Part shown: piece after piece, positions 1 through 64,000 of the stretch
Layout: each line of letters starts with the position of its first letter
Position numbering within the stretch: the stretch's first letter is position 1
Source: Patescibacteria group bacterium
GTDB lineage: Bacteria > Patescibacteriota > Patescibacteriia > UBA10025 > JAHIVO01
NCBI GenBank assembly: GCA_041660605.1
Contig: JBAZWB010000001.1
Location: 393,295-457,294 of the forward strand
Direction of reading: 5' to 3'
Length of the DNA stretch: 64,000 nucleotides
The notes under the pieces: generated by a model
What the model was told of the DNA's origin: nothing
Databases searched by the model: none
What the model saw: only the letters and a program-made list of their open reading frames with translations
Position numbers and translations under genes: made by a program

Positions 1-3
1 GCT

Positions 4-189
4 TTGCTGGGGTTTATTGAAGGCGCGCTGGTGCTGGGCACAATATTATTCGTTATCAGCCATTTCCAGATTTCTCCGGAACTGAATAACGCCATTGATA
101 ATTCCGCCTTCGCCGGTCTTTTAATTACCCTGGCGAAAGTCGTTACGCCGCTGGTGCCGAATGTGCTGAAGGTGGATGTTGTAATCTAG
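4..189 (+). CDS. C-terminal fragment of a membrane protein; the gene starts upstream of the window
   Basis: ORF open to the window edge; hydrophobic TM-like sequence. Confidence 0.3.
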   Translation: MLGFIEGALVLGTILFVISHFQISPELNNAIDNSAFAGLLITLAKVVTPLVPNVLKVDVVI

Positions 190-286
190 TGACTAGTGGC
201 TAGTAACTAGTTCCTAGCAATAAAAAATTTAAAAAATTAGACATTTATTAGAAATTGGATATTAGTAATTAGAAATTAAAAAAAAT

Positions 287-1120
287 ATGTCCCTAAATTT
301 AATAGATACCCACGCGCATCTGGATTTTGAGGAATTTTCTGAAGACCGCGAAGAAGTAATAAAAAGAGCTTTTGCCGTGGGAGTGAATAAAATAATAAAT
401 ATCGGGTGCGATGAAATTCATTTCAAATCCACACTGGAAATCGCTTCCGGACAGGATAATATTTACGCGGTGATCGGCCTGCATCCCCATGAAGCCATGA
501 CTTTCAGCCGCGATCAAAAAGAGCAGAATGAAGAGCTGAAGCGCGTTATTAAGAGGCTGGACGATTTTACCGGTTATAAGAAACTGGTGGGCATCGGCGA
601 GATTGGCCTGGATTTTTTCCATATTGCCAGGGAAAAAGAGCGTGAACAATCCTCCATATATAATCTGCAAAAAAATCTTTTCGTGGCGCAGCTGGAGTTT
701 GCCCTGAAAGCCAATCTGCCCATTGTCATACATTGCCGTGAGGCTTATGATGAGGTACTGGAAATTTTGAAAAAATATTCTGCCAATAAGAATTTGCGGG
801 GGGTGATACATTCTTTTGAGGGCAGTTTTGATGTTGCCAGCGAGTTCATCAAACTGGGCTTTTTAGTTTCTTTCAACGGCATGTTAACCTATGAAAAATC
901 AGACGAGCAGCTATCAGCCGCCAGCCGGCTGCCAATTGATAAGATTTTACTGGAAACTGATTGCCCCTATCTGACGCCCGTACCGCTGCGCGGCCAGCGC
1001 AATGAGCCGTCTTATATTGAGTACACCGCCAAAAAGCTGGCAGAATTAAGGAATACGACTATCGAGGAAGTGGCTGAACAGACAACCGCTAATGCCGTTA
1101 ATTTTTTTAAATTATCATAA
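287..1120 (+). CDS. tatD: TatD-family metal-dependent hydrolase (DNase)
   Basis: N-terminal IDTHAHLD HxH motif and TIM-barrel TatD pattern over 277 aa. Confidence 0.85.
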   Translation: MSLNLIDTHAHLDFEEFSEDREEVIKRAFAVGVNKIINIGCDEIHFKSTLEIASGQDNIYAVIGLHPHEAMTFSRDQKEQNEELKRVIKRLDDFTGYKKLVGIGEIGLDFFHIAREKEREQSSIYNLQKNLFVAQLEFALKANLPIVIHCREAYDEVLEILKKYSANKNLRGVIHSFEGSFDVASEFIKLGFLVSFNGMLTYEKSDEQLSAASRLPIDKILLETDCPYLTPVPLRGQRNEPSYIEYTAKKLAELRNTTIEEVAEQTTANAVNFFKLS

Positions 1121-1123
1121 ATA

Positions 1124-1960
1124 ATGATAGATACGCACGCGCATTTGAATTTTTCATCATTCAAAGATGATCTTGATGAAGTCATGCAGGAAATAATGCG
1201 TCTGAAGATGCGCGTGATCAACGTCGGCTCGCAGTTTTCTACCAGCCAGCGGGCGGTGGAACTGGCGGATAAATATCCGGCCAATCTTTTCGCGGCCATC
1301 GGCTTGCACCCGATTCATTTATTTGAAATGGAGTTTGATGAACTGGAAATGCCGTTTAAAACCAGACGCGAAGAATTCCATGCTGAGAATTATGAAAAAC
1401 TTAGCCAGCACAAAAATGTCGTGGCTATCGGCGAGATCGGCATTGATTATTTCAAACAACCGAGTAATGTCACAATAAAAGAATTCAAGGACAAGCAGAA
1501 ATGGACTTTCCTGAAGCAGCTGCAGCTGGCCAAGAAATTAAATTTACCGTATATCCTCCATTGCCGGGGGAGCAAGGAGGCGTTTGAGGATGCCTATAAG
1601 GATGCTCTAGCGGTGATCAGAGATTTCAAATATTTCCATGGCGTGGTCCACTGTTTTGCGGCAAACTGGGAAATTGCCAGGAAATTCCTGGATTTGGGCT
1701 TATTGATTTCCTTTACCGGCATTATTACTTTTCCGAAAACTGAATTTCTGGGGCAGGTAGTAAAAAAAATCCCGCTGGATCGGGTGATGGCAGAAACCGA
1801 CGCGCCTTTTCTGGCACCGCAGCTGGTGCGCGGCAAAAGAAATGAACCGCGCTACGTCCGTTATATCATAGATAAAATCGCCGATCTTAAGAGGATTACC
1901 TACGAGGAAGCGGAGGAGGCGACGACAAAAAATGCCGAAAGTTTTTTTAATCTGCACTAA
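1124..1960 (+). CDS. Second TatD-family hydrolase, tandem paralog
   Basis: MIDTHAHLNF motif and TatD-like conserved His/Glu/Asp positions; sits 3 nt after the first tatD. Confidence 0.8.
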   Translation: MIDTHAHLNFSSFKDDLDEVMQEIMRLKMRVINVGSQFSTSQRAVELADKYPANLFAAIGLHPIHLFEMEFDELEMPFKTRREEFHAENYEKLSQHKNVVAIGEIGIDYFKQPSNVTIKEFKDKQKWTFLKQLQLAKKLNLPYILHCRGSKEAFEDAYKDALAVIRDFKYFHGVVHCFAANWEIARKFLDLGLLISFTGIITFPKTEFLGQVVKKIPLDRVMAETDAPFLAPQLVRGKRNEPRYVRYIIDKIADLKRITYEEAEEATTKNAESFFNLH

Positions 1961-2007
1961 CGCCTGTTGAATTGTTAATAATCATTTTTTGAGATACAAT
2001 TAACCAT

Positions 2008-3072
2008 ATGGAAATAGCTTTACTAATCATTGCCGGGCTGATTCTGCTGGGAATAATCGTCATGTTTTTCCGTTCGCCGCGGGGAGTCGGTTTGGAGCAA
2101 AAAGACGTCTCGGAAAAAATGGTCCGCCTGGAAGAGCGCATCGGCCAATTAAACGAAAAAAGCACGGAAATCACCCGCGTCTTGGACACCAAACTGGCGG
2201 AATCCACCAAAGCCCTGCAAGAGCAATTCGGCCAGTCGGCCAAGATCGTCCGCGACGTAACCGAGAAACTTACCAAGCTTGATGAGACCAACAAGCAGGT
2301 TTTGAATTTTTCCGACCAGCTAAAAAATCTGCAGGATATATTGAAGAATCCCAAACAGCGCGGAGTGCTGGGGGAGTATTTTCTGGATACGCTCTTGAAA
2401 AACGTCATGCCGCCGGGTTCGTATCAAATGCAGTACAAATTCAAGGACGGGGAAATCGTTGACGCCGTGATCAAGATTGGCGACCAGCTGATACCGGTTG
2501 ATTCCAAATTCAGCCTGGAGAATTACAACCGCATGGCGGAAACGCATAACGAAGAAGAGAGGAAGCGTTTAGAAAAAGTTTTCGTCAATGACCTGAAAAT
2601 GCGCATCCAGGAAACAGGCAAATACATCCGGCCGAATGAAAATACCATGGACTTCGCTTTCATGTTCATACCACATGAGGCCATTTATTATGACCTGCTG
2701 ATCAACAAAGTCGGCGCCATGACTAACGAGGATACCGAGAATCTGATCCAGCGCGCGGCCAGTAAATACCGCGTCATCATTGTTTCGCCCACTTCGTTCC
2801 TGGCTTACCTGCAGACGGTGCTTCAGGGGCTCCGCGCGCTGAAGATTGAGGAGTCAGCCAAGGAAGTCAGGAAAAACGTGGAGCAATTAGCCAAGCACCT
2901 GTCCAGCTACGAGACCTATATGCAGAAGCTGGGCAACCAGTTGGGCACGACGGTCAACACTTATAATTCCGCTTATAAGGAATTTAAAAAAGTTGATAAG
3001 GACATTTTAAAGATAGCGGAGGTTGGCGGCGAGGTGGAGCCGATAGAATTGGAGCGGCCGAAAGAGGAGTAA
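2008..3072 (+). CDS. rmuC: DNA recombination protein RmuC-like
   Basis: N-terminal TM, long coiled coil, C-terminal RmuC core (FAFMFIPHEAIYYDLL ... VIIVSPTSFLAYLQTV). Confidence 0.7.
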   Translation: MEIALLIIAGLILLGIIVMFFRSPRGVGLEQKDVSEKMVRLEERIGQLNEKSTEITRVLDTKLAESTKALQEQFGQSAKIVRDVTEKLTKLDETNKQVLNFSDQLKNLQDILKNPKQRGVLGEYFLDTLLKNVMPPGSYQMQYKFKDGEIVDAVIKIGDQLIPVDSKFSLENYNRMAETHNEEERKRLEKVFVNDLKMRIQETGKYIRPNENTMDFAFMFIPHEAIYYDLLINKVGAMTNEDTENLIQRAASKYRVIIVSPTSFLAYLQTVLQGLRALKIEESAKEVRKNVEQLAKHLSSYETYMQKLGNQLGTTVNTYNSAYKEFKKVDKDILKIAEVGGEVEPIELERPKEE

Positions 3073-3121
3073 AGTTAATTGATGAGTTGGTATAGTCCAG
3101 GGGGTATTGGTTAGGTAGTTA

Positions 3122-5503
3122 TTGATAAAATATTTTTATTATACTATGCCTAATCAAAAAAAGATTATGCCAAAGTTACTAGATACGAATACAAAAACAC
3201 AGGAGCAATTGAAAATAAAAATTTCCATCGCCGCCATGATGCTGGCAGCTGTTGGCTTGGGCTTTGCTTTTGGTATTATTCTTATTGACTTAGCATCAAA
3301 AAAAATACCCACGGTTAGCACCGGAAATTTTACCGTCAGTTTTGCCGCCAATGAATATAAGTTTTCAGAAATTGACAGCAAGGGAAATCAGACAGTGTCA
3401 ATGGTTGATTTTGAAAATCGCGGCCTACCCGGAGAACCAGATATGCCAATGAAAACATATTCCATACTCTTGCCTCCCGGAGCTCAATTTATTAAGGCGG
3501 ACATTATCTCAATGGAGAGCAGTCTAATAGATGGAAGTTATGTAATAAAAGAGGCGCCGACGCCTCAACCTATCATAGATTCGACAAGCGCGGATATACT
3601 ATACAAGGAGGCGGCAGAAATCCCGCCGAAGCAGGAAATTTATTCTTCAGACCAGCTTTACCCTGTGAATGTTATTGAAACAAAGCAAGCCGGGCAAATG
3701 CGAAAGTATAATATTCAAGAGATAACTTTTAATCCCTTTCAATATCAGCCGTTATCGAAAAAATTGACGTTTATTTCAAAAGTAAATCTTAGGATTACTT
3801 ATAATATTGGAGAGGCGCCAACCGCAAGCCGGCTTGCAGATACCGTTCTAGATGACTCGGTTAGAGAGTTAGCTTATAATTTTAATCAATTTGGAGATCA
3901 ATACGATACTAGCCTGGTCAATACGAAATCACCGGCAGAATTATACGATTATGTCATAATCGCTCCGCAAACAATGGCGTCATCTGCCGGGATGAATACG
4001 CTTGTACAGTATCGACAAAATCAGGGGCATAGTATTCATTTGGAAACAACTGAATATATAAGCTCAAATTATTCAGGTGCTGATCTTCCGGAAAAAATTC
4101 GAAATTATTTAATTTCACACTATCTTGATTGGGGAATAAAAAATGTGGCCCTTGTTGGTTCTAATCAGGTTATCCCTATGCGGGTTTGTGATGGGTACCT
4201 GCCTACCGATTATTACTACCAGGAGCTGACAAGTGTCTGGGATGGATCTCAAATGTATTGCGGATATCACGACTGGTATCCTGAAGTATTCGTCGGAAGA
4301 ATCCCTATTGATGATACCGCGCAATTTGCGCAATATATTGACCGTGTTATTACATATGAAAATACCACTGACCCTTACATCCGGAAAGCTTTACTCGCAG
4401 CAGGCATCTGGGAAACAAATAATGATGCCGCGCAAACAGCTGAAAATTTGCGGATCGGTTTGTTTCTCCCCGCTGGTTACCAAGCCGATAGATTATATGA
4501 AGAAACCGGAACGTGCCCGGCGACATTACTTCACGATGATGATGTTAGTCAGGTGAATGTTCTTGACAATTGGCAAAACGAACATTACGGCATAGTGTAT
4601 CTCGCTGCTCATGGCAATCCTGCTCGTTTATGTTCTAAACCCTGTCCGCAACCCGATCAGGGCTGCCAAACAACCTTTGTCAAAGATGATATATCGCAGT
4701 TAAATGGCGATTATCCCTCGGTAGTATTTAGCCTGGCGTGCAGTACCGCTGATGTGTCTGATCCTGGCAATCTCGCGTACAGTTTGGTAAGGCAAAAAGT
4801 TGCGTCATATGTGGGTGCTACAAAAGTGGCATTTTCTAGTGATCAAATCTATCAATTGTATTTTTCAAATTTACTGCAGCAGGAGCGACGAAATGCAGAA
4901 GCCCTGGCTTTAGCGAGGCTATCAGTGACGGAAAACTATAACGGACAATATCAAGCATTAAATTATAATTTATACTCCGAACCATTACTGAAAGTCAGAA
5001 CTTTTTGTGAGGACGGAACAGTCGGCGGCCAGTGCAGCGGGCAGCAGTATTGTGATAAAGGTCAGCTGGTCAGTGACTGCCGGCAGTGCGGTTTTACTTG
5101 TTCGGGTGGGCGGGTATGCGATATAGGAAGCGGTCAGTGCATTATGCCCCCTGCCTGTAATATTGATAGTGACTGCGCTGATAGCATTGCCTGCAACGTA
5201 GATCATTGTAATTTTTCAGGAACGATCTCGGCGAGTTGTTCGCACACCGGCGGAACCTGCTGCGCTAACGGTACGTTGCCCGGGCAATGCGACAGCGCGG
5301 GAGGGAGTTTCTGTACATCCAATCTTACCCTTGATGATAACAGATGCCCTATCTGCGGCTGTAAGCAGTTCTACAAGTGCAATCCCGGCAGCCCGAAAGG
5401 GACAGGGTCGTGCGTCCCGGATCCCACGACCTGCTGTCTGGAAGAAACTCCGACCTGCAAACTGCCCCTCTGCCCCTGGCGGCCCCTGAATACGGTAAAT
5501 TAA
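3122..5503 (+). CDS. Membrane-anchored clan-CD cysteine peptidase, gingipain (C25)-like, with a Cys-rich C-terminal domain of about 45 Cys
   Basis: N-terminal TM; propeptide-like region; caspase-like His-Gly (YLAAHGNP) and Ala-Cys (FSLACSTAD) dyad spacing; the last roughly 170 aa are extremely Cys-rich. Confidence 0.5.
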   Translation: MIKYFYYTMPNQKKIMPKLLDTNTKTQEQLKIKISIAAMMLAAVGLGFAFGIILIDLASKKIPTVSTGNFTVSFAANEYKFSEIDSKGNQTVSMVDFENRGLPGEPDMPMKTYSILLPPGAQFIKADIISMESSLIDGSYVIKEAPTPQPIIDSTSADILYKEAAEIPPKQEIYSSDQLYPVNVIETKQAGQMRKYNIQEITFNPFQYQPLSKKLTFISKVNLRITYNIGEAPTASRLADTVLDDSVRELAYNFNQFGDQYDTSLVNTKSPAELYDYVIIAPQTMASSAGMNTLVQYRQNQGHSIHLETTEYISSNYSGADLPEKIRNYLISHYLDWGIKNVALVGSNQVIPMRVCDGYLPTDYYYQELTSVWDGSQMYCGYHDWYPEVFVGRIPIDDTAQFAQYIDRVITYENTTDPYIRKALLAAGIWETNNDAAQTAENLRIGLFLPAGYQADRLYEETGTCPATLLHDDDVSQVNVLDNWQNEHYGIVYLAAHGNPARLCSKPCPQPDQGCQTTFVKDDISQLNGDYPSVVFSLACSTADVSDPGNLAYSLVRQKVASYVGATKVAFSSDQIYQLYFSNLLQQERRNAEALALARLSVTENYNGQYQALNYNLYSEPLLKVRTFCEDGTVGGQCSGQQYCDKGQLVSDCRQCGFTCSGGRVCDIGSGQCIMPPACNIDSDCADSIACNVDHCNFSGTISASCSHTGGTCCANGTLPGQCDSAGGSFCTSNLTLDDNRCPICGCKQFYKCNPGSPKGTGSCVPDPTTCCLEETPTCKLPLCPWRPLNTVN

Positions 5504-5586
5504 TACAGGGTATATCGTCGCAGTAATTAGCCTGGCGCGGAAACTCATTGATGTAGCCGGAGAAATTAAAATAAGAATCTATTTTT

Positions 5587-6369
5587 ATGTTTTCCTTGGG
5601 ATCTTTTATATTCATAAATTCCACAGACCGCCAAAAGGTGGCTGAACAGATTGAACTGATAAGAAGTTTGCCCGGTTTGGGGCACGTGGAGATCTGGTGG
5701 GAGCACGGCGGGTGGTCTGACGACGACGCAAAATGGCTACGTGCTGAATTAGAAGAGATTAACTGCCTGATGCACGCACCATACATTAATATGTCCTTCG
5801 TTTCCCGGCATGCGGAGCAGAATGAAGCCACCCTGGAGATTTTAAAACGGAAAGTCGATCAGGCGCGGATTTTGAACGTTAAAGTGATGACTATTCATCT
5901 GGGCGACCGGCCGTTTTTTACTGATGATGACGAAGCCCGGGGCATTTGCCAGCCATATTTGCGGCAGCTGGCTGATTATGCTGACGGAAAGATGAAGATT
6001 TCCCTGGAAAACGTGCCTGTCAGGCCGGGTTCCGCATTCGGCTATCCGAATAAAGGCGAAGAGGTTGCAAAAATACTCTCAGCGGTTGATAATATATATA
6101 CCACGGTGGATATCGGGCACAGCTGGAAAAATAATGATGATTACTTTGATTTTCTGAAAAACAACCGGGAGCGCGTGGCTGACATCCATTTTCACAATGT
6201 CAGCGCTGAGGGCAGGGAGCATTTTGGTTTTAATCATCCGGGTTGCCTTGACCCTGGAAAAGTCGTTGATTTATTACATCAGATTGATTATCAACAGTAC
6301 CTGACGCTGGAGATCCTGGAACCGGAAGACATCAGGAAATCATGGGAGATTGTAAAAAAATTTATTTAG
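5587..6369 (+). CDS. Sugar phosphate isomerase/epimerase, xylose-isomerase-like TIM barrel (AP endonuclease 2 fold)
   Basis: ISLENVP, DIGHSW and HFHNV metal-ligand-like motifs typical of this fold. Confidence 0.5.
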   Translation: MFSLGSFIFINSTDRQKVAEQIELIRSLPGLGHVEIWWEHGGWSDDDAKWLRAELEEINCLMHAPYINMSFVSRHAEQNEATLEILKRKVDQARILNVKVMTIHLGDRPFFTDDDEARGICQPYLRQLADYADGKMKISLENVPVRPGSAFGYPNKGEEVAKILSAVDNIYTTVDIGHSWKNNDDYFDFLKNNRERVADIHFHNVSAEGREHFGFNHPGCLDPGKVVDLLHQIDYQQYLTLEILEPEDIRKSWEIVKKFI

Positions 6370-6378
6370 TTATTTCAG

Positions 6379-6765
6379 ATGGAAATTTACCGCAGTAAAA
6401 CAAGCAAATCGTTTAGAGCAAAAAATCTGATTTTTCTTTTTATCATTGTCGGATTGATCGCCGCCGCAGGCATTTACCTTTTTTTTACCTTGGTCGTGTT
6501 CAAAGAAAAGTCGTGGAATAAGCCGATTGCCTGCGACGAGCTCTATTCAAAAAACCAGACCGAAAATATTCTGATGAATAACAAGGTGCTCCTCGGAGAA
6601 ATCGAAAAAGCCGGCGGCCATTATGTCTATGTCAATCTGCGCAATGACTGCGAGGATAAAGGCGAGATCATTATCATGTACAATTCCACTGATCAGGCGC
6701 AGCGGATCAGGGATTTGGTCGGCCAGACATTCCAGGGTTTGCCGTACAGATTGGTAAACGGCTAA
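6379..6765 (+). CDS. Hypothetical membrane-anchored protein
   Basis: Single N-terminal TM helix; compact ORF followed by a terminator hairpin. Confidence 0.4.
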   Translation: MEIYRSKTSKSFRAKNLIFLFIIVGLIAAAGIYLFFTLVVFKEKSWNKPIACDELYSKNQTENILMNNKVLLGEIEKAGGHYVYVNLRNDCEDKGEIIIMYNSTDQAQRIRDLVGQTFQGLPYRLVNG

Positions 6766-6783
6766 ATTTATTTAAAAAAAGAA

Positions 6784-6812
6784 AAAGGCGGTTACCAGGT
6801 AACCGTCCTTTT
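6784..6812 (+). terminator. Intrinsic terminator (cggttacc-a-ggtaaccg hairpin followed by a T-run)
   Basis: Near-palindrome followed by tccttttgttg. Confidence 0.5.
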
Positions 6813-7001
6813 GTTGCAGAAGATTCATTCTTCTGTGTCAGGGCCGCCATCAGGCGCATGACCCCATCCATCATAAGAATCTTCCGAATCTCCTCCGGGT
6901 GTTTTCGGTCCAATGTACATCAGTGCCTCCAAAAAGCATTGTTAGTTTTTCCAAAATCGCTATTACGCGACAGGGGGAGTGTTTTTATGAGTGAGAAACA
7001 G

Positions 7002-7307
7002 TCAGCTTAGCAGGACGCCGAAGTAATCAATTGCTATGAAGAATGCAGTGCCGGCCGCGGCCATGCAGACTATGCCAGCCAAATACATCCTGCGCCTAAG
7101 CTGTACTCCGTATTGGTCATCTAAAGTCCCGAGTTCCTCAGCTTTGTAGTAGAGTCTATCGTGATAATTAAGTGAGAAAAACCCAACCAAGAAAAAAATA
7201 ATGGCTGGAATAATTTTGGTTGTCAATGCGACCTCCTTGCATTTCCAATAAAGTTCTATTTTTATTGGGCAATCATACCCCCATTTACAGAGCAGGTCAA
7301 CAAGCAT
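7002..7307 (-). CDS. Hypothetical small membrane protein
   Basis: ORF with two hydrophobic segments, divergent from atpZ. Confidence 0.3.
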   Translation of the reverse strand: MLVDLLCKWGYDCPIKIELYWKCKEVALTTKIIPAIIFFLVGFFSLNYHDRLYYKAEELGTLDDQYGVQLRRRMYLAGIVCMAAAGTAFFIAIDYFGVLLS

Positions 7308-7445
7308 TTTTTCAATAATTGCTAAAATTAGCCAATAAAATATGATACCAGCTAAGGTAAAACTGGGGGGTATTGATTTATTAGTGGAAATGCATTAGAA
7401 TGTAGCCAAATTGTGGATAATATAGGAGCCTGAAGCCTTTATATT

Positions 7446-7784
7446 TTGGCCACTTTAACAACTGCCAGTAAGCACTTTTTTAATTGTTTTATGGATAATA
7501 AACCTCAAATACCATGGTGGCAGCCGGCAGTAACGATTTTTGCCGAGGTAACCGGCTGGATTGCCGTACCAATATTAATTGCGTTGTTTTTGGGTAAATA
7601 TCTGGATGAGAAGTACGGCACTGATCCCTGGTATTATCTGGGGCTGACGGCAGTTGCCTTTATTATTTCCAGCACCGGAATTGTCATTGTGGCAGGCAAA
7701 TACATCAGGCAGATAGAAAAGGAAAATAAGAATAAGAAAAATGAATCAGACAGCAAACAATATCATAACAATACAAAATTCTAG
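7446..7784 (+). CDS. atpZ: ATP synthase protein I (AtpZ/AtpI family), small membrane protein
   Basis: Sits immediately upstream of atpB; two TM helices; W/P-rich N-terminus typical of ATPase_gene1 family. Confidence 0.6.
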   Translation: MATLTTASKHFFNCFMDNKPQIPWWQPAVTIFAEVTGWIAVPILIALFLGKYLDEKYGTDPWYYLGLTAVAFIISSTGIVIVAGKYIRQIEKENKNKKNESDSKQYHNNTKF

Positions 7785-8652
7785 CGTTGGCGGGCACCAG
7801 TTGCTCGCGGTGGAAACAACCGGTGAGGAGAAGGCGGCAACCAACTCGGAAATTTCCCATGAACCGACGCTTTATGCGGAACCGGTTTTTTCCATAGGCA
7901 GCTTCCAGGTGACAAATTCTCTGCTAAATTCCTGGGTAGTGGTGGTGTTGCTGGTAATTTTTTCACTGGTCCTGAGAAAAAAAATAAAACGCATCCCGCG
8001 CGGCCTACAGAACGCGGTGGAAATAGTTATTGAAGGCGCGCTGAATATGGTTGATAGCGTGACTAGTGACCGAAAAAAATCTCAGAAAGTTTTCCCCTTT
8101 GTTTTCGCAATTTTTGTCTTTATCTTGTTGAATAACTGGCTGGGATTGATCCCGGGTATTGGTTCGATCGGTTTTCTAGAATCAGAAGCCGGGCACCAGG
8201 TTTTTATACCATTACTTCGTGGCGGTACGGCTGATTTAAACACTACGCTGGCGCTGGCGATATTCGCTGTTATTAGTTCAAATATCTTTGGCATTTTGAT
8301 GGTCGGTGTCTGGAAGCATTTCAATAAATTCGTGAATCTCAAAGCCCTGGTGCAGATCCCCCAGCGGATTACCAAAGAACCAGCAATAGTCATAGTCAAT
8401 CCCATTAAATTTTTCGTTGGGATAATTGAAATCATCGGGGAAATCGCCAAAGTCGCTTCACTGTCTTTCCGGTTGTTCGGCAACATCTTCGCCGGCGAGG
8501 TCTTGCTGGCCTCTATGGCAGCGCTCTTCGCCTTTGTCCTGCCTGTGCCTTTCATGTTTTTGGAGGTAATCGTCGGACTGATACAGGCGCTGATTTTCGC
8601 CATGCTGACGCTGGTTTATTATACGATCGCCTCAACGGCGGAGGAACATTAA
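7741..8652 (+). CDS. atpB: F0F1 ATP synthase subunit a
   Basis: NNWLGLIPG and FRLFGNIFAGEVLL signature motifs; true start uncertain because the ORF overlaps the atpZ end. Confidence 0.9.
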   Translation: MNQTANNIITIQNSSVGGHQLLAVETTGEEKAATNSEISHEPTLYAEPVFSIGSFQVTNSLLNSWVVVVLLVIFSLVLRKKIKRIPRGLQNAVEIVIEGALNMVDSVTSDRKKSQKVFPFVFAIFVFILLNNWLGLIPGIGSIGFLESEAGHQVFIPLLRGGTADLNTTLALAIFAVISSNIFGILMVGVWKHFNKFVNLKALVQIPQRITKEPAIVIVNPIKFFVGIIEIIGEIAKVASLSFRLFGNIFAGEVLLASMAALFAFVLPVPFMFLEVIVGLIQALIFAMLTLVYYTIASTAEEH

Positions 8653-8732
8653 AGGTTTGTAGGTTGTGGGTAGTAAGTTGTAGGTAGTAATCTTATTAAT
8701 AAATAATTAACGGTTCAAGATTGCCGACTTAA

Positions 8733-9002
<270 letters not shown>

Positions 9003-9014
9003 TCTATTTACGTT

Positions 9015-9043
9015 CAGAAGATTCTGCTTCGGCAGATCTTCTG
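9015..9043 (+). promoter_or_regulatory. Stable UUCG-tetraloop hairpin immediately after atpE (intra-operon attenuator or processing stem)
   Basis: cagaagattctg-cttcgg-cagatcttctg, 12-bp stem with a TTCG loop. Confidence 0.45.
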
Positions 9044-9240
9044 GGGCTGGTAGATTATTATGCGTATTGGAATGCACATTGTATAGATAAAATTCGAAAT
9101 TTTAAATCCGAAATCCGAAACAAATTCAAATGTTTTAAATTTAAAATAATAAAGCCTTCGGTTGAATTTAAACATTTATTTTTAGAAATTTAATATTGTT
9201 TCGAGTTTCGTGCTTCGGATTTAGAATTTATTAATAATTT

Positions 9241-9738
9241 ATGGATGAATTAGTAAAAACATTTCACATTGACTGGAAGCTTTTAGTCGCTCAATTAATT
9301 AATTTTGGCATTGTCATAGGCGTGCTCTGGTATTTTGCCCTGAAGCCGCTCTTGAAAACCATGAACAAAAGAAGCGGAGACATTGAAAAGAGCCTGAAAG
9401 ACGCAGAAGAGATTGAAAAGAAATTGCTGCAAGCGGATAAAAGCAAAGATCGGATTGTCATCGAAGCAAAAAAAGAAGCGCAGATTATCCTGGAAAAATC
9501 CTATAAAGAGGCAGAAAAACTTAAGGAGCAGAAACTGCATGAAACCCGCAGCGAGATGGAAAAGATCGCCAATAAAGCCAAGGCGGATTTGCTGATGGAA
9601 AAAGATAAAATGATTGAACAAGCCAGGCATGAGGTCGGCGGTTTGATTATTACAGCCAGCGAAAAAATAATCGGCAAAAGCGTGGATACGGAAATCAATA
9701 AAAAAATAATTGAAGAAACCCTTAATCAGGCTAAATAA
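9241..9738 (+). CDS. atpF: F0F1 ATP synthase subunit b
   Basis: N-terminal TM then a long charged coiled coil; position in the operon. Confidence 0.85.
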   Translation: MDELVKTFHIDWKLLVAQLINFGIVIGVLWYFALKPLLKTMNKRSGDIEKSLKDAEEIEKKLLQADKSKDRIVIEAKKEAQIILEKSYKEAEKLKEQKLHETRSEMEKIANKAKADLLMEKDKMIEQARHEVGGLIITASEKIIGKSVDTEINKKIIEETLNQAK

Positions 9739-9744
9739 ATAATA

Positions 9745-10143
9745 ATGAGCAAGATTTCTCCAAAAAAATACGCCGTCAGCTTATATGAGGCCATAAAGGC
9801 AGTCCCAAAAGAAAAAACGGGTGCTATGCTTGGAAATTTCATAAAACTCCTGGCGAAAAATAATGATTTATCCCAGGCGGATAAAATAATCAGGGCTTAT
9901 AATGAATACGCGAATTTAAGCGAAAATGTCCTGGAGCTTTCAATCATTTCCGTGGAGAAAATAGATGAGAATTTAAAAAATAATATCGTCAGTCATTTAG
10001 GCAAAACCTTCAATAAAAAAATTGAACTGCATGAAAAAATTGACAAATCTTTAATCGGCGGAGCAGTGCTGAAATACGGCGATACAGTGGTGGACGGCAG
10101 CATTAAGAAAAGACTGGCTACGCTGAAACAAACATTAAAATAA
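9745..10143 (+). CDS. atpH: F0F1 ATP synthase subunit delta (OSCP), short form
   Basis: Operon position between b and alpha; OSCP-like C-terminal pattern (GGAVLKYGDTVVDGSIK). Confidence 0.75.
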   Translation: MSKISPKKYAVSLYEAIKAVPKEKTGAMLGNFIKLLAKNNDLSQADKIIRAYNEYANLSENVLELSIISVEKIDENLKNNIVSHLGKTFNKKIELHEKIDKSLIGGAVLKYGDTVVDGSIKKRLATLKQTLK

Positions 10144-10168
10144 TTAACATAATTATCTATAAAAGAAT

Positions 10169-11701
10169 ATGTCCAATAAAGACTACATCATTGAACAGCT
10201 AAAAAAGCAGATTACCGATTTTAAAACAGCCACGGTCAAGGAGAAGGTGGGTACGGTTGAATCAATCGGTGACGGCATTGCCAGGATTTCCGGCTTGTCA
10301 GAAGCCATGGCCTCGGAAATGTTAGAATTTCCGGGAAATAAATTCGGCGTGGCTCTGAACCTGGACGAGGATTCCGTCGGCGCGATTATTCTGGGCAGCC
10401 AGGAAGGCATCAAAGAAGGGGATACGGTTAAAAGCACCGGCAGGATATTGGAAGTGCCGGTCGGCGAATCCCTGATCGGCCGGGTGGTAAATCCGCTGGG
10501 AGAGCCGATGGACGGCAAAGGCGAGATTAAAACCAAGACCTTCTATCCCGTAGAAAAAATCGCTCCGCGCGTCATTACCCGCGAATCCGTCGATACGCCT
10601 CTGCAGACCGGCATTAAAGCTATTGATTCCATGATCCCTATCGGCCGCGGACAGCGCGAATTGATCATCGGCGATCGCCAGACCGGGAAAACTGCTATTA
10701 CCATTGACGCCATCATAAATCAAAAAGGCAAAAATGTGACCTGTATTTACGTCGCGATCGGTCAGAAAGAATCAAAGATCGCCAAGATTGTCACCGAGCT
10801 GGAAAAATTCGGCGCTATGGACCACACGATTGTTGTCATTGCCGGCGCTTCTGATCCGGCTTCTCTGGCATTTATCGCACCATACGCCGGCTGCGCTATG
10901 GGAGAATATTTTGTGGACAAAGGCCAGGATGTGCTGGTAATTTATGACGATTTATCCAAACACGCCTGGGCATACCGGGAAATTTCCTTGTTACTGCGCC
11001 GACCGCCGGGCCGTGAAGCTTATCCTGGAGACGTTTTTTACCTGCACTCACGCTTGCTGGAACGGGCTGCCAAGCTGAATAAAAAATACGGCGGCGGGTC
11101 ATTAACTGCTTTGCCGATTATTGAAACCCAGGCCGGTGATATTTCCGCTTACATTCCCACCAACGTTATTTCCATTACTGACGGGCAGATTTACCTGGAG
11201 CCGGATTTATTTTACCAGGGGATCAGGCCAGCCTTGAATATCGGATTGTCAGTTTCCCGCGTGGGTTCAGATGCGCAGATAAAAGCCATGAAAAAAGTGG
11301 CCGGTAAATTGCGTCTAGATCTGGCTCAGTACCGCGAATTAGCCGCTTTTGCCCAGTTCGGCTCTGACCTGGATGAAGCGACACGCCAGCAGCTGGAACG
11401 TGGCAAGCGCCTGACGGAAATTCTGAAACAGGCGCAGTTTGAGCCGATGCCGGTGGAAAATCAGGTAGTAGTTCTATATGCCGCAGTCAACGGATTTTTG
11501 GATGACGTGCCGGTTGATAAAATCAAGAAATTTGAAACTGAATTGCATCAGCGCCTGAAAACATCGCATCAAGATTTACTTGACCTTATTCTGAAAGAGA
11601 AAGAAATAACTGAAGCCGTTGAAAAGAAATTAAAACAAGTCATTGAAGATTTTAAAAAAACTACGGATTATGTGGTGAAGGAAGAAGCAAGTAATAAGTA
11701 A
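10169..11701 (+). CDS. atpA: F0F1 ATP synthase subunit alpha
   Basis: GDRQTGKT Walker A; highly conserved alpha-subunit sequence. Confidence 0.95.
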
Positions 11702-11811
11702 TTGGTAATTAATGCTATTTAATATGCTCCGAGTGCACCTCTCTGTGGGTGCGCTCAAATCCAAAGAACGTGAGGATAATTAAGAATATATAATCCGATA
11801 AAAAACAAACG

Positions 11812-12735
11812 ATGCCCCTGGCAACCAGAGAAATTAAAAGAAGAATTAGTTCCGTCGTCAGCACCAAGAAAATAACCAAGGCGATGGAGCTGGTGGCGGC
11901 TGCGAAAATGCGCAAAGCCGTTAATGCTGTTATGGCGACCCGCGCTTACTCTGCTTCAGCCTGGGAAATCGTAAAAAATTTGTCTGCCAAGACCGATCCG
12001 GCACAGCATCCGCTCCTGCAGAAACGCGCGAAAATAAAGAATGTCGGGCTGATTTTAATAACTTCAAACAGAGGCTTGTGCGGCAGTTTTAACCGCGAAG
12101 TCGTCGATACGGTAGCAGAATACGTCAGGAACCACAAAAAACAGCAGGTTGACATAGAAGCGGAAGTTTTCCTGATGGGCCAGCGCGGACGCGATATCAT
12201 GTATAAGCATGGTCATGAGATTGTAGCTGAATTCACCAAGCTGGACGTGGCTACCAGGATTTCCGAAGTTTCCCCTTTGGCGAAAATGGTTATCGCGGAT
12301 TTTGTTTCCGGAAAATACGATAAAGTGTCCGTGGCCTACACCGATTACCGTTCTGCCATTTCCCAGACGCCGCGCGTCAGGAAACTGCTGCCCATCGATC
12401 GTGAAGACACGGAATTAGGCTATGTGACCGGTGAATTGGCCAAAGAAGCTAAGTCCCAAGTGCAAAATCAGATTGATTATGAATATTTGTTTGAGCCTTC
12501 AGCCGATGAAGTGCTGGAGCAGATGATGTATCGCTTGATTGAACTGCAGATCTACCAGGCCTTGCTGGAGTCAAACGCTTCGGAGCATTCCGCCCGTATG
12601 ATGGCCATGCGCAACGCTTCGGATTCGGCCAGCGATATGATAGACGATCTGACGCTGACATTTAACCGCGCACGGCAGCAGACTATCACCTCGGAATTAG
12701 CCGACATCAGCGCTGGTACGGCCGCTGTTACTTAG
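11812..12735 (+). CDS. atpG: F0F1 ATP synthase subunit gamma
   Basis: Conserved gamma N- and C-terminal helices (ITSELADISAGTAA). Confidence 0.9.
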   Translation: MPLATREIKRRISSVVSTKKITKAMELVAAAKMRKAVNAVMATRAYSASAWEIVKNLSAKTDPAQHPLLQKRAKIKNVGLILITSNRGLCGSFNREVVDTVAEYVRNHKKQQVDIEAEVFLMGQRGRDIMYKHGHEIVAEFTKLDVATRISEVSPLAKMVIADFVSGKYDKVSVAYTDYRSAISQTPRVRKLLPIDREDTELGYVTGELAKEAKSQVQNQIDYEYLFEPSADEVLEQMMYRLIELQIYQALLESNASEHSARMMAMRNASDSASDMIDDLTLTFNRARQQTITSELADISAGTAAVT

Positions 12736-12788
12736 TGCAAGCTAAAATTAATTAAAATCAACTTTTACAGAAAAATTATTCATTATAA

Positions 12789-14198
<1,410 letters not shown>

Positions 14199-14242
14199 AA
14201 GGTAGTAAGTTGTAAGTAGCTATTAGAAATAAAAAAGATAAA

Positions 14243-14689
14243 ATGGCCAATAAAATAAATTTCGAAATTACCACGCCGGAAAGGGTTGTTTTTTCCGACC
14301 AGGTTGACGAGGTGGTTCTGCCGACGATGCAGGGAGAGATCGGCATTCTGCCGAATCATATCCCCCTGGTTTCTTTGCTGTCCGCCGGCGAGATCAGGAT
14401 TAAGAAAGGCAAGGAAGAATTTTTTATGGCTGTTTCCGGCGGGTTCATAGAAGTGCGGCCCGATAAGGTGGTGGTCCTGGCGGATACAGCCGAGAGAGCC
14501 GAGGAAATTGACGAGAAGCGGGCCGAGGAAGCGCGGCAGCGCGCTCAGGCGCTGGCTCATGAGAAACGCACTGATGCCAGGGAATTCGCCGCCATCACCG
14601 CCAAGATGGAAAAAGAACTAGCCAGGCTCAAAGTGGCCACCCGGCGCCGGCGCCGGAAAGAACCGCCGCTCCGGCCGCAGTCAGAATAA
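14243..14689 (+). CDS. atpC: F0F1 ATP synthase subunit epsilon with an Arg-rich C-terminal tail
   Basis: Epsilon beta-sandwich plus helical hairpin; tail RRRRRKEPPLRPQSE. Confidence 0.85.
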   Translation: MANKINFEITTPERVVFSDQVDEVVLPTMQGEIGILPNHIPLVSLLSAGEIRIKKGKEEFFMAVSGGFIEVRPDKVVVLADTAERAEEIDEKRAEEARQRAQALAHEKRTDAREFAAITAKMEKELARLKVATRRRRRKEPPLRPQSE

Positions 14690-14701
14690 TTATCATTATA
14701 T

Positions 14702-15133
14702 ATGTCGCATCATTGCCAAGCTTTGGTATTGCACTGCATAGATTTCCGATTTCATACGGCCATCCGTGATTTTTTGGTTTCTTTAGGGTTAAAAAATAAT
14801 TACGACTTAGTCAGCCTGGCCGGAGCGGCCAAGGGATTGGCGGATAAAGACGCGGCCAGCACGCAGCTGATTTTAAAGCAGATCGAAATATCGGAAAAGC
14901 TTCACGGCATTTCCGAAGTTTACCTGATGCATCATCTGGATTGCGGTGCCTACGGCGGACATGCGGCGTTTCCTGATTTACAGGCGGAAAGAGCCAGGCA
15001 GATCCAGGATATGCGATCCGCCCGGAAAATTATCCTGGATAAATTCAGCAAATTAGAAGTAAAAAACGTTTTAGCCAGGATCCAGCCGGGTCCGCAAGGC
15101 GATCAGATCGATTTTGAAATGGTCGGCAATTAA
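14702..15133 (+). CDS. Small beta-carbonic-anhydrase-like metal-binding protein
   Basis: CxDxR (HCIDFR) and HxxCG (HHLDCGAYGG) motifs in the beta-CA order and spacing; short, 143 aa. Confidence 0.35.
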   Translation: MSHHCQALVLHCIDFRFHTAIRDFLVSLGLKNNYDLVSLAGAAKGLADKDAASTQLILKQIEISEKLHGISEVYLMHHLDCGAYGGHAAFPDLQAERARQIQDMRSARKIILDKFSKLEVKNVLARIQPGPQGDQIDFEMVGN

Positions 15134-15240
15134 TAAAAATTTATTTTCCTCCTTCGTCCCGCCAAGGCGGGACTACGGAGGATTCTCCTCATTTTGTATC
15201 CCCGCGATAATCGCGGGGTATATAGGCGGAGGAGAATCAA
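15134..15240 (+). ncRNA. Structured noncoding element (nested GC-rich hairpins) downstream of the atp operon
   Basis: cccgccaaggcggga hairpin; outer stem ggaggattctcctc/ggaggagaatc enclosing the ccccgcgat-aat-cgcgggg hairpin. Confidence 0.35.
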
Positions 15241-15242
15241 AA

Positions 15243-15270
15243 AGACCCGCTATAAAGCGGGCCTTTTTAA
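15243..15270. terminator. Bidirectional intrinsic terminator between the atp-operon side and the convergent RRM gene
   Basis: gacccgc-tataaa-gcgggcc hairpin flanked by A/T runs on both strands. Confidence 0.6.
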
Positions 15271-15287
15271 GTTTATGTAAAGATAAA

Positions 15288-15581
15288 CTAGAAGTTTCTT
15301 GAACCGCCGAAATTGCCGCGCGGTGGCCTTTCTTTCATTGGCCGAGCTTCATTGACGATGATTGAGCGGCCTTCGAAATCCTTGCCATTGAGAGTATCAA
15401 TAGCAGTTTTGGCCTCTTCATCCGTGCTCATTTCCACAAAGCCGAAACCTTTTGACCGTCCGGATACCCTGTCAATGATGACATTGGCGGATTCCACTGT
15501 GCCGGCCTGAGAAAAGAAATCTCTCAGCTGGTCGTCGGTAACACTATAGGATAGGCTTCCTACGAATAATTTCTTTGCCAT
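15288..15581 (-). CDS. RRM-type RNA-binding protein (RNP-1 and RNP-2 motifs) with a Gly/Arg-rich tail
   Basis: LFVGSL (RNP-2) and KGFGFVEM (RNP-1). Confidence 0.9.
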   Translation of the reverse strand: MAKKLFVGSLSYSVTDDQLRDFFSQAGTVESANVIIDRVSGRSKGFGFVEMSTDEEAKTAIDTLNGKDFEGRSIIVNEARPMKERPPRGNFGGSRNF

Positions 15582-16141
15582 TTTTTTTCGCTTGATTTTA
15601 ATGGTTAATTATCGCTATCGTTTTAGGAAGACCTTTTTCATCCCCCGACTTAACTTTTCGTAAGAGGCGGGAGCGTCCTCTAATGTTACCATTAGATAAG
15701 TCCTAAAAAGAATAACAGTTTGATACTATCAAAGGAGGCCTCTTTTGTCAATATAGGCCGTATTTATAGAATAAAAAAGCGCGGAACCCTTCAAACAAGC
15801 TCCGCGCCAATCAGTCACAATTGACCGATAATCACTCCTTTCGCTAAGGCAGAGAGCAAACAAGTGAATAGCGACGCCGGCTGCTGATATTTACCATTCT
15901 GTTTTCATTTACGGGTAACTGACTTCAGAGAAAGGAAGACCATAATGAATAGAGTCGTTACACTATGCTAACAGCCGACGAGTAAATTTTAGCACTATTG
16001 GGCGGACAGGTGAAGGGGAGTAATATTGGGAAATCGTTATGCACAGTTGACCGTTTTAGAGCTACAATCTATACTTAATATGTAAATAGAAGCCTTCCCC
16101 AAAGTATTTTTGGTGAAGGTGTTTTTAATGTAAATTCAATG

Positions 16142-16182
16142 TTTGACTACATCAGGTACTAGTATTAGGGTTAAAGTATAAG
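16142..16182 (+). repeat. Copy 1 of a ~40-bp shared upstream element (TTGACT...GGTACTAGTATTAGGGTTAAAGTAT)
   Basis: About 90 percent identical to the copy at 17191-17232; lies upstream of the 16346 gene. Confidence 0.6.
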
Positions 16183-16345
16183 ATTAATAAATTAAAAACA
16201 ACTATGGAAAACCAACCAAACCGGTAAATAAGACCAGGTGGATAGTGTTTGTAATGAAATAACTTATCCGCATATTCATCGATTAATAAAGTGTTTATTT
16301 GGTACAATGAAATTAACAAGTTATTGTTAAACAATCAACCCTGAT

Positions 16346-17056
16346 ATGGTGATTCATCCACAAAGTAATAGATCGCTAACAGCCCCATTTCTAGTGATAG
16401 TTTGTACTTTTAGTTTCACCGCAATTCTTGTTGTTTGTATCTTTATATACTTGATGTTTTATCAGGATTGCATCGACAACCCCCAAGAAAAATCGATACA
16501 GGTATTTACTGAGGTTCCTAAATACAGTATTGAAAATTTTAAATGGGCAACAATACAATATAATACCGGCAAGGATTATGCGATTGAATTAAAGGTTCCA
16601 AAACATTGGGACGCAGAAGTGTCGCAACAAGCTTTAAGTGAGCGCGACAATCTACTATTTGCTCAGGGTGCCGTAAGTCATCCAGATATTCACGCTTCCG
16701 TACAAGTTCGCTACTATCATAATTCTGAATCTTTTGAAAATTGGATATCAAAGCATAAGCTAGAGTACGAGTTACCACAGTGGGCAGGAACTCAATTTAT
16801 TGAGGAGGATATTGTGTATAATAATGTAAAATACAAAAAGTTTAGCCCTGAGGGGAGAAATTATGGATTTTTTTTCATTCCAAAGAATGACGGTGTGTAT
16901 CAGATTGAATTTGGCGTTGGAGGCTGGTCTGATTTTACGAATGTTGAAATAAGTCAAGAAGCATTCCCTTCTTCTTATGAGATCGTACCGAGGGTACTAG
17001 GTTCTTTACGCTTCGTTCCTGCTAGTGTGGGTAATAATGATGATTCAGAATGGTAG
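16346..17056 (+). CDS. Hypothetical protein with an N-terminal TM anchor
   Basis: 236-aa ORF with a signal-anchor TM then a globular domain; the TAG stop is followed by about 46 in-frame protein-like codons. Confidence 0.5.
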   Translation: MVIHPQSNRSLTAPFLVIVCTFSFTAILVVCIFIYLMFYQDCIDNPQEKSIQVFTEVPKYSIENFKWATIQYNTGKDYAIELKVPKHWDAEVSQQALSERDNLLFAQGAVSHPDIHASVQVRYYHNSESFENWISKHKLEYELPQWAGTQFIEEDIVYNNVKYKKFSPEGRNYGFFFIPKNDGVYQIEFGVGGWSDFTNVEISQEAFPSSYEIVPRVLGSLRFVPASVGNNDDSEW

Positions 17057-17190
17057 ACTTACCAATATTCAGAATCCGGATTGTTGTTAAGGTATCCAAA
17101 AGACTGGATAGTTGAGAATAAAAGAGCCTTTTTTATAATAAGCAGTCAGTTTCTCACAATAACAAAGGTATTTTTATATAAATTTTAAAT

Positions 17191-17232
17191 TTGACTGCAT
17201 TAGGGTACTAGTATTAGGGTTAAAATATCAAC
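17191..17232 (+). repeat. Copy 2 of the shared upstream element
   Basis: Same motif TTGACTGCAT..GGTACTAGTATTAGGGTTAAAATAT, upstream of the 17399 gene. Confidence 0.6.
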
Positions 17233-17398
17233 ACATTGAATACCAACTCATTAAAATCGATTAATATTTCACATATTTAATCACTAATCAATAAAAACAA
17301 AACTTATTACATTGGAGGGATGCACTTTGACAATTTAACTTCAGAATCAATCTTTACTCTAGTACTTCAAAACAAAATCCCTGAAAGGAGGGATTGCT

Positions 17399-19477
17399 AT
17401 GCTAAAGTTGTTAACTAACCTAGGTACTACGGTTCTCGTAGTAATTCTATTATCTGTAACGGCAATTGCAGGTGATACATGGCTGCTTACATTCCCGCTT
17501 GATGTACAACCGGATAGTTGGCCATGTAATTTCCAGTGTCATGACAATCGTCCCGGAGGAAATGACTACAGCTGTAATACAGGTACAAATGTATTAGCTG
17601 CAGAGGATGGATACGTTCATATTCACGACGATCCTGACGGTTATGGCACGTATCTCACGGAAGACATAGCCTATTATCAATTGTATTACGGGCATTTGTC
17701 GGAAGTATTAGTCAATGAGGGACAATTTGTTACCCAAGGAAGTGTGATTGCGAAAAGCGGGAGCACTGGTTGGTCCACGGGTCCACATCTTCATTTCGAA
17801 GTACGATCAAGCAATATGCCAATTGATCCGTATAATATTAATCACTGGCTCTGGGTTTCACCGCCACCATTCAATCCGGTAACTCTTTATTCACAGCTTG
17901 CATATTCTGGTACCTGCGTCGGTAAGTCCCACAGCAATACCCTAGTACTTCTACCGGGTTCTTCCGCAGAATGCTGGATTGATTTCAAGTGTAACCCGCC
18001 ATTCTATTGGTCAAGTAATGGGAATAGTTCGCATTATGTAGCACTGCATTCGGTAGCTAGTAACTGGACTGACATGGAAGACTCGCCGGTGATTACAGGC
18101 ACTACTAATTTGCTGGATGATGATGGTAGTACAGCGGATCCGAATGGTGTAGCTCGATTTAATTTCACCATAACTGCTCCACAGTCGCCCGGCACATATA
18201 CACTTCGTGCAAGAGTGTATCATCCACATTCAGGTACTTTTATCACAGGCACTGGTCCTGATGTTACATTTAATGTTCAGGTAGTCAGTCCACCGCAAGA
18301 AAACACCAGTTACTACCCTATTTCCGGTGACTTCAACGGTGACGGCCTGGCTGATGTGGGACTTTACGATCAGATAACCGGCAACTGGTACATAGCTTTG
18401 CACAGTTCGACTTCAAACCGCTTCATTCCACAAGCCGAACCCTGGCTCACTGGCTGGGGAACCGGCATCGGCAACTACTTGCCAACCAGTGGTGACGTTG
18501 ATGGTGATGGATTGTGGGATTTAATACTCTACCAGCCAGTCAATGGCCGGTGGGCAGTAGCCAAAAACTACGGCGGTTATTTCGCCCAGCTTAATGGAAC
18601 TTATATCCATGGCTGTTGGTATGAGAACTGGGGCACCGGCGAAGGAGTCTACTTTCCTGCAAGTGGTGATGTTGACGGTGACGGATTATGGGATGCCATA
18701 CTTTATCAGCCTGTTAACGGAAGATGGCCGGTAGCAAAGAACTACGGTGACCACTTCACCCAGATCAACGGGCCATATGCGCGCGGCTGTTGGTACGAGA
18801 ACTGGGGAACCGGCGTGGGTGTCTACCAGCCAGTCTCTGGAGATGTTGACGGTGACGGTTTATCTGACATTTTACTCTACCAGCCAGTCAATGGCCGGTG
18901 GGCAGTAGCCAAAAACTACGGCGGTTATTTCGCGCAATTGAACGGACCGTATGTTCGAGGATGTTGGCTGGCTAACTGGGGAACAGGCGTTGGAGTTTAC
19001 ATGCCCATCAGCGGTGACGTAGACAATGACGGCTTGACTGATATTCTGCTTTACGTTCCAAGTACCGGTAGATGGGCAGTTGCCAAGAACTATGGTGGCT
19101 ATTTTGCCCAGATCAATGGCCCTTATATTAATGGCTGCTGGCTGGTGAACTGGGGCATTCAGAACGAAGGTACCCCGAAAATCGCTACTCCAGAAACGGA
19201 GAATCCGCTTCCGGCAGACTTCACTCTTTCCCAAAACTATCCGAATCCATTCAATCCGGTCACGAATATCAGCTATTCATTACCGGTTGCTGCCGATGTC
19301 TGCCTGGAAATTTACAACGTCCTGGGGCAGAGAGTAGCCACGCTGGCAAATGAACGGCAGGTGGCTGGTGAGCACAGCATTCAGTGGGATGCTCATCAGT
19401 GTCCGTCCGGAATCTATTTCTACAGGTTAACAACAGATCAGGTTACTGAAACGAAAAAAATGATCATTCTGAAGTAA
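17399..19477 (+). CDS. Secreted M23 (LytM/lysostaphin-type) metallopeptidase with 5 FG-GAP-like repeats and a T9SS (Por) C-terminal sorting domain
   Basis: Signal peptide; HIHDDPD and GPHLHFEV M23 motifs; five SGDVDGDGLxD-type repeats; C-terminal QNYPNPFNPVTNISYSLP...LEIYNVLGQRVATL...SGIYFYRL sorting-tail signature; strong SD aaggaggg. Confidence 0.8.
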   Translation: MLKLLTNLGTTVLVVILLSVTAIAGDTWLLTFPLDVQPDSWPCNFQCHDNRPGGNDYSCNTGTNVLAAEDGYVHIHDDPDGYGTYLTEDIAYYQLYYGHLSEVLVNEGQFVTQGSVIAKSGSTGWSTGPHLHFEVRSSNMPIDPYNINHWLWVSPPPFNPVTLYSQLAYSGTCVGKSHSNTLVLLPGSSAECWIDFKCNPPFYWSSNGNSSHYVALHSVASNWTDMEDSPVITGTTNLLDDDGSTADPNGVARFNFTITAPQSPGTYTLRARVYHPHSGTFITGTGPDVTFNVQVVSPPQENTSYYPISGDFNGDGLADVGLYDQITGNWYIALHSSTSNRFIPQAEPWLTGWGTGIGNYLPTSGDVDGDGLWDLILYQPVNGRWAVAKNYGGYFAQLNGTYIHGCWYENWGTGEGVYFPASGDVDGDGLWDAILYQPVNGRWPVAKNYGDHFTQINGPYARGCWYENWGTGVGVYQPVSGDVDGDGLSDILLYQPVNGRWAVAKNYGGYFAQLNGPYVRGCWLANWGTGVGVYMPISGDVDNDGLTDILLYVPSTGRWAVAKNYGGYFAQINGPYINGCWLVNWGIQNEGTPKIATPETENPLPADFTLSQNYPNPFNPVTNISYSLPVAADVCLEIYNVLGQRVATLANERQVAGEHSIQWDAHQCPSGIYFYRLTTDQVTETKKMIILK
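18322..19190 (+). repeat. Intragenic tandem array of about 5 units of roughly 175 nt, with about 58-nt blocks identical between units
   Basis: ctctaccagccagtcaatggccggtgggcagtagccaaaaactacggcggttatttcgc occurs at about 18528 and again at about 18880. Confidence 0.7.
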
Positions 19478-19498
19478 CCTTCCCTAAATCACAATCAA

Positions 19499-19531
19499 CC
19501 CTTGCGGCAGAAATGCTGCAAGGTTTTTTTA
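19499..19531 (+). terminator. Intrinsic terminator of the M23/FG-GAP gene
   Basis: ccttgcggcag-aaat-gctgcaagg perfect hairpin followed by ttttttt. Confidence 0.8.
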
Positions 19532-19586
19532 TCTGTTCATTTTATATATTAAATACGGCAGTTATGTGGTAAAAATCAACCAAGTC

Positions 19587-19614
19587 TTGACAATATTAAT
19601 TTTTAGGTTATACT
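19587..19614 (+). promoter_or_regulatory. Sigma70-like promoter (TTGACA, 16-nt spacer, TATACT)
   Basis: Near-consensus hexamers upstream of the 19689 gene. Confidence 0.5.
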
Positions 19615-19688
19615 ATATAGTTCAATAGTCTTAGTTCGCACATTATATTATTGAGATAATAAACAAAGGATAATTTCCTAGGAGGGAT

Positions 19689-20042
19689 ATGGATCCTAAG
19701 GTTGCAGTTTTAATTGGTGTGATGGCGGTAGTAGCGGTTATTATTGCTCTGCGAAATAAGCCAGGGCAGAATAAGCCGGTTGTTGTCGAGGCTGAACGGA
19801 TTCCTCGAACACTGGTAATCAGTGTCAGATGCATTGTGTACGAAGGCAATAAAACCCTTGCCAAGTATCCTAATGAACGCATCATCGTTGGTCGAGGGAG
19901 ATATCTTTTAGAGAAGGTTCCCAGCCTAGACAACTTTGGTGGCTGTTGGTTGGTGCTAGAAGGTACAATGCGCGGCCGGCCTATTGATGAATGGCTGGCG
20001 GAGGCTCAGGATAAAACATCCGAGTACCGTCTCGAATATTGA
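19689..20042 (+). CDS. Hypothetical small protein with an N-terminal TM helix
   Basis: Strong SD aggaggg; own promoter and terminator. Confidence 0.5.
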   Translation: MDPKVAVLIGVMAVVAVIIALRNKPGQNKPVVVEAERIPRTLVISVRCIVYEGNKTLAKYPNERIIVGRGRYLLEKVPSLDNFGGCWLVLEGTMRGRPIDEWLAEAQDKTSEYRLEY

Positions 20043-20078
20043 GACGAACACGATTACAATTCACCTTCACCGGTGAAG

Positions 20079-20108
20079 CCCGTTGGCAGATGTCGACGGG
20101 TTTTTTTA
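20079..20108 (+). terminator. Intrinsic terminator
   Basis: cccgttggcagatgtcgacggg hairpin followed by ttttttt, preceded by a second hairpin cttcaccggtgaag. Confidence 0.75.
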
Positions 20109-20159
20109 TTGAAAAAGCCATTAATTGCTAATGAATTTGCATATTTTTATAAAATGGCA

Positions 20160-20188
20160 TTGACAAATTGAAAGAAATGGAGTACACT
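20160..20188 (+). promoter_or_regulatory. Sigma70-like promoter (TTGACA, 17-nt spacer, TACACT) with an A/T-rich UP region
   Basis: Hexamers upstream of the Zn-ribbon gene. Confidence 0.5.
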
Positions 20189-20218
20189 AGTGGATAAAAT
20201 ATGTTTTGGGGAGGAAGT

Positions 20219-20509
20219 ATGTCATTTCTCGGAACGATCGTTGCGCACCTTGCGACAAGACCAATAACCCAATATGTTGATTCGACATCAAGTACTGGCA
20301 ATACTGGACAGCCTAAAGAATTACCCAGATGCCGTAAATGTGGCCAAAAGCATAAGGACGGGGAATCGTGTCCTTGTCCGCTTTGTCCTAAATGCGGCAG
20401 TGTTATGGAAGCAGCTGATAATAGTGGAGTGCTTCAGTGCTACCATAATGCTTACCATTGTCTGGTATGCGGAAACACTTTAAGGGTTAACGGAAAACAC
20501 AGGCGGTGA
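20219..20509 (+). CDS. Small Cys-rich zinc-ribbon protein; an alternative start exists at 20201
   Basis: CRKCGQK...CPCPLCPKCG...CYHNAYHCLVCG Cys clusters; SD ggggagga precedes the ATG at 20219. Confidence 0.5.
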   Translation: MSFLGTIVAHLATRPITQYVDSTSSTGNTGQPKELPRCRKCGQKHKDGESCPCPLCPKCGSVMEAADNSGVLQCYHNAYHCLVCGNTLRVNGKHRR

Positions 20510-20543
20510 AAAAAACTTCAAAACTTTTCACCGCTATTTTTTT
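20504..20543 (+). terminator. Intrinsic terminator
   Basis: gcggtgaaaa...ttttcaccgc hairpin followed by a T-run. Confidence 0.7.
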
Positions 20544-20604
20544 AGATAATTTATTTGAGTTTCCTACTCTTGCTTTTCTTTAAGTTGACGGTTAAAATTA
20601 ATTC

Positions 20605-20955
20605 ATGAATGAGATAAGTGAGTTAGCAAAAAAGATATTAAAATTCCGCGACGACCGGGATTGGGCGCAATACCATAAGCCCAAGGAACTGGCGGTTTCC
20701 ATCAGCATTGAGTCAGCCGAACTGCTGGAAAAATTCCAGTGGGAGCGGAAAAACAAACCGGAATACATTGCCGCCCATCGCCGGGAAATCGGCGAAGAAC
20801 TGGCTGATGTGATGATTTATTCGCTGTTATTGGCAGAGACGCTGGGTTTGGACGTGAAAAAAATCGTGGAAGAAAAGTTAAAGCATAACGAAAAAAAATA
20901 TCCCATTGCTAAGGCAAAAGGCAATGATATTAAATATACCGAACTGCAATCTTAG
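20605..20955 (+). CDS. MazG-like nucleoside triphosphate pyrophosphohydrolase (all-alpha NTP-PPase)
   Basis: EXXE...EELADV pattern typical of the MazG/YpjD family. Confidence 0.65.
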   Translation: MNEISELAKKILKFRDDRDWAQYHKPKELAVSISIESAELLEKFQWERKNKPEYIAAHRREIGEELADVMIYSLLLAETLGLDVKKIVEEKLKHNEKKYPIAKAKGNDIKYTELQS

Positions 20956-21021
20956 TTGTCTGCGGTTTTAATGTGTCGGTATTTTTTATAATCCCGATTT
21001 TTTAAGGCTGATGTTTTACTT

Positions 21022-21039
21022 AAAATATGGTAAAATATT
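21022..21039 (+). promoter_or_regulatory. Extended -10 promoter motif AAATATGGTAAAAT
   Basis: TGgTAAAAT; the same 14-mer recurs at 24546 and 57967. Confidence 0.45.
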
Positions 21040-21042
21040 ATT

Positions 21043-24042
21043 ATGAATATCTCTGATAATTTAAATCTCGCGCAGAAAAAAGCCGTCCAGTTCGGGTCCG
21101 GCCCTCTTTTGATAGTAGCCGGCGCCGGTACCGGGAAAACCACCGTTATTACCCAGCGGCTGGCCTGGCTGATTCTGGAAAAGAAAATCGGCACGGATAA
21201 TATCCTGGCTCTGACTTTTACGGAAAAGGCGGCCTCGGAAATGGAGGAGCGGGTGGATGTGCTCATGCCCTATGGCTATGTGGATTTATGGGTTTCTACT
21301 TTTCATTCTTTTTGTGAAAGAATTCTAAAAGACAATGCCTTGGAGATAGGATTGCCGCCGGACTTCAAATTATTAAACGAAACAGACCAGGTTCTACTGG
21401 TACGGAGGAATTTTGACGCTTTTGATCTGGATTATTACCGGCCGCTGGGGAATCCCACTAAATTCGTCCAGGCCCTGGTCAAGCATTTTTCCCGGGCCAA
21501 GGACGAGAATGTGCAGCCAGAAGAATATTTAGAGTACGCTAAAGGCCTTCAGCTGGACCGGGATGACGATAAATTCGTAAAAAGCCGGGGCGAGGACGAC
21601 CAGGAGATTTCCGAGGAGCAGAGGATTATCGAGGTAGCCAACGCTTATCATGTTTACCAGCAGCTATTATTGGACAACAGCGCACTGGATTTTGGCGATT
21701 TGATTTTATATACCATAAAGCTTTTCAAAAGCCGGCCGAAGATACTGAGAAAATATCAGGACCAGTTTCAATATATTCTAGTTGATGAATTCCAGGATAC
21801 GAATTACGCCCAATATGAGCTGGTCAAAATGCTCTCTGCCCCGAAAAATAACCTGACGGTGGTGGGGGACGACGACCAGTCAATTTATAAATTCCGCGGC
21901 GCGGCTATTTCCAATATTTTGGAATTCAAAAAAGATTATCCTGATTCGCATGAAATCGTCCTGACCGACAACTACCGTTCGCGACAGAACATCCTGGATT
22001 TATCGTATAAATTTATTAAGCAGAACGATCCTAACCGTCTGGAGTATCAGCTTTCTAAGGGTCGTATTGACCCCAAGGGCGCGCCGTTGAAAAGTAAGAT
22101 TTCTAAAAAGTTGAAAGCGCATACAACCGAACCAGGAGCTATATTGCATCTGCATTTCAGGTCATATTTGGAGGAAGCATCGGGCGTCGTGAAAAAGATA
22201 GTTGAGCTTAAGAAAAAAGATAAAAAGTTATTATGGAGCGATTTTGCAATATTAGTCAGAGCTAACGCCAATGCTGCTGAGTTTATAACGGCTTTGGCGC
22301 GATATGACATACCATACCAGTTTTTGGCTTCAAAAGGGCTTTATTCACAGCCGGAAGTGATGGACGTGATTGCTTACCTGAAAATGCTGGATAATTACCA
22401 TGAGTCAGCGGCCATGTGGCGGGTTTTGAATTTAAATCACTGGAATCTGCCGCACCAAGATATAATGACTTTGTCTTATTACGCCCGGCGCAAAAACGTT
22501 TCCCTGCATGAAGCAGCGGAAAAAGCCAGATTAATCCCTGGTGTCAGGCCGGAAATGACCAAAGCGCTGGATAAAATACTTTCTATGATAAAAAACCACA
22601 CCCAGCTGACCAGAGGTAAAGGCGTTTTAGCAGTAGCTTTGCGGTTTATGGAAGATTCAGGGTATTTAAAAAATATTACCAATAAAGATAGCCAGGAGAA
22701 TCTGGAAAAGATAATTCACCTAAACCAATTTTTCCGCAAGATAGAACAGTTTGAGTCTTTGCATGAAGATAAATCAGTAAAAAATTTCATTTCCGAACTG
22801 GAACAGGCGCAGGAAGCAGGGGAGGAGGGTTCAATGCAGCAACCGATAGAAGAGGGACCGGAAGCCGTCAAATTAATGACAGTGCATGGCGCCAAAGGCT
22901 TGGAATTTCATTATGCGTTTTTAGTAAATTTAGTGGATAAGCGTTTCCCGACTATCGAACGCAAGGAGCAGATAGAACTGCCGGATAAATTAATCAAAGA
23001 AATCATTCCGGAAGGGGACATCCATCTGCAGGAAGAACGCCGGCTTTTTTACGTAGGCGTGACGCGGGCTAAAACCGGGGTGTTCTTCACTTCAGCCGAC
23101 GATTACGGCGGCAACCGCAAGAAAAAACCGTCACGCTTTTTAATAGAATTGGGTTTAGTCACCAAGCGGGGAGCAGAAGAGTTGGATCCGGCAGAGCGGT
23201 TGCGGCCGGCACCCGCCACCCAGCGAGAAATTAAAGAGCTGGAATACCTGCAAAAAGCCATTCCGGAGAAGGCCAGCTTTACCCAGATAAAAGCCTTCCA
23301 GACCTGCCCCAAGCAGTATAAGTTCGCACATATCCTGCGCGTACCGGTGGAAGGCAAGCATACTTTCAGTTTCGGCAAATCCATGCACAATACTTTGTAC
23401 CAGTTCTTTAAACAGATAAAAGAAGGCGGTTCAGCGGAGCAGGCGGATTTATTCGAGCAGAAAAAATCTAAGTCAAAAAAAATCAGCGTTAGCTTGGAGC
23501 AGCTTTTGGAAATTTATCAGCGTGAGTGGATCGATGAGTGGTACCTGTCCAAGGAGCATATGGATGAATATTTCCATAAAGGCAAGGAAACTCTGGGCAA
23601 TTTTTACCAATCGCACCAGGGCAAGTTTTCCAAGCCCTTGCATCTGGAAAAAGGCTTTAATATAAAATTAGGCAATTACTCGCTCAGAGGCGTGATCGAC
23701 AGGATTGATGAAATTAAAAAAGGCGAAGTGGAAATTATTGATTATAAGACCGGGCAGTTCCCTAAAAACGGTAAGCTTTCACCTGACGAAAAAGAGCAGC
23801 TGATGATTTATGATCTGGCGGTCAGGGAAGTCATGAAACTGAAACCGGTGGTTTTAAGTTATTATTATCTGGAAGCCAATAAAAAATTGTCATTTAGTTC
23901 CGGCGAAGGGGAGTTGGTGAAAATTAAAGATAAACTGATTGAATTAATCAAAGGCATCAGGGCCAGCGATTTCAGAGCCACACCGGGTTTTTGGTGCCAG
24001 TCGTGCGATTTCCGGGAGATCTGCGAGGATCGGTGGAGGTAA
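21043..24042 (+). CDS. UvrD/PcrA-type SF1 helicase fused to a C-terminal PD-(D/E)xK nuclease with an Fe-S-like Cys cluster (AddA-like)
   Basis: GAGTGKT Walker A; VDEFQDTN motif II; C-terminal IDRIDE...IDYKTG nuclease motifs; CQSCDFREIC. Confidence 0.85.
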   Translation: MNISDNLNLAQKKAVQFGSGPLLIVAGAGTGKTTVITQRLAWLILEKKIGTDNILALTFTEKAASEMEERVDVLMPYGYVDLWVSTFHSFCERILKDNALEIGLPPDFKLLNETDQVLLVRRNFDAFDLDYYRPLGNPTKFVQALVKHFSRAKDENVQPEEYLEYAKGLQLDRDDDKFVKSRGEDDQEISEEQRIIEVANAYHVYQQLLLDNSALDFGDLILYTIKLFKSRPKILRKYQDQFQYILVDEFQDTNYAQYELVKMLSAPKNNLTVVGDDDQSIYKFRGAAISNILEFKKDYPDSHEIVLTDNYRSRQNILDLSYKFIKQNDPNRLEYQLSKGRIDPKGAPLKSKISKKLKAHTTEPGAILHLHFRSYLEEASGVVKKIVELKKKDKKLLWSDFAILVRANANAAEFITALARYDIPYQFLASKGLYSQPEVMDVIAYLKMLDNYHESAAMWRVLNLNHWNLPHQDIMTLSYYARRKNVSLHEAAEKARLIPGVRPEMTKALDKILSMIKNHTQLTRGKGVLAVALRFMEDSGYLKNITNKDSQENLEKIIHLNQFFRKIEQFESLHEDKSVKNFISELEQAQEAGEEGSMQQPIEEGPEAVKLMTVHGAKGLEFHYAFLVNLVDKRFPTIERKEQIELPDKLIKEIIPEGDIHLQEERRLFYVGVTRAKTGVFFTSADDYGGNRKKKPSRFLIELGLVTKRGAEELDPAERLRPAPATQREIKELEYLQKAIPEKASFTQIKAFQTCPKQYKFAHILRVPVEGKHTFSFGKSMHNTLYQFFKQIKEGGSAEQADLFEQKKSKSKKISVSLEQLLEIYQREWIDEWYLSKEHMDEYFHKGKETLGNFYQSHQGKFSKPLHLEKGFNIKLGNYSLRGVIDRIDEIKKGEVEIIDYKTGQFPKNGKLSPDEKEQLMIYDLAVREVMKLKPVVLSYYYLEANKKLSFSSGEGELVKIKDKLIELIKGIRASDFRATPGFWCQSCDFREICEDRWR

Positions 24043-24195
24043 TTACTAAGGTCATAGGTTGTAAGTTTTAAGAAAAAAGTATAGATTTAAGTTTAAGGGC
24101 ATAAGTCACTTTTATTAAATCCTAAAACTTAAGACTTACTTCCTTGCGTTCTTCTTTAAACCTACAACTTGTAACTTTTCTCAATAACATTAAAA

Positions 24196-24489
24196 ATGGC
24201 TCAACAAATCGGTAATTTATTAGGCAATAGCATAAACCAGGCGGGGATTTCGGCTCAGGTCGGGGCGGCTATTGTATGCAACGATTTTGACCGGATTCTT
24301 TTGGAGACTTTGGGGCAAAAGATTAAGAAAAATGCCAAGGCTTTGTACGTAAAAAATCGGACTTTGACTATCGCGGTTTTGAGCTCAATTGTGGGTCAGG
24401 AGATCAAATTGCATGAGCAGGAAATACTGGAAAAATTGCATAAAAAACCATCAGGTAAAACCGTAGAAAGACTGCGTTTTTTAGTGTGA
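24196..24489 (+). CDS. DUF721-like small protein
   Basis: Size and C-terminal pattern (TLTIAVLSSIVGQEIKLHEQEILEKL) resemble DUF721. Confidence 0.35.
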   Translation: MAQQIGNLLGNSINQAGISAQVGAAIVCNDFDRILLETLGQKIKKNAKALYVKNRTLTIAVLSSIVGQEIKLHEQEILEKLHKKPSGKTVERLRFLV

Positions 24490-24545
24490 TTTTTTGTCTA
24501 ACCTTAGCCTAAAAATTAACTTATTATTTTCCTTGCAGTTAAATT

Positions 24546-24562
24546 AAAAATATGGTAAAATG
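24546..24562 (+). promoter_or_regulatory. Extended -10 promoter motif AAATATGGTAAAAT followed by a 5-prime-UTR hairpin
   Basis: Identical 14-mer; gtagg-ttttgaagc-ctac-tttttt hairpin immediately downstream. Confidence 0.4.
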
Positions 24563-24604
24563 AGGTAGGTTTTGAAGCCTACTTTTTTGTAAATATCAGA
24601 CTAA

Positions 24605-24988
24605 ATGTCCCTGAAAAAATACTTAATCTTAATGACCTCGGCCACTTTTTTATGCTGGCTGGCCTGGCTACTAGTGCTGTTTTATTTTAATCCTGATGAA
24701 GCAGGCTTTGTCGGTTTTTTTCTGTTTCATTTCAGTTTGTTATTGGCATTAATAGGCACTTTTTCATTAATCGGTTTTTTCTGCCGCGTCTGGTTCACCA
24801 AAGAACAGGTGATTTTTCGGCATTTAGGCATTTCCACCCGTCAGTCGCTCTGGTTTGCCTTATTGCTGGTTAGCGCGTTAATTCTAAAAGGAGCGGAATA
24901 TTTTCGCTGGTGGAGCATTTTATTGATTATTATCATGCTGGGCCTATTGGAGTTTTTCTTTTTATCCCGGAGAACATCCAGGCATTAA
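24605..24988 (+). CDS. Hypothetical polytopic membrane protein
   Basis: Four hydrophobic helices; 127 aa. Confidence 0.45.
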   Translation: MSLKKYLILMTSATFLCWLAWLLVLFYFNPDEAGFVGFFLFHFSLLLALIGTFSLIGFFCRVWFTKEQVIFRHLGISTRQSLWFALLLVSALILKGAEYFRWWSILLIIIMLGLLEFFFLSRRTSRH

Positions 24989-24992
24989 CATT

Positions 24993-26003
24993 ATGAAAGA
25001 CAAATTATTACAATTAAAGAATAAGGCCATCAGCCTGCTAGAAAAAATATCCAGCCAGGAAGAATTGAAGCAGTTTGAAATTAATTTCTTCGGCCGTAAG
25101 GGCGAGCTGGCCAATCTGATGAAAAACCTGAAAGATCTGCCGCAAAATGAACGTCCGGCAGCAGGGCAAATGGCTAATCGGGTTAAATCAGAAATACTGC
25201 AGGCTTTTCAGGAACGCAGTTCACGGTTCGCATCAGCGGAAAAGATAAATGTTTCTAAAATAGAAAAAACCTGGCCGGCTCCGAAGAAAAATATCGGCCA
25301 TCTGCATCCCTTAACCCAATTTATAAAAAAAGTAGAAGATATATTTATCTCCATGGGATTTGAGATTGTTGATGGCCCGGAAGCGGAGACGGTTAGAAAT
25401 AATTTTGATTTATTAAATATCCCAAAAAACCACCCGGCGCGCGACGCCTGGGACACTTACTATCTAGAAGGCGGCTGGCTGCTGCGGACCCACACTTCGC
25501 CGGTACAGCTGCACGCCATGGAAAAAAGAAAGCCACCAGTGCGATTGATAGCGCCCGGCCGCGCGTTTCGCCATGAAGCCACGGATGCTTCCCATGAAAC
25601 GACTTTTTACCAGTGCGAAGGGCTGGTCATTGACCAGTGCATTTCCGTGGCTAATTTAATAAATACGCTGGAGGAATTTCTAAAAGCCATTTTTGGTAAT
25701 AAAGTTAAAATACGCGTGCGGCCGGAATTTTATCCGTTTGTCGAGCCGGGTCTGGATGTGGATATGCAGTGCCTGATTTGCGGCGGCAAGGGTTGTTCGG
25801 TTTGCAAGCAGAGAGGGTGGTTGGAGATGCTGGGTTCGGGCATGGTACATCCGGTGGTTCTGGAAAATATGGGCGTTGATCCGGAAAAATATTCAGGCTA
25901 CGCTTTTGGCCTCGGCATTGATCGCCTGATGATGCTGTATCACGGCATTAATGATATTCGGCTGTCGTATTCGGGGGACTTGAGATTTATTGAGCAGTTT
26001 TAG
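24993..26003 (+). CDS. pheS: Phenylalanine--tRNA ligase alpha subunit, with a Cys4 insertion (CLICGGKGCSVCKQ)
   Basis: Class II aaRS motifs (FRHEATDASHETTFYQCEG, GLGIDRL). Confidence 0.9.
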   Translation: MKDKLLQLKNKAISLLEKISSQEELKQFEINFFGRKGELANLMKNLKDLPQNERPAAGQMANRVKSEILQAFQERSSRFASAEKINVSKIEKTWPAPKKNIGHLHPLTQFIKKVEDIFISMGFEIVDGPEAETVRNNFDLLNIPKNHPARDAWDTYYLEGGWLLRTHTSPVQLHAMEKRKPPVRLIAPGRAFRHEATDASHETTFYQCEGLVIDQCISVANLINTLEEFLKAIFGNKVKIRVRPEFYPFVEPGLDVDMQCLICGGKGCSVCKQRGWLEMLGSGMVHPVVLENMGVDPEKYSGYAFGLGIDRLMMLYHGINDIRLSYSGDLRFIEQF

Positions 26004-26055
26004 TTTAGTAGGTGGTGGGTAGTAAGTTGTGAGTAGTAGGTAGGAGGTGGCTAGT
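26004..26055 (+). repeat. GT-rich dispersed repeat (GGGTAGTAAGTTGTGAGTAGTAGGTAGG), forward copy
   Basis: Similar 20-nt motif at 8656, 14199 and 24048, and inverted at 26439. Confidence 0.55.
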
Positions 26056-26078
26056 TAAATAAAGATTAATAATTACAC

Positions 26079-26438
26079 ATGGCAAAAAGTTTTGAAAATT
26101 TAACGATTTGGAAGGATGGAATAAGCTTATCAGGTTTAATTTATTTAGAAACAAAAAAATTTCCAAAAGAAGAATTATATGGTTTAACTTCTCAGATTAG
26201 AAGGGCAATAATTTCAGTACCATCCAATATTGCCGAAGGAGCCGGCAGATCATCACAGAAAGAATTTATAAGATTCATAAATATATCTTTAGGTTCGTTA
26301 AATGAGGTGGAGAGTTTATTGCATGTTGCCTTGGAGCTTAAATATTTAGAAATTAATGATTTCAATATTATAAAAGAAAGGGTAATAAAGTTAGGTGCTT
26401 CAATAGGCGCTTTTAAAAAGCATTTAGCGCAAGTTTAA
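26079..26438 (+). CDS. Four-helix-bundle protein (23S rRNA intervening-sequence protein family), inserted between pheS and pheT
   Basis: Characteristic sequence (LTSQIRRAIISVPSNIAEG...SLGSLNEVESLL). Confidence 0.85.
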   Translation: MAKSFENLTIWKDGISLSGLIYLETKKFPKEELYGLTSQIRRAIISVPSNIAEGAGRSSQKEFIRFINISLGSLNEVESLLHVALELKYLEINDFNIIKERVIKLGASIGAFKKHLAQV

Positions 26439-26472
26439 CAAACTACTTACTACTAACTACCTACAACTTACC
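26439..26472 (-). repeat. GT-rich dispersed repeat, inverted copy (reverse complement ggtaagttgtaggtagttagtagtaagtag)
   Basis: With the 26004 copy it forms an inverted pair flanking the four-helix-bundle gene. Confidence 0.55.
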
Positions 26473-28812
26473 ATGTATCTTCCCCTTAACTGGCTAAAAG
26501 AATTCATAAAATTCAAGGAAACGCCTGAAAAAGTCGCGGAGATTTTTACGCTGGCCGGCTTTGAAGTGGAAAAAATAGAATATTGGGGACGCGATTTAGC
26601 CGGCGTCATCGTCGGTGAAATAAAAACCATTGTTTCGCACGCCGAGGCTGACAAGCTGGTGGTCTGCAAGGTTGAAGTGGGGCGCAAGCAGCTTTTGAAT
26701 ATTGTCTGCGGCGCCCGCAATATAAAACCAGGACACAAGGTTCCAGTCGCCCTGGTTGGCGTGAAACTGCCCAATGGCATGAAAATAGAACGGCGCCGCA
26801 TCCGAGGCGTGGATTCCGAAGGCATGCTCTGCGCTGAGGATGAGCTGGGCCTGGGCGAAGACCATTCAGGCATCATGATATTGGATAAACAGGCGAAAGT
26901 CGGGCAGAAGCTGAACAAGGTTTTAGGGCTGGACGATATTGTCCTGGATATCACAGTTCCGGCTAACCGTGTTGATTGCTTATCAGTAATTGGCCTGGCT
27001 AAGGAATTCGCCGCGCAGACCGGCGAGGCTTTAAATATTAAAAAAACCGTTTTAACCGAGAACAAAAAGTATAATATCAAAAAGATAATCAAAGTTAAAA
27101 TCACTGATACGGATTTATGCCCGAAATATACCGCGCGGGTCGTTAAAAACGTCAAAGTCCGTCCGTCGCCGGTCTGGCTGCAGTCGCGCTTGCGGGTTTG
27201 CGGCATTAAATCCATTAACAATATAGTTGACGCTACCAATTACGTGATGCTGGAGCGCGGGCAGCCATTGCATGCTTTTGATCTGGCCAATATCGCCGGC
27301 AAGCAGATAATCGTCAGAGCTGCCGGCAAAGATTCAAAGTTTGCCACACTGGACGGTGAAGAGCGTTTGCTGGGCAGCCAGATGCTGGTCATCGCTGATG
27401 CCAAACAGCCAATCGCTGTGGCCGGTGTGATGGGCGGTAGGAATTCAGAAATAACCAGGCAAACCAAGGAGATTGTCATTGAGTCAGCGCTTTTCAAACC
27501 ACTGTCAATCCGCCAGACCCGTCAGAAACTGGGGATTGTCACGGAGGCTTCCAATAGATTTGAAAAAGGCCTATGGTGGGATTTGCCGGAGTGGGCGGCT
27601 GATCAGGCGGCGCAGTTGATATCAGAGGTGGCCGGCGGGGAAATTGTCACTGGCATGATTAACGTTTCCAGGCAAAAAGAGAACAAGCCGACTGTTATAA
27701 AATTTAATTTAAAATATTTAAACCGTTTGATCGGCAGAAATTTCACTTTAGCTGAAGCAATCAAGTCTCTGGAAAAATTAAACTGCAAAATCGCTAAAGC
27801 CGGAATTGACGAAATTAAAGTTACCGTACCTTCCTGGCGGCAGGATCTGAATATACCCGCTGATTTGGTTGAGGAAGTCGGTAGATTATATGGATGGAAC
27901 AATTTAAAAACAACGCCGGTATTTGCCGGGTTAAAACCAATTCAGCTGCCTGACGCATTGAAATTCCAAGAAAAAATTCACAATATTCTGGCCGCTGCCG
28001 GTTTGAACGAAGTTTATAATTATTCTTTTTATAGTAAGAGGATGATAGAGCAATTTGGAATGCAGAAAGCCGGGCATTATTTAGTACAGAATCCGCTGAA
28101 TCCCGAGCAGGAGTATATGCGGACTGCGCTCCTGCCTTGGCTTCAGAGTAATGTTTTGAAAAACTATCAAACCCGTGAAGAAATAAAAATATTTGAGATA
28201 GGAACGGTTTTCCCAAAATCCGGCACTGGTTTGCCAAACGAAAAAACCATGCTGGGTGCAATAATATACAAGAAAGGCAAAGCTGAGGGCAAGAAAAGCG
28301 CGCATTGGGAGATGATGTCGGTTTTGAATTCCGTTTTGTCCGGCGTGGGATTTTCTGAGGAGGAAGCATGTTATCAGGATAAGGATAATGGCGCGGTGGA
28401 GATCAAAATAAAAGGCAGTAAAGTAGGGCAATATTCCTGGGTTTTACCAGAGAGCAACAAACTGGGCAGTCCGCCGGTTTATTTTGAGCTGGATTTGCAG
28501 GCATTGCTCGGGCTGTCAAAAAAATTAAGCACCTTCCGGCCGATTTCCGATTATCCGGCCGTTACCCGAGATTTAACATTTACCAACATCAGTCAGGCGG
28601 ATTTTGCCGAGCTCAGCGGGTTAATAAGAAAGGCGAGTCCATTAGTGAAAAAAGTTGAAGCCAAGGATTTGTACATTACCGGCGACAGCCTGACAGTGCG
28701 CGTAATTTATCAGTCTTCCGAACGCACCCTGACAGCCAAGGAGATTGACATTCTTGAGAATGAAATTATTAAAAATTTGTCAGCCGCATTTGATTTAAGA
28801 ATAAAAAAGTAA
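26473..28812 (+). CDS. pheT: Phenylalanine--tRNA ligase beta subunit
   Basis: N-terminal tRNA-binding (Myf) domain and the B3/4, B5 and anticodon-binding domain order over 779 aa. Confidence 0.9.
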   Translation: MYLPLNWLKEFIKFKETPEKVAEIFTLAGFEVEKIEYWGRDLAGVIVGEIKTIVSHAEADKLVVCKVEVGRKQLLNIVCGARNIKPGHKVPVALVGVKLPNGMKIERRRIRGVDSEGMLCAEDELGLGEDHSGIMILDKQAKVGQKLNKVLGLDDIVLDITVPANRVDCLSVIGLAKEFAAQTGEALNIKKTVLTENKKYNIKKIIKVKITDTDLCPKYTARVVKNVKVRPSPVWLQSRLRVCGIKSINNIVDATNYVMLERGQPLHAFDLANIAGKQIIVRAAGKDSKFATLDGEERLLGSQMLVIADAKQPIAVAGVMGGRNSEITRQTKEIVIESALFKPLSIRQTRQKLGIVTEASNRFEKGLWWDLPEWAADQAAQLISEVAGGEIVTGMINVSRQKENKPTVIKFNLKYLNRLIGRNFTLAEAIKSLEKLNCKIAKAGIDEIKVTVPSWRQDLNIPADLVEEVGRLYGWNNLKTTPVFAGLKPIQLPDALKFQEKIHNILAAAGLNEVYNYSFYSKRMIEQFGMQKAGHYLVQNPLNPEQEYMRTALLPWLQSNVLKNYQTREEIKIFEIGTVFPKSGTGLPNEKTMLGAIIYKKGKAEGKKSAHWEMMSVLNSVLSGVGFSEEEACYQDKDNGAVEIKIKGSKVGQYSWVLPESNKLGSPPVYFELDLQALLGLSKKLSTFRPISDYPAVTRDLTFTNISQADFAELSGLIRKASPLVKKVEAKDLYITGDSLTVRVIYQSSERTLTAKEIDILENEIIKNLSAAFDLRIKK

Positions 28813-28824
28813 AATTAATAATAA

Positions 28825-30897
<2,073 letters not shown>

Positions 30898-31087
30898 CAG
30901 GTAGCTTATTGCCTATGGCATATAGTGGGGAAGAGGTGATTTTTAAAGAAAGCTTGTCCGTAAATTTATAAAATCATTAACCATAAGCTATATACTATAA
31001 GCTATTTGCAAATACATTTGACAAAATTTAGGGACTGTAGTAGCATTTATTCAGTCCCCCAGAAGGGGATTTTAAAGACCAAAAAAT

Positions 31088-31273
31088 ATGGCAAACAGGA
31101 TAGTTGCGTATATAAAAGAATCAAGGGACGAGCTGAAAAAGGTTGTCTGGCCTTCACGCAAAGAAACTATTAAATATACCTTACTGGTTATCGGTATCAG
31201 CCTGGGTACGGCTTTGTTTTTGGGTGCGGTCGATTTTGGGCTGAATATTGTTTTAGAAAAGGTAATAAAGTAA
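31088..31273 (+). CDS. secE: Preprotein translocase subunit SecE
   Basis: 61 aa with a single C-terminal TM; conserved position before nusG. Confidence 0.8.
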   Translation: MANRIVAYIKESRDELKKVVWPSRKETIKYTLLVIGISLGTALFLGAVDFGLNIVLEKVIK

Positions 31274-31276
31274 TTT

Positions 31277-31822
31277 ATGCCTAAACAGACATTACAGCAG
31301 GGGCGCCGTTGGTATGTATTACATACCTATTCAGGCTATGAGGAAAATGTTTCCCGGAACCTGCGTCAGAGGATAGAATCAATGGATATGCAAGACAAGA
31401 TATTCAGTGTTTTGATACCCACCGAAAAGAAAATTAAAATCAGGAACGGCAAACGCCGGGTAGTGACAGAAAAAATATTTCCTGGATATGTACTGGTGGA
31501 GATGATCGTCACTGACGATTCCTGGTATGTGGTGCGCAACACTCCTAATGTGACTGGTTTCGTCGGCTCTGGTACGACTCCTACCCCTATTTCAGATGAG
31601 GAAGTCAAAGCCATCCAGAAGCGCATGGGCGTGGAAGAGCCGAAATATAAGATAGACGTCACTCCTGGTTCGCCGGTTAAAATAATCGATGGGCCTTTCA
31701 AGGAATTTGAAGGCAAGGTATCTGAAGTTGATGAAGCGCGCGGCAAGGTCAAAGTACTGGTTTCTGTCTTCGGCCGTGAAACGCCGGTGGAGTTAGACTT
31801 TCTGCAGATTAAGAAGATTTAA
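31277..31822 (+). CDS. nusG: Transcription termination/antitermination factor NusG
   Basis: NGN domain (WYVLHTYSGYE) and C-terminal KOW motif. Confidence 0.9.
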   Translation: MPKQTLQQGRRWYVLHTYSGYEENVSRNLRQRIESMDMQDKIFSVLIPTEKKIKIRNGKRRVVTEKIFPGYVLVEMIVTDDSWYVVRNTPNVTGFVGSGTTPTPISDEEVKAIQKRMGVEEPKYKIDVTPGSPVKIIDGPFKEFEGKVSEVDEARGKVKVLVSVFGRETPVELDFLQIKKI

Positions 31823-31905
31823 TCATCAATTCATAATTTAAAATGCATAATGTATAATTGTTAGAATTATACATTATAAATTATTCATTATATATTTTAA
31901 AAAAA

Positions 31906-32331
31906 ATGGCAGAGAAAAAAATTAAAACAATCGTAAAATTACAGTTACCCGGCGGAAAAGCCACCCCGGCTCCTCCAGTAGGCCCGGCTTTAGGCCAGCA
32001 CGGTCTGAATATCCAGGATTTTTGCATGAAATTCAACGCGGCGACTAAAGACAAAATGGGCGACATTATTCCCGCTGAAATAACGATTTTTGAGGATCGG
32101 ACCTATAAATTTATTTTGAAAACTCCGCCAGCCGCCGAATTGCTGAAAAAAGCAGCGGGCATCCCTAAAGGTTCCGGCCAGCCATTGAAAGAGAAAGTCG
32201 GCAAGGTCACCAAGCAGCAGATCAGGGAAATCGCGGAAAAGAAAATGCCGGATCTGAATGCCAAAGACATTGAAGGGGCGATGAGGATAATCGAAGGTAC
32301 AGCCAGAAATATGGGGATTACTGTTGAGTAA
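31906..32331 (+). CDS. rplK: 50S ribosomal protein L11
   Basis: [24 protein letters not shown]; start at MAEKK (the listed ORF extends 16 codons upstream). Confidence 0.9.
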
Positions 32332-32344
32332 TTAGCCGCTGTCT

Positions 32345-33328
32345 ATGGTTTCATTAATAATCCCATTATTCGTTTTAGCGATAATAGTATTTGTTATCGT
32401 AGCTATGATGGCAGGGAAATCAAATATGCAAAAAACAAGCGTTATCCGGAGTGTTTATTTTTATTTAGCCTCGCTGGTAACTTTGGGCATTACAATCGGC
32501 TCACTGATTTTTTTAGTCAATCTGGGCCTGAAAACTTGGGTTTTTACCCAGGCTGAATCTTTGGATTTCCGGCTGGGGCAGCCGCCAATTTTGTATCTTG
32601 ATACCACTGCGACCGATGCCAGCGCTACCACAAAGCCGTTGGCGCTCGGACCGACTGTTTTGGATTGTAAGGACGGCTGCACGCTTTCTGAAATTCAAAA
32701 AGCCAGCATTGAACAGTGGGTGGGAAATTATAAGTCCTGGCTTAAGATCAAAGACAATCCCAACAGCGTCCCTCTGCGCAAAGCTATCAATGGTTTTTCT
32801 TTTTTGATAGTGGCGCTCCCGATTTTTATAATCCATTTTCGCCTGGTGCAGAAAGAAGCCAAACGGGACAATCCAGCCGGGCATAATCCGGTCAGGCCGG
32901 CGTATTTTTATTTTGTCTCCCTGGCGGCACTGGTCATGACGGTTGTTTCAGCCGGCATTTTAATTAACGTAGCCCTGAAAACCTGGGTGTTCCCCAGCGC
33001 GGCCGATACAGCCAATAATTTATTTAACCCGATGGTTGAAGATCCTTACAGCAAAGCCTCTGTTCAGAGCGTGGTTGATTGCGGAGAATCCTGCAAATTA
33101 CCGGCCGAGACCATTACTTTAGCCAAACAATGGATTATTGATTATAGTAATTGGAGTAAGGCTATTTCCAAAGGCAATAATACCTCCCAGCAGCAAGTGG
33201 CGGTTACCATCCCCTTTATTTTATTTGGCGTTCCGTTATTCTGGTATCATTGGTCTGTTGCCAGGAAAGAATCTAAAGACAGGAAAGAAGAAGGCCAGTT
33301 ACTGGACGAAAAAGAGAAAAAAATGTAA
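32345..33328 (+). CDS. Polytopic membrane protein with an internal tandem duplication, inserted between rplK and rplA
   Basis: Two homologous halves (LKTWVF...DCxxxC...W...S/NWxK...RKE/SK) separated by TM helices. Confidence 0.55.
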   Translation: MVSLIIPLFVLAIIVFVIVAMMAGKSNMQKTSVIRSVYFYLASLVTLGITIGSLIFLVNLGLKTWVFTQAESLDFRLGQPPILYLDTTATDASATTKPLALGPTVLDCKDGCTLSEIQKASIEQWVGNYKSWLKIKDNPNSVPLRKAINGFSFLIVALPIFIIHFRLVQKEAKRDNPAGHNPVRPAYFYFVSLAALVMTVVSAGILINVALKTWVFPSAADTANNLFNPMVEDPYSKASVQSVVDCGESCKLPAETITLAKQWIIDYSNWSKAISKGNNTSQQQVAVTIPFILFGVPLFWYHWSVARKESKDRKEEGQLLDEKEKKM

Positions 33329-33403
33329 TATATATTAGCTAATTAATTTGTGGGAGTTCCGGCTTAGTCACCGGAACGCTAGCACCACGAAAGGAATAAA
33401 ATA

Positions 33404-34087
33404 ATGAGTAAACAATCGAAACGCTTCACGGAAGCAAAAAAAATGGTAGAGCCCAACAAGGTTTATACAGCCGCTGAGGCTGTCGTTTTAGCTAAAAAAA
33501 CCGCTAATGTTAAGTTCGATGCCGGGCTGGAGGTCCACCTGCGCCTGGGCATTGATCCGAAAAAGGCTGATCAGGTAGTGCGCGGTTCGGTCGTCCTGCC
33601 CCACGGTACCGGGAAAAAGAAAAAAATCGCCGTTTTTGCCGAGGGCAAAGATCAGGAGCTGGCCAAGAAAGCCGGCGCATTTTTAGTAGGCGGCGACGAA
33701 TTAATAGAGGAAATCAAGAAAACCAAGAAGTGCGATTTTGAAATTGCCCTGGCTACTCCGGCGATGATGAAGAAAATGGGGCAAATTGCCAAGATTTTAG
33801 GGCCTAAAGGCCTGATGCCTAATCCCCGCAGTGAAACGGTGGTAAAAGATGTGGCCAAAGGCGTAAAAGAGCTTGGAGAAGGCAAGGTGACCTTCCGCAG
33901 CGACGATTCTGGCAATCTGCACCAGCTGATCGGCAAGGCTTCTTATGAGGATAAAAAATTACAGGAAAATTTGCAAACTTACATTGAAGCAATCAGAAAA
34001 GCCAAGCCCTCCGGCGTTAAAGCCACTTATATAAAAAGCATCACAGTCTGCTCAACCATGGGGCCGGGAATCAAGGTAAATTTATAA
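33404..34087 (+). CDS. rplA: 50S ribosomal protein L1
   Basis: Conserved L1 sequence over the full length. Confidence 0.9.
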   Translation: MSKQSKRFTEAKKMVEPNKVYTAAEAVVLAKKTANVKFDAGLEVHLRLGIDPKKADQVVRGSVVLPHGTGKKKKIAVFAEGKDQELAKKAGAFLVGGDELIEEIKKTKKCDFEIALATPAMMKKMGQIAKILGPKGLMPNPRSETVVKDVAKGVKELGEGKVTFRSDDSGNLHQLIGKASYEDKKLQENLQTYIEAIRKAKPSGVKATYIKSITVCSTMGPGIKVNL

Positions 34088-34166
34088 TTCAAAATGTATA
34101 ATTTATAATTAAATATAGCCAGTAGTTGCTATCTCATTATATATTAATCATTATACATTAATTAAT

Positions 34167-34634
34167 ATGCCAAAAAGAACAGATTATATTTCCTGGGATG
34201 AATGTTTTATGCGCATGGCTCATGTCATTGCCGATCGTTCAAAAGACCCGAGTACGCAGGCAGGAGCAGTGGTTGTCAATGAAGAGAATATCATCATTGG
34301 CCTTGGCTATAACGGCTTTCCGCGCGGCATTGACGATGAGGATTTGCCGTGGGTGCGACAGGGCGATTTTCTAGACACCAAATACGCCTACGTAGTGCAC
34401 GCCGAGGAAAACGCCATTTACAACTCCAACGCCAAAACAAAAGGCTGTAAGATTTATACTTCACTTTTCCCCTGCAACGAATGCGCGAAAACCATCATCC
34501 AGAACGGCATCAAGGAGATCGTCTTTGAGAGCGACAAATACCATGACGAGGAAGTCTGGGTGGCTTCCCGGAAAATGCTGGATATGGCCGGCATTAAATA
34601 CCGCCAGTATAAGTCTAAGTGGGCCAAGGATTAA
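34167..34634 (+). CDS. dCMP deaminase (ComEB-like cytidine/deoxycytidylate deaminase)
   Basis: HAEENAI and PCNECAK zinc-binding motifs. Confidence 0.8.
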   Translation: MPKRTDYISWDECFMRMAHVIADRSKDPSTQAGAVVVNEENIIIGLGYNGFPRGIDDEDLPWVRQGDFLDTKYAYVVHAEENAIYNSNAKTKGCKIYTSLFPCNECAKTIIQNGIKEIVFESDKYHDEEVWVASRKMLDMAGIKYRQYKSKWAKD

Positions 34635-34637
34635 ATT

Positions 34638-35060
34638 ATGCAGGTAAAAATTAAATTGCTCCGGCCGGAAGCTAAGCTCCCCGTTTACAGCCGGGCCGGG
34701 GACGCTGGTTTGGATTTGTATTCATGCGAAGATTATATTTTGCAGGCAGGCGAACGTCACAAGTTCGGTTTGGGTTTTATTTTAGAATTACCGGCTGGAC
34801 ATGTCGCCCTTATTTGGGATCGCGGCGGTATGGCGGCTAATCACGGCATTCATACTCTAGCCGGGGTAGTGGACAGCAATTATCGTGGCGAGGTGAACGC
34901 CATTCTCCTGAATACCTCTGCTGAGCCTTATGTCATTAAAACAGGCGATCGCATTGCCCAGCTGCTTATTCAGGAGCATAACACAGTAGAATTTCAAGAA
35001 GTAGACAAGCTAACTGATACGGAACGCGGTGAAGGGGCATGGTTTTCCAGCGGGAGATGA
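34638..35060 (+). CDS. dut: dUTP diphosphatase
   Basis: RAGDAGLDL and VDSNYRGEV dUTPase motifs. Confidence 0.85.
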   Translation: MQVKIKLLRPEAKLPVYSRAGDAGLDLYSCEDYILQAGERHKFGLGFILELPAGHVALIWDRGGMAANHGIHTLAGVVDSNYRGEVNAILLNTSAEPYVIKTGDRIAQLLIQEHNTVEFQEVDKLTDTERGEGAWFSSGR

Positions 35061-35081
35061 TTTACTTTTCTTGGTATTTAA

Positions 35082-35230
35082 AAGGTGCGCCGCCCTCTCA
35101 CTGTCATTCTGAGGAGCCCCGAAAGAAGTGAGGGAGCGACGTGAGAATCTCCTTACTCTCGGCATAGAGATTGCCACGTCACTCGCTACGCTTGTTTCTC
35201 GCAATGACAAGATTGTAGGGCGGTGCATTC
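35082..35230 (+). ncRNA. Candidate structured RNA or cis-regulatory element in the 197-nt dut/NDT-like spacer
   Basis: Long-range closing helix gtgcgccgccc / gggcggtgc enclosing at least one 12/14-bp hairpin (gacgtgagaatctc / gagattgccacgtc). Confidence 0.3.
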
Positions 35231-35257
35231 CATGTGATTATTTAAGTTTTTAATATT

Positions 35258-35653
35258 ATGAAATTATTCTTAACTTCCACCCTGCATAATGATTGGAATT
35301 TGAAATTCAATCCGAAGCTGACGGCAGCCTTGGAATCACGCGGATTTACCGTGCACATGCCCCAGCGGGATACTGACCAGCGGGCTCCGGAAGCCGAGCG
35401 GGTCCGGCAGAACATGGAAGCGGTTAAAAAAGCCGATGCCTGCGTCATTGTTCTGGAGAATCAATCCATGAATTTAGCGGCAGAAACCGGGTATGCTTAT
35501 GGAACCGGCCGGCCGACGATCGCGCTGGTTAAAAAAGGGGAATTTATCCACTGGATGCTGAGAGGCATGTTAAATGTTATAATTGAGGTAGAAGATATTG
35601 CTGACATTGATGCCTATATTGGGCAGCTGGAAAAAGCCTTAAAAGAAAGCTAA
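35258..35653 (+). CDS. Nucleoside 2-deoxyribosyltransferase-like protein (NDT/DNPH1-Rcl fold)
   Basis: ADACVIVLEN...AAETGYAYGTGRPTIALV matches the NDT-family core, including a Glu nucleophile candidate. Confidence 0.5.
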   Translation: MKLFLTSTLHNDWNLKFNPKLTAALESRGFTVHMPQRDTDQRAPEAERVRQNMEAVKKADACVIVLENQSMNLAAETGYAYGTGRPTIALVKKGEFIHWMLRGMLNVIIEVEDIADIDAYIGQLEKALKES

Positions 35654-35654
35654 T

Positions 35655-36197
35655 ATGAAGAATGTTGAGTTAAAAGTTAAAGTTGATAATTTTAACAAGG
35701 TTAATAGCAGTTTGAAAAACATCAAGGCCAAGTTCCAGCAGACATTAAAGCAAATAGACACCTATTTTCACCCTGCGGGTGATCCCCCGAAGGGGGATAA
35801 TTTACCAGACGCCCGGTTTAAGCTGAGAGAAATTAATAACAGGACTTTTGAATTAATTTATTACCGCCGGCCTGATCATGAAAAATCAAAAGTTTCTGAT
35901 TTTTCCGTTTTACAATTAGACAGAAAAATAGCCAGACAAATGAAAAATTATTTTAAAGCTACGCTTGGCGTTAAGGTAATAGTTAAGAAAGTACGCAGGT
36001 TTTGGCTTTATAAGCATACGAGAATTTTATTGGATGAAGTAAGTAACCTCGGCAAATTTTTAGAATTAGAAACGGTTGTTAAGGGCATTAGTTTATCGGC
36101 AGCCAAAAAAGAGCAACTGTCGGTAATTCAAGAACTGGGGCTTAATAAGTATAAAAAAATCGCCAGATCATACAGCGATTTATTATTAAAAAAATGA
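35655..36197 (+). CDS. CYTH-domain protein (triphosphate tunnel metalloenzyme, class IV adenylyl-cyclase-like)
   Basis: N-terminal ExExK-type motif (VELKVKV) and C-terminal ELE motif (FLELETVV); 180 aa. Confidence 0.55.
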
Positions 36198-37006
36198 AAA
36201 ACTATTTAAATTTATTACAAGACATTCTAGACCACGGCACGGATAAGGCCGACCGGACCGGCACCGGCACCAGAAGCCTTTTTGGCCGGCAGATGCGGTT
36301 TAATCTGAGCCAGGGATTTCCCCTGGTGACGACCAAAAAAGTGCACCTGAAGTCCATTATGTACGAATTATTGTGGTTCCTGAAAGGGGACACAAATATT
36401 AAGTATCTGAATGACAATGGCGTGCATATCTGGGATGAATGGGCAGATGAGCACGGCGATCTCGGGCCGATTTACGGCAAGCAATGGACGTCCTGGGAAG
36501 GCAAGGATGGGAAAACTATTAACCAAATCGCCGAGGTGCAGGAGATGATCCGCACCAACCCTGATTCCAGGCGCATCATAGTTTCCGGTTGGAATGTGGC
36601 TGATCTGCAGAGTCTTATTGCCGGCAAAAAAACCGCTCCGCCGCCCTGCCATACAATGTTCCAGTTTTACATTGCCAATAATAAATTATCCTGCCAGCTT
36701 TACCAGCGCAGTGCCGATGTCTTCCTGGGTGTGCCGTTTAACATCGCTTCATATTCGCTTCTGACCATGATGATGGCGCAGGTAACAGGCAAGGAGTTGG
36801 GCGATTTTGTGCATACTTTCGGTGACGTGCATATTTATAATAACCATTTTGACCAGGTGAAATTGCAGCTCACCAGGGAACCTCGTCCTCTGCCAACAAT
36901 GAAGATTAATCTGAAAGTGAAAGACATTTTTAGTTTTAAATTTGAAGATTTTACTTTAGAAGATTATGATCCGCATCCGCGCATCAAAGCGCCGATAGCC
37001 ATTTAA
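36194..37006 (+). CDS. thyA: Thymidylate synthase (ThyA type)
   Basis: [15 protein letters not shown] active-site Cys, DVHIY motifs. Confidence 0.95.
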
Positions 37007-37011
37007 TTACC

Positions 37012-37506
37012 ATGAATAAGCCTATCATCAGTACAATTGTTGCAGTAGCTGAGAAAAATCGTGCCATCGGATTTAAAAATAAGTTGCTCTGGCATATTCC
37101 CGAGGATTTGCAGCGATTTAAAAAAATAACCCGCGGCCATCCGGTTATCATGGGGCAGACGACTTTTGAGTCCATCGGCAAACCGCTGCCGGAGAGAACT
37201 AATATCGTTATGACACTGGACAAGAATTTCAAGGCAGCAGGCGTGACAATCTGCTATTCTCTAGACGAGGCGATTGCTGAAGCTTCAAAACATGATCAAG
37301 GGGAGATATTTTTCTGCGGCGGAGCGACTATTTACAGGCTTGCTTTACCGTTGACTGACAGGCTTTATGTCACCGTAGTGAAAGGCGAGTATGAGGCAGA
37401 TACGTTTTTTCCGGATTATTCTGAATTTACCAAGATTATCAGCCGCCAGGAGAGCCGAGACGATAAGCATGAGTACACCTTTTTTATCTTAGAAAAAAGC
37501 ATATGA
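37012..37506 (+). CDS. folA: Dihydrofolate reductase
   Basis: IVAVAEKNRAIG...LLW and VIMGQTTFESIG DHFR motifs. Confidence 0.9.
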   Translation: MNKPIISTIVAVAEKNRAIGFKNKLLWHIPEDLQRFKKITRGHPVIMGQTTFESIGKPLPERTNIVMTLDKNFKAAGVTICYSLDEAIAEASKHDQGEIFFCGGATIYRLALPLTDRLYVTVVKGEYEADTFFPDYSEFTKIISRQESRDDKHEYTFFILEKSI

Positions 37507-38168
37507 AAAAGAAAATAGGAAAATTGATTGTTTTTGACGCCATTGATGGCGCGGGCAAGACCACGCAGGTAAAGTTATTATTAAACCATTTGCGCCGCGA
37601 AAAGATAAAATACTATCTCACTGATTTTCCGCAGTATGAAAAATCTTTTTTCGGCAAGATGGTCAGGCAGTATTTGCAGGGTGCTTTTGGCGAAGTGGGC
37701 AAGACAGATCCGCATTTAATTTCCCTGCTCTACGCGCTGGACCGTTTTGAAGCTAAGAAAAGGATGTGGAAAATCTTGAAATCAGGCAGGGTGATTGTTT
37801 CTGACCGTTATTCTCCGGCCAATAAAATTCATCAGGCTTCAAAAATAAAAAATATCCGCAGGAAAGATGAATTTTTGGATTGGCTGGATAAGGTGGAATT
37901 TGGTATTTTAGGGATCCCTCGGCCCGATCTAGTGCTGTTTCTGGACGTACCGCCGAAAATTACGATGGCTATGACAGCGCGTCGCGGCAAGCAGGATTTG
38001 CACGAATCAAGCCTACGGCATCAGCAGGCAGCTTATCAGGAAAGCCTGAGATTGGTAAATAAATATAGCGCCTGGAAAAAGATTGAATGCCTGAGTCACG
38101 GCAATTTGCTCTCACCTGAAAAAATTCATGAGCGCGTCTGGGCTGAGGTAAAAAAGGTAAGTAAATAA
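37503..38168 (+). CDS. tmk: Thymidylate kinase
   Basis: P-loop DAIDGAGKTTQ, DRY motif; overlaps folA by 4 nt. Confidence 0.9.
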   Translation: MKKKIGKLIVFDAIDGAGKTTQVKLLLNHLRREKIKYYLTDFPQYEKSFFGKMVRQYLQGAFGEVGKTDPHLISLLYALDRFEAKKRMWKILKSGRVIVSDRYSPANKIHQASKIKNIRRKDEFLDWLDKVEFGILGIPRPDLVLFLDVPPKITMAMTARRGKQDLHESSLRHQQAAYQESLRLVNKYSAWKKIECLSHGNLLSPEKIHERVWAEVKKVSK

Positions 38169-38261
38169 AAATTTATATATTAAAAAACTGGCAGGCGAAT
38201 TGCTCAGGTTATGGCGTTTTAAGCGCTTTTTTTATTGATTTGACTGTGATAAAATAAATAT

Positions 38262-39812
38262 ATGCAACAATATGAACCAGTCATAGGTTTAGAAATACAT
38301 GTCCAGCTCAAAACTAAGAGCAAGATGTTTTGCAGTTGCGATAACACCGGAGAAACAAAACCTCCCAACACCACGATCTGCCCGATTTGTCTGGGGCACC
38401 CGGGGGTTTTGCCGGTAGTTAATATGCAGGCGGTCCAGTGGGCTCTCCAGGCTGCCCAGGCTTTGTATTGCCAGATCAATCTCAAATCGCATTTTGACCG
38501 CAAGAGCTATTTTTATCCGGATCTGCCAAAAGGCTACCAGATTACCCAGCATAGCGCGCCTTTTGGGCACGACGGCCATTTAATAGTTAACGGGCGGACT
38601 GGCAAGCACCGTATACGCATTGAACGGGTGCATCTGGAAGAGGATACCGGCAAACTTCTGCACGAGGCGGATAAAAGAGCCAGCTACGTGGATTATAACC
38701 GGGCAGGTACGCCGCTTCTGGAAATAGTCACCCGGCCTGACGTGCCAGATCCTCAGACAGCCAGGATTTTTTTGCAGGAACTGCGATTGATTATGCGCTA
38801 TTTGGGAATTTCCGACGCGGATATGGAGAAAGGGCATTTACGCTGCGACGCCAATATTTCCCTGCGCCCGAATCCTGAATATTTTTTGGACAAAGCTGAT
38901 CAGGCCGGCATCGGCTTGGATCCTCATAAATTATATCCTAAAACAGAAATAAAAAACTTAAATTCCTTCCGTTCCGTGGAAAAAGCGCTGTCCTACGAAA
39001 TTACCAAGCAGACAGAACTTTGGGAAAAAGAAAAAGCGCCGCAGGAGCAATCCACCCACGGCTGGGATGAAAAACAAGGCCAGACTGTGCTGCAGAGGAC
39101 TAAGGAAGAAAAGCATGACTACCGTTATTTTCCTGAGCCTGATTTGCCGGGTTTTGATTTTTCAAAAAGTTTCATTGATGAAATCAGAAAAAAAACAGTA
39201 GAACAACCATATGAGAAACGCCAACGATTTCAGGAGGAGTTCGGCCTGGGCGCTTATGACGTGAATATCCTGGTGGCTGACAAAAAATTGTCGGAATTTT
39301 TTGAGCAGGTTATTTCAGAGCTGAAGGCCTGGTTACTGTCTTTGGAACAAGTCGAAGGGTCGGAGGAAGAAATTTGGAATAAGAATAAAAAAAAGCTGGT
39401 TAAGAAAGCGGCCAACTGGGTCATTACCAGATTATTGGCTTTAACTAACGAAAACGGTGTGAAAATTGCGGAGATTAAAATAACTCCGGAGAATTTTGCT
39501 GAATTAATCACCCTGATTTATCAGAACAAGCTTAATAATCAGACAGCGGTGATAGTGCTGGAGAAAATGTTTTTAACTGGCCAGGATCCCTCAGATATAA
39601 CGGAAGAGGGGGATTTAAACCAACTGACAGACGACAAAGGTTTGGAGCAAATCGCCGAAAAAGTCATAAAAGCGAATAAAAAAGTGGTTGAGCAATTCCA
39701 GGCTGGGAAAACCGCCTCCCTGCAGTATCTGATCGGCCAGGTGATGAAGCAATCAAAGGGCCGGGCAGACGCGAAGAAGGCGGCGGAGATTCTTACCTAC
39801 AAGCTGCAGTAG
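38262..39812 (+). CDS. gatB: Asp-tRNA(Asn)/Glu-tRNA(Gln) amidotransferase subunit B
   Basis: VIGLEIHVQL...CSC N-terminus and GatB/YqeY C-terminal domain. Confidence 0.9.
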   Translation: MQQYEPVIGLEIHVQLKTKSKMFCSCDNTGETKPPNTTICPICLGHPGVLPVVNMQAVQWALQAAQALYCQINLKSHFDRKSYFYPDLPKGYQITQHSAPFGHDGHLIVNGRTGKHRIRIERVHLEEDTGKLLHEADKRASYVDYNRAGTPLLEIVTRPDVPDPQTARIFLQELRLIMRYLGISDADMEKGHLRCDANISLRPNPEYFLDKADQAGIGLDPHKLYPKTEIKNLNSFRSVEKALSYEITKQTELWEKEKAPQEQSTHGWDEKQGQTVLQRTKEEKHDYRYFPEPDLPGFDFSKSFIDEIRKKTVEQPYEKRQRFQEEFGLGAYDVNILVADKKLSEFFEQVISELKAWLLSLEQVEGSEEEIWNKNKKKLVKKAANWVITRLLALTNENGVKIAEIKITPENFAELITLIYQNKLNNQTAVIVLEKMFLTGQDPSDITEEGDLNQLTDDKGLEQIAEKVIKANKKVVEQFQAGKTASLQYLIGQVMKQSKGRADAKKAAEILTYKLQ

Positions 39813-39969
39813 AAAATATTCAAGTTTTTATTTAGTATAATATTTATAACCGCGGTAGCGCCGCCAAATTTTTTTGAGATAAATTATTCATTGTGGATAA
39901 GTAAGTTTTTTATCTAATATTAGCCTATTTGACACTCACAATTTTTTAGAGTATCGTTAGTAGCAGAAT

Positions 39970-40092
39970 ATGAAAAATTTTTCAGTACAAGTCGTTCAAC
40001 CTGAAACGCTCGGCACTCACCAAGGCCCGGGAAATCCCGGGATTTTTTTTATCTCCAATTTTTTTAGCGGTATTACAATGGTGTATGAATAA
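39970..40092 (+). CDS. Candidate 40-aa leader peptide (MKNFSVQVVQPETLGTHQGPGNPGIFFISNFFSGITMVYE) spanning the attenuator and overlapping the carA start by 8 nt
   Basis: Small ORF read directly from the sequence; contains the terminator hairpin and U-tracts; ends 5 nt inside carA. Confidence 0.35.
   Translation: MKNFSVQVVQPETLGTHQGPGNPGIFFISNFFSGITMVYE
40024..40051 (+). terminator. Intrinsic terminator/attenuator immediately upstream of carA
   Basis: gcccggg-aaat-cccgggc-like hairpin followed by tttttttt. Confidence 0.65.
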
Positions 40093-41170
40093 TAGAAGAA
40101 CTACAAAAGCAACTCTATTACTTGAAGACGGATCACGGTACACTGGCCGGGTATTCGGCTGCAAAAAACAAAGCGTGGCAGGTGAAATTGTTTTTACTAC
40201 CGGCATGGTTGGCTATTCAGAATCATTGACTGACCCGTCATATCGCGGTCAAATTCTTGTTATGACTTATCCGCTAATCGGCAATTATGGGGTTGAATGT
40301 AGTCAGGCACAATCGCGTTCTTTGGACGAATCTTTTGAGTCAGAGAGAATCCAGGCCAGCGCGCTCATAGTATCATCGCAAATAACCAAACCCAGTCATT
40401 ATAAATCAGCGCGAAGTCTTGAGCAATGGCTGGCCAGCGAGAAAATAATTGGTCTAGAAGGGATTGACACTCGTTCATTAACGCAGCGGTTGCGTGAACA
40501 TGGCACTATGCTGGCAAAAATTATAATTGATGATAACGATATTCCCTGGTTTGATCCGAATAAACAAAATATAGTTGAGCAGGTAAGCAGTCCGCGGATA
40601 CGAAGATACGGTTCACGCGGGCCGCATGTTGTTGTTATTGATTGCGGAGCAAAGCGGGGAATCATCCGCGAGTTATGCCAGCGCTCCTGCCGCGTAACGA
40701 GAGTACCATGGAATTATCCAGTCAGTACCATGCGGGGGATTGACGGCGTAGTGGTCTCAAACGGACCTGGCAATCCGGTTTATGCTTCTGAAACGGTTGA
40801 TGAATTGAAGCGCCTTATCAAATTGCGGATTCCCCTCTGGGGAATCTGCCTGGGACACCAGCTGCTGGCAATGGCTTTGGGTGCGCGGACTTACAAACTC
40901 GCTTATGGACACCGCAGCCAAAACCAGCCAGTGATTGATATTAAATCAGGCCGTGCTTTCATCACCAGTCAAAATCATGGATTTGCGGTTAGGGAATCGA
41001 CTCTGCCCAGTTCAGCCAGGCCGTGGTTCAGAAACGGCAATGACGGAACAAATGAAGGATTTAAACACAGCACTCAGCCTATATGGGGCGTGCAATTTCA
41101 TCCTGAGGCTTCCCCCGGGCCGCGCGATACCGCGTTTTTGTTTGATGAATTTATTAATTTATTAAAATGA
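40085..41170 (+). CDS. carA: Carbamoyl-phosphate synthase small (glutamine amidotransferase) subunit
   Basis: GICLGHQ catalytic Cys and the GATase class-I triad region. Confidence 0.9.
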   Translation: MNNRRTTKATLLLEDGSRYTGRVFGCKKQSVAGEIVFTTGMVGYSESLTDPSYRGQILVMTYPLIGNYGVECSQAQSRSLDESFESERIQASALIVSSQITKPSHYKSARSLEQWLASEKIIGLEGIDTRSLTQRLREHGTMLAKIIIDDNDIPWFDPNKQNIVEQVSSPRIRRYGSRGPHVVVIDCGAKRGIIRELCQRSCRVTRVPWNYPVSTMRGIDGVVVSNGPGNPVYASETVDELKRLIKLRIPLWGICLGHQLLAMALGARTYKLAYGHRSQNQPVIDIKSGRAFITSQNHGFAVRESTLPSSARPWFRNGNDGTNEGFKHSTQPIWGVQFHPEASPGPRDTAFLFDEFINLLK

Positions 41171-44100
41171 GCAAACATCCCCTAACGATATTACTTTTAG
41201 GCTCTGGCGCCTTAAAAATCGGCCAGGCAGGGGAATTTGATTATTCTGGTTCGCAGGCCATTAAAGCAATTAAAGCATGCGGTTACCGGGTTGTTCTGAT
41301 AAATCCAAATGTCGCTACTATTCAGACGTCAGACAGCTTGGCTGATGAGGTTTATTTTCTGCCAGTTGACGCTTATTTTGCTGAAAAGGTGATTACCGCG
41401 GAACGGCCATACGGCATTATGCTTGGTTTTGGCGGCCAAACAGCTCTTAACTGCGGGCTTGAATTAGACCGACGGGGTGTTTTGAAAAAGTATAGTGTTA
41501 AAGTTCTTGGGACGCCAATTAAAAGTATCCGTTTAACCGAGGACAGGGAACTGTTCGCGAATTTTATGGTACGCAACGGTTTTTGCGTGCCGCGTAGCAA
41601 AGCGGTAACGTCTGTTAAAGCAGCCCAGAGTGCGGCCAAACGGATAGGGTATCCGGTAATGATCCGCAGCGGATTTTCATTGGGTGGACTCGGTTCAGGC
41701 ATAGTGCAAACGCCTAGTGAATTGATTGCCATCGCTACTGCAGCGCTGGCTCACGCTCCGCAAATTCTCATTGAAGAATGCCTGCGCGGTTGGAAGGAAG
41801 TTGAGTATGAGGTGGTCAGGGACAGCAGCGGAAATTGCTGTACAATTTGCAATATGGAAAATCTTGATCCGCTTGGTATACATACGGGAGACAGCATTGT
41901 CGTAGCGCCATCCCAGACTCTTAACAACCGTGAGTACCATAGTCTGCGATCTATATCCATTAATGTAATTAAAAAGCTGGGTATTATCGGCGAGTGCAAT
42001 ATCCAGTTTGCCCTTGATCCAATTTCGGATAAGTATCGGATTATCGAAGTTAATGCCCGCCTTTCCCGTTCTTCCGCGCTCGCCTCCAAGGCTACAGGAT
42101 ATCCGCTGGCCGCGGTGGCAGCTCAGCTGGCGCTGGGGAAGCAATTAACAGAGATACGGAACGCAGTGACGAAAAAAACCCCGGCTTTTTTCGAACCCGC
42201 GCTTGATTATATCGTTTTGAAATTCCCGCGTTGGGATTTCTCCAAATTTCTCCATGCTGACCTGAGTATCGGTAGTCAGATGAAAAGCGTCGGTGAGGTG
42301 ATGGCCATCGGCCGAAGCTTCCCGGAAGTCCTCCAAAAAGCCATTCGCATGCTGGATATCGGCCGTGACAGCATATTAGATAAAAATCCGGATCCTGTCG
42401 CACTGGCTGACGCCGCTAAGCCGACACCGCAAAGAATTTTTTACTTGGCTGCCGCTTTATATCATGGCATTTCACCAGCTGTACTATCTAAGCGCACAGG
42501 GATTGACCGCTGGTTTCTCAGTCAAATCCAAGATATTACAAAATTACAAAAGCAGCTGCAAAGCTCTTTATTCAATCAGTTTAATAAATCAACCCTTTTG
42601 GAAGCGAAGCAATTTGGTTTCAGCGACTGCCTGCTTGGTAAACTCTGCGGAATGAGTAGCGATCAGATTCGCGCCAAACGCAAGCAATTTGATGTTTTGC
42701 CATATGTGAAACGCATTGATACGGTCGCGGCTGAGTTTCCCGCTCAGACAAATTATCTCTATTGCACTTATCACGCCACCGCTTCTGACCGGCTTCCCGA
42801 TAAACGAAAGTCGGCCGTGGTTATCGGGTCAGGGGTATACCGGATCGGATCATCCGTGGAGTTTGACTGGTGCGCAGTAAATGCGGCTGCTGAACTGCAC
42901 CGGCAGGGATTCAGTTCAATAATGATCAACTGCAATCCTGAAACTGTTTCAACTGACTATGATGTCAGTGATGCACTATATTTTGAGGAGCTGACGCTGG
43001 AGCGGGTTTTGGATATTTGTGATCACGAAAATCCTGAAGGTGCGGTGGTTTCAGTCGGCGGCCAGGTAGCCAATAATCTTGCTTTGGGTCTGGCCAAGCG
43101 GAGAATTAATTTGCTGGGCACCTCGGCGAAAGCCATTGATAACGCGGAGGATAGACATAAATTTTCCAAGCTGTTGGATCGTTTGGGAATCAAGCAACCA
43201 GCCTGGACTGAAGCGACAACGGCCGTCGCGACCGAGTCTTTTGCTGAACGCGTTGGTTTCCCGGTAATAATCCGGCCGAGCTATGTCCTTAGCGGATCAG
43301 CGATGAATGTGGCGACTAACATGAACCAGCTTCGCCTGTTCCTGCGTGATGCCGCGCTTGTTTCACCAGAGCATCCAGTTGTAGTTTCAAAATTTGAAAT
43401 TGACGCACATGAAATTGACGTTGATGCAGTAGCGCAGAATGGGAGGATATTGACTGCTATTGTTTCCGAGCATGTTGAAAATGCCGGCGTGCATTCGGGA
43501 GACGCAACGCTGGTCCTGCCCCCGCAGAAAGTTTATATTGAAACATACCAGCAAATTAAGGAAGCAGTTAATAAAATAGCCGCAGAGTTGCAGATAACCG
43601 GTCCATGCAATTTTCAATTTCTTGCCCGGGACAACCAGATAAAAGTGATTGAATGCAATTTGCGTGCTTCACGGAGCTTTCCTTTTGCCTCAAAGGTAAC
43701 CAATATTAATCTTATTAAATTGTCAATCCAGGCAATGGTCCTGCGTCAGGTGGCCCCTCATCCTGTGCCGCGCTTGCCTTACGTAGCAGTGAAGGCGCCC
43801 CAATTTTCTTTTCATCGGTTGACCGGCACTGATCCGATACTGCGTGTTGAGATGGCTTCAACCGGCGAAGTGGCCTCGTTCGGTCGGGATGTATATGAGG
43901 CATTTCTTAAATCAGTTTTGGCAACCGGCTTCCGCCTTCCTCGCCGGAGCATTCTGCTAAGTCTAGGCGGGGAGCATAATAAAATGAAACTGCTTGATGA
44001 AATTCAGTCTCTGGCTAACAGGGGATTCTATCTTTTTGCCACGGAGAATACTCATGAATTCCTGACCGCACGGGGGATTGCCAGCAAATTATTGCATAAA

Positions 44101-44370
44101 ATTCACATTACGAAAGAACCGAACATCAGGTCTTACCTTCAGCAGCATAAAATTGAGCTGGTCATAAATCTGGCACACCAGTTTGAGGGTGAAGTAATAC
44201 GCGATGATTATGTTATGCGCCGGTTAGCAATTGATTTCAATGTTCCTCTAATAACCAATCTGCAATTGGCGCAGCTATTTCTCCGTGCAATTCAGTGTAA
44301 AAATCTTGATGACCTTCAGGCAAAACCCTGGTCAGCATACCGGCCCTTAGTTAATGCGAAAAAATTATAG
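41167..44370 (+). CDS. carB: Carbamoyl-phosphate synthase large subunit
   Basis: Two ATP-grasp halves, oligomerisation and MGS-like domains over 1067 aa. Confidence 0.95.
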   Translation: MSKHPLTILLLGSGALKIGQAGEFDYSGSQAIKAIKACGYRVVLINPNVATIQTSDSLADEVYFLPVDAYFAEKVITAERPYGIMLGFGGQTALNCGLELDRRGVLKKYSVKVLGTPIKSIRLTEDRELFANFMVRNGFCVPRSKAVTSVKAAQSAAKRIGYPVMIRSGFSLGGLGSGIVQTPSELIAIATAALAHAPQILIEECLRGWKEVEYEVVRDSSGNCCTICNMENLDPLGIHTGDSIVVAPSQTLNNREYHSLRSISINVIKKLGIIGECNIQFALDPISDKYRIIEVNARLSRSSALASKATGYPLAAVAAQLALGKQLTEIRNAVTKKTPAFFEPALDYIVLKFPRWDFSKFLHADLSIGSQMKSVGEVMAIGRSFPEVLQKAIRMLDIGRDSILDKNPDPVALADAAKPTPQRIFYLAAALYHGISPAVLSKRTGIDRWFLSQIQDITKLQKQLQSSLFNQFNKSTLLEAKQFGFSDCLLGKLCGMSSDQIRAKRKQFDVLPYVKRIDTVAAEFPAQTNYLYCTYHATASDRLPDKRKSAVVIGSGVYRIGSSVEFDWCAVNAAAELHRQGFSSIMINCNPETVSTDYDVSDALYFEELTLERVLDICDHENPEGAVVSVGGQVANNLALGLAKRRINLLGTSAKAIDNAEDRHKFSKLLDRLGIKQPAWTEATTAVATESFAERVGFPVIIRPSYVLSGSAMNVATNMNQLRLFLRDAALVSPEHPVVVSKFEIDAHEIDVDAVAQNGRILTAIVSEHVENAGVHSGDATLVLPPQKVYIETYQQIKEAVNKIAAELQITGPCNFQFLARDNQIKVIECNLRASRSFPFASKVTNINLIKLSIQAMVLRQVAPHPVPRLPYVAVKAPQFSFHRLTGTDPILRVEMASTGEVASFGRDVYEAFLKSVLATGFRLPRRSILLSLGGEHNKMKLLDEIQSLANRGFYLFATENTHEFLTARGIASKLLHKIHITKEPNIRSYLQQHKIELVINLAHQFEGEVIRDDYVMRRLAIDFNVPLITNLQLAQLFLRAIQCKNLDDLQAKPWSAYRPLVNAKKL

Positions 44371-44411
44371 ATTAACAAAATGCAAATTAAGAGGACTTTA
44401 TCCCTCTTTTT

Positions 44412-44753
44412 TTAATCAAGGTTTTTTATTGAGGGATTCCCTGGTTGTTCTGATTTGTGCTGAGATGACTTGAATTTTTTGATCTGCCTGATAAGCTTCG
44501 GCATACACAGGTCAATGGCCTCGCGCATATGTTCGGCTTTTTGTCCGGCTTTGATGTTTTCTCCCGGCATTTCCACGGAAATCTCCACGCGGTTTATCAA
44601 CCCTGTCTTCTGGTTATGATCAAAATCCAGTTCCACCTTTATTTTTGTCGGAACTCCAGGCAGGAGCTGGTCAATTTTTTCCACCTTTTTGGTGATGTAC
44701 ACTTTTAAAGCCTCATCCAGCTTAAAATCTTTCCCACTGATAGTAATTGACAT
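44412..44753 (-). CDS. hpf: Ribosome hibernation promoting factor (HPF/RaiA, S30EA family), short form
   Basis: MSITISGKDFKLDEALKVYITKKVEKIDQLL...IKVELDF conserved pattern. Confidence 0.85.
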   Translation of the reverse strand: MSITISGKDFKLDEALKVYITKKVEKIDQLLPGVPTKIKVELDFDHNQKTGLINRVEISVEMPGENIKAGQKAEHMREAIDLCMPKLIRQIKKFKSSQHKSEQPGNPSIKNLD

Positions 44754-44873
44754 ATTTTTTTATTAATTATTTATATTTTACCATGGATTGACAAATGCTT
44801 CCAGTCGTGGTACTCTGATCTGATTTAATCTGATACGCAACATTTGTAGAGAAGGAATTTAAGGAGGAGAGAG

Positions 44874-45524
44874 TTGAATAAAATTGTACTTTGGTTTCGG
44901 TATATGTTCAATTTCCAAGGGCTACCGGCAACAGGCGATCCGCGACAGGCTGACGTAGTCATCGTTCAGGCATTCGGTCGAAATGGATTCTCTGACCAGG
45001 AACTGAATATGCTTGGTAAACTAACTGAAGTTGAACAAATCAGTGATGTTGAGATGATGGATATCCTTCGTCAGTGGAATTTTGATCCAGGGCAATCAAA
45101 CAGGGAATTAGCCGAAGAGTGCCGCAGGATAATGGACAAATATAAATTGTCTGCTATCGTCCAATGGGAGATTGCTGTGGCATTTCCGACTGACTGGTAT
45201 GCCGCAAACAACCAACGTATTATCTGCCTTTGGCCATCAGCTGAATCATTACAGTATTTTTCTACCCGCAAGGTATTGGAAAATACTCTAGCTAAAATGA
45301 TAAAACGAAGGTGGTCATTGCCGATTGAATTGGCGCACCACGGCCAGATTCTCCGAGCCTATCTGATGGTCAGAAAAATTTTTGGAAACGCACCGGTTAT
45401 TCTATCGCCGTACCCAAAAAGCTTTGACCGCAAATCGGTTCAACCATGGACACGCAGTCGTTGGCGCTGGCTCTGCAGGGAAATCATTGTTCGTTGGCAT
45501 CATTTGCTAAAAAGATGGGTGTGA
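44874..45524 (+). CDS. Hypothetical protein (TTG start, strong SD); GC-richer than its neighbours
   Basis: 216-aa ORF preceded by aaggaggagagag; no confident family. Confidence 0.45.
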   Translation: MNKIVLWFRYMFNFQGLPATGDPRQADVVIVQAFGRNGFSDQELNMLGKLTEVEQISDVEMMDILRQWNFDPGQSNRELAEECRRIMDKYKLSAIVQWEIAVAFPTDWYAANNQRIICLWPSAESLQYFSTRKVLENTLAKMIKRRWSLPIELAHHGQILRAYLMVRKIFGNAPVILSPYPKSFDRKSVQPWTRSRWRWLCREIIVRWHHLLKRWV

Positions 45525-45568
45525 AAGATCAAAATCGGGGTGACTACTGGCGACAGTAGCACCCTTTT

Positions 45569-46462
45569 TTATTTATTGTAAAATTTTTTAATTATTTGTT
45601 CAGCTTTTGAAATTTTATTTATCCAGTGAATGCGCTGGTCGCGCTTAAACCAGGTCATCTGGCGCTTGGCGTATTTATGTATGGCATTTTCTAATTGGGC
45701 GACCATTTGCAGGCGAGTTAAAATCCCACGCAGGTAGAGACTGACATAGCGGTATTCCAGGCCGATATCGTAGAGCCTCTTCCAGCTGACTCCCTGTTGG
45801 TGAAGCTTTTTTACTTCGGTGATCATCCCCTGGCTAATTCTTTTTTTCAGCCGCTGGTCAATGAGTTTATTTAATTTTTTGCGTGGCAATGATATTCCTA
45901 TTATTAGGGGATCAAAAGGGGATTGTTTTTTTAGAGGTGCAATTAATTTACCAGTAGCCTTTATTATCTCAATCGCGCGTATCAGCCGATAAGGATTTTT
46001 TTTGTCTATCGATTTGGCACGACGGGGATCAAGTTTTTTTAATATATTATAAAGCTGGCTGGTGGTTTTTTTTGACAGCTGATGGCGCAATTTTTTATCC
46101 GGTTTTACTTTTGGCAGATCAAGGTCATCAACCACTGATTGTATCCAAAAACCGGTACCGCCGGTGAGAATGGGCAGCTTGTTTTTATTATAGATTTTTT
46201 TAATTACCAGTAAAGCCTGGCGCTTGAAATGCGAGACGTTGAATTCCCGCTGCGGGTCTGCTACGTCCAGGAGGTAATGTTTGGCCTGCCGCTGTTCTGT
46301 CTTTGAAGCTTTGCCGCTGCCGATATCCATACCCCGGAAAACCTGGCGGGAATCAGCGGAGATTATTTCGCCATTGTATTTCTTGGCCAGTTTGATGGCC
46401 AGGGATGTCTTGCCAGAGGCGGTAGGTCCGAGAATGACAATTAATTTTGGTTTGTTTCGCAT
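45569..46462 (-). CDS. miaA: tRNA dimethylallyltransferase
   Basis: P-loop GPTASGKT and the IPP-transferase fold sequence. Confidence 0.9.
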   Translation of the reverse strand: MRNKPKLIVILGPTASGKTSLAIKLAKKYNGEIISADSRQVFRGMDIGSGKASKTEQRQAKHYLLDVADPQREFNVSHFKRQALLVIKKIYNKNKLPILTGGTGFWIQSVVDDLDLPKVKPDKKLRHQLSKKTTSQLYNILKKLDPRRAKSIDKKNPYRLIRAIEIIKATGKLIAPLKKQSPFDPLIIGISLPRKKLNKLIDQRLKKRISQGMITEVKKLHQQGVSWKRLYDIGLEYRYVSLYLRGILTRLQMVAQLENAIHKYAKRQMTWFKRDQRIHWINKISKAEQIIKKFYNK

Positions 46463-46522
46463 GCATTTATTTTACACTATATCCATATTTTTAAAAACTT
46501 AATTGGTCGATATTATGTTGTC

Positions 46523-46551
46523 TTGACAATCAATATACTTCGTGCTAATAT
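46523..46551 (+). promoter_or_regulatory. Sigma70-like promoter (TTGACA, 17-nt spacer, TAATAT)
   Basis: Precedes the 46595 gene; the first of three similar promoter-gene-terminator units. Confidence 0.5.
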
Positions 46552-46594
46552 AGCAAGTCATTTGTACATTAAGCCCAAAGGAAGGAGGAACGTT

Positions 46595-46945
46595 ATGGTA
46601 TATTCTATTTGGGTAATCGGTCGCGACGAGCTGCCTATCAGTGTCGCTGATTTGCTTAGGGGGATATTTAAGCAGGCGACGATTGAGGTGGTACCTGTTG
46701 ATGATTTTCGGGATAAACCCGGAACTGCTGACCTTGCAGTGATCACCAACTATGACCTTGGCCAGGGTAAAAATGCCATTCAGTTAATGGCATCCCGACC
46801 GGATTTCAGTTATTTGTGGATGGTTAGTGGGGTAACCCGCCCTCTGGCTCAGCATGTGCCGAGCCACATTAGTCGACAAATAGTTGATAAACCGGCTAAC
46901 TCTCAGGAATTGGCCGAAGCAGTTACTCGCGCTCTGTGCATCTAA
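46595..46945 (+). CDS. Small receiver (CheY/REC)-like domain protein, degenerate
   Basis: IWVIGRDE...DLAVITNYDL...LWMVSG...DKP pattern resembles a REC fold; strong SD ggaggaacg. Confidence 0.35.
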   Translation: MVYSIWVIGRDELPISVADLLRGIFKQATIEVVPVDDFRDKPGTADLAVITNYDLGQGKNAIQLMASRPDFSYLWMVSGVTRPLAQHVPSHISRQIVDKPANSQELAEAVTRALCI

Positions 46946-46971
46946 GTGCACTAAATGAAATAGGAATTCCG

Positions 46972-47007
46972 CCGTTGTTACCACCCTGGTACAACGGCCT
47001 TTTTTTA
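46972..47007 (+). terminator. Intrinsic terminator
   Basis: ccgttgt-taccaccctggt-acaacgg hairpin followed by cctttttttattt. Confidence 0.75.
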
Positions 47008-47019
47008 TTTAGCCTAGGC

Positions 47020-47047
47020 TTGACAGGCGGGAAGGAAAGTGATAATA
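47020..47047 (+). promoter_or_regulatory. Sigma70-like promoter (TTGACA ... GATAAT)
   Basis: Hexamers upstream of the 47081 gene. Confidence 0.45.
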
Positions 47048-47080
47048 TTTTATGAAATATACGTTAGTTAGGAGGGTTGT

Positions 47081-47377
47081 ATGTCTGAAATTCTTATTGT
47101 CGGTGATTCTGTATCAGTCGCTACTGCCAGGCAACTATTGGAAAGTACGACATGGCACACTATTTCCGTTGCTATGAGTCCGGAAGAGGCAGCCGCTAAA
47201 GACAGGATCCGTATTGATGGAAACCTACAGGGCTTTGATCTGATTATGGCGTTTGGATTAGAAAGGAGAGCTTTCAATCAAATCTGTCATTGCCGGCCCG
47301 ATCAGTTAATCCTGACTTTTCCGACGGTTCCGGAAGATGTGTCGAAGAAGGTGGAAGAGGCACTATCGGTTCCTTAA
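47081..47377 (+). CDS. Small receiver-like domain protein, paralog of the 46595 product
   Basis: ILIVGD...DLIMAFG...LILTF...VEEAL is parallel to the upstream protein; SD aggaggg. Confidence 0.35.
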   Translation: MSEILIVGDSVSVATARQLLESTTWHTISVAMSPEEAAAKDRIRIDGNLQGFDLIMAFGLERRAFNQICHCRPDQLILTFPTVPEDVSKKVEEALSVP

Positions 47378-47393
47378 GATCTCTCTATGCTGC

Positions 47394-47426
47394 ACGGCTG
47401 CCCTTGCCAGGCGGCCTTTTTTTATT
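47394..47426 (+). terminator. Intrinsic terminator
   Basis: ggctgcc-cttgcca-ggcggcc hairpin followed by tttttttattt. Confidence 0.6.
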
Positions 47427-47435
47427 TGTCCGGGC

Positions 47436-47464
47436 TTGACTAAATACGTAAAAAGTAATATACT
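47436..47464 (+). promoter_or_regulatory. Sigma70-like promoter (TTGACT, 17-nt spacer, TATACT)
   Basis: Hexamers upstream of the 47519 gene. Confidence 0.5.
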
Positions 47465-47518
47465 TCGTTAATATTTGTTGGTTTTGTCCTTTGTCATTAA
47501 AAAAAAGTAGGAGGTCAG

Positions 47519-48034
47519 TTGCGAAACAGCTTTACTATGCCAAGTGAGCACCATCATGTACGTCTCGCGGCATCGTTTGCTGCCATCTTCTTTGCCATCG
47601 GATGGGTACCGGTTGAGTTAATAGTTCCGTTTTTAGTGAAATTGTTCCAGCTTCGCGGACTTGTTTTTATCGCCTTGTCATTGCATAAGGCGATTTATGT
47701 GGTTGGATTCATACTTTCGCTAAATACGCTTCTCAACCATGCCAGCGGCAGGCGTTATCTTGAAAAACGCAAGTTTGGTCGATTTCTTCTGAAACTCTTG
47801 GGGCACAAAAACTCCGGACGTTTACACGGCTGGCGGCTAGTGGTTTATGAGATTTGGTATCACGCGGGTTTAGCGGTCTTCGGATTTTTTCCAATTTTTG
47901 TAAAATTTGCTATTGCACGCTGCTCCCTGTATCCCCGGTTTTCCGCGATTTCATGCGTGGTGACAGCTACTACCCTCGGTTCTTATCTGATTGTCTATTA
48001 TGGCGTTGATGTACTCAATTGGTTCATCGGTTAA
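47519..48034 (+). CDS. Hypothetical polytopic membrane protein (TTG start, SD aggaggtca) with a His-rich N-terminus
   Basis: 171 aa with 4-5 TM helices; the MPSEHHHVRL N-terminus is reminiscent of membrane-bound metal-hydrolase families (weak). Confidence 0.4.
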   Translation: MRNSFTMPSEHHHVRLAASFAAIFFAIGWVPVELIVPFLVKLFQLRGLVFIALSLHKAIYVVGFILSLNTLLNHASGRRYLEKRKFGRFLLKLLGHKNSGRLHGWRLVVYEIWYHAGLAVFGFFPIFVKFAIARCSLYPRFSAISCVVTATTLGSYLIVYYGVDVLNWFIG

Positions 48035-48066
48035 ACCGCAGGCATTTTCTAAGTGCAGGCGGTTTT

Positions 48067-49446
48067 TTATTTATCCAGTTTTCCTGCTAAACCCCAGGCG
48101 CTGGCTTTTTCTATTTTTACGTTTATAAACTGGCCAATGAGGTCCTGCGTACTTATTACCTCAACGGTTTTAAAACCCTCGGTTTTGCCGTGAAAAACGT
48201 TCTTACCGCGGCCGCGCTTGTCAATCAGCACTTTCTGCGTGGTGCCGATTAATTTCTTGTTATTTTCCAGTGCAGTTTTCGCCAGAATGTCGTTTAATAT
48301 TTTTTCGCGCTCCATTTTGGTTTTTTTCGGCACATCGTCGGGAAAAAAGCGCGCGGCCGCGGTGCCCAGGCGGGGAGAGTATTGCGCCAGGTAGGCCATG
48401 TCGTATTTTACGGTTTTCATCAGCTCTGCCGTTTGCTGGAATTGCTCATTTGTTTCACCGGGAAAACCGACGATGACGTCAGTGGTGATAGCTACCCCTG
48501 GCCAGGCAGCGCGCAGGCGTTTTATCAGATCTAGATAATACCGGCGGTTATGGCGACGGTTCATACGCCGCAATATTTCATCATCACCCGATTGGATCGG
48601 CAAATGAAAAAACCGGGTCATTTTTTCGCACTGCGGCAAAGTCTTTAAAAGCTCCTCTGAAACATCCTGCGGATTGGAGGTCAGAAATCGTATCCAGAAA
48701 TTACCAGGCAGGCTGTTTATTTTAATTAATAATTCAGAAAAATCCTTGGGCACTTTAGTAGTGGCTGTGCGCCATTGGATTGCCTGGCCTTTCTTAAAAC
48801 GCCAGTAATCCCGCGAGCGAGATTCCAGAATATCCTTGTCGTGGTTTTTTTCCGGATCAATATAAGCATTGACGTTCTGGCCCAGCAAGGTAATTTCCTT
48901 GTACCCTTGGTTTATCAGGTTTTTTACTTCGTTAATAATATCCGAAGAGGGGCGTGAAGCCTCCTGTCCGCGGGTATATGGCACGGCGCAGTAGGTGCAA
49001 TAATTATTGCAGCCGGTCATGATAGGAATAAAAGCCTGAAAGGGGGAGCTATGCAGAGCATCCAAAGACAGGTAATCAGCATTAGTTATTGTTTCTTTGG
49101 TTTTGAGCTTTTTATCCAGCCCAAGTAGTTGGGGAAATCCGGCAATATCTTTAATCTCCAAAAAAATGTCAAAATCTTTCTGTAATTTAATTCTGTCTGC
49201 GGGTAGTACACAGCCGGTTAGAATCAATTTAAGAGGGCGTTCTTTTTTCCAAAGGCGCCATTTTTCTATGCTGCCAAAAATTCTGTCCATGGCTTTCTGC
49301 CTGACTGAGCAGGAAACGACGATTATCAGGTCTGCTTGATTTTCATTTTGAGTGGCCTCACAATCATGGGATTGCAAAATGCTGGCCAGACGTTCAGCAT
49401 CTGACCAGTTCATCTGGCAGCCAATGGTAAATAAGTAATATTTCAT
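48067..49446 (-). CDS. miaB: tRNA-2-methylthio-N6-dimethylallyladenosine synthase (radical-SAM methylthiotransferase with TRAM domain)
   Basis: N-terminal MTTase Cys motif (IGCQMN), radical-SAM CNNYCTYC, C-terminal TRAM; start placed at MKYYLFTIGCQMN. Confidence 0.85.
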   Translation of the reverse strand: MKYYLFTIGCQMNWSDAERLASILQSHDCEATQNENQADLIIVVSCSVRQKAMDRIFGSIEKWRLWKKERPLKLILTGCVLPADRIKLQKDFDIFLEIKDIAGFPQLLGLDKKLKTKETITNADYLSLDALHSSPFQAFIPIMTGCNNYCTYCAVPYTRGQEASRPSSDIINEVKNLINQGYKEITLLGQNVNAYIDPEKNHDKDILESRSRDYWRFKKGQAIQWRTATTKVPKDFSELLIKINSLPGNFWIRFLTSNPQDVSEELLKTLPQCEKMTRFFHLPIQSGDDEILRRMNRRHNRRYYLDLIKRLRAAWPGVAITTDVIVGFPGETNEQFQQTAELMKTVKYDMAYLAQYSPRLGTAAARFFPDDVPKKTKMEREKILNDILAKTALENNKKLIGTTQKVLIDKRGRGKNVFHGKTEGFKTVEVISTQDLIGQFINVKIEKASAWGLAGKLDK

Positions 49447-49529
49447 AATGTGTTTAATTCTAAGGCTAAAAAGGTTCCAAGGCAAGGGCAATTGTGTTAT
49501 ACTGGAAATATCATTAATTTCCGCGGAAA

Positions 49530-49679
49530 ATGACTGACGAATTTAAAAAACAGATAGAGAAAGAAGAGCTGATAGGCACCGATCAGAAATTAGGTACTGG
49601 CATGAAAGTAGCTCTGACTACCATCGTTGTCCTTTCGGTGGCGGCAGGCGTGGCCGTAGCTTTGTTCTTAGCTAAGTAG
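49530..49679 (+). CDS. Possible 49-aa tail-anchored membrane protein
   Basis: MTDEFKKQIEKEELIGTDQKLGTGMKVALTTIVVLSVAAGVAVALFLAK read from the sequence; below the ORF-track cutoff. Confidence 0.3.
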   Translation: MTDEFKKQIEKEELIGTDQKLGTGMKVALTTIVVLSVAAGVAVALFLAK

Positions 49680-50136
49680 ATAAGAACAAAGATAATTCGG
49701 ATTTGTTTGGTGATAGTTTGATTATTTTTTTGGTATACAGAATCCCAATTTAGCAAATTGGCTTTTTTTTGATTATGATTGTGTTATTAGATTGTCCACA
49801 TAAAGCATATTGACAATTTTTAGCACATACCCTAAGATAAATGAACTTATTTGTACATTCATGTTAATAATCGGGGAGGTTCCTAGGGTCGGAGGTGAGT
49901 TTGACCCGCAGGCTGTTTGTGCATTGCGCACCCAAACGTTTTTAAGTGGCCAGTTACCATTGGTTGTCTCGGCATCGTATCTGCAGGACTTCTTACCGTA
50001 GGCAGCCAAATGCGTTTTGTGGTGAATAAAAAAATAAAACTGGCAAAGCCCCTAGCTAGGCATTATCTCAGCGGAATTTTCTCAGTGGAAGCGTCCCAAT
50101 GGATTTTCTGCCAGTGATCGCAAACACCCAGCCTCC

Positions 50137-50178
50137 CCAACCATTATATATAGGGAATCGACATAAAGTCAGATTCCC
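50137..50178 (+). terminator. Intrinsic terminator closing a roughly 330-nt non-coding plus-strand unit
   Basis: agggaatc-gacataaagtca-gattccct hairpin followed by tattttttttgg. Confidence 0.55.
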
Positions 50179-51894
50179 TTATTTTTTTTGGTCAATTTCA
50201 AGCCGCACTCTCTTAATAAAGCTCAAAAGGGAGATTTTTTTCAATGCTTTTTGTCCGCGTATCCTGATATTCAATGATTTGCTTTTCATTTCTTTATCTC
50301 CAATCACCAGCATATAGGGTACTTTCTGTTTTTCCGCCAGACGTATTTTATAGCCGACTGTTTCATTAGCATCGTCCAGCTCAGAGCGGAAGCCCTCCTC
50401 GACAAACTGGTTATGAATTTTTTTTGAGAATGCGAGATGTGCTTTTCCTACGGTAATTACCGCTATTTGCACAGGTGAGAGCCAGATAGGAAAATTACCC
50501 GCGTAGTGCTCAGTAATAATACCGATGAACCGTTCGAACGTCCCCATGATCGCCCGATGGATGATGACCGGCGTCTGTTTGTCGCCATGTTCATCAGTAT
50601 AGGACAATTCGAAGCGCTGGGGGATCTGGAAATCGAGCTGGATAGTGGCCATCTGCCAGTCACGGCCGAGCGAATCCTTGATCCAGACGTCTATCTTCGG
50701 CCCGTAAAAAGCGCCATCACCGGCATTGACGCGGTAGGTGAACTTACTCTTTTTGAGCGCTTGTTCTAGGGCCTGTTCAGCAAAGCGCCAGGTTTTTTCC
50801 TCGCCGAGGTGGTCGGTGGGCATGGTGGAGAGCACCATTTGCGGATTGAACTTGAAGACAGCGTAGAATTTCTTTACGAGTTTAATGACCCTATTGATTT
50901 CCGACTCGATCTGGTTAGGGCGGCAGTAGATGTGTGCGTCGTCCATAGTCAGCTGCCTGACGCGGAACAGCCCACCGAGCGCGCCGGAGATTTCGTTACG
51001 GTGCAGCCGGCCGATTTCCCCAAGCCGCAGCGGCAAGTCCCGGTAGCTCCGTAGTTTGGAATTGTAGATGTAGGTTGATTCAGGACAATTCATCGGTTTC
51101 AGGGCGAAGTCCTGCTTTTCAACTGACAGTTTGAACATGTCTTTTGAGTAGTGCTGCCAGTGTCCGGATTTTTCCCACAGCTCTTTTTTTACCATAATCG
51201 GCGTGGAAATTTCCTGGTAACCGCTACTGTCATGGAGTTCGCGCCAGTAGCGCTCGAGAATTTTCACCATGACCATGCCTTTCGGATGCCAGAACGGAGC
51301 ACCGGGTGCCACGTCGTGGAAGCTGAAAAGATCGAGTTCGGTACCGATTTTACGGTGGTCGCGTTTTTTGAGCTCTTCCTGTAGGGCCAGGTAGTCTTCC
51401 AATTCTTTTTTAGAGGCAAAAGCCACGCCGTAAATGCGCTGCAGCATTTTATTCTTTTCATCCCCGCGCCAGTAAGCGCCGGCGATTTTCGTCAGTTTGA
51501 AAGCATCAGCCGGTATTTCTTTAGTTGAATTAACATGGGGACCAGCGCAGAGGTCAATGAAATTTCCGGATTGGTAAAATGTTATAGCCTGCTTGTCTTT
51601 TACCAACTCGTCAATCAGTTCAAGTTTAAAGGGCTGGCCTTTTGCCAATTCTTTAGCTTCCTCAGCGCTTTTCTCCAGTTTTGTAAATTTAATATTTTGG
51701 CTAATCAGCTTTTTCACTCGTTTTTCAATTTTCGGCAAGTCTTGCGGAGTCAGGGGACGAGGCAGGTCAAAATCATAATAAAAGCCATTTTCAATTACCG
51801 GACCGATGGCCAGCTTGGCCTCGGGAAAAAATTGTTTGACTGCTTCGGCCATCAGGTGTGACAGGGAATGGCGGGTTTTGGTGAGTTGGTTCAT
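50179..51894 (-). CDS. thrS: Threonine--tRNA ligase lacking the N-terminal TGS domain
   Basis: Begins in the SAD/editing region (HSLSHLMAEAV...GFYYDF); class II motifs; HRAIMGTFERFIGIITEHYAGNFPIWLSP. Confidence 0.9.
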   Translation of the reverse strand: MNQLTKTRHSLSHLMAEAVKQFFPEAKLAIGPVIENGFYYDFDLPRPLTPQDLPKIEKRVKKLISQNIKFTKLEKSAEEAKELAKGQPFKLELIDELVKDKQAITFYQSGNFIDLCAGPHVNSTKEIPADAFKLTKIAGAYWRGDEKNKMLQRIYGVAFASKKELEDYLALQEELKKRDHRKIGTELDLFSFHDVAPGAPFWHPKGMVMVKILERYWRELHDSSGYQEISTPIMVKKELWEKSGHWQHYSKDMFKLSVEKQDFALKPMNCPESTYIYNSKLRSYRDLPLRLGEIGRLHRNEISGALGGLFRVRQLTMDDAHIYCRPNQIESEINRVIKLVKKFYAVFKFNPQMVLSTMPTDHLGEEKTWRFAEQALEQALKKSKFTYRVNAGDGAFYGPKIDVWIKDSLGRDWQMATIQLDFQIPQRFELSYTDEHGDKQTPVIIHRAIMGTFERFIGIITEHYAGNFPIWLSPVQIAVITVGKAHLAFSKKIHNQFVEEGFRSELDDANETVGYKIRLAEKQKVPYMLVIGDKEMKSKSLNIRIRGQKALKKISLLSFIKRVRLEIDQKK

Positions 51895-52061
51895 AAATGT
51901 ATAATTAATGATTGATAATTCATAAGTTTTTGATATAGGAACGTTCGCGCGAACGAGCGAATGTAAATTTTTAAAGATTTTATTTCCTGGTGAACAACAT
52001 TTTCAAGATTTTGTTCACGTTCCATAGTTTTTTAGTTTATAATGTATAATATAATTACTTT

Positions 52062-52628
52062 CTATACCTTTACCCCATTTTCACGCAGGAATAAAATAAG
52101 TTTATTAACCGGCATTCCGGCTTTAAAATTATAATTTCCTTCTATATATTCGGCAAATCTTAAGAGACCATCGGCTTCAAAGGCACCGGCGCATTTAATA
52201 ACGGGATATTTAGATATATAATCGTTAATTTCAAAGTCGGAAAGATTTCTGAATCTTACTTTGCAGACTTCCGAAGTTGTCAGCATTTTTCTTGTTTGGC
52301 TGTTATATACGGTTAACCCCGCGACAATTTCAAATGTCTGTCCGGAGAATGATATTAGCATTTCTTTAGCCTGTTTTTCATTGCGGGGCTTGCCAATGAT
52401 TTTTTTATCATGAACAATAAACAAATCCGCCGCAATAATAATTGAATCGGGATTTTCATCGCCGATTTTTTGGGCCTTTGCTTTTGATAATAATTTGGCC
52501 AATTCATTCGGATCGTCGTGATTAATAGCAGATTCGTCAATATCGCTGGGAATGGTTTCGTATTCCAAGCCCAAAATATCCAAAGCGTGTTTTCTGTAAG
52601 GGGATTGAGAAGCGAGGATGATTTTCAT
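52062..52628 (-). CDS. maf: Maf-family nucleoside triphosphate pyrophosphatase (septum formation protein Maf)
   Basis: MKIILASQSPYRKHALDILGL N-terminus; start moved to MKIIL. Confidence 0.85.
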   Translation of the reverse strand: MKIILASQSPYRKHALDILGLEYETIPSDIDESAINHDDPNELAKLLSKAKAQKIGDENPDSIIIAADLFIVHDKKIIGKPRNEKQAKEMLISFSGQTFEIVAGLTVYNSQTRKMLTTSEVCKVRFRNLSDFEINDYISKYPVIKCAGAFEADGLLRFAEYIEGNYNFKAGMPVNKLILFLRENGVKV

Positions 52629-52920
52629 ATTTAAGCGTCGGAAATTATTTATTATTAGTATAAAAATAAATTCCCAAAACATATCAATGTCTTGGGGTTC
52701 TTCGGTCCCTCGGCAGGCTCGGGATCTACGAACGGTTCCACCCATGTTGGCGCATAGCCTATAGCGTATAGTGCTTTACACCCGCTTGTTTATTGAGTTG
52801 GCCATTTAATTTAGGCAGGAGCGTTGGTGTTCCCATAGGCGTTTGGTAGGCGCCTCAATCATTAAAAGGCATATTAAGCTTAATGTTTTTAAGTTTTTTT
52901 GTCAATTTGAAATGAAGCGA

Positions 52921-54066
52921 CTACCCACCAATTTTAATCTCTATATGGTCTTTCAGACCCGGAGCTTTGGTTACCCAGAACGGCGAAAATTTTATTTTAA
53001 CCTGACCAATTTCATTAAAATTAGAAAAATAAGCTTTGATTTCCTGTTCATCCCGGCCGGTCAGATTGTCGCGGTCAAATATTGGGCTGGATAAACGCGG
53101 AACGGCTTTTGCGGAATATTTCACGTTTAGCCTGGCAGTATTGCCGCTCTTATCGTATTCATTGATAGTATAATTCAGAGTATCTGAATTTTTATTGGCC
53201 AGTTCTTCGCCTTCAGCCAGCGATTTTACTAGTTCGGCGGTAGCGGCATTTTGCATTTCGCTTTCGTCAAAATAAACGGCCATGACATTTAATTTCATAT
53301 TGAGAGTAAAACTGGAGCCCGCTAGGCCCCCTTCCGGGACAGAAGTAGAACTTAGGATGACTGAGCCGACCGCGGCTTTTTTGTTCCTCAGCTGGTCGTT
53401 GTCTTGAATCATTTTTTGCACTGCTTCCTGTTCCAGTTTGGTTCTCAGCTCCTCGCCTTTGTTATTTATCATGGTTTGGGTGATAATTTTCGCTTCTACC
53501 ATCCCGCCGGTTGTCGGTTCGTTGCTCACAGCATAAATTTTTTCCTGCAACCCGGGCCAGAGGCCTGGGATGGTAAATTTTGCTGGCTCAATATTTCCTG
53601 ATTCACCCGGCTGGTCAGCGTATATTTCTACGCCGTCAATTTTCCCACCGGCCGGAACATCCACCCGGTTTTTAATCCGGAAGAGCGTCCCGTCAGGGGA
53701 GAGTAGGCGGGTAGTGGCGGCTAGTGCCTGGGTCTGCGACCAGTTGTTGTAGATGGTTACTTTTCCTGTAGCCTGGGCTTCCTGCATTTCTCCTTCATTG
53801 GTATTTTCAAAATTCTGATTGCCGCTGATTTCAGTTTCAGCTAGAGTGCCGGTAATATGTGCTTCACTGGGTGCGCCATCTCCTGTTTTATCAGTGGCCA
53901 GGATGGTGAAACTGATGTCTTTGTCCTGCGGTATCAGGGCGACGGTGATGACGGTTTTAGACAGGGAAAAATAGGCGATCAGACCAAAAAGTATCAATGC
54001 GCAAACAATGAATAAAGCAATTATTTTTTTATAAAGCTGGGTGGTTTGGATCTTGGCTATTTGCAT
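52921..54066 (-). CDS. Hypothetical exported protein with an N-terminal TM anchor
   Basis: 382 aa from MQIAKIQ, placed so it does not overlap dnaE; Thr/Asn-rich extracellular domain. Confidence 0.5.
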   Translation of the reverse strand: MQIAKIQTTQLYKKIIALFIVCALILFGLIAYFSLSKTVITVALIPQDKDISFTILATDKTGDGAPSEAHITGTLAETEISGNQNFENTNEGEMQEAQATGKVTIYNNWSQTQALAATTRLLSPDGTLFRIKNRVDVPAGGKIDGVEIYADQPGESGNIEPAKFTIPGLWPGLQEKIYAVSNEPTTGGMVEAKIITQTMINNKGEELRTKLEQEAVQKMIQDNDQLRNKKAAVGSVILSSTSVPEGGLAGSSFTLNMKLNVMAVYFDESEMQNAATAELVKSLAEGEELANKNSDTLNYTINEYDKSGNTARLNVKYSAKAVPRLSSPIFDRDNLTGRDEQEIKAYFSNFNEIGQVKIKFSPFWVTKAPGLKDHIEIKIGG

Positions 54067-54079
54067 AAAATAATTGTAG

Positions 54080-57000
54080 CTAATCGCTGGAAATTTGTAT
54101 ACAGTCTTCTCCCAGAAGGGAACGGATGGAGGCGAAACTTTCATCGCTGATCCGGTATTTGGTATTAATGACTTTATTTTTTTTGGAGGAATCGATCCGC
54201 AAGCTGACCTGGTATTCCCCGGGAAATTTAGTAAAAGTATCTTTAAGCTTTTCAAAAATATCCTGTTTGATTTTTGGCTGAATCTTCAGGAAGACTGTCT
54301 GTTTTTTCCCTGTCTGCGGTGAAGTGTTTTTCGACAAATTACTGACGTCAAATAACTTGGCATCATTGCAGAGTATTTTTATGGCGCCATCTTTGTCGGA
54401 AATTTTCCCTTTGATCAGGAGAATTTTCTCTTCCTGCCAGATATTCGGGTTGGCAGTCAGGACAGAGGGGAAAACCAGGACTTCCGTACGCCCGGTCATG
54501 TCTTCCATTTTTATGAAGAGCATCGCCTGGTTATTGCGGGTGATGACTTTCTGGATATTGGTAATAATGCCGCCAATAACGATATCCACGCTATTTATAT
54601 AATTATGGAGCATGCCGATGGGAGTGGCGATTTTTTTCAGATGCTCTTGATATTCATCCAGGGGATGTTCGCTGATATACAAGCCCAGGAGTTCTTTTTC
54701 CCAGGATAGTCTTTGGGTTTTGCTGGTCGGTTCTGATTCCGGCAGTCGGAGTTTTGGGGTATGCTGCACGGGTAATGAGCCGAATAAATTTGACTGGCCA
54801 TTCAGGGATTCTTTTTCTACTGATTTGTTAAAATTTAATAGTGATTCAATATTTGAGAGAAGCTGGTTGCGCTCGCCAAATTTGTCCAGAGCGCCGGATT
54901 TTATCAGGCTCTCCAGCGATTTTTTATTCAGATCCTTGGTCCGCACGCGCATCAGAAAATCTTCCAAGTTTTTGAAAATGCCGTTTTTTTTGCGCTCCTG
55001 GATGATGGTCTTGGCGATGTTGGTACCCACGTTCTTTATAGCCAGCAGGCCGAAGCGTATTTTCTTTTCCGGTAATTTTGTTTCCGGGTTGAAAACGGCG
55101 GTAAAGGTGGAATAACTTTCGTTAATATCCGGCGGGAGGACCTTGATGCCCATTTGCTCGGATTCTTCTACCTCAATGGCTATCCGGTCCATATCGCCAT
55201 AATCAGAGGTCAGCAGTGAGGCCATGAATTCATCGGGGTAGTTCGCCTTGAAATAAGCGGTTTGATAGGCAATCAGGGCGTAGCAGGCCGCATGAGCGCG
55301 TACAAAACCATAACGGGCGAACGGCTCGATCATTTTCCAGATTTTTTCCGCAACTGGCTTGGTGATATTATTTTTAATCATGCCTTTGACCATTTTCGCC
55401 CGCTGCTCATTGAGAAGCTTTTTTATTTTTTTGCCCACCGCCTTGCGCAGAATGTCCGCTTCCGAAAGTGAAAAGCCGGCTAAATCGCGAGCGATCTGCA
55501 TCAACTGCTCCTGATAAACGGCCACCCCGTAGGTTTTTTCCAGTATGGGCTTCAGCTTTGGGTGGAGATAGGTCGTTTGTTTCAGCCCATGCTTGCCATT
55601 GATATAGTCAGGGATGAATTCCATCGGGCCGGGGCGGTAAAGGGCGACCATGGCGATGATGTCTTCCAATTCAGTCGGTTTCAGCTGTTTTAAATATCGT
55701 TTCATGCCGGATGATTCAAGCTGGAAGACTCCGGTGGTTTTTCCGGCCTGGAGGAGGGCAAAAGTTTTTTTATCATCCAGCGGCAGGTCGTCAATATTCA
55801 GGGAAATATTCCTGGCTTTTTTGATAATATCAATCGTGTTTTCCAAAATGGTCAGGTTTTTCAAGCCAAGAAAATCCATTTTCAAAAGCCCCAGATCTTC
55901 GATAGGGTGGAGCGAATATTGCGAAATTATGACATTCTCATCCTGGGTGGAATATTGCAGGGGGACGTAATTCGTCAGAGGCTCTTTAGTAATCACCACG
56001 CCGCAGGCGTGAGTGGAAGCGTGGCGGGCGACGCCTTCCAGCTTCCTGGCTGAATCAATGAGCTTTTTTCCGTCAGCTTCATTTGAATAGAGTTCCTTAA
56101 GCTCAGGAATTATATTTAAGGCCTGCTCTATGGTAGTGAACATGGGAATTAGTTTGGCAATTTTATCGCAATAAGTATAAGACAATCCTAAAACCCGGCC
56201 GGCATCCCGGACCGCCGCGCGGGCGGCCATGGTACCGAAGGTAATAATCTGAGCCACGTGATCCTTGCCATATTTATTTTCAACATAGTTGATAACCTCG
56301 TCGCGCCTGGTATCGGCAAAATCAAGATCAATATCAGGCATGGAAATTCTCTCTGGATTCAGAAACCTTTCAAACAGAAGGCTATATTTCAGAGGATCAA
56401 TGTTTGTAATATTGGTTAAATACGAAACAATACTGCCGGCAGCAGAGCCGCGGCCGGGGCCGACGACTATTCCGTTGTTTTTTGCCCAGTTGACAAAATC
56501 CTGTACTATTAAAAAATACGAAGCAAACCCGGTCTTTTTTATCACTGAAAGTTCGTAATCGAGCCTTTTTCGCACTGCCGGATCGTTTTTATGATCAGGA
56601 TAACGCCTGTCCAGACCCAATTCGCAGAGTTCACTCAGATAGCCATCCGCGGTAGTATCCGGTGGCAGGTCGAAGTGAGGCAAGGTTATTTTTCCCAGCT
56701 CGAGTTCCAAATTGCACTTCTCCGCAATTTTTACCGTATTTGTGAGCACCTCGGGATGATCAGCGAACGCCCTCTGCATCGTTTCCGGACTTTTAAATGA
56801 AAAATCTTCTCCCATGTAGCTCATGCGGTTTGTCTCACTCTGCTTTTGTTTGGTCTGCAGGCAGATGAGTATGTCGTGATATATGTCGTCTTCTTTGCTA
56901 GGATAGTGAAGATCGTTGGTAGCAACTATGGGAATATCCAGTTTGCTGCCAATCTGAAATATGGCATTGTTGATTTCCGACTGGCGGGGGATATTCGGAT

Positions 57001-57532
57001 GATCCTGAACCTCCAGGCAAAAATTGCCCTTGCCGAAAATTTCCTGCAGCTCCAGAGCTGAGCGTTCAGCGAGTTTCAGATCCTCATTGAGAATCGCCCG
57101 CGGCACCTGCCCCTGCAGGCAGGCAGATAACCCGATTAGTCCCTGGGAATGCTTTTTTAAAAAATCCAGATCTATCCTCGGCTTATAATAAAATCCCTTC
57201 AGATGGGCGGCTGAAGTTATTTTAATCAAATTTTTATAACCTTCAAGATTGGCGGCTAAAAGCACGAGATGATAGGGCTTCTCATCTATTTTAGCCCTTT
57301 TATTTTCCATGCCGTTCCTGGCAATGTAGGCTTCCACCCCGACAATTGGTTTGATTCCTGCCTTTTTCGCTTTTTGGTAGAATTCAATAGCACCATACAT
57401 CACTCCATGGTCAGTCAGGGCCAGGGCCGGCATTTTATATTCTTGTGCTTTTTTTATCAATTCGTCTATTTTGGCCAATCCATCAAGGAGACTATAATGA
57501 CTATGGACATGAAGATGTACGAAGTCCGGCAT
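54080..57532 (-). CDS. dnaE: DNA polymerase III alpha subunit
   Basis: N-terminal PHP domain (HLHVHSHYSLLDG); polymerase core, OB-fold and tau-binding regions over 1150 aa. Confidence 0.95.
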   Translation of the reverse strand: MPDFVHLHVHSHYSLLDGLAKIDELIKKAQEYKMPALALTDHGVMYGAIEFYQKAKKAGIKPIVGVEAYIARNGMENKRAKIDEKPYHLVLLAANLEGYKNLIKITSAAHLKGFYYKPRIDLDFLKKHSQGLIGLSACLQGQVPRAILNEDLKLAERSALELQEIFGKGNFCLEVQDHPNIPRQSEINNAIFQIGSKLDIPIVATNDLHYPSKEDDIYHDILICLQTKQKQSETNRMSYMGEDFSFKSPETMQRAFADHPEVLTNTVKIAEKCNLELELGKITLPHFDLPPDTTADGYLSELCELGLDRRYPDHKNDPAVRKRLDYELSVIKKTGFASYFLIVQDFVNWAKNNGIVVGPGRGSAAGSIVSYLTNITNIDPLKYSLLFERFLNPERISMPDIDLDFADTRRDEVINYVENKYGKDHVAQIITFGTMAARAAVRDAGRVLGLSYTYCDKIAKLIPMFTTIEQALNIIPELKELYSNEADGKKLIDSARKLEGVARHASTHACGVVITKEPLTNYVPLQYSTQDENVIISQYSLHPIEDLGLLKMDFLGLKNLTILENTIDIIKKARNISLNIDDLPLDDKKTFALLQAGKTTGVFQLESSGMKRYLKQLKPTELEDIIAMVALYRPGPMEFIPDYINGKHGLKQTTYLHPKLKPILEKTYGVAVYQEQLMQIARDLAGFSLSEADILRKAVGKKIKKLLNEQRAKMVKGMIKNNITKPVAEKIWKMIEPFARYGFVRAHAACYALIAYQTAYFKANYPDEFMASLLTSDYGDMDRIAIEVEESEQMGIKVLPPDINESYSTFTAVFNPETKLPEKKIRFGLLAIKNVGTNIAKTIIQERKKNGIFKNLEDFLMRVRTKDLNKKSLESLIKSGALDKFGERNQLLSNIESLLNFNKSVEKESLNGQSNLFGSLPVQHTPKLRLPESEPTSKTQRLSWEKELLGLYISEHPLDEYQEHLKKIATPIGMLHNYINSVDIVIGGIITNIQKVITRNNQAMLFIKMEDMTGRTEVLVFPSVLTANPNIWQEEKILLIKGKISDKDGAIKILCNDAKLFDVSNLSKNTSPQTGKKQTVFLKIQPKIKQDIFEKLKDTFTKFPGEYQVSLRIDSSKKNKVINTKYRISDESFASIRSLLGEDCIQISSD

Positions 57533-57560
57533 AATTTAAAGACGATTATTTCCCGTCACT

Positions 57561-57881
57561 TTATTTATTTTTTTCTTTCTTCTCTTGCCTTTTTTCTTTT
57601 TTCTTTTTCAGATAATCCAGCAGTTCAGTTACGCCCTTCAGCACCAGAGGCAGATAAGAGGCGGTATGGGTTAATTTTTCTTCAATGGTGTTGAATAATT
57701 GCTCCAGTCTGTTAATTTTTTCTTTGACCGAAACGATTATTTCGCTGATGCCCATCACAGCATCGTGTCCTTTTTTCAGGATCATGATCAAATAGTACAG
57801 CCCCCAGCACAGGAAAAAGGTCAGGACGACTGCGCAAGTCGCCAGGCCTATAAAAAGTATATCTTTGCTGGTTTCAAACAT
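57561..57881 (-). CDS. Hypothetical small membrane protein with a coiled coil and a Lys/Glu-rich tail
   Basis: 106 aa, one TM, just upstream of dnaE on the same strand. Confidence 0.4.
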   Translation of the reverse strand: MFETSKDILFIGLATCAVVLTFFLCWGLYYLIMILKKGHDAVMGISEIIVSVKEKINRLEQLFNTIEEKLTHTASYLPLVLKGVTELLDYLKKKKEKRQEKKEKNK

Positions 57882-57966
57882 ATTTTTTCATTTAAATGCA
57901 CTTAATCAGCTAGTTTAGTGTATTATATCATACAATTTATAATAACATCAATAATTCTCAAAATTG

Positions 57967-57984
57967 AACAAATATGGTAAAATT
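57967..57984 (+). promoter_or_regulatory. Extended -10 promoter motif AAATATGGTAAAAT, third copy
   Basis: Identical 14-mer, 25 nt upstream of the 58009 start. Confidence 0.45.
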
Positions 57985-58008
57985 AAACCATCTTAAACAG
58001 CCATTATT

Positions 58009-58830
58009 ATGCTTGATGTTAGCAATATCTGGATTAAAGTAAATTACTTTTTAATTACCAATAAATTTTATTTTAAAAAATGGTGGGTTCTATTGATGAT
58101 CGCAGCCGATATTTTCATTTTGATTTTTGCCTTTACCAATCTCATTTTATATATTTTCAGCATTCCCAGGGAGAATTTATTGATGCAGGCGATGGCCAGC
58201 CAGCAAATCGATTACCCGGCCATCCGTACTCGCACCCATCCGGTTTCATTAACAATCGTTTCCTCTACCGCCATTCCTCTAGCTGAGAGTAGATACGACT
58301 TAGTAACAGAGGTAAAGAACACCAATGTCAATTGGGCGGTTAACTCCATAACTTATCATTATGAAATCGGCGAAACCAGCACTGAGGCACGCGATGATTT
58401 TATTTTACCTGATGGTACGAAATATTTAGCGCAGCTGGGAGTGCAGTCCCAGTCATCCGGTACCGCGCCTGAAATAAAGCTGATCATAGAAAATATTGAC
58501 TGGGTCAGGGTGAATGACGATAGCTTGCCCCCGATTACTTTTGATATCAGTAATATTGAATATACCAATACTTCGACTGGCGATATTTCCTCGCAGCGGG
58601 TGACGGCCCAGATAACCAATACCGGGCTGAACGGCTTTTGGCAGACGAGATTTGCCGTGGTGCTCTATAATGGCAATAAAATTGTGGGTATAAATTTTGT
58701 ATATTTATCGCCGTTTAAGGCTGGAGAGAAAAAAATGTTTGTTTCACAGTGGAATCAGGACATTCCCAATGTAACTGAAACCAGCATCACTCCGGATGTA
58801 AATATTTTGCAGTCCGACAACATTATTTGA
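58009..58830 (+). CDS. Hypothetical membrane-anchored protein
   Basis: N-terminal TM then a roughly 220-aa beta-rich domain. Confidence 0.45.
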   Translation: MLDVSNIWIKVNYFLITNKFYFKKWWVLLMIAADIFILIFAFTNLILYIFSIPRENLLMQAMASQQIDYPAIRTRTHPVSLTIVSSTAIPLAESRYDLVTEVKNTNVNWAVNSITYHYEIGETSTEARDDFILPDGTKYLAQLGVQSQSSGTAPEIKLIIENIDWVRVNDDSLPPITFDISNIEYTNTSTGDISSQRVTAQITNTGLNGFWQTRFAVVLYNGNKIVGINFVYLSPFKAGEKKMFVSQWNQDIPNVTETSITPDVNILQSDNII

Positions 58831-58860
58831 GTTTTCACCGTTTTGTGTTAAAGTGGAAAA

Positions 58861-59970
58861 ATGCTCAGAAGAATCTTATATTATATACGTAAATCTGATT
58901 GGGCGCTGTCACTGATGGCGATTTTTTTAGTTTTATTCGGATTAATGTCAATCTATAGCATAGAAACAGCTGTCAGCAATCCGGATTTTTTAAATTTTAA
59001 AAAACAACTGATTTTTTCCGCCATTGGCTTGATTTTCCTGATTTTTTTCAGCGTCTTTGACTATCGCTATTTAAAAAATTATGCCGTGGTATTATTTATC
59101 ATCGGCTTGCTGATTTTAGCCGGCGTTTTGATAGGCGGCAGCACGGTCCGCGGAACCAAGGGCTGGATACTGATTTTCGGTGCGCAGGGTTTTCAGCCCG
59201 TTGAAGTGATAAAAATAATTTTAATCGCCACGCTTGGTAAATATTTTTCAGATTGGCGCGCGGAAATAAAGAATCTTAAACAGTTGGGGATTACCTTGGG
59301 CATCGGCGGACTATTCATCGGACTGGTTGTTTTGCAGCCGGATTTCGGTTCGGCTATTATTCTGACAATTATTTTTTTGGGCATGCTGCTTATTGTCAAA
59401 ACCAAAAAACAATATTTAGCAGCAATATTCTTTTTGCTTTGCCTGGTAATGGTTGTCAGCTGGTTTTTTGTGCTGCACGATTTTCAGAAAGAAAGAATTT
59501 TGAATTTTATGGATCCCGCCAGAGACCCCTATGGCACCGGCTATAATATCAAGCAATCTATTATTGCTGTCGGTTCCGGCAATATTTTCGGGCGTGGATT
59601 AAGCCTGGGTTCTCAGAGCCGTCTGAATTTTTTGCCGGCACAGGAAACGGATTTTATTTTCGCGGTAATTGCCGAAGAATTGGGATTAGTCGGCATTACG
59701 CTTTTATTGGTTTTTTTCGTTATTATTTTTTACCGATTGATAAAGATCGTCAGGCTGGCACGCGACGATTTCGGACGTTTTTTAATAAGCGGGATTATTA
59801 TTTATTTTTTTGCTCAGACTGTTCTCAATATCGGGATGAACATCGGCATCCTGCCGATCGCCGGCGTGCCTTTACCGCTGGTCAGCTACGGCGGCAGTTC
59901 CCTGATCGCCACTTTGATGGCTATCGGCATAGCCCAGAGCGTACATATCCGGCATAAGTCAGCATTATGA
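58861..59970 (+). CDS. ftsW: SEDS-family peptidoglycan glycosyltransferase (FtsW/RodA)
   Basis: 10-TM SEDS pattern; C-terminal PLPLVSYGGSSL. Confidence 0.85.
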   Translation: MLRRILYYIRKSDWALSLMAIFLVLFGLMSIYSIETAVSNPDFLNFKKQLIFSAIGLIFLIFFSVFDYRYLKNYAVVLFIIGLLILAGVLIGGSTVRGTKGWILIFGAQGFQPVEVIKIILIATLGKYFSDWRAEIKNLKQLGITLGIGGLFIGLVVLQPDFGSAIILTIIFLGMLLIVKTKKQYLAAIFFLLCLVMVVSWFFVLHDFQKERILNFMDPARDPYGTGYNIKQSIIAVGSGNIFGRGLSLGSQSRLNFLPAQETDFIFAVIAEELGLVGITLLLVFFVIIFYRLIKIVRLARDDFGRFLISGIIIYFFAQTVLNIGMNIGILPIAGVPLPLVSYGGSSLIATLMAIGIAQSVHIRHKSAL

Positions 59971-59984
59971 TTTTTTATCTACCC

Positions 59985-60014
59985 TTGACTAGCAGGGGTA
60001 AAATGTGATATAAT
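59985..60014 (+). promoter_or_regulatory. Near-consensus sigma70 promoter (TTGACT, 18-nt spacer, TGaTATAAT extended -10)
   Basis: An ATG lies 6 nt downstream of the -10 hexamer, so the transcript could be leaderless. Confidence 0.5.
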
Positions 60015-60048
60015 ACACTATGTTGAGCCTTAATAAAGACAAAAATAC

Positions 60049-60393
60049 ATGCAAATCAAAAAGAAAAACCAAAACGAGCTTTATACCAATACTACGCAAC
60101 TGGTCTCATACTGCCCATTGTGCAACTGTTCATTTTCTCCGACCCGCGCGGCTATTGTCTGCGATGAAGGACATACGCAACTTTTATATGTTAATTGCAG
60201 CCAGTGTCGCAGTTCTATTGTTTTACTGCTGATAATGGGGGAAGTGGGCGTCAGCTCTATCGGGCTTATTACCGATCTAAGGGAGCCGGAAGTCAAAATA
60301 TTCAAGGATACCGCGCCGGTTTCACAAAATGATATAATTGATTTGCACCAGCTATTGACGGGTAAAGAAAATTTTATTACCCTATTATCATAG
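60049..60393 (+). CDS. Small Zn-ribbon-like hypothetical protein; an alternative overlapping leaderless ORF runs 60020-60232
   Basis: CPLCNC ... CDEGH ... CSQC Cys pairs; two competing reading frames. Confidence 0.3.
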   Translation: MQIKKKNQNELYTNTTQLVSYCPLCNCSFSPTRAAIVCDEGHTQLLYVNCSQCRSSIVLLLIMGEVGVSSIGLITDLREPEVKIFKDTAPVSQNDIIDLHQLLTGKENFITLLS

Positions 60394-60437
60394 GCATTCG
60401 GTAGTTTAATTTTTTTTTACTCAATAATAAAACAATA

Positions 60438-61172
60438 ATGGCAGAGAATAGCATGAAAAACCTGCTTAAGGCGGTTCTTCGCGAACCAGTCGGAAAACAG
60501 GTGGAAAAAATACGCAGGGACAGCAAAATACCGGCAGTTTTATACGGCCGGGCATTTAAAAATGTCAATTTGCTGGTGGATTACAAGGAATTCGAGAAAA
60601 TTTTTCGGCAGGCTGGTACGAGCAGTCTGGTTGACTTGGTCATTGGCGATCAGCCGCCGGTGAAGGTGCTGATACACGATATTCAGAAGCACCCGGTTAG
60701 CGATAAGCTGTTTCATATTGATTTCCTCAAGATAAAAATGGACGAAAAGATCATAACTGAAATTGAGCTGTCGTTCGTCGGAGAATCAAAGGCAGTCAAG
60801 GAGTCAGGTGGCATTTTGGTAAAAAATCTTACACATTTGAAAATCGAAAGCTTACCGCAGGATTTGGTTCATGAGATTCAGGTGGATATTTCGTCACTCA
60901 TGACTTTTGAAGATGCGATACGTCTGCGTGATATAAAATTGCCCAAAGGCATCTCTCTTAAGGAAAAAGAGGATATTGTTGTGGTCAAAGTGCAGCCGCC
61001 GCGCACTGAAGAGGAGTTGAAAGCGCTGGAAGAAAAGCCGGAAGAAACAGTTGAGGAAGTGGCTAAGGTCGGTGAGGATAAGAAAGAAGAGGGCGAAGCA
61101 GCGGAAGGCGAAGAGGGCGAAGCAGACAAAAAAGCGGAAAAGAAAGATGAAAAAAAGCCTGAGAAAAAGTAG
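60438..61172 (+). CDS. rplY: 50S ribosomal protein L25 / general stress protein Ctc with a Lys/Glu-rich C-terminal extension
   Basis: Conserved L25 N-terminal and beta-barrel domains; acidic/basic tail of about 60 aa. Confidence 0.85.
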   Translation: MAENSMKNLLKAVLREPVGKQVEKIRRDSKIPAVLYGRAFKNVNLLVDYKEFEKIFRQAGTSSLVDLVIGDQPPVKVLIHDIQKHPVSDKLFHIDFLKIKMDEKIITEIELSFVGESKAVKESGGILVKNLTHLKIESLPQDLVHEIQVDISSLMTFEDAIRLRDIKLPKGISLKEKEDIVVVKVQPPRTEEELKALEEKPEETVEEVAKVGEDKKEEGEAAEGEEGEADKKAEKKDEKKPEKK

Positions 61173-61196
61173 CTTACTTATTTTTACTTTAAATAT

Positions 61197-62273
61197 ATGG
61201 CAGGTGCAAAAGATAATAACAAAGACTATATCTGGGGGAAAAGAAAAAATACCAAGATGATCATTCTGATCGTTACCGGCGTGGTAGTAATCGCCGGTGC
61301 GCTCGGCTACGTGATTTTTGGCATGGACTGGCAGGACGATATTAACAATCTGGTTAATACCAACCGCCCGCCAAAAGAAAATTTGGTGCGGCGCGCCCTT
61401 GATGGCGTCTATGTCCCCGCTGATCAGTCGAATTATTATCCTCTGGCAGTCATGATTGAAAATTTTGTTTCTTCGCGGCCGCCATCCAGCCTTTCCAGGG
61501 CTGGCGTGGTATATGAAGCTCTGGCCGAGGGAGGCATTACGCGATTTATGGCGATTTATACCTGCCAATCTGCGTCATTGCCGGAAATCGGACCAGTTCG
61601 TTCAGCACGGCCTTATTATATAGATTGGCTGCTTGAATATAATGCATTATACGCTCATATGGGAGGCAGTCCGCAGGCTCTGACGGATATCAGCCAAAAT
61701 CATGTATTGGATGTCAATCAGGGGCAATATTACTGGCGCGACGAAACCCGTAATCTGCCGACTGAGCATACTCTCTATACTTCCGGAGAAAAGCTGGCTT
61801 TTGCCCTGCGGGATAAGAAAATCGAAGGGCAGGGGGATTACCGTTTATGGAAATTTAAGGATGACGCTGCTGTTTCAGACAGGCCAACGGAAGAAAAAAA
61901 TATCACCATAGAATTTTCTTCGTTTAATTATAATGTCGAATACAAGTATAATTCCAAGAATAATAATTACCTCCGCTACCAGGCCGGCGAAGTGCATAAA
62001 GACAGGGATGGCGCCGAGATTGCCGCCAAAGACGTGGTTGTTCAGAAGGTGAAAACCAGCCTGATAGATGCGCAGAGATTAAGCATGGTGACAGTCGGCG
62101 AAGGCGAGGCGATAATTTTCCGTGATGGACGGGCGGTAGTTGGCACCTGGAAAAAAGAATCAAAAACCGGAAGAACTGTTTTTTATGACGGCAGTAACAA
62201 TGAAATAGCATTTAATGCCGGACCGATCTGGATCGAAGTAGTACCGACAGACCGTAATGTGCAGTACAACTAA
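61197..62273 (+). CDS. DUF3048-like (YerB-like) membrane-anchored protein
   Basis: N-terminal TM; YPLAVMIEN...RPPSSLSRAGVVYEALAEGGITRFMAIY...PVRSARPYY pattern. Confidence 0.45.
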   Translation: MAGAKDNNKDYIWGKRKNTKMIILIVTGVVVIAGALGYVIFGMDWQDDINNLVNTNRPPKENLVRRALDGVYVPADQSNYYPLAVMIENFVSSRPPSSLSRAGVVYEALAEGGITRFMAIYTCQSASLPEIGPVRSARPYYIDWLLEYNALYAHMGGSPQALTDISQNHVLDVNQGQYYWRDETRNLPTEHTLYTSGEKLAFALRDKKIEGQGDYRLWKFKDDAAVSDRPTEEKNITIEFSSFNYNVEYKYNSKNNNYLRYQAGEVHKDRDGAEIAAKDVVVQKVKTSLIDAQRLSMVTVGEGEAIIFRDGRAVVGTWKKESKTGRTVFYDGSNNEIAFNAGPIWIEVVPTDRNVQYN

Positions 62274-62301
62274 AAAATTTCCGTTTTTTTCAAAAACAAA
62301 A

Positions 62302-63468
62302 ATGAAAAAGAAAAACGATAATTCAAGGCTTTTATATTCTCCAAGAACCGACAGACAGCAGGAATGGCTGTGGTTTTTAGGCATTTTTTTAGCAGCCGTG
62401 TTTTTTTCCTGGTGGTACGGAATTATGCTGGGCCAGAGCCAATGGAAGCTTTTTGATTTTTACCTAAATGGTACTGGGCGCAGTGCGGTAGTGGTAGGAC
62501 AGAGTACGGATACGACAGATAGTACGGCTGACAATACAGTCGTACAGCCTGTATCTAGCCCATACCGTTTGCTTGACGGGCTGAACGTCGGTGCCGATAA
62601 AGCGCATTTTTGGCCCTATGCCGTAATGATAGAAAATTTGCTGACTGTCAGACCGCAAAGCGGACTGTCACAGGCTTCAGTTGTTTATGAAGCATTGGCC
62701 GAGGGCGGATCAACCAGGTTTATGGCGGTTTTTGATCCTTCTGAAAAAATACCGGAATTAATGCCGGTCAGGTCAGCCAGGCCATACTATCTGGAGTGGG
62801 CTTCGGAATACGGAGTATTATACGCTCACGCGGGCGGCAGCCCGAAGGCCCTGACCGTTATCAGGGAAATCCCGGATTTTCATGATTTAGACGCTCTTTC
62901 CTCAAATTCAAAATATTTTTGGCGTGATACCAGTAAAGCCGCTCCGCATAATTTAGTAACGTCGTCTGATAAGATGAATTTCGCCCTGCGCGATAAGGGT
63001 CTGCTGGATAAGCTGGCCGATTTCAGCACCTGGATATTTAAAGACGAAGCGGCGCTGGCAGATCGGGGTGACGACGGCAAGAAAGTTACTTTTAATTTTT
63101 CTTCCGGCCTGACCTACAAAGTAGAGTTTGTTTATAATCAAGCGGAGAACGTTTATCTGCGATTTAACGCCGGTCAGCCGCATCTGGATAAAAATACCAA
63201 TCAGCAAATTAAGGTTAAAAATGTTATTGTCCAGTTGACTCCAGAACCGGAACTGGACGGCGGCAAAGGGCGGCTGGATATCTATGTTGGCGGAGAAGGC
63301 AAGGCCTGGGTGTTCCGTGACGGGCAGGCCATAGAAGCAGTCTGGAAAAAAGCCACGCGGACAGACCGCACCAGATTTTATGATCTGAATGGCCAGGAAA
63401 TACAGCTAGACCGCGGGAATACCTGGATCCACGTGATTTCCAAAACACAGGAAGTTACCTATCAATAA
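62302..63468 (+). CDS. DUF3048-like protein, tandem paralog
   Basis: The same conserved blocks (YAVMIEN...RPQSGLSQASVVYEALAEGGSTRFMAVF...PVRSARPYY); start moved to MKKKN. Confidence 0.45.
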   Translation: MKKKNDNSRLLYSPRTDRQQEWLWFLGIFLAAVFFSWWYGIMLGQSQWKLFDFYLNGTGRSAVVVGQSTDTTDSTADNTVVQPVSSPYRLLDGLNVGADKAHFWPYAVMIENLLTVRPQSGLSQASVVYEALAEGGSTRFMAVFDPSEKIPELMPVRSARPYYLEWASEYGVLYAHAGGSPKALTVIREIPDFHDLDALSSNSKYFWRDTSKAAPHNLVTSSDKMNFALRDKGLLDKLADFSTWIFKDEAALADRGDDGKKVTFNFSSGLTYKVEFVYNQAENVYLRFNAGQPHLDKNTNQQIKVKNVIVQLTPEPELDGGKGRLDIYVGGEGKAWVFRDGQAIEAVWKKATRTDRTRFYDLNGQEIQLDRGNTWIHVISKTQEVTYQ

Positions 63469-63609
63469 TTATTATAATAAAATAAGCCGGCGGTGTGAGA
63501 AGATCAGACCGACGAGTTTTGGATTTCAGGAATTAGTTTGAGGCAGGCTATTGATGAAAATGGATCTGGCTCCTGGTTGGATGCCTGAATTTGTATTTGA
63601 GCCAAAATA

Positions 63610-63645
63610 AAAATGTGGCTGTCTGTAATCTCTTCACAGACAGCC
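63610..63645 (-). terminator. Intrinsic terminator for the minus-strand gene ending at 63655
   Basis: gtggctgtctgt-gaagagattac-agacagccac hairpin; on the minus strand it is followed by atttttatttt. Confidence 0.7.
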
Positions 63646-63654
63646 ACCAGAAAG

Positions 63655-63936
63655 TCAGCAAGGTACTTTTTCGTCATTTGTGACGAGGTCTTCATCGGTC
63701 GAACTCCCCAATAACGGTGGACTATTAATCTCCTTTTTCACTAGTCGACCTCCTTCAATCACATAAACAGTGCCTTTGCGAGCCTCCTCGATGTAGAATG
63801 ACTTCAGGTTTGCCAAAGGCACTGATTCCTCTGTGCGTTCATCTCCGTAGAAAACCACGCTGAGAACAGCACCAGTCAGCGAGATGCTAGTTACCAAACC
63901 GCTTATCCATCCGGTTGGTAAGATCTGGCAGCGCAT
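63655..63936 (-). CDS. Hypothetical protein
   Basis: 93-aa ORF with a strong downstream terminator. Confidence 0.4.
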   Translation of the reverse strand: MRCQILPTGWISGLVTSISLTGAVLSVVFYGDERTEESVPLANLKSFYIEEARKGTVYVIEGGRLVKKEINSPPLLGSSTDEDLVTNDEKVPC

Positions 63937-64000
63937 GAGAAAAAGTCCATCTTCGTCTGATGCCTGAAAATCGGGAATTATGGAACCTCCATTGCCAAGC

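What the first reader, a model, noticed from the sequence alone, without database searches (positions are those of the whole stretch)
1..64000. SD-less core genes versus GGAGG-bearing accessory genes
Housekeeping genes (atp operon, gyrB, pheS, dnaE, tatD and others) have A/T-rich upstream regions with no Shine-Dalgarno sequence. Every gene in the two GC-richer cassettes has a canonical GGAGG 6-9 nt before its start: 17399, 19689, 20219, 44874, 46595, 47081 and 47519. This is a compositional and translational signature of foreign origin for these cassettes.
Basis: seen in the sequence. Interest (0 to 1): 0.55.

Follow-up and report, generated by a model that had tools for sequence, protein, structure and literature searches.

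The report
SD-led accessory genes, SD-less core
In this small symbiotic-type (Patescibacteria/CPR) bacterium almost all genes start translation without the classical ribosome-binding (Shine-Dalgarno) site, but a small set of stand-alone accessory genes carries a perfect one, and their relatives in other such bacteria keep it too, so it looks like a working second translation channel, not just a scar of foreign DNA.

Summary
The window is a Patescibacteria (CPR) MAG related to Ca. Kerfeldbacteria. Forty-nine core genes have A-rich, G-depleted leaders and no SD (anti-SD duplex dG no lower than -5.6). All seven listed genes have GGAGG 3-7 nt before the start (dG -9.3 to -12.1). I found two more SD-led small ORFs on the minus strand (starts 7226 and 6920).

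Each SD gene is a monocistronic unit: TTGACA-type promoter, SD, ORF, terminator. SD genes have distinct synonymous codon usage (p=6e-6).

The "GC-richer" claim fails. Regional GC is 0.44-0.46 against 0.443 for the window, and GC3 is lower in SD genes (0.43 vs 0.50).

"Foreign origin" is only partly supported. Cassette 1 sits in a variable slot that is empty in one relative. However, the closest homologues lie in other SD-poor genomes (named Patescibacteria for the M23 family; unnamed, CPR-like contigs for the 216-aa family) and are themselves SD-led: 5/5 for the M23 family and 11/11 for the 216-aa DUF218-like family. The 216-aa family's GC3 tracks host GC3 (r=0.90). The SD therefore seems maintained by selection.

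The decisive 16S anti-SD could not be read. Verdict: a new variant of a known kind, of moderate interest.

The parts
17399..19477 (+). SD-led gene: secreted M23 peptidase with FG-GAP/VCBS repeats and a Por_Secre_tail C-terminal domain (692 aa). SD GGAGG at 17387-17391, embedded in a 7-bp hairpin at 17376-17395. Terminator at 19500-19531.
   Evidence: Pfam. SD dG -12.1. Terminator and hairpin. 100% identical to an NCBI Patescibacteria protein on a 960-kb contig.
19587..20104 (+). Monocistronic unit: promoter TTGACA-16-TATACT (19587-19614), SD 19681-19685, ORF 19689-20042 (117 aa, N-terminal TM segment), terminator 20075-20104.
20160..20543 (+). Monocistronic unit: promoter TTGACA-17-TACACT (20160-20188), SD 20210-20214, ORF 20219-20509 (96 aa, Cys-rich zinc-ribbon-like), hairpin plus T-run at 20494-20543.
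44788..45571 (+). Monocistronic unit: promoter TTGACA-17-TACTCT (44788-44816), SD 44863-44867, TTG start at 44874, ORF to 45524 (216 aa, DUF218/YdcF-like fold), terminator about 45538-45571.
   Evidence: Family alignment A1 supports the TTG start. AF2 pLDDT 93. DUF218 fold hit with E=1.3e-4.
46523..47006 (+). Monocistronic unit: promoter TTGACA-17-TAATAT with TG (46523-46551), SD 46584-46588, ORF 46595-46945 (116 aa), terminator about 46971-47006.
   Evidence: One homologue cluster at 59% identity.
47020..47423 (+). Monocistronic unit: promoter TTGACA-17-TAATAT with TG (47020-47048), SD 47071-47075, ORF 47081-47377 (98 aa), terminator 47396-47423.
47436..48068 (+). Monocistronic unit: promoter TTGACT-17-TATACT (47436-47464), SD 47510-47514, TTG start at 47519, ORF to 48034 (171 aa, multi-TM, strict ORFan), terminator about 48036-48068.
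7002..7300 (-).
   Evidence: Synonymous codon LLR -0.020.
6825..6930 (-). Coding status uncertain.
15134..21042 (.). Variable slot between the Pro_CA_2 gene (14702-15133) and the UvrD/PcrA-type helicase (21043-24042). It is 5.9 kb here, 0.4 kb and empty in L005, 0.8 kb in L003, 3.3 kb in L019 and 5.0 kb in L002. The cargo differs in each genome and includes SD-led ORFs.
   Evidence: tblastn synteny. Slot contents.
16346..17056 (+). SD-less but codon-atypical ORF in cassette 1 (236 aa, no Pfam, GC3 0.32). It shares a 25-nt upstream repeat with the M23 gene.
7446..14689 (+). Example of core genes with SD-less, A/T-rich leaders: the F-type ATP synthase operon.
   Evidence: Pfam. Upstream sequences and dG.
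24993..34087 (+). Further SD-less core genes: pheS, pheT, gyrB, secE, nusG, rplK and rplA.
   Evidence: Pfam. Upstream sequences.

Best explanation
The organism is an SD-poor Patescibacterium with two co-existing modes of translation initiation.

Mode 1 covers core genes, including operon-internal ones. These use A-rich, G-depleted, weakly structured leaders and ATG starts, so initiation is SD-independent.

Mode 2 covers a minority class of stand-alone, mostly lineage-specific genes. Examples are a secreted M23 peptidase, a DUF218-like protein and small membrane or unknown proteins. Each is a self-contained module: a near-consensus sigma-70 promoter, a short leader with (A)AGGAGG 4-7 nt before the start (often TTG or GTG), an ORF and an intrinsic terminator.

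The inference is that this motif pairs with a canonical CCUCCUU tail of the 16S rRNA and recruits the 30S subunit.

These modules occupy variable slots of the chromosome and have unadapted codon usage, so they belong to the accessory or flexible genome. Their SD is nevertheless conserved among orthologues in other SD-poor genomes. It therefore appears to be kept by selection as their working initiation signal, and is not a decaying relic of a recent import.

Shown: the motifs, their spacing, the module architecture, the codon-usage split, the slot variability and SD conservation across orthologues.
Inferred: pairing with an intact anti-SD, and the selective reason.
For: - The dG distribution is bimodal with no overlap: 9 genes at -9.3 to -12.1, against 49 core genes at -5.6 or higher. 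The random expectation for reaching -9.5 is 1%.
- The core start-region (translation-initiation) profile is A-rich and G-depleted.
- Promoter/SD/terminator modules are seen for each SD gene.
- Synonymous codon LLR is -0.086 to +0.016 for SD genes and 0.019 to 0.159 for 54 of the 56 SD-less genes (two exceptions below; MWU p=6e-6). Core genes prefer GCC/GGC/ACC/CTG/TGC, whereas SD genes show flat usage.
- M23 family: 5/5 members are SD-led among SD-less neighbours.
- 216-aa family: 11/11 orthologues at 36-52% identity are SD-led, including TTG/GTG starts, among SD-less neighbours such as parAB, topA, dprA, mfd and dnaX.
- The 216-aa family's GC3 tracks host GC3 (r=0.90, p=0.001).
- The consensus from 38 sites is AAGGAGG, with a spacer mode of 5-6 nt.
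- ACP and HU are SD-led in related genomes.
- Across 37 loci, SD-led ORFs are codon-atypical. Median LLR is -0.011 against 0.108 for SD-less conserved ORFs (p=6e-8), and against 0.074 for SD-less non-conserved ORFs (p=3e-4). They are also less conserved (25% vs 44%, p=0.005).
Against: - About half of Parcubacteria are reported to lack the anti-SD motif (PMC9297842), although mainly the uL1-lacking group, and this genome has uL1.
- Only 64 kb of a roughly 1-Mb genome was seen.
- The GC3 correlation rests on 9 partly related data points.
- Persistent codon atypicality fits ongoing horizontal movement as well as weak selection.
- The taxonomic identity of several metagenome contigs carrying orthologues was not verified.
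- Two codon-atypical genes (C25 peptidase and ORF 16346) lack an SD, so the two signals are not perfectly coupled.
Confidence: 0.55

Rival explanations
1. The cassettes are recent horizontal imports from SD-using donors. The GGAGG is a passive leftover of the donor's expression signals and has no role, or is not needed, in this host.
For: - Atypical codon usage.
- Insertion in variable slots relative to close relatives.
- ORFan or patchy distribution.
- Complete 'portable' promoter-SD-terminator modules.
- The M23 protein carries a Por_Secre_tail domain typical of T9SS-bearing phyla.
Against: - The closest homologues lie in other SD-poor genomes (the M23 hits are named Patescibacteria by NCBI), and all are SD-led.
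- Beyond those, only 27-33% identity repeat-level hits were found.
- GC3 of the 216-aa family has converged on each host, yet the SD is intact in 11/11.
- lexA-linked synteny of the M23 gene in L036 and L053 indicates vertical descent within a sub-lineage.
- The cassettes are not GC-richer.
- No integrase, tRNA or flanking direct repeats were found.
Confidence: 0.22
2. A Bacteroidia-like specialised-ribosome regulon. The anti-SD is normally masked on most ribosomes, and SD-led mRNAs are translated only by a ribosome sub-population or under particular conditions. This would give the accessory set a separate translational switch.
For: - Core start regions (A-rich, G-depleted) resemble those of Bacteroidia (PMC6847099).
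- In Flavobacterium johnsoniae a strong SD is retained on rpsU and read by bS21-less ribosomes (PMC9976891, PMC13000453).
- SD-led genes here form a discrete, conserved minority.
Against: - No ribosomal evidence is available: bS21, bS18, bS6 and the 16S rRNA are not in the window.
- Here roughly 10% of ORFs are SD-led (an upper bound), not one gene.
- SD-led ACP and HU in relatives suggest ordinary, constitutive SD use.
Confidence: 0.12
3. The GGAGG motif is not a ribosome-binding site. The ribosome has lost the anti-SD, as in some Parcubacteria, and the motif serves another role such as a protein- or RNA-binding or structural element.
For: - Anti-SD loss has been reported in a Parcubacteria subgroup (PMC9297842).
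- The M23 SD lies inside a hairpin.
Against: - The spacer is tightly distributed at 4-8 nt from the start codon.
- The extended consensus AAGGAGG is exactly complementary to CCUCCUU.
- It is associated with TTG/GTG starts.
- The position tracks the start codon in orthologues whose surrounding sequence has diverged.
- The genome encodes uL1, unlike the group reported to lack the anti-SD.
Confidence: 0.06
4. Assembly artefact: chimeric insertion of fragments from other organisms into the MAG contig.
For: The sequence is a metagenome-assembled genome, and the cassette genes are compositionally distinct.
Against: - Each cassette is flanked on both sides by syntenic core genes, and the boundaries fall in intergenic DNA.
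- The same pattern recurs in independent assemblies from NCBI, JGI, ENA and Logan.
- miaA is interleaved with cassette 2.
Confidence: 0.03

Closest known systems
Bacteroidia (e.g. Flavobacterium johnsoniae, Bacteroides) SD-independent initiation with an 'SD-blind' ribosome and SD-led rpsU
   Same: - Core genes lack an SD and have A-rich, G-poor leaders.
- A small minority of genes nevertheless keeps a strong SD. About 3% of B. ovatus genes have SD-like sites (PMC6028130), and rpsU does in Flavobacteriales (PMC9976891).
   Different: - The phylum is different (Patescibacteria).
- The SD-led set here is about 10% of ORFs. It consists mainly of monocistronic accessory genes with unadapted codons, not a ribosomal-protein autoregulatory gene.
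- Anti-SD masking by bS21/bS18/bS6 is untested here.
Parcubacteria subgroup lacking the 16S anti-SD motif (Tsurumaki et al. 2022, RNA; PMC9297842)
   Same: This is a CPR lineage in which the classical SD/anti-SD interaction is not the default.
   Different: - That report concerns the rRNA, mostly in uL1-lacking lineages.
- This genome encodes uL1 and keeps conserved, canonically spaced SDs on a gene subset. That argues for an intact anti-SD.
- mRNA-side usage and the core/accessory split were not described there.
GeneMarkS-2 'group B/X' genomes (non-SD or weak RBS) with 'atypical' (putatively transferred) genes (PMC6028130)
   Same: A genome-wide non-SD start context, plus a compositionally atypical gene fraction.
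   Different: Here the atypical fraction coincides with strong SD use, and the SD is conserved across orthologues. That link was not found in the passages of that paper examined.
Classical genomic islands / flexible-genome hotspots
   Same: - The slot between conserved genes has variable content among relatives.
- Codon usage is atypical and many genes are ORFans.
   Different: - There is no integrase, tRNA target, flanking repeats or phage genes.
- Units are single-gene modules interleaved with core genes.
- Base composition is not shifted at the regional level.

Membership tests
Canonical Shine-Dalgarno-led initiation (for the 9 cassette genes) | Purine-rich motif complementary to the 16S 3' tail (GGAGG core) | tested here: met
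   GGAGG is present at all 9 sites. Duplex dG with ACCUCCUUA is -9.3 to -12.1. The extended consensus is AAGGAGG.
Canonical Shine-Dalgarno-led initiation (for the 9 cassette genes) | Spacing of about 4-9 nt between the motif and the start codon | tested here: met
   Spacers are 3-7 nt in the window. The mode is 5-6 nt over 38 sites including orthologues.
Canonical Shine-Dalgarno-led initiation (for the 9 cassette genes) | Anti-SD (CCUCC) present and accessible at the 3' end of the organism's 16S rRNA | not testable with these tools
   There is no rRNA in the window or in any fetched locus.
Canonical Shine-Dalgarno-led initiation (for the 9 cassette genes) | Evolutionary conservation of the motif at orthologous starts | tested here: met
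   11/11 orthologues of the 216-aa family and 5/5 of the M23 family are SD-led.
SD-independent (Bacteroidia-type) initiation (for the core genes) | Absence of SD, with A-rich and G-depleted sequence upstream of starts, including operon-internal genes | tested here: met
   None of 49 core genes has dG at or below -6. A is 45-57% and G 4-16% at -13..-1.
SD-independent (Bacteroidia-type) initiation (for the core genes) | Anti-SD sequestered by bS21/bS18/bS6; SD-led rpsU autoregulation | not testable with these tools
   These genes and the 16S rRNA are outside the window, and no structure is available.
Horizontally acquired genomic island | Insertion relative to close relatives, at a conserved flanking site | tested here: met
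   The slot from the CA-like gene to the helicase is 5.9 kb here, 0.4 kb in L005 and 0.8 kb in L003. The rmuC-atp island is absent in L005. Cassette 2 was not testable because no relatives' loci were available.
Horizontally acquired genomic island | Atypical base composition or codon usage | tested here: inconclusive
   Synonymous codon usage is atypical (p=6e-6). Regional GC is not shifted. The 216-aa family's GC3 is ameliorated to its hosts.
Horizontally acquired genomic island | Mobility signatures (integrase, tRNA target, direct repeats) or an identifiable donor | tested here: not met
   No tRNA, no flanking repeats, no mobility domains and no viral relatives. The nearest homologues lie in other SD-poor genomes; the M23 ones are named Patescibacteria by NCBI.

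The most novel reading that the evidence does not exclude
SD-poor Patescibacteria keep a functional anti-SD specifically to serve a conserved minority of SD-led genes. These are portable, monocistronic accessory or envelope genes, plus a few genes such as ACP and HU in some lineages. The cell would then run two insulated translation-initiation channels. Accessory genes could be expressed, and possibly switched through ribosome heterogeneity as with bS21 in Bacteroidia, independently of the SD-less core. An SD upstream of a gene would also be a usable marker of flexible-genome genes across this radiation.
Probability: 0.3. Interest if true: 0.65.

Novelty: new variant of a known kind. Interest (0 to 1): 0.5.

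Why it matters
CPR/Patescibacteria make up a large share of bacterial diversity, are almost all uncultured, and have unusual ribosomes. How they choose start codons is essentially unstudied: only three library papers mention both SD and Patescibacteria, and none addresses this question.

A clean split between SD-less core genes and SD-led accessory genes, conserved across genomes, would matter in four ways.
1. It would show that the anti-SD is still in use in lineages that look SD-free.
2. It would improve start-site calling. NCBI starts for two of these genes skip the SD-supported TTG.
3. It would give a simple sequence marker for the flexible, possibly host-interaction, gene set.
4. It would offer a second, independent example beside Bacteroidia for studying why genomes abandon the SD yet retain it for a few genes.

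Tried and rejected
- Exact-protein look-ups of window genes (the window copy of the M23 protein, its identical database copy P0001, and AtpA) found no record, so the source contig could not be fetched.
- Rfam at gathering threshold found no RNA gene in the window. E-value mode on the ORF-free stretches 15100-17420 and 49480-50250 gave only terminator-like noise.
- A search for 16S motifs in the 52 loci held at that point found nothing, so the anti-SD stays unread.
- Viral-contig scans with the 216-aa family and the 171-aa ORFan found no relatives, so a prophage or phage origin is not supported.
- Repeat searches found no direct repeats bounding the cassettes. No tRNAs were found.
- Enrichment of signal-peptide or TM proteins among SD-led ORFs was not significant (32% vs 22%, p=0.07). 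The apparent enrichment of non-ATG starts in that call is biased by my start-picking rule, so I do not rely on it.
- 'SD marks highly expressed genes' is rejected for this window. The atp operon, L11, L1, NusG, SecE, the RRM protein and HPF are all SD-less.
- 'GC-richer cassettes' is rejected.

Full report
**What the window is**

A relative search with the UvrD/PcrA-type helicase (21043-24042) returned only Patescibacteria (CPR) MAGs as close matches. Identities were 67-72%, and the hits include the complete Ca. Kerfeldbacteria chromosome CP181398. The M23 protein at 17399-19477 is 100% identical to an NCBI 'Patescibacteria group bacterium' protein on a 960-kb contig. NCBI locus tags WCV50_01510 and WCV50_01530 belong to two of the cassette genes.

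- two tatD genes, rmuC and the complete F-ATPase operon;
- pheS, pheT and gyrB;
- secE, nusG, rplK and rplA;
- a thymidylate-metabolism cluster, gatB and carAB;
- hpf, miaA, miaB, maf, dnaE, ftsW and bL25 (thrS was recognised from its translation only).

No tRNA or Rfam family is present.

**Checking the observation**

All seven GGAGG sites exist. I scored the 20 nt upstream of each start for duplex formation with the canonical 16S tail ACCUCCUUA. The distribution is cleanly bimodal.
- 49 core genes range from -5.6 to +2.2 kcal/mol (median 0.2).
- The SD genes range from -9.3 to -12.1.
- Only 1.0% of random 20-mers from the window reach -9.5.

Core starts are preceded by A-rich, G-depleted sequence: A is 45-57% at -12..-2 and G is 4-16% at -13..-1. 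The upstream 30 nt has GC 0.23, against 0.44 for the window.

One is a 74-aa membrane protein (AAGGAGGT, TTG at 7226). The other is a 31-aa ORF (GGAGG, ATG at 6920).

Two parts of the description do not hold.
- The cassettes are not GC-richer. Their spans have GC 0.459 and 0.438, against 0.443 +/- 0.021 for 3-kb windows. GC3 of the SD genes is lower than core (0.43 vs 0.50, p=0.003).
- Not every gene in the cassettes has an SD. ORF 16346-17056, the RRM gene and the MazG gene in the same inserted segment lack one. The SD-less core gene miaA lies inside 'cassette 2' on the other strand.

**Anatomy**

Each SD gene is a self-contained monocistronic module.
- It begins with a near-consensus sigma-70 promoter, for example TTGACA-16-TATACT at 19587, TTGACA-17-TAATAT with an upstream TG at 46523 and 47020, and TTGACT-17-TATACT at 47436.
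- A leader of roughly 30-70 nt follows.
- GGAGG lies 3-7 nt before the start.
- The ORF is followed by a GC-stem/T-run terminator.

Three of the nine genes start with TTG. For 44874 the TTG start is supported by the N-terminal alignment of 16 homologues. NCBI had chosen downstream ATGs for this gene and for 47519.

**Composition**

I computed a purely synonymous codon log-likelihood, conditioned on amino acid and trained on core genes with leave-one-out.
- The nine SD genes score -0.086 to +0.016 per codon.
- Core genes score 0.019 to 0.159 (Mann-Whitney p=6e-6).
- Only two SD-less genes are similarly atypical: the C25 gingipain-like peptidase at 3147-5503 and ORF 16346-17056.

Core genes prefer GCC, GGC, ACC, CTG and TGC, whereas SD genes use synonymous codons almost evenly. 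The result is the same with or without the long M23 gene. Lysine is 8.8% in core proteins and 3.3% in SD-gene proteins.

**Are the cassettes insertions?**

For cassette 1, yes. Relatives keep the order atp operon, carbonic-anhydrase-like gene, helicase. The gap between the last two genes varies as follows:

| Genome | Gap length | Content |
|---|---|---|
| L005 | 0.4 kb | empty |
| L003 | 0.8 kb | one SD-led 143-aa ORF |
| L019 | 3.3 kb | one SD-led secreted 276-aa ORF plus others |
| L002 | 5.0 kb | several, two of them strongly SD-led |
| window | 5.9 kb | cassette 1 plus RRM and MazG genes |

The slot is therefore a hotspot whose cargo differs between genomes and includes at least one SD-led gene in every relative where it is occupied (L002, L003, L019) and in the window.

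The segment from rmuC to the atp operon (3073-7445) holds the C25 peptidase and the two minus-strand SD ORFs. It is absent from L005. Cassette 2 could not be compared because no relatives' loci were available.

No tRNA, integrase, bounding repeats or viral relatives were found.

**Where do the SD genes come from?**

*M23 family.* The only close homologues of the M23 protein (43-64% identity) are five proteins. NCBI names three of them (the identical copy plus two) as Patescibacteria; the other two carry no name. Everything else is a repeat-level hit at roughly 25-50% identity over short stretches.
- I fetched four of these contexts (the fifth is the window's own copy). Every one has AAAGGAG(G/A) or ACGGAGG 5-7 nt before the true start. 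In L035 the annotated GTG was wrong, and the SD-led ATG restores the signal peptide.
- Neighbours such as mraZ, rsmH, ftsI, murE, lexA, PFOR, ackA and eno are SD-less.
- In L036 and L053 the gene keeps lexA-linked synteny, which indicates vertical descent.

*216-aa family.* The 216-aa protein (44874) belongs to a small family of 16 database homologues with 22 invariant residues.
- AF2 predicts it confidently (pLDDT 93). Its fold matches DUF218/YdcF proteins (BFVD, E=1.3e-4, TM 0.58-0.67).
- Across 13 further loci from independent assemblies, all 11 orthologues at 36-52% identity carry a strong SD at the aligned start (dG -10.2 to -12.9). Starts include TTG and GTG. The two most distant members have weaker GAGG-type sites.
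- In the longer loci the family member and, at most, adjacent hypothetical ORFs carry an SD; in L042, L043 and L046 it is the only one. Recognisable core neighbours such as parAB, topA, dprA, mfd and dnaX are SD-less.
- Host GC of these loci spans 0.29-0.55, and the family's GC3 follows host GC3 (r=0.90, p=0.001, n=9).

Genes that have had time to converge on their host's base composition, but keep GGAGG at the right distance in every member, are keeping it by selection.

*Other SD genes.* The remaining SD genes are a strict ORFan (47519), a near-ORFan (46595, one cluster at 59% identity), or were not searched.

**Generality**

I analysed 37 loci: the Patescibacteria helicase-relative loci plus the contexts fetched for the two families, 595 ORFs in all.
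- About 10% of ORFs are SD-led. This is an upper bound, because I took the best site among nearby starts.
- SD-led ORFs are less often conserved across loci (25% vs 44%, p=0.005).
- They have much lower synonymous codon adaptation. Median LLR is -0.011, against 0.108 for SD-less conserved ORFs (p=6e-8) and 0.074 for SD-less non-conserved ORFs (p=3e-4).

The SD/codon-usage coupling is therefore a property of the clade, and it is not just a consequence of being non-conserved.

The SD-led set in relatives is mostly hypothetical proteins. It also includes ACP in three genomes and HU, both confirmed by Pfam. That argues these ribosomes do read SDs.

Aligning 38 reliable sites gives the consensus AAGGAGG (A is 82% and 71% at the two positions before GGAGG), with a spacer mode of 5-6 nt. 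This is the complement of a canonical CCUCCUU tail at canonical spacing.

**Mechanism proposed**

- Core mRNAs initiate without an SD. They rely on unstructured A/U-rich leaders and ATG. This resembles Bacteroidia and other low-SD lineages (PMC6847099, PMC6028130).
- The accessory modules instead recruit the 30S subunit through SD/anti-SD pairing. That tolerates GC-richer leaders (GC 0.38 vs 0.23) and non-ATG starts. It also makes each module expressible wherever it lands.
- Flat codon usage is consistent with weak translational selection, with continuing movement within the clade, or with both.

What is shown is the sequence architecture, its statistics and its conservation. The pairing itself, and the reason selection keeps it, are inferred.

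**Rivals**

- *Passive relic of recent import.* This explains the slot variability and codon usage. It does not explain the 16/16 SD conservation, the GC3 convergence, or the absence of any homologue set in an SD-using genome.
- *Bacteroidia-like masked anti-SD with specialised ribosomes* (PMC9976891, PMC13000453). This is an attractive variant but is untested here.
- *Non-SD role for GGAGG in a ribosome lacking the anti-SD* (PMC9297842). This is made unlikely by the spacing, the extended complementarity and the presence of uL1. It can only be excluded by reading the 16S rRNA.
- *Assembly chimerism.* This is very unlikely, because the cassettes are flanked by syntenic core genes and the pattern recurs in independent assemblies.

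**Comparison with what is known, and verdict**

SD-poor genomes and rare SD-retaining genes are known in Bacteroidia. Loss of the anti-SD motif has been reported for part of the Parcubacteria (PMC9297842). In the library searched I found no description of a conserved SD-led accessory gene class against an SD-less core in Patescibacteria.

I rate this as a new variant of a known kind, with moderate interest (0.5). The main limitation is the unread 16S tail, together with having only 64 kb of the genome.

Noticed in passing
window 3147-5503 (+): This is a gingipain-like Peptidase_C25 with propeptide (about 785 aa). It has atypical synonymous codon usage (-0.034) but no SD. It lies in a 4.4-kb segment (3073-7445) between rmuC and the atp operon that is absent from relative L005. 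Together with the M23/Por_Secre_tail protein, this is a second 'Bacteroidota-flavoured' secreted protease in a CPR genome.
   Followed up: partly
window 16155-16179 and 17204-17228: A 25-nt direct repeat, GGTACTAGTATTAGGGTTAAA(G/A)TAT (96% identical), preceded by TTTGACT. Each copy lies about 190 nt upstream of an ORF start (16346 and 17399). It may be a shared promoter or regulatory element giving long leaders.
   Followed up: no
window 17376-17395: The SD of the M23 gene lies in the 3' arm of a 7-bp hairpin (AATCCCT GAAAGG AGGGATT). The L053 orthologue has a similar TCCTC/GAGGA pairing. This may be an SD-sequestering translational control.
   Followed up: no
window 44874-45524 and alignment A1: The conserved 216-aa SD-led family has no Pfam hit but folds confidently (pLDDT 93). 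It matches the DUF218/YdcF fold (BFVD E=1.3e-4). Invariant motifs include QAFGRN, QWE.A.A, WP and AH. It may be envelope-related, like SanA/ElyC.
   Followed up: partly
window 44874 and 47519: NCBI annotation (WCV50_01530, 206 aa; WCV50_01510, 165 aa) starts both genes at downstream ATGs. The SD position and, for 44874, the homologue alignment support the upstream TTG starts.
   Followed up: yes
window 49680-50179: A 500-nt ORF-free stretch between a 49-aa ORF and the 3' end of thrS. It contains three GGAGG motifs (49875 and 49891 on the plus strand, 50136 on the minus strand) with no usable ORF. There is no Rfam match even at E<=1.
   Followed up: partly
window 26079-26438 (+): A stand-alone '23S rRNA intervening-sequence protein' (PF05635, bAvd-like) sits between pheS and pheT. 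Its GC3 is very low (0.23). A homologue also occurs in L036.
   Followed up: no
window 40085-44370 (+): carA/carB (carbamoyl-phosphate synthase) are present, which is uncommon for reduced CPR genomes. Their codon adaptation is lower than that of other core genes (0.026-0.028), and they have no SD.
   Followed up: no
L003 424, L021 5853, L023 9576; L018 14523 / L027 14508: In related Patescibacteria loci the acyl-carrier protein (three genomes) and HU carry strong SDs (AAAGGAGGTG type). So the SD-led class is not purely accessory in the wider clade.
   Followed up: partly
L038/L039 762-2146: A diversity-generating retroelement (RVT_1 reverse transcriptase plus bAvd) lies about 2 kb from a 1923-aa transglutaminase-like giant protein, which is itself adjacent to the 216-aa family member.
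   Followed up: no
window 287-1960 and 61197-63468: There are tandem paralogue pairs: two TatD DNases and two DUF3048 proteins. All are SD-less with typical codon usage.
   Followed up: no

Follow-up and report, generated by a model that had tools for sequence, protein, structure and literature searches.

A predicted secreted wall hydrolase family of Patescibacteria ends in a sorting domain of the type IX secretion type

[quoted passage not shown] From its N-terminus, this protein comprises a predicted signal peptide, a domain of the Peptidase_M23 family and an all-beta middle domain, then five FG-GAP repeats and, at its very end, a T9SS C-terminal sorting domain (CTD) of type A. An earlier note, made from the letters and open reading frames alone, had described such a product, and the Pfam and NCBIfam matches to its M23, FG-GAP and tail parts, all above curated cut-offs, bear this out. 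The protein is identical to P0001, recorded at NCBI as 'peptidoglycan DD-metalloendopeptidase family protein [Patescibacteria group bacterium]', and the nearest GyrB sequences come from Patescibacteria and Cand. Uhrbacteria, in agreement with the reduced, CPR-like genome that had been proposed. The core, described before as SD-less, is indeed poor in Shine-Dalgarno (SD) sequences, as a motif of at least five nucleotides precedes only 5 of 56 window genes.

The N-terminus bears the putative signal peptide claimed before (aa 1-24, 17399-17470), which was recognized by eye from K3, a hydrophobic core and AxA in a typical n-h-c arrangement with putative cleavage at A22-I23-A24/G25; the AlphaFold model has a helix at aa 2-24, and the aligned orthologues show no variation at A24, G25 or D26. 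The subsequent M23 domain (PF01551, aa 54-144, 17558-17830) was confirmed by profile search with 85.7 bits against a cut-off of 28.7, has TagE, ShyA, LytM and lysostaphin as sequence homologues in the PDB (E down to 3e-15) and, as a predicted model, can be superposed with an rmsd of 1.2-2.7 Å on LytM, EnpA and lysostaphin (Foldseek). The canonical active site that had been read into it is there only in part: D56, H99 and the HxH motif H130-L-H132 are kept, all four residues being invariant in five family members, whereas the HxxxD motif is missing, with P52 at position -4 from D56. The only histidine near D56 is H48, which makes the spacing H-x7-D and displaces the first zinc histidine, while orthologues P0003 and P0004 possess HxxxD and P0002 and P0005 H-x12-D. 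Since this ligand is displaced and H48 falls within a low-pLDDT segment of the AlphaFold model, the window copy could be weak or inactive, like LytM factors of the EnvC/NlpD type; longer His-Asp spacings occur, though, in the M23A subfamily (LasA), so that an H-x7-D hydrolase might still be active.

The middle domain (aa about 160-300, 17876-18298) is the best-conserved part of the family, with 76-82% identity among orthologues, and probably adopts an NBR1-like Ig fold. Foldseek matches it to NBR1 (4ole, E 7e-5; the model of the domain alone is poor, pLDDT 52.9), and N_BRCA1_IG (PF16158), with no Pfam match to this domain in the window copy, reaches E 0.2 in an orthologue and E 3.7e-5, below the gathering score, in the distant relative P0391. 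The five FG-GAP repeats (18311-19198, about 58 aa each), foreseen as FG-GAP-like, correspond to beta-propeller blades and are matched in five stretches by FG-GAP_3 (PF13517, 41.3 bits, cut-off 26.9) as well as by FG-GAP (PF01839, 43 bits, cut-off 22.1). Their number differs between aligned orthologues, and a direct repeat (D1, 18454-19101, period 174 nt, 72-73% identity) suggests that the last blades arose recently by tandem copying of a 174-nt unit. The best Foldseek matches of the propeller are lectins, namely UmbA4 (9oee) and the GlcNAc lectins PVL and AAL2, at 13-18% sequence identity.

The sorting tail (aa 614-692, 19238-19474) held up in the model searches, since Por_Secre_tail (PF18962) matches aa 614-690 with 46.4 bits (cut-off 27) and the NCBIfam model TIGR04183, 'T9SS type A sorting domain', with 50.1 bits (cut-off 23). 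A purpose-built CTD HMM, trained mostly on non-CPR CTDs, gives 137.6 bits, AlphaFold models the domain at pLDDT > 90, and its best sequence matches in the PDB are the T9SS substrate CTD chains 8glk_D and 8glj_D. The tail may plausibly be of FCB-type descent, given its 50-65% identity to many metagenomic CTDs, the few named ones of which belong to Balneolales and Ignavibacteria. Among orthologues the CTD is 59-63% identical, where M23 reaches 45-61% and the FG-GAP region no more than 30-39%, and the CTDs of the family score 57-138 bits on the purpose-built HMM, all except one at least 95; judged by these identities and scores, the tail appears to be retained under purifying selection.

Full-length orthologues with the same architecture and 43-64% identity (P0002-P0005) are found in other Patescibacteria MAGs; three of them carry a Patescibacteria label, the contigs ranging from 79 to 651 kb. 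Searching with the middle domain alone as profile retrieved ten more distant relatives, one cluster of which is labelled Patescibacteria; Por_Secre_tail is present in all ten and an M23 or CHAP domain in nine, in eight at the N-terminus, neither having been detected in P0368. The family is rare, as 241 million metagenome records gave 3 loci, and 5.8 billion clusters contained no close relative of the M23 and middle-domain module outside the CPR. The family is best read as a small, Patescibacteria-specific family of secreted wall hydrolases that has long been resident in these genomes. One locus lies amid integrase, recombinase, TraG, RM and OLD genes, and a neighbouring relative adjoins an integrase and a Fib_succ_major protein; a prophage reading was considered for the hydrolase locus and rejected. 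A partner gene, encoding a TM segment, an Asn/Thr-rich stalk and a globular domain of about 130 aa, stands directly upstream of the hydrolase at all other loci examined (L001, L002 with two copies, L029/L032, L031, L034/L035, L036, L037 and L038 with two copies).

In the window, the slot of this partner is filled by a gene for a 236-aa membrane-anchored protein (16346-17056, forward strand; codon usage z -4.7), which has no Pfam family above cut-off and, at 1.9 bits, no significant similarity to the partner family. The partner-domain HMM detected no partner gene in the window; its best match there, sub-threshold at 9.7 bits and E 0.069 among 1151 ORFs, is a 43-codon stretch on the forward strand (17057-17185) with the hallmark motif of the partner family, TYxxxxGxxxxYPxDW, a putative relic. 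A shared upstream element of ~65 bp (repeat D8), containing an exact 21-mer of which the window has two occurrences where none is expected, precedes both the 236-aa gene (16117-16180) and the hydrolase (17166-17228), each copy on the forward strand about 170-230 nt before the start. The spacers ahead of these two genes had been called unusually long at about 650 and 340 bp; with 764 bp (15582-16345) and 342 bp (17057-17398) against a median of 68 bp they are long, but, ranking second and ninth among 55 gaps, not unique, and the first was underestimated. As had been claimed, the hydrolase has a strong ribosome binding site, AGGAGG at 17386-17391, 7 nt ahead of its ATG, the L002 orthologue likewise being preceded by an SD, and a perfect intrinsic terminator (19500-19530) with a 10-bp stem and 4-nt loop at 19500-19523, then T7.

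The further neighbours are those named before. To the left lies an RRM RNA-binding protein (15288-15581, reverse strand; RRM_1 82.9 bits, NF058537 109.9 bits), to the right, all on the forward strand, a 117-aa membrane-anchored protein (19689-20042; codon z -2.7) with a promoter-like site, an SD and a terminator (20075-20104) of its own and no family assignment in the Pfam search, a Zn-ribbon protein of about 96 aa with weak Zn-ribbon profile matches in Pfam (20219-20509; codon z -3.8), whose ATG at 20219 follows GGGGAGGA while the listed ORF starts at 20201, and a MazG-like pyrophosphatase (20605-20955; PF12643, 71.4 bits). The notion of a compositionally distinct accessory island embracing all of these has to be narrowed: it is 16001-21000 that stands out in the window by its tetranucleotide and dinucleotide signature (z about 4), the codon usage of the hydrolase gene is the most deviant (z = -7.4), three of the five SD-led genes fall into the 16-21 kb stretch and the atypical codon-usage block spans 16346-20509, but the RRM and MazG genes, with native-like codon usage (z -0.01 and 0.65), lie outside it. 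While oligonucleotide and codon usage thus deviate from the flanks, GC does not, and the hydrolase is not anomalously GC-richer as had been stated, with a GC of 0.480 near the gene mean of 0.449 (sd 0.042) and a GC3 of 0.456 below the mean of 0.492.

On balance, we lean towards a lineage-specific, Sec-exported and lectin-targeted peptidoglycan hydrolase cassette, the CTD of which is under selection for a T9SS-independent role. The hydrolase would be exported by Sec, lose its signal peptide and reside at or beyond the cell surface, where the propeller, and probably the middle domain too, could serve as lectin-like modules that target wall glycans and the M23 head might cleave peptide cross-links of peptidoglycan; its target would more likely be the wall of another cell, an episymbiont's host or prey, than the own septum. 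The upstream partner may, as a guess, be a surface anchor or an immunity factor. The CTD would have been inherited from an FCB-type ancestor gene and kept for docking, anchoring or folding independently of an outer-membrane T9SS, and in the window the cassette would sit in a compositionally odd, SD-led accessory block in which the partner was replaced or decayed. A role as lytic effector is plausible, and the family displays effector-like traits: a head swapped in a fixed slot, recent intragenic duplications, a variable repeat number, a locus among mobile genes and rarity. Against this explanation count the displaced first zinc ligand and the partner not detected in the window; moreover, a merely structural role does not account for the strong conservation of the T9SS-typical CTD motifs, and a dcw-adjacent position in two genomes also fits a housekeeping role in division.

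The latter position is one of the grounds for a housekeeping autolysin or division factor which remodels or splits the own wall, as DipM, EnvC, NlpD and ShyA do, with propeller and CTD for surface retention only, an alternative we regard as possible, if rather unlikely. L002 and L036 are syntenic (LexA, a 265-aa gene, mraZ, mraW, ftsL, PBP and murE, followed by the hydrolase and by DUF2238, GIY-YIG, asparaginase and HisKA_7TM genes), and in both a distance of 1-2 kb separates the hydrolase gene from the mraZ-mraW-ftsL-PBP-murE (dcw) cluster upstream of it; the LexA and 265-aa gene neighbourhood recurs in L032. In the same direction point the top NCBIfam similarities of the M23 domain, Pgp3, ShyA, MepM and DipM, its displaced first histidine, which resembles degenerate LytM regulators, and the peptidoglycan synthesis of the organism itself, which has an FtsW/RodA gene at 58861-59970. 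However, the very same slot of the L036/L002 pair holds a CHAP head in one genome and an M23 head in the other, the gene is not near dcw in the window, L001 and L038, the family, being rare and patchy, is no core gene, its codon usage is atypical and one locus lies inside a mobile or defence island; moreover, D56, H99, H130 and H132 are all kept.

The conservation of the tail, on the other hand, speaks for a CTD that works as a signal. That the type-A CTD acts in sorting, docking or attachment in outer-membrane-less Patescibacteria, read by a non-T9SS receptor, most obviously the upstream membrane-anchored partner, or else by the T9SS attachment machinery that a host from the FCB group possesses, appears doubtful; if true, the CTD would function apart from canonical type IX secretion, and the hydrolase family would be a symbiont-to-host weapon. 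Improbable in our view is the related explanation in which secretion or attachment depends on an own T9SS-like or CTD-recognising machinery or, again, on that of such a host. All T9SS-typical motifs are kept, each family member scores as a CTD, the distant relatives retain it without exception, the conserved partner could serve as receptor, and associations of Patescibacteria with Bacteroidota (Chitinophagales) have been proposed (PMC9530719). Against this stands that profile searches found no T9SS machinery family among the window genes (64 kb of about 960 kb), and a gingipain-like C25 peptidase with propeptide at 3122-5503, whose relatives bear varied C-terminal modules, was rejected as PorU (NF033707 sortase) with 20.7 bits against a cut-off of 420. 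CTD genes are few: the window yielded only one, and the 21 kb of L002 contain a single gene and a fragment, compared with the tens carried by T9SS organisms. Descriptions of CPR cells generally give them neither outer membrane nor LPS, and a literature search found no paper linking CPR with T9SS.

It is very unlikely that a T9SS cargo gene was recently imported by horizontal transfer from a donor of the FCB group, as the earlier note had already envisaged; the CTD would in this case be non-functional baggage not yet decayed. The deviant oligonucleotide signature and codon usage of the block, its clustered SD-led genes, the similarity of the CTD to those of Balneolales, Ignavibacteria and unlabelled metagenomes, the relative beside an integrase and a Fib_succ_major protein and a decayed CTD fragment in L002 would all suit such an import. 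Yet, in line with long residence, the LexA and 265-aa gene neighbourhood of L032 is exactly where L002 keeps this fragment as a pseudogene, the hydrolase GC3 follows that of the flanking genes (r = 0.915 in six genomes, range 0.27-0.65) and has thus ameliorated to each host genome, the diverged orthologues all stand in Patescibacteria contexts, two of them syntenic, across this divergence the CTD is better conserved than the FG-GAP region, and the M23 and middle-domain module is without close relatives outside the CPR. A misassembly or binning chimera, which had also been considered and would join an FCB-derived fragment into a CPR contig, is hardly conceivable, since, despite the deviating composition and the long spacers at the region edges, P0001 is filed at NCBI under two accessions and occurs on two contigs, of which the longer has 960,449 bp, the C25 gene 12 kb upstream of the hydrolase is likewise on two, the longer of 905 kb, the architecture recurs within CPR neighbourhoods of at least seven other, independent assemblies and the GC of the region equals that of its flanks.

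The favoured lectin-targeted hydrolase cassette shares features with several known systems. Like T9SS type-A cargo, such as RgpB of Porphyromonas gingivalis or the Flavobacterium johnsoniae substrates with solved CTDs (8glj/8glk), the hydrolase has an N-terminal Sec signal (here predicted by eye) and ends in a beta-sandwich of about 80 aa with the motifs PNPF..., GQ.V and GIYFY and a terminal K, but its host is a Patescibacterium, and CTD genes are apparently few per genome. With the modular bacteriolysins and autolysins of family M23 (lysostaphin, LytM, zoocin A, EnpA, ShyA) it has in common the M23 fold with its HxH motif, catalytic His and Asp ligand, the union of this fold with separate wall-targeting modules, and predicted secretion, although the modules are probably an NBR1-like domain and an FG-GAP propeller in place of SH3b, LysM or PG_binding, and the shifted first zinc histidine (H-x7-D) and the T9SS CTD set it apart. 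The M23 fold with a non-canonical first metal ligand and the location near dcw in two related genomes recall the LytM division factors EnvC, NlpD and DipM, which, however, have lost several catalytic residues, whereas four of five are invariant in the hydrolase family, and are devoid of propeller and CTD modules. The FG-GAP/integrin-like lectins that match the propeller best, Psathyrella velutina PVL, Agrocybe AAL2 and the Streptomyces UmbA spokes, have GlcNAc or cell-wall polymers as ligands and, in the case of Umb toxins, direct the toxin to the target cell; the hydrolase propeller has five 58-aa blades compared with seven in PVL, and ligand binding is putative. Finally, archaeal peptidoglycan hydrolases, for which domain shuffling and horizontal transfer have been described, with a zoocin-A-like M23 in Halobacteria (PMC12356512), belong to another lineage and have other binding modules and no T9SS tail, but resemble the hydrolase in their unexpected lineage, their catalytic and binding domains of mixed origin and their patchy distribution.

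[quoted passage not shown] Most of this architecture had been read from the sequence in the earlier note and stands in profile searches: Peptidase_M23 matches aa 54-144 (Pfam, 85.7 bits), FG-GAP and FG-GAP_3 both exceed the cut-off, in the five stretches that had been counted, and the proposed sorting tail is recovered by Por_Secre_tail (46.4 bits, cut-off 27) and by TIGR04183, 'T9SS type A sorting domain', at aa 614-690 (50.1 bits, cut-off 23). The CTD scores 137.6 bits with a custom HMM built from 120 database CTDs together with the CTDs of the hydrolase family itself, is the part of highest confidence in the AlphaFold model (pLDDT >90) and retrieves the substrate CTD chains of 8glk and 8glj as top matches in a PDB sequence search. 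The M23 site, which had been called canonical, is so only in part: D56, H99, H130 and H132 are invariant throughout the family, but HxxxD is absent, with a proline at -4 from D56 and H48 as the sole histidine nearby; HxxxD is present in the orthologues P0003 and P0004, and H-x12-D in P0002 and P0005. A strong ribosome binding site (AGGAGG, 7 nt 5' of the ATG) and a terminator with a 10-bp stem downstream of the gene were both found as claimed. Within the FG-GAP region, 18454-19101 consists of three tandem 174-nt copies, 72-73% identical, which are recent blade duplications; the apparent split of the orthologous gene at locus L002 is a scaffold gap of 100 N within the repeats, in the same region as these copies.

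The full N-terminal module is rare. A search of 5.8 billion protein clusters recovered it in only four others, P0002-P0005 (43-64% identity), three of which carry the label Patescibacteria and sit on contigs of 79 to 651 kb, and among 241 million metagenome records just one new fragment came to light. Complete genomes with a member of the family include the assemblies of MFA6098237.1 and MFA6495808.1 as well as GCA_041650915.1, GCA_028718605.1, GCA_964571235.1 and GCA_040960375.1. Conservation differs between domains, identity to the window hydrolase being 45-61% for M23, 76-82% for the middle domain, 30-39% for FG-GAP and 59-63% for the CTD. A profile of the middle domain only, run against 1.84 billion representatives, matched 163 proteins, from which ten were taken that have a single match at approximately aa 150-340, the position found in the window hydrolase. 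All ten end in Por_Secre_tail, most with FG-GAP repeats in between, and eight begin with M23 or CHAP; P0370 carries only the end of an M23 domain at its N-terminus, and no M23 or CHAP head was detected in P0368. One cluster among these ten is labelled Patescibacteria, with accessions of the same series as the window protein. Another putative Patescibacteria CTD protein, P0138, was excluded as evidence, as it clusters with P0244, whose contig is labelled only 'bacterium' and is not obviously CPR in content.

Comparison of loci indicates that the catalytic head has been exchanged within a fixed chromosomal slot. Locus L036 (CHAP variant, 312-kb contig) and L002 (M23 variant, 651-kb contig) are syntenic and share the order LexA, a 265-aa membrane protein, mraZ, mraW, ftsL, PBP, murE, then the hydrolase, then DUF2238, GIY-YIG, asparaginase and HisKA_7TM; the two genes (L036 10001-12574 and L002 10001-12055) differ in the head and are alike in middle domain, FG-GAP repeats and CTD. 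At L032 an intact M23-CTD gene directly follows the pair of LexA and the 265-aa protein, and in the equivalent slot of L002, between the membrane-protein gene and mraZ, lies an orphan CTD pseudogene fragment with an internal stop (2476-2649), the relic of a lost or relocated copy. A homologue of the 23S rRNA intervening-sequence protein gene (PF05635), which in the window lies between pheS and pheT (26079-26438, GC 0.30, GC3 0.225), is also found near the hydrolase in L002. A CHAP-CTD relative on an 887-kb contig (L034 5181-14341, L035 800-2578) adjoins a Fib_succ_major protein and has as further neighbours a tyrosine integrase, a serine recombinase, a UvrD/OLD pair, DUF8370/8371 and type I RM, with a TraG/TrwB-like coupling protein in the second assembly. 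This setting looks like a mobile or defence island and may be one way in which hydrolase genes move.

Linked to the hydrolase is a partner gene, for a product of 200-280 aa, located directly upstream of it at every other locus with upstream sequence (L001, L002 with two copies, L029/L032, L031, L034/L035, L036, L037 and L038 with two copies). The partner has one N-terminal TM helix, an Asn/Thr-rich low-complexity stalk and a C-terminal domain of about 130 aa starting 'DTSGWKTYEN..GYS..YP..W'; no Pfam family was found for it, and its role may be that of an anchor or of an immunity factor. In the window this slot is filled by a 236-aa membrane protein, p236 (16346-17056), which, at 0.6-1.9 bits, is not a significant match to the partner family. 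The best window match to the partner domain is a 43-codon relic after p236, itself below threshold (9.7 bits, E 0.069). An element of about 65 bp, probably a common promoter or operator, lies upstream of both the p236 gene (16117-16180) and the hydrolase gene (17166-17228) and holds an exact 21-mer with two occurrences in the window against a chance expectation of 0; sharing of the element suggests that the two genes are co-regulated.

Architecture, its conservation, partner linkage and long residence are shown, and a working model of function can be built on them. After Sec export and signal peptide cleavage at A24|G25, the hydrolase would be located at the surface or extracellularly. Its propeller, which in structure matches best the UmbA4 lectin of Streptomyces umbrella toxins and two GlcNAc lectins of fungi, PVL and AAL2, would target it to the wall, possibly together with the NBR1-like middle domain (modelled alone, the latter reaches pLDDT 52.9, too low for a fold search), and the M23 head, superposable on LytM, EnpA and lysostaphin, would cut peptidoglycan cross-links. 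The rival reading, that the enzyme is an autolysin which remodels the wall of its own cell, is alive, as the gene adjoins the dcw cluster in two genomes. Action on a foreign wall, of host or prey, is nevertheless favoured, on five grounds: catalytic heads have been exchanged, repeats were duplicated recently and differ in number, a partner of immunity- or anchor-like character accompanies the gene, few and scattered genomes carry the family, and one locus lies on what looks like a mobile island.

For the origin of the gene the earlier note had offered, among other readings, a recent transfer from an FCB-group donor, within an accessory island. Composition sets the block apart: 16001-21000 is the outlier of the whole window in sliding 5-kb windows (tetranucleotide distance z = 3.97, dinucleotide signature z = 4.04), and the hydrolase has the most deviant synonymous codon usage among 56 window genes (z = -7.4), with p236 at -4.7, the 117-aa membrane protein p117 (19689-20042) at -2.7 and the Zn-ribbon gene (20219-20509) at -3.8. 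For this window the gene is not GC-rich: its GC is 0.480 (mean 0.449, sd 0.042), and in GC3 it stands at 0.456, below the mean of 0.492, so that the block is an island in composition and not in GC. The genes on either side of the block, for an RRM protein (15288-15581, minus strand) and a MazG-like protein (20605-20955), have native-looking codon usage, and homologues of p236, p117 and the Zn-ribbon protein were not found beside the hydrolase orthologues, which shows that the 'island' is not a conserved unit. The spacers are long (764 and 342 bp, median 68 bp), yet not unique. Across six genomes, GC3 of the hydrolase (0.39-0.64) tracks that of the flanking genes (0.27-0.65) with r = 0.915, as predicted by long residence and not by a fresh import; together with the L036/L002 synteny and the depth of divergence this contradicts a recent FCB transfer. 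The CTD itself, 50-65% identical to many CTDs, the few named ones being from Balneolales and Ignavibacteria, could plausibly be of old FCB-type origin.

A chimeric assembly is effectively excluded, and the host genome is that of a CPR bacterium on a sound contig. For the identical protein P0001 the NCBI annotation reads 'MAG: peptidoglycan DD-metalloendopeptidase family protein [Patescibacteria group bacterium]'; its two accessions come from two contigs, of which the longer measures 960,449 bp, and the same architecture recurs in other Patescibacteria; the window GyrB is 63-73% identical to those of Patescibacteria MAGs and 61-66% to Candidatus Uhrbacteria. Prophage or endolysin origin was rejected, as PHROGs matches are generic M23 and MazG only and the island is without integrase or structural genes.

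On a host-encoded T9SS, the further possibility raised, the evidence comes from the 64-kb window, some 7% of the genome: no T9SS families are among its genes, and no further CTD genes occur in the window or in 26 GyrB loci of related genomes. A Peptidase_C25 (gingipain-like) protein with Propeptide_C25, an N-terminal membrane anchor and a Cys-rich C-terminal region is encoded 12 kb upstream of the hydrolase (3122-5503, +; NCBI start probably 3167; codon usage atypical, z -5.9). As a PorU-like sortase it was rejected (20.7 bits, cut-off 420): its nearest relatives, unlabelled (45%) and from Aenigmatarchaeota (39%), then Thermoplasmatota, Zixibacteria and WOR-3, are generic gingipain-like proteases of DPANN, other archaea and FCB bacteria with varied tails (dockerin, PKD, Por tail). 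The identical protein, which bears a Patescibacteria label, is likewise on two contigs, the longer of 904,720 bp; it is a second 'FCB-flavoured' secreted hydrolase of this genome.

The surroundings are a housekeeping stretch of a small genome, with two TatD, RmuC, an F-type ATP synthase operon, a UvrD/PD-(D/E)XK helicase-nuclease, PheST, GyrB, NusG-L11-(DUF5671)-L1, a thymidylate block, GatB, CarAB, MiaA, MiaB, ThrRS, Maf, DnaE, FtsW/RodA and L25; tRNA and Rfam families are absent across the window. The hydrolase is one of six genes between atpC with a putative carbonic anhydrase (end 15133) and the helicase (start 21043). The 764-bp spacer gave no Rfam match at the gathering threshold, with terminator-like noise only at E <1, and its minus-strand fold has z = -1.78. 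Just upstream of the promoter-like site of the RRM gene, 15778-15808 (-) forms a strong intrinsic terminator (12-bp stem, T-run) without Rfam match or annotated gene ending there, only a doubtful 60-aa ORF (16152-16334, -) lying upstream. Elsewhere, a DUF5671 membrane protein gene (32345-33328) is inserted between those of L11 and L1, tandem paralogue pairs encode two TatD-family DNases (287-1960) and two DUF3048 proteins (61197-63468), and carA and carB (40085-44370) deviate mildly in codon usage (z -2.0 and -3.3). The supposition of a core poor in Shine-Dalgarno (SD) sequences is borne out, an SD of at least 5 nt preceding just 5 of 56 genes, three of them consecutive in the hydrolase block. 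Three hypothetical genes of atypical codon usage, without Pfam, NCBIfam or PHROG family, lie at 44874-45524, 46523-46945 and 47519-48034 and include the other two; in this genome an SD seems to be a mark of accessory genes.

PGAP already names the hydrolase an M23 endopeptidase and a relative a 'T9SS type A sorting domain-containing protein', and no literature linking CPR/Patescibacteria to T9SS or Por_Secre_tail was found. As far as literature searches could show, a conserved Patescibacteria wall-hydrolase family with T9SS-type tails, the exchange of its catalytic head in situ and the linked partner gene are new, as is, by implication, a role of the CTD beyond canonical type IX secretion. The cassette of partner and lectin-targeted hydrolase is a concrete candidate for the means, so far poorly understood, by which CPR episymbionts breach or remodel cell walls. 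CTDs of the T9SS are taken as a mark of Bacteroidota/FCB bacteria and as a signal for passage across an outer membrane, a structure that Patescibacteria are not known to have. Here the CTD is kept despite deep divergence, head swaps and hosts of 37-54% GC, and is under selection, since its conservation exceeds that of the propeller and no T9SS-typical motif has been lost. The most economical reading for such a lineage is that the CTD serves independently of a T9SS, for example in docking to the partner, in surface retention or in folding, a second job that would bear on how CTD matches in metagenomes are read; alternatively, these ultra-small symbionts may interact, unrecognised, with hosts which themselves possess a T9SS.

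Follow-up and report, generated by a model that had tools for sequence, protein, structure and literature searches.

Why should a small gene for a four-helix-bundle (4HB) protein lie between the two cistrons of phenylalanyl-tRNA synthetase in a patescibacterial genome, and why is it bracketed by inverted copies of a GT-rich repeat that recurs after other genes nearby? These questions arose from a stretch of 64,000 nucleotides (the window), for which the initial annotation offered two possibilities: (i) the gene is a small mobile cassette with terminal inverted repeats or (ii) the repeat is a 3'-UTR element. The answer developed here is that segment 26004-26472 is a gene cassette of the type known from 23S rRNA intervening sequences (IVS), with a PF05635 open reading frame (ORF) enclosed in inverted arrays of ~7-nt units, set precisely between pheS and pheT, from stop codon to start codon, and tolerated there by means of an RNA stem. 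We give this reading, the stem mechanism included, an even chance of being correct.

The motif, the arms and the gene between pheS and pheT

The GT-rich motif had been described as following directly on the stop codons of atpB, atpD and pheS and as recurring inverted in front of pheT. A search of both strands of the 64-kb window with GGTAGTAAGTTGTRRGTAGT, in which up to 3 mismatches were allowed, gave 6 matches against 0.00 expected from 100 dinucleotide shuffles, and a shorter core gave an equal outcome. Both placements were borne out (Table 1). GT-rich tracts at the three sense sites start 1-5 nt past the stop codons, and the inverted copy extends up to the pheT ATG; standing so close to stop and start codons, the motif is linked to gene ends in the window, as had been claimed. 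TRF reported head-to-tail 7-nt units in intergenic DNA at 8659-8690, 26006-26038 and 26437-26472, which places these tracts among the heptamer simple-sequence repeats.

The two arms are strongly biased in composition, with a C-free run at 25996-26050 on the 5' side and a G-free run at 26434-26474 on the 3' side. The repeat search paired 26022-26059 with 26434-26471 (38 nt, 76% complementary) and 26008-26037 with 26442-26471 (30 nt, 80% complementary), and a 14-nt (2 x 7) periodicity was seen in both arms by the repeat search and TRF. The gene between them, the sole PF05635-type gene in the window, matches PF05635 with E 1e-34 (119.4 bits; cut-off 33.8) and TIGR02436 with 113.5 bits (cut-off 24). 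The description of a 23S-IVS-type gene bracketed by inverted motif copies was thus accurate.

Table 1. Coordinates of the repeat arrays, the cassette and the neighboring genes in the window
Feature	Position	Strand	Remarks
atpB stop codon	8650-8652	+	gene identity from Pfam
Solo GT-rich array, same unit family	8653..8690	+	directly past atpB stop; no complementary partner nearby
GGTAGTAAGTTGTRRGTAGT matches, sense	8655-8674, 8669-8688, 14201-14220, 26018-26037	+	at most 3 mismatches
atpD stop codon	14196-14198	+	gene identity from Pfam
Solo GT-rich array	14199..14220	+	directly past atpD stop, 22 nt before atpC; no partner
"Empty" hairpin after UvrD-like helicase gene	24048..24178	+	degenerate GT-rich/AC-rich outer arms, 41-nt center with inner hairpin
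pheS (phenylalanyl-tRNA synthetase alpha)	24993..26003	+	Pfam tRNA-synt_2d (E 6e-91), Phe_tRNA-synt_N; stop is left insert boundary
pheS stop codon	26001-26003	+	gene identity from Pfam
5' arm, C-free G/T-rich array	26004..26059	+	~7-nt units, 14-nt super-period (TRF); directly past pheS stop; pairs with 3' arm in RNA fold
AT-rich leader, 5' arm to 4HB start codon	26060..26078	+	from the sequence
4HB gene, 119 aa	26079..26438	+	PF05635/TIGR02436, S23p/Avd-like family; GC 30%
3' arm, G-free A/C-rich array	26434..26472	+	reverse complement of 5' arm units; ends at pheT ATG
GGTAGTAAGTTGTRRGTAGT matches, inverted	26442-26461, 26456-26475	-	at most 3 mismatches
pheT (phenylalanyl-tRNA synthetase beta)	26473..28812	+	Pfam B3_4, B5, tRNA_bind, FDX-ACB; start (26473) is right insert boundary

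The 4HB gene is the only ORF of the cassette and has no known catalytic domain. By sequence similarity alone, its product matches PDB 2GSC (XCC0516, 5 chains) with E 6e-23. It also matches bAvd in Pfam (E 5e-5) and NF033474 (E 1e-7), and belongs with Avd, the accessory protein of diversity-generating retroelements (DGRs), to a homologous four-helix-bundle fold family (homology discussed in PMC10053308). Avd differs in its setting of a reverse transcriptase and template/variable repeats, whereas the cassette neighbors are housekeeping genes (helicase, dciA, pheS, pheT and gyrB). An identification as DGR Avd was rejected, since the NF033474 score is 32 bits against an equivalog cut-off of 80 and neither a reverse transcriptase nor template/variable repeats adjoin the gene.

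A weaker, oppositely oriented GT-rich pair had been noted after the helicase gene. It proved to consist of 45-nt arms (24048-24092 and 24134-24178) that are 71% complementary and 41 nt apart, with a fold z of -1.9. No Rfam family matched this hairpin, and the orthologous helicase-dciA spacer of relative L017 contains no GT-rich hairpin. The solo copies after atpB and atpD, which cannot form the stem, could be 3'-UTR or protein-binding sites or cassette remnants. Past the repeat, their alignment with the cassette leader hints at homology, but weakly, given the AT-rich sequence.

Inverted arrays around related genes

Related genes were surveyed in two sets (80 + 50 loci), the best matches to this 4HB subfamily within PF05635. 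Flanks were scored for ungapped Watson-Crick complementarity with a threshold of 12; these scores replaced duplex energies because pairing is also obtained between low-complexity arms, G-rich and C-rich, that come from different loci. Among 71 metagenome cassettes, 58% scored at least 12, compared with 1.1% of non-cognate flank pairs and 0.4% of positional controls, and among other genes at the same loci only 1 of 94 did so, that one being itself a PF05635 gene. The result was replicated in 41 distinct viral-contig cassettes (73% scoring at least 12), and 4 of 6 plasmid loci of cultured isolates have arms (N. punctiforme pNPUN02, T. variabilis, Riemerella anatipestifer and Picosynechococcus PCC 7003, where the 4HB gene lies between cmr2 and cmr3). 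At the chosen threshold, arms are weak or absent for roughly one quarter to two fifths of the cassettes. An inverted-array bracket is a hallmark of most surveyed genes of this family, in many phyla, the sample being the closest subfamily matches.

The unit period in the metagenome survey was 7 in 30 of 41 cases and 8 in 9 of 41, and the 5' arm held more G than C in 37 of 41. Arrays covered 16.7% of flank bases, 1.9% of other non-coding DNA and 0.3% of coding DNA. The median 5' arm starts 2 nt past the upstream stop and the median 3' arm ends 10 nt before the downstream start; 103 of the 134 neighboring genes lie on the cassette strand. Arm sequences are complementary within a locus and different between loci. 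On the suggested check of whether other 4HB genes are flanked by the same repeats, inverted ~7-nt arrays were found at most surveyed genes, with a repeat sequence that differs per locus. Stop codons in all three frames were considered as a reason for 7- or 8-nt units and rejected, as by eye only about half of the sampled 5'-arm units hold a stop.

There are several rival explanations of such arrays. Neutral simple-sequence repeats, produced by polymerase slippage in any spacer and associated with the genes incidentally, are a very improbable one that was already disfavored: complementarity is limited to cognate flank pairs, arrays are ~9-fold denser in the flanks than in the remaining non-coding DNA of these contigs, the flanks of other genes have no arms, and the arms are placed precisely against neighboring stop and start codons. 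The points that do fit slippage are the unequal and variable arm copy numbers, the many period-7/14 arrays that TRF found in intergenic DNA of the window and, as Mrazek 2007 is reviewed in PMC4679880, the standing of heptamers as the most over-represented long class of simple-sequence repeats in many bacteria.

The solo arrays after atpB and atpD are near-identical to the cassette 5' arm, which would fit a second explanation, that the arrays are protein-binding sites and their complementarity is secondary. Candidate binders are the pentameric Avd-like 4HB protein or RNA-binding proteins of the S1, Csp, CsrA or RRM type, and solo copies would act as additional regulatory sites in UTRs, either 3' or intercistronic. 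Arrays of the same unit occur elsewhere in their own contig at six surveyed loci (L032, L033, L057, L060, L077 and L087), Avd relatives bind nucleic acid in DGRs (PMC10053308), and the TAACTGA repeats of Beggiatoaceae, Cyanobacteria and Bacteroidetes, which are intergenic and near start codons, have been proposed as such sites (PMC4679880). However, the repeat units of two 4HB cassettes that share a contig (L029) differ, and PDDEXK_3 genes, whose products have an unrelated fold, bear the same kind of arms. An exact 19-mer of the motif occurs at 14 loci of several phyla among 185,579 species genomes, always within GT-rich heptamer tracts and with no 4HB gene within ~8 kb, so the motif itself is specific neither to the source genome nor to the 4HB gene. 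As binding alone also leaves the complementarity of arms within a locus unexplained, we consider this explanation quite unlikely. A search of viral contigs with one PDDEXK_3 query protein found no relatives.

In a third proposal, an activity of the reverse-transcriptase or telomerase type, acting together with the Avd-like protein, would add templated repeats to the two 3' ends of a break. G-rich strands running 5' to 3' into the gene from both sides would be accounted for by this proposal, and the arm geometry, with its G-rich 5' arm, agrees with it, as do the occurrence of one unit at several sites of one contig, the TTTAGGG/CCCTAAA arms of locus L046 and the homology of the protein family to Avd, a reverse-transcriptase cofactor. 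Yet no reverse transcriptase adjoins any cassette examined, and the 4HB protein falls well short of the DGR Avd cut-off given above; this conjecture is highly improbable.

Presence and absence of the insert

At the pheS-pheT junction of five relatives (L017, L020, L107, L109 and L110), a 4HB gene is present with diverged yet complementary arms; relatives with the same gene and no flanking repeats, named beforehand as the case that would speak against the repeat-flanked unit, did not occur. The junction is empty in the syntenic relatives L118 and L119, with a spacing of 2 nt and 8 nt, respectively, and no repeat. The arms therefore belong to the cassette. The insert is foreign in composition and AT-rich relative to its host, with a GC3 of 0.23 for the 4HB gene versus 0.51 for pheS. 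Of the mobile cassette with terminal inverted repeats that the initial annotation had proposed, the discrete and compositionally foreign insert stands, and the terminal-inverted-repeat transposon is not supported, as the arms are locus-variable tandem 7-nt arrays. Target-site duplication, a suggested check, was absent at the cassette borders when these were compared with the empty junctions.

A mobile element acting at the DNA level would use the inverted arrays for insertion or excision, for example as a hairpin or cruciform recognized in trans or, where heptamer hairpins already exist, by insertion into their loop, and cargo-less hairpins would be its MITE-like derivatives. Precise presence and absence at pheS-pheT agrees with such an element, as do the cargo-less inverted pairs in the window and at L009 and L032, the occurrence of cassettes on viral contigs and plasmids, and the AT-richness of the gene, whose GC3 stays at 0.23-0.28 across hosts of differing GC3 and whose GC is below host GC in 66 of 69 loci. 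The identity of the 4HB protein also does not follow that of PheS: between the window and L020 they are 68% and 44% and between the window and L017 62% and 69%, respectively, a mismatch that cannot prove horizontal transfer because the 4HB family is highly conserved across phyla. We nevertheless regard a DNA-level element as unlikely, since arm sequences vary from cassette to cassette, neither a recombinase nor a transposase is encoded in the cassette, no duplicated target was seen, the empty junctions of L118 and L119 have no pre-existing hairpin, and the G-rich arm lies upstream on the sense strand of co-oriented operons. Transfer by homologous recombination of the flanks was rejected, since the pheS 3' and pheT 5' ends show no extra similarity in cassette-bearing partners.

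The GT-rich elements do resemble MITE/REP-type repeats, being small, dispersed, intergenic and hairpin-forming, with cargo-less copies beside a gene-carrying version. They differ in that the cassette ends vary from copy to copy, the arms consist of periodic tandem arrays, and no cognate transposase was seen in the element, although a factor encoded elsewhere in the genome may act in trans. Classification of the cassette as a MITE or other terminal-inverted-repeat transposon was rejected on the differing arms (only 1.1% of non-cognate pairs scored at least 12, and orthologous cassettes have diverged) and the lack of target-site duplication.

A proposed stem in the operon RNA and its known counterparts

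The most likely role of the arms, by analogy with the rRNA inserts described below, would be to form a long stem in the read-through operon RNA that makes the insert tolerable. The predicted RNA fold has a closing stem (26010-26061 with 26434-26486; MFE -114.5 kcal/mol, z -3.2) that is present in both MFE and centroid folds and reaches over the pheT start region. In a read-through pheS-pheT transcript, the arms would pair into an imperfect stem of ~45 bp, the base of which would place the stop codon of pheS next to the start codon of pheT. The stem would probably be cut by RNase III, as in ORF-bearing 23S rRNA IVS; instead of this, or as well, the base of the stem may be melted by ribosomes that terminate on pheS. 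By either route, the flanking cistrons would stay expressed and the insert would be tolerated inside an essential operon. The solo atpB and atpD arrays and the helicase hairpin would be cargo-less members of the same repeat family, and may be remnants or free arrays. In the early region of phage T7, RNase III cuts intercistronic hairpins to yield separately translatable mRNAs. The proposed structure resembles these in being a long intercistronic stem and differs in that it would enclose a whole 360-nt gene, with cleavage presumed.

The tendency of the G-rich arm to lie upstream, together with operon co-orientation, points to constraints at the level of transcription. A point against the RNA stem is that no strand-specific signal emerged: the flanks gave equal duplex energies in sense and antisense. 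Arm mismatches were 86 of G.U type and 76 of A.C type (p = 0.48), in a test confounded by register ambiguity in periodic arrays; this strand-symmetric spectrum fits DNA as well as RNA, a further point for the DNA-level element. Scans of the cassette for promoters and terminators gave nothing above chance, and the leader has no promoter-like site. Rfam gave no family matching the arms or the hairpin, apart from a single chance match to a miRNA precursor (E 0.58).

The closest known counterparts are the ORF-bearing 23S IVS of Coxiella burnetii and Leptospira, which share with the cassette a PF05635 protein, a long inverted-repeat stem around the ORF, tandem heptamers beside it and a location in a highly conserved, highly transcribed host unit. 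The Coxiella IVS has an S23p ORF, variable-copy GACAGAT heptamers just upstream of the ORF and terminal inverted repeats whose 28-bp stem is cleaved by RNase III, and such IVS are regarded as selfish inserts whose RNA is removed by RNase III without religation (PMC4990558). They differ in lying in helix 25 or 45 of the 23S rRNA gene, whereas the cassette lies between two protein-coding cistrons; Rfam found no rRNA in the window or in 80 related loci. The Coxiella ORF is also decaying, whereas the 4HB ORF is intact and conserved, with its RNase III processing presumed from the likeness.

Cyanobacterial STRR are intergenic heptamer simple-sequence repeats. Like the cassette arms, repeats of this kind have 7-nt units in short arrays by stop or start codons and belong to lineage-specific unit families; the 3' arm of locus L063 is itself a TAACTGA array. 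GGGAATC repeats of Xanthomonas form convergent inverted pairs in 70-75 cases (PMC4692102), and for XCC0516, the protein of PDB 2GSC, a GGGAATC array is listed 6 nt past bccP (supplement of PMC4692102). Studies of heptamer repeats differ from the present results in drawing no connection to PF05635, whereas the arms here are complementary pairs around one gene family: neither PMC4679880 nor PMC4692102 mentions S23 or helix-bundle proteins, and a full-text literature search found no paper tying heptamer repeats to the PF05635 gene family.

The bracket ties long-unexplained bacterial heptamer repeats to the 23S rRNA "intervening sequences". We tentatively suggest, as a possibility short of an even chance, that PF05635 and apparently PDDEXK_3/GxxExxY genes with inverted heptamer arrays form one widespread, unrecognized class of operon-embedded selfish cassettes in bacteria, phages and plasmids. 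The 23S rRNA IVS would be its special case in rRNA, and STRR, TAACTGA, GGGAATC and the GT-rich motif would be its arms and cargo-less footprints. If true, this would (i) show why, among the long simple repeats of bacterial intergenic DNA, heptamers are the most over-represented, (ii) reveal the nature and source of the sporadic intervening sequences in rRNA and (iii) explain thousands of 4HB genes co-oriented between operon subunit genes, as at pheS-pheT, cmr2-cmr3, in sugar-nucleotide operons and apparently at accB-XCC0516. For Patescibacteria, the cassette shows that an essential operon has gained and lost a non-housekeeping gene even in a minimal genome. A complementary pair of G-rich and C-rich arrays abutting a stop and a start codon provides a signature for finding cassettes, and the mechanism can be tested in culturable hosts as RNase III cleavage or translational coupling across the gene-enclosing stem.

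In several viral-contig cassettes, an apparent promoter-like element was seen by eye between the 5' arm and the ORF. Transcripts started there would be without the 5' arm, which counts against the stem.

An inverted-array insert between pheS and pheT

A scan of the window with GGTAGTAAGTTGTRRGTAGT at up to 3 mismatches gave 6 matches, against 0 expected from 100 dinucleotide-preserving shuffles of the window; a repeat of the scan with a shorter core agreed. The three copies in sense orientation each sit in a C-free stretch opening 1-5 nt past a stop codon (that of atpB, atpD or pheS), and the inverted one, a G-free stretch, runs up to the pheT ATG, much as the initial annotation had placed them. 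The opposed GT-rich pair that it described after the helicase gene is also present, in a weaker form. Both arms at pheS-pheT have a 14-nt (2 x 7) periodicity. The gene they enclose is the only PF05635 gene in the window; its closest solved relative is XCC0516 (PDB 2GSC, E 6e-23), and its similarity to Avd, the accessory protein of diversity-generating retroelements, is sub-threshold. Its GC content is ~30% versus ~46-50% in the flanking genes. No Rfam family matched anywhere in the window.

Coordinates of motif matches, arms and genes in the window and in other loci
Feature	Position	Strand	Basis
GGTAGTAAGTTGTRRGTAGT match	8655-8674	+	<=3 mismatches
GGTAGTAAGTTGTRRGTAGT match	8669-8688	+	<=3 mismatches
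GGTAGTAAGTTGTRRGTAGT match	14201-14220	+	<=3 mismatches
GGTAGTAAGTTGTRRGTAGT match	26018-26037	+	<=3 mismatches
GGTAGTAAGTTGTRRGTAGT match	26442-26461	-	<=3 mismatches
GGTAGTAAGTTGTRRGTAGT match	26456-26475	-	<=3 mismatches
Cassette arms	26008-26037 / 26442-26471		30 nt, 80% complementary
Cassette arms	26022-26059 / 26434-26471		38 nt, 76% complementary
Inverted pair 3' of helicase gene	24048-24092 / 24134-24178		45 nt, 71% complementary
atpB	7741-8652		Pfam
atpD	12804-14198		Pfam
atpC	14243-14689		Pfam
UvrD/PD-(D/E)XK helicase	21043-24042		Pfam
pheS	24993-26003		Pfam
Four-helix-bundle ORF, 119 aa	26079-26438		PF05635 "23S rRNA-intervening sequence protein", E 1e-34; TIGR02436 four-helix-bundle
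pheT	26473-28812		Pfam
GxxExxY / PF13366 genes	L126 489-863; L127 501-875; L130 474-863; L033 827-1204; also L128, L129		
L032 array sites listed	1451-1545, 2436-2893, 3630-3717, 4972-5000, 5153-5183		

In 5 other Patescibacteria lineages (L017, L020, L107, L109, L110) the pheS-pheT junction likewise holds a four-helix-bundle gene; the closest homologues of the window protein, 55-68% identical, are these, and a further homologue (L112) is located upstream of cca. In each, a G/T/A-rich array precedes the gene and the complementary array follows it, with related yet diverged units (GTAGNNN / GTTGNNN), and the 3' arm ends 0-12 nt ahead of the downstream ATG. In L109 (745-1491), the pheS frame lacks the usual stop and continues ~10 codons into the 5' arm until a TAG inside the array.

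Three syntenic relatives have no four-helix-bundle gene at this junction. The pheS-pheT gap is 2 nt in L118 (PheS 66% identical) and 8 nt in L119 (61%), and the closest relative (L117, 73%) carries an unrelated 144-aa ORF (2531-2965) that is AT-rich too, has no arms and gave no Pfam match. The junction may be a hotspot for small inserts. Because the relatives without the gene are also without arms, arm-gene-arm is an insert whose arms arrive with the gene. Of the mobile cassette with terminal inverted repeats proposed in the initial annotation, the discrete insert stands, with L118 and L119 as empty sites, and the cassette reading was right in substance; the terminal-inverted-repeat transposon was not supported, and no target-site duplication is visible between the window borders and the empty junctions.

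PheS and four-helix-bundle identities to the window are uncorrelated (44% vs 68% for L020, 69% vs 62% for L017), and GC3 of the inserted gene is constant at 0.23-0.28 while that of the host pheS spans 0.25-0.56, which hints at horizontal movement. This argument is not decisive, because the adjoining pheS and pheT ends show no unusual similarity among the compared carriers and the family is conserved across phyla.

Complementary arms across the PF05635 family

The initial annotation asked whether other four-helix-bundle genes carry the same flanking repeats. The inverted-array plan recurs and the units differ: the first further examples, from Sediminicola (Flavobacteriia) and an Ignavibacteriaceae MAG, have wholly different ones. 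A search with 14 aligned family members retrieved 80 metagenome loci, 71 of them with both flanks. The 120 nt on either side of each ORF were compared with one another, and the highest-scoring ungapped Watson-Crick match was taken. Scores of at least 10 and at least 12 were reached by 77% and 58% of cognate pairs (n=71), by 4.6% and 1.1% of non-cognate pairs, in which an upstream flank met another locus's downstream flank (n=1000), and by 5.9% and 0.4% of segment pairs taken from other parts of these loci at a spacing of 360 nt (n=237). Among other genes of these loci, 1 of 94 reached 12, and that one is a second PF05635 gene. The loci are largely independent, since their proteins form 73 clusters at 70% identity. 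In an independent set of 41 distinct viral-contig cassettes the median score was 17, with 73% at 12 or more. The inverted-array bracket is a general, apparently undescribed signature of this gene family.

Of 41 metagenome loci, 30 had an arm period of 7 and 9 a period of 8, and G exceeded C in the 5' arm of 37. Period-7/8 arrays make up 16.7% of the flank bases; elsewhere on the same contigs they account for 1.9% of non-coding and 0.3% of coding bases. The median distance from the upstream stop to the 5' arm is 2 nt (n=51), and that from the end of the 3' arm to the downstream start is 10 nt (n=33); neighbouring genes are co-stranded in 103 of 134 cases, with short gaps, and the four-helix-bundle gene has a lower GC than the remainder of its locus in 66 of 69 loci. 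The sample also took in six complete plasmids from cultured organisms. Arms are present in Nostoc punctiforme, Trichormus variabilis, Riemerella anatipestifer and Picosynechococcus sp. PCC 7003, where a cassette with GAGGAGATAAG / CTTATCTCCT-type arms lies between cas10/cmr2 and cmr3 of a type III-B operon (L124 695-1051); Nostoc sp. PCC 7120 pGamma has a downstream heptamer array only, beside an ISL3 transposase gene, and the Calothrix sp. PCC 7716 plasmid locus has no arms.

PDDEXK_3 / GxxExxY (PF13366) genes lie in the same orientation as the housekeeping genes around them (radA|FAD protein, ade|manC, fabD|fabG), and 4 of the 6 examined follow the same armed plan, with inverted short tandem repeats on either side such as CACAGAGG / CCTCTGTG. 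This second cargo suggests that the arms serve the cassette and not the particular protein.

Across the 80 metagenome loci no cassette falls in rRNA. One with arms (L095, 419-802) lies between two tRNA genes (187-260, 834-906), inside a stable-RNA cluster. The 23S rRNA intervening sequence (IVS) of Coxiella contains an S23p ORF of the PF05635 family, is closed by a 28-bp stem of terminal inverted repeats that RNase III cuts, and carries 2-3 tandem GACAGAT heptamers, strain-variable in copy number, just 5' of the ORF (PMC4990558). The window cassette has the PF05635 ORF, the inverted-repeat stem and the tandem heptamers in common with it but is inserted at pheS|pheT, not in rRNA; it is an IVS-type cassette within an mRNA operon.

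Among long simple repeats of bacterial intergenic DNA, heptamers are the most over-represented class. TAACTGA repeats lie beside start codons in Beggiatoaceae, Cyanobacteria and Bacteroidetes (PMC4679880), and GGGAATC repeats occur, often as convergent pairs, in Xanthomonas (PMC4692102). Neither study mentions the PF05635 family (PMC4679880; PMC4692102), and full-text literature searches found no paper linking heptamer repeats to its genes. At X. campestris XCC0516-XCC0517, a GGGAATC array is placed 6 nt past bccP and overlaps the annotated XCC0516 start (PMC4692102 supplement); XCC0516 is the crystallised family member 2GSC, whose family the authors left without comment.

Possible roles of the arms

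What the comparisons establish is the architecture and how it is oriented, that it is specific to the gene family, where it lies relative to the stop and start codons of the host genes, and that it is gained and lost. In the predicted RNA fold, a closing stem joins 26010-26061 to 26434-26486 and covers the pheT start (z -3.2). We infer that the arms pair in read-through operon RNA, which would bring the pheS stop beside the pheT start. The stem would be a plausible RNase III substrate, like that of the rRNA IVS, and ribosomes that finish translating pheS might open up the base of the stem. Any one of these (stop/start juxtaposition, RNase III cutting or melting by ribosomes) is proposed to keep pheT expressed despite the 470-nt insert. 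As speculation on why the G-rich arm comes first, a C-rich, G-poor arm transcribed first would resemble a Rho-loading site and stay unpaired for ~400 nt.

Three observations count against an RNA-specific role: sense and antisense duplex energies of the flanks are equal; G.U-type and A.C-type arm mismatches are equally frequent (86 vs 76), so that neither comparison gives an RNA-strand preference; and some viral-contig cassettes have, by eye, a seeming promoter-like element inside the 5' arm boundary. The arms may therefore act in DNA, during gain and loss of the cassette, which is a serious rival to pairing in RNA. Many viral-contig cassettes (L131-L180, e.g. L161, L138, L148, L154, L162, L172) have a TAnnTTTG-like element between 5' arm and ORF, ~20-25 nt ahead of the ATG as read by eye, resembling the Bacteroidota -7 promoter box; this suggests an internal promoter in many of them. 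The arms flanking L046 1115-1462 are TTTAGGG / CCCTAAA repeats, the plant-type telomere unit; the match is probably a coincidence, and it prompted the idea of templated addition.

Arrays without the gene

Four-helix-bundle genes are nearly always accompanied by such arrays, but there are arrays without the gene too. In the window, neither the atpB copy nor the atpD copy has a partner arm, and the helicase-dciA hairpin encloses 41 nt only. A short array (AAGTAAT AAGTAAT TGGTAAT, 11689-11714) spans the atpA stop codon, so that three atp operon junctions carry GT/A-rich 7-nt arrays. The heptamer arrays may instead bind a protein, which could explain solo copies too.

The cassette's own arm unit recurs elsewhere on the same contig in L032, L033, L057, L060, L077 and L087. 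On the 5.3 kb contig L032, GTGAATA/TTCACTA arrays occupy six sites, including the four-helix-bundle cassette, a cargo-less hairpin and arrays directly 5' of duplicated ABC-ATPase 5' ends; one array is within ATPase coding region. L029 has two cassettes with different units. Exact matches to the 19-mer of the window came from 14 genomes, among them Bacteroidota, a cyanobacterium, Ignavibacterium and MAGs of Desulfuromonadales, Pseudomonadales and another Patescibacteria member, plus a 571-bp Nocardioides contig. Every match is within a GT-rich heptamer tract. No four-helix-bundle gene was present within the retrieved 8 kb at any of them, and one match (L009) is a cargo-less inverted pair.

Other repeats were seen in the window. 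Adjoining period-7 arrays (186-282; CTAGTGA x3.7, ATTAGAA x5) lie immediately 5' of a TatD-family gene (287-1120). AT-rich intergenic hairpins and repeats (31847-31877, 34091-34162, 51893-51920, 52024-52057) include TGTATAAT / ATTATACA, a sequence dispersed over the window that resembles an extended -10 promoter element. A tandem repeat of 174/348 nt with 71-73% matches (18454-19155) lies within a long ORF (17399-19477).

Follow-up and report, generated by a model that had tools for sequence, protein, structure and literature searches.

The window analysed here, i.e., the whole stretch of 64,000 nt from a Patescibacteria group bacterium, carries the two carbamoyl-phosphate synthase genes carA and carB, with the start of carB overlapping the stop of carA (Table 1). 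Their Pfam domains have been taken from the contig L081, which is identical to the window, and from relatives. Upstream of carA lies gatB, which ends with its own terminator, and this terminator sets the transcription of gatB apart from the carAB unit. Other neighbouring genes, namely thyA, DHFR, and tmk, are pyrimidine-related, and no tRNA genes have been found in the window. According to the carA protein, the closest named relative is Candidatus Kerfeldbacteria bacterium.

Table 1 Features of the carAB leader and its surroundings, and the leader peptides of the seven lineages
Feature	Position	Strand	Identification and details
gatB	38262–39812	+	ORF list; upstream of carA
gatB terminator	39852–39875	+	terminator scan; hairpin GCGGTAGCGCCGC, then CAAA and T7
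DnaA-box-like site TGTGGATAA	39892–39900	+	reverse complement of the perfect DnaA box TTATCCACA; invariant in 7/7 lineages
Palindrome CTAATATTAG	39914–39923	+	direct reading; between the box and the -35; shared with L212 (GCTAATATTAGC), degenerate in L082
Predicted sigma-70 promoter	39929–39957	+	TTGACA, 17-nt spacer, TATCGT; 10 of 12 consensus matches; -10 box at 39952–39957; predicted transcription start about 39964–39965
Mini-ORF	39970–40092	+	ORF list and translation; ATG, 40 codons
CUCGG motif (CUSGR family)	40009–40013	+	alignment; starts 39 nt after the A of the AUG
Intrinsic terminator 1	40026–40050	+	scan; CCCGGG, loop AAAT, CCCGGG (CCCGGGAAATCCCGGG, 40026–40041), A, T8 (40043–40050)
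Weak second terminator-like element	40039–40065	+	constrained folds; GGGAU (40039–40043) pairs with AUCUC (40051–40055), then CAA and T7 (40059–40065)
carA, small subunit	40085–41170	+	ORF list, Pfam domains; no Shine-Dalgarno sequence
carB, large subunit	41167–44370	+	ORF list, Pfam domains from relatives
Leader peptide, window			MKNFSVQVVQPETLGTHQGPGNPGIFFISNFFSGITMVYE, then stop
Leader peptide, L082			MKDYAPHRLRKCQLGRHYPGYPGIFFILGTFFGTPLAYEQ
Leader peptide, L212			MEEFYKKSRISKRLGLPATPGDPGIFFKEFTPRS
Leader peptide, L083			MKNNILELNVSHQLEHLILR
Leader peptide, L087			MKQFHFLNSSFIHLDSH
Leader peptide, L086			MKYQYDTRTKTLNSGY
Leader peptide, L088			MPIQRLKLLLLQYMDRGVLRNRRIFFIYP

Between the predicted promoter of carAB and carA itself there is a strong predicted terminator. 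The fold of the 40 nt upstream of its T-run amounts to -14.1 kcal/mol and is dominated by the terminator hairpin. Across it runs a mini-ORF, whose ATG lies 115 nt before that of carA and which spans both T-runs. A sequence-only reading had described this ORF of 40 codons passing through a GC hairpin and a T8 tract and ending 5 nt inside carA, and both the ORF list and the terminator scan bear this description out: the sense codons extend 5 nt into carA, and with the stop codon, which overlaps codons 2–3 of carA, the ORF extends 8 nt (overlap at the carA start: UAUGAAUAA). The same reading had also pointed out two FF codon pairs. These are real; the first derives from the T8 of the terminator and the second from the downstream T7.

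Apart from these elements, the sequence of the window offers little by itself. Folding of the region 39940–40095 was no better than that of shuffled sequences (z = -0.06). A scan of 900 nt of the window gave 3 terminator-like sites, where 1.0 would be expected. That is, the window alone is a weak case, and the real evidence is the conservation of the whole unit in six other lineages.

We have found these six lineages by exact-protein look-ups of the nearest carA clusters, which gives seven lineages together with the window. Their carA proteins are 81% (L082), 67% (L083), 64% (L086), 59% (L087), 58% (L088), and 57% (L212) identical to that of the window. The order DHFR-tmk-gatB-carA-carB is kept in L083, L086, and L088, and in L212 a sigma-70 gene precedes gatB-carA-carB; the contigs of L082 and L087 show no gatB upstream of carA. 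No strain-level polymorphism was seen at the locus, as L081 equals the window over the 4,928 nt compared, and in the 500-nt stretches compared L084 and L085 match L083, and L089 and L090 match L088, so that they carry no polymorphism information. Among the further carA relatives checked for the leader, only P0015 (L212) added a lineage. The unit is absent from other relatives of similar identity (P0016, P0063, and P0093, at the loci L214, L216, and L217), and the distant carA loci L001–L029 show no upstream terminators. In addition, a search of genome contigs with carA gave, among the matches listed, a best identity of only 49% and no members of the clade, while a metagenome search with the pattern TGTGGATAA-N(112-142)-GRGAWTTTTTT listed 80 loci, none of which encodes carA. 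A search for truncated clade members with the N-terminal 130 aa of carA returned nothing closer than 62% identity.

In all the seven lineages, the same elements appear in the same order: the TGTGGATAA box, the promoter, the ATG, the CUSGR motif, the GC hairpin, and a run of T7–T8. The unit is about 160 nt long. Among all the sequence examined, its profile HMM (nhmmer) matches only carA upstream regions, and no second copy was found by this profile either in the window or elsewhere in that sequence. Several segments vary in length across lineages, i.e., 30–51 nt from the box to the -10, 9–13 nt from the motif to its pairing partner, and 10–60 nt from the terminator to carA. We have also searched Rfam at permissive thresholds with the leader of the window, the whole window, and five relatives, and nothing reached the gathering score. 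The best match was Trp_leader with 19.6 bits (gathering score 41, E = 0.23), and it was driven mainly by the terminator. Since the spacer described below is poor in G (12.5%) and lacks significant structure, and since no Rfam family matches, a riboswitch aptamer is disfavoured.

At the upstream end of the unit, the TGTGGATAA box lies 15–28 nt before the -35 wherever a -35 is recognisable, and 30 nt before the -10 in L087. Perfect copies of it occur 3 times in 64 kb, against 0.53 expected. By consensus and by conservation it is a DnaA-box-like site at the carAB promoter, with putative binding of DnaA, and a perfect DnaA box at this place hints at a link between replication control and the supply of nucleotide precursors. 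The palindrome that follows explains the extra 12 nt of spacing in the subgroup of the window, L082, and L212, and is possibly an operator. Among the relatives, the -35 is TTGACA or TTGACG, with no clear one in L087, and the -10 has the form TATnnT, with an extended TGn in L083, L086, L087, and L088. Two other readings of this region have been dropped: an ARG box at TGAAAAATTTTTCA, a sequence that is not conserved in the relatives, and reiterative transcription, for which there is no conserved homopolymer at the start.

The terminator has a counterpart in each of the seven lineages, with A-T8 in six of them and T7 in L087. The stem is CCCGGG/CCCGGG in the window, L082, and L212, and UCUCCG/CGGAGA in L083, L086, L087, and L088. 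Because the stem differs between these lineage groups while the pairing is kept, the terminator covaries. In constrained folds, the weak second element of the window forms only when the 5' arm of the first terminator is occupied. Its counterparts in L082 and L212 are stronger, and its T-run, which is found only in these two lineages and the window, looks like part of a back-up terminator. In L083, on the other hand, the carA ATG follows the T-run after only 10 nt. As this gap has no room for another promoter, carA of L083 must be expressed by read-through.

By comparison of the lineages, we regard the CUSGR motif as a real element whose role is uncertain: it may be the strand of an antiterminator, a pause site, or both. 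Counting from the A of the ATG, it starts after 39 nt in six lineages and after 40 nt in L086. For the 33 nt that separate the motif from codon 2, the mean identity is 28%, which equals the random expectation of 28%, and their composition is 35% A, 27% C, 25% U, and 12.5% G. Judging from the alignment, the lack of 3-nt insertions or deletions in this spacer is a tighter constraint than a reading frame would impose. A fixed length of random sequence suggests that two sites are read at a set distance from each other.

As for the antiterminator, the motif reads CUCGG in the window, L082, and L212, and CUGGA in L083, L086, and L087. Both forms are complementary to five bases at the top of the terminator's 5' arm, the former to CCGGG, the final 5 nt of the arm, and the latter to UCCGG, where the first loop base is included. 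The motif of L088, AUGGA, pairs at four of five positions. When transcripts truncated before the 3' arm are folded, the helix between motif and arm is predicted in six of the seven lineages. Two compensatory pairs are found in this 5-bp pairing, and they come from one split in the tree, i.e., from one evolutionary event. The duplex is no better than in shuffled sequences in any lineage (the fraction at least as good being 0.09–0.87). As for the pause site, the motif has the pyrimidine-then-G step of the elemental pause consensus (Y-1/G+1). The complete consensus G-10/Y-1/G+1 has been dropped, as there is no conserved G at -10.

The ATG of the mini-ORF is invariant in all the seven lineages, and it stands 12 nt after the -10 box in six of them and 11 nt after it in L088. 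The sequence-only reading would have fallen if relatives lacked the small ORF, and in fact this ATG and an ORF that reaches the hairpin are present in every lineage. With 12 nt from the end of the -10 to the ATG, a 5' UTR of 5–6 nt is predicted, i.e., the AUG would be at about +6 rather than +1, the start position being predicted from the promoter. No Shine-Dalgarno sequence precedes it. However, nearly all the genes of this genome lack one, thus its absence is no argument against translation. Actually, 9 of 24 strong -10-like hexamers near start codons, gatB's included, end 5–7 nt before the ATG, which is a sequence signature of leaderless mRNAs. In a genome of this kind, a 5'-proximal AUG is a credible start.

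The peptides show no conservation among the seven lineages beyond what the hairpin and the U-tract impose. The seven have no enriched residue in common, and no run of regulatory codons is found; Arg residues number between 0 and 5 per peptide without a constant position, and the placement of Arg and Gln codons is inconsistent. The stops are more regular: in all the lineages, the first in-frame stop lies at the foot of the last terminator or beyond it. In L086 and L087 it starts 4 nt ahead of the 5' arm as scored. It falls inside the hairpin loop in L083, lies in the loop of the second, strong terminator in L212, comes beyond the terminator and 9 nt before carA in L088, and is inside carA in the window and L082. 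That is, the ORF reads through the first hairpin in the window, L082, L088, and L212, and it ends at the hairpin foot or in the loop, not inside carA, in the other three. On the other hand, control frames are open too. Before the hairpin, frame +1 is open in 6/6 lineages if one disregards a TGA that overlaps the start codon in 5/6, and frame +2 is open in 3/6 of those tested; therefore an open frame alone is not significant. The stop positions fit a ribosome that would have to cover the 5' arm, though they are not statistically decisive. The stronger case for translation would come from the ATG, which is invariant and keeps its distance to the -10, in a genome that appears to start at 5'-proximal AUGs.

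Overall, a dedicated, conserved leader of carAB is very probably a functional attenuator. Whether its attenuation is mediated by the ribosome is an even call in our judgement. Our preferred explanation, based on the sequence comparison of the seven lineages, is a translation-coupled attenuator of carAB in a small clade of Patescibacteria, in which the ribosome blocks the hairpin; the chances for and against it are about equal. Starting from the observed anatomy and its conservation, we infer the following course of events. Transcription would start from the sigma-70 promoter, and the AUG about 5 nt downstream would open the non-conserved mini-ORF. A ribosome would load on this 5'-proximal AUG and trail the RNA polymerase closely. 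The terminator would be met about 80 nt downstream of the start, followed by the weaker second one in the subgroup of the window, and carAB would be transcribed only by read-through. With the ribosome on the 5' arm of the hairpin, the terminator could not form; with no ribosome close by, the hairpin would form and transcription would stop. The CUSGR motif could serve as a pause site that synchronises ribosome and polymerase, as the upstream strand of an antiterminator, or as both. The output would then hang on the rate of ribosome loading relative to the speed of the polymerase, i.e., on NTP supply or ribosome availability. The candidate signals are thus UTP or the general NTP supply, which would slow the polymerase at the U-tract, or the availability of ribosomes; that UTP is the signal seems rather improbable.

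The distances agree with such coupling. If the polymerase paused at the motif (AUG+40 to +42), it would be at about 38–41 nt, the expressome distance, from an initiating ribosome. By coordinate arithmetic, such a ribosome on the shortest ORFs, which have 16 and 17 codons, would be able to accompany the polymerase as far as AUG+80–89, and the U-tracts of these two lineages end at AUG+78 and +80. The shortest ORFs would therefore be just long enough for an escort past the U-tract. In the lineages with two terminators the ORFs have 34–40 codons. A trailing ribosome has been reported to prevent RNA polymerase pausing and termination in vitro (PMC10135430). A more specific version, which we regard as speculative and rather unlikely, is a 'ribosome-loading checkpoint', where the 39 nt act as a sequence-independent ruler and only a polymerase with a pioneering ribosome is escorted through the one or two terminators. 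If this were true, the transcription of carAB would report the capacity for translation initiation together with the NTP supply in a bacterium without Shine-Dalgarno sequences, and the attenuator would be keyed to the spacing of polymerase and ribosome, not to codon identity or RNA structure.

The sequence-only reading had favoured a UTP sensor of the pyrBI type, where low UTP slows the polymerase at U-rich sites and the ribosome catches up and melts the terminator. We consider this improbable, though it is the best of the alternatives. Of the proposed architecture, the intrinsic terminator and the overlapping ORF with its ATG have held, as the mini-ORF does overlap the terminator, but the U-rich pause region before the hairpin has not. 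No conserved U-rich tract exists between the ATG and the hairpin, where the longest T run is 5, 2, 3, 1, 2, and 2 nt in six lineages. The two U-rich runs that had been put forward as UTP-sensitive sites lie in and after the terminator, so they cannot be pause sites preceding it. The comparison of U-tracts among relatives is similarly divided: the long T7–T8 run of the terminator is kept throughout, nearly invariant as such a sensor would have it, but the second run, which would also suit it, is confined to three lineages. Moreover, tracts of T6–T8 are ordinary for terminators in this window. The pyrimidine-related neighbours thyA, DHFR, and tmk would accord with a UTP signal, and UTP could act through the T8 tract itself.

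A switch that is independent of translation is somewhat less probable still. Here a protein or ligand would bind the 5' end GAAUA(C)AUGAA and/or the CUSGR motif and stabilise either the antiterminator of motif and 5' arm or a 5' stem-loop, and the ATG would be kept as RNA sequence and not as a start. The complementarity of motif and arm with its two compensatory pairs would be explained in this way, and the open control frames agree with it. So does an inverted repeat, RGAAU...AUUYY, which flanks the AUG in five of the seven lineages and is predicted by the fold of L083; but this repeat is missing in L086 and L088. The helices between motif and arm have only 5 bp and do not exceed those of shuffled sequences, the leader interior is random in sequence without a significant fold, and Rfam has no match to it, PyrR included. 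Attenuation by PyrR itself has been dropped, with neither a motif nor an Rfam match. An RNA helix also leaves the 39-nt ruler unexplained.

It is also unlikely, to a greater degree, that the terminator is simply leaky and unregulated, setting a low level of carAB or insulating it from gatB, with the regulation at the promoter and the ORF incidental. In this case the locus would be an ordinary operon leader. The perfectly conserved TGTGGATAA box, together with the palindrome, would provide the control at the promoter level, and the statistical support of the ORF is weak. However, gatB already ends with its own terminator, and a leaky terminator leaves the invariant ATG, the 39-nt spacer, the CUSGR motif, and the stops at or after the hairpin in 7/7 lineages without an explanation. 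Finally, promoter, transcript of about 85 nt, and terminator make up a complete unit that could be an independent small gene for a micropeptide or sRNA, with carA transcribed from another promoter such as the TACAAT at 40074–40079, 5 nt before the carA ATG of the window, but this is highly improbable, as neither the peptide nor the RNA sequence is conserved, TACAAT is absent in L082, the 10-nt gap of L083 leaves no space for a promoter, and the unit occurs only upstream of carA.

For gene regulation of this kind in Patescibacteria, our literature search found no paper, and to our knowledge these bacteria cannot be grown alone for study. The locus, however, is a compact unit that is present in seven lineages and can be synthesised and tested.

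Among the known systems, that of E. coli pyrBI, reportedly a UTP-sensitive and translation-coupled attenuation, is similar in several respects. In both, a gene for carbamoyl-phosphate or pyrimidine metabolism is directly preceded by an intrinsic terminator that a leader ORF crosses, the sequence of the peptide is irrelevant, and no antiterminator is obligatory, with the ribosome itself blocking the hairpin (for the leader described here, according to the preferred explanation). Unlike pyrBI, the leader of this clade has no cluster of U-rich pauses before the hairpin, no Shine-Dalgarno sequence, and an AUG about 5 nt from the predicted 5' end. It is only about 85 nt long, with a rigid 39-nt spacer to a conserved motif, and its ORF ends at the hairpin in three lineages. 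No sequence homology to the pyrBI leader was detected.

In Pseudomonas, translation initiation depends on Shine-Dalgarno sequences, and ArgR adds a further control. The carAB operon of P. aeruginosa has been described as having a leader peptide in the carA promoter region and pyrimidine control by attenuation (Kwon et al. 1994, cited in PMC4997734). By this description the operon is the same and a leader peptide is likewise combined with attenuation, but the phylum is unrelated, and in the leader analysed here a DnaA-box-like site and a palindrome flank the promoter. In beta-proteobacteria, the carA motif RNA is located upstream of carA (PMC8632094). It shares with the PyrR-binding attenuators of Firmicutes and with our leader a cis-acting position immediately upstream of carA or pyr genes and an action through a terminator or ribosome-binding site. 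However, these are by description conserved structured RNAs, whereas the interior of the present leader is random and has nothing corresponding in Rfam.

The leaders of trp, his, and leu operons also combine a short ORF with a terminator, and alternative pairings (2:3 versus 3:4) are possible. In contrast to them, the carAB leaders lack runs of regulatory codons, their stop is not placed to leave region 3 free, and their alternative helices are without statistical support. What sets the carAB leader apart from the known leader-peptide systems is the near-leaderless AUG without a Shine-Dalgarno sequence, the lack of regulatory codons and of a U-rich pause tract, and the spacer, rigid in length but random in sequence. 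Should the mini-ORF be translated, this would be leader-peptide attenuation that works from a near-leaderless AUG without a Shine-Dalgarno sequence, and the strict 39-nt spacer would offer a direct handle on the distance between polymerase and ribosome in the control of termination.

All seven lineages that carry the leader unit have one invariant, perfect DnaA-box sequence, TGTGGATAA (reverse complement TTATCCACA), 5' of the carAB promoter, while the DNA flanking it cannot be aligned across them. This conservation amid unalignable flanks suggests, on the sequence comparison, that the carAB promoter is under the control of DnaA or another factor. In the Kerfeldbacteria lineage (L088), a second, partial box, TGTGGACC, is found near the site. 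GC skew does not indicate a replication origin within the window. In addition, a palindrome lies between the box and the -35 box; with the form CTAATATTAG in the window and GCTAATATTAGC in the related lineage L212, it is restricted to the subgroup of the window and explains the extra 12 nt of spacing there. It is possible that this palindrome is an operator for a dimeric regulator.

We have found, judging across the whole window, that Shine-Dalgarno sequences are essentially absent from this genome, and that many first genes have a -10 box of the TAAAAT or TACAAT type ending 5-7 nt 5' of the ATG. Since these boxes are so close to the start codons, leaderless mRNAs appear to be common in this Patescibacteria lineage. 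The carA ATG, too, has a TACAAT ending 5 nt ahead of it, which may serve as a secondary, leaderless promoter of carA and circumvent the attenuator; conservation of this TACAAT does not extend to the related locus L082.

Compared with three identical ENA contigs (L088-L090), the Kerfeldbacteria leader as given in the NCBI assembly (L091) has NN and a 22-nt deletion within the mini-ORF, which are probably an assembly artefact. In L214 and L215 (P0016 lineage, carA identity 54%), carA and carB are not adjacent: between them lie an ORF of 37 aa and a protein of 566 aa that has a weak match to HNH_repeat, as if the operon had received an insertion.

Coordinates of the features
Feature	Locus	Position	Remark
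DnaA-box-like site	Window	39892-39900	upstream of carA
DnaA-box-like site	L082	58-66	upstream of carA
DnaA-box-like site	L083	2855-2863	upstream of carA
DnaA-box-like site	L086	2803-2811	upstream of carA
DnaA-box-like site	L087, L088, L212		upstream of carA in each
Palindrome	Window	39914-39923	CTAATATTAG
Palindrome	L212	about 2313-2324	GCTAATATTAGC
TACAAT	Window	40074-40079	5' of carA
Starts with close -10 boxes	Window	21043, 38262, 46462(-), 46523, 2008	examples
NN and deletion	L091	2920-2922	mini-ORF
Separated carA and carB	L214	3576-5386	
Tandem-box unit	L101	4236-4386	among pattern-scan matches listed
Tandem-box unit	L128, L131, L146, L163		among pattern-scan matches listed
Stretch with three terminators	Window	19477-21043	T-runs at 19524, 20101, 20537
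Nucleotide-metabolism cluster	Window	35258-39812	nucleoside 2-deoxyribosyltransferase-like gene, CYTH gene, thyA, DHFR, tmk, gatB

At least five metagenome contigs share another unit, composed of tandem DnaA-like boxes (TGTGGATAAGnTGTGnATTGACAAAA), a TATAAT-like -10 box, a hairpin-containing AT-rich transcript of ~100 nt, and a terminator. The unit has no match in Rfam; it may represent either a gene for a small RNA or, in CPR-like genomes, a promoter close to dnaA/oriC. Within the window, a 1.5-kb stretch without any ORF of at least 120 aa has three strong plus-strand terminators and gave no match in tRNA and Rfam searches; it may contain unannotated small RNAs or small genes.

The genes 5' of carAB form a nucleotide-metabolism cluster, where thyA is inferred from its 270-aa counterpart in L091. 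In L091 the order is thyA-DHFR-tmk-gatB-carAB, and DHFR-tmk-gatB-carAB is found in L083, L086, and L088. For a reduced CPR genome, making carbamoyl phosphate de novo is unusual.
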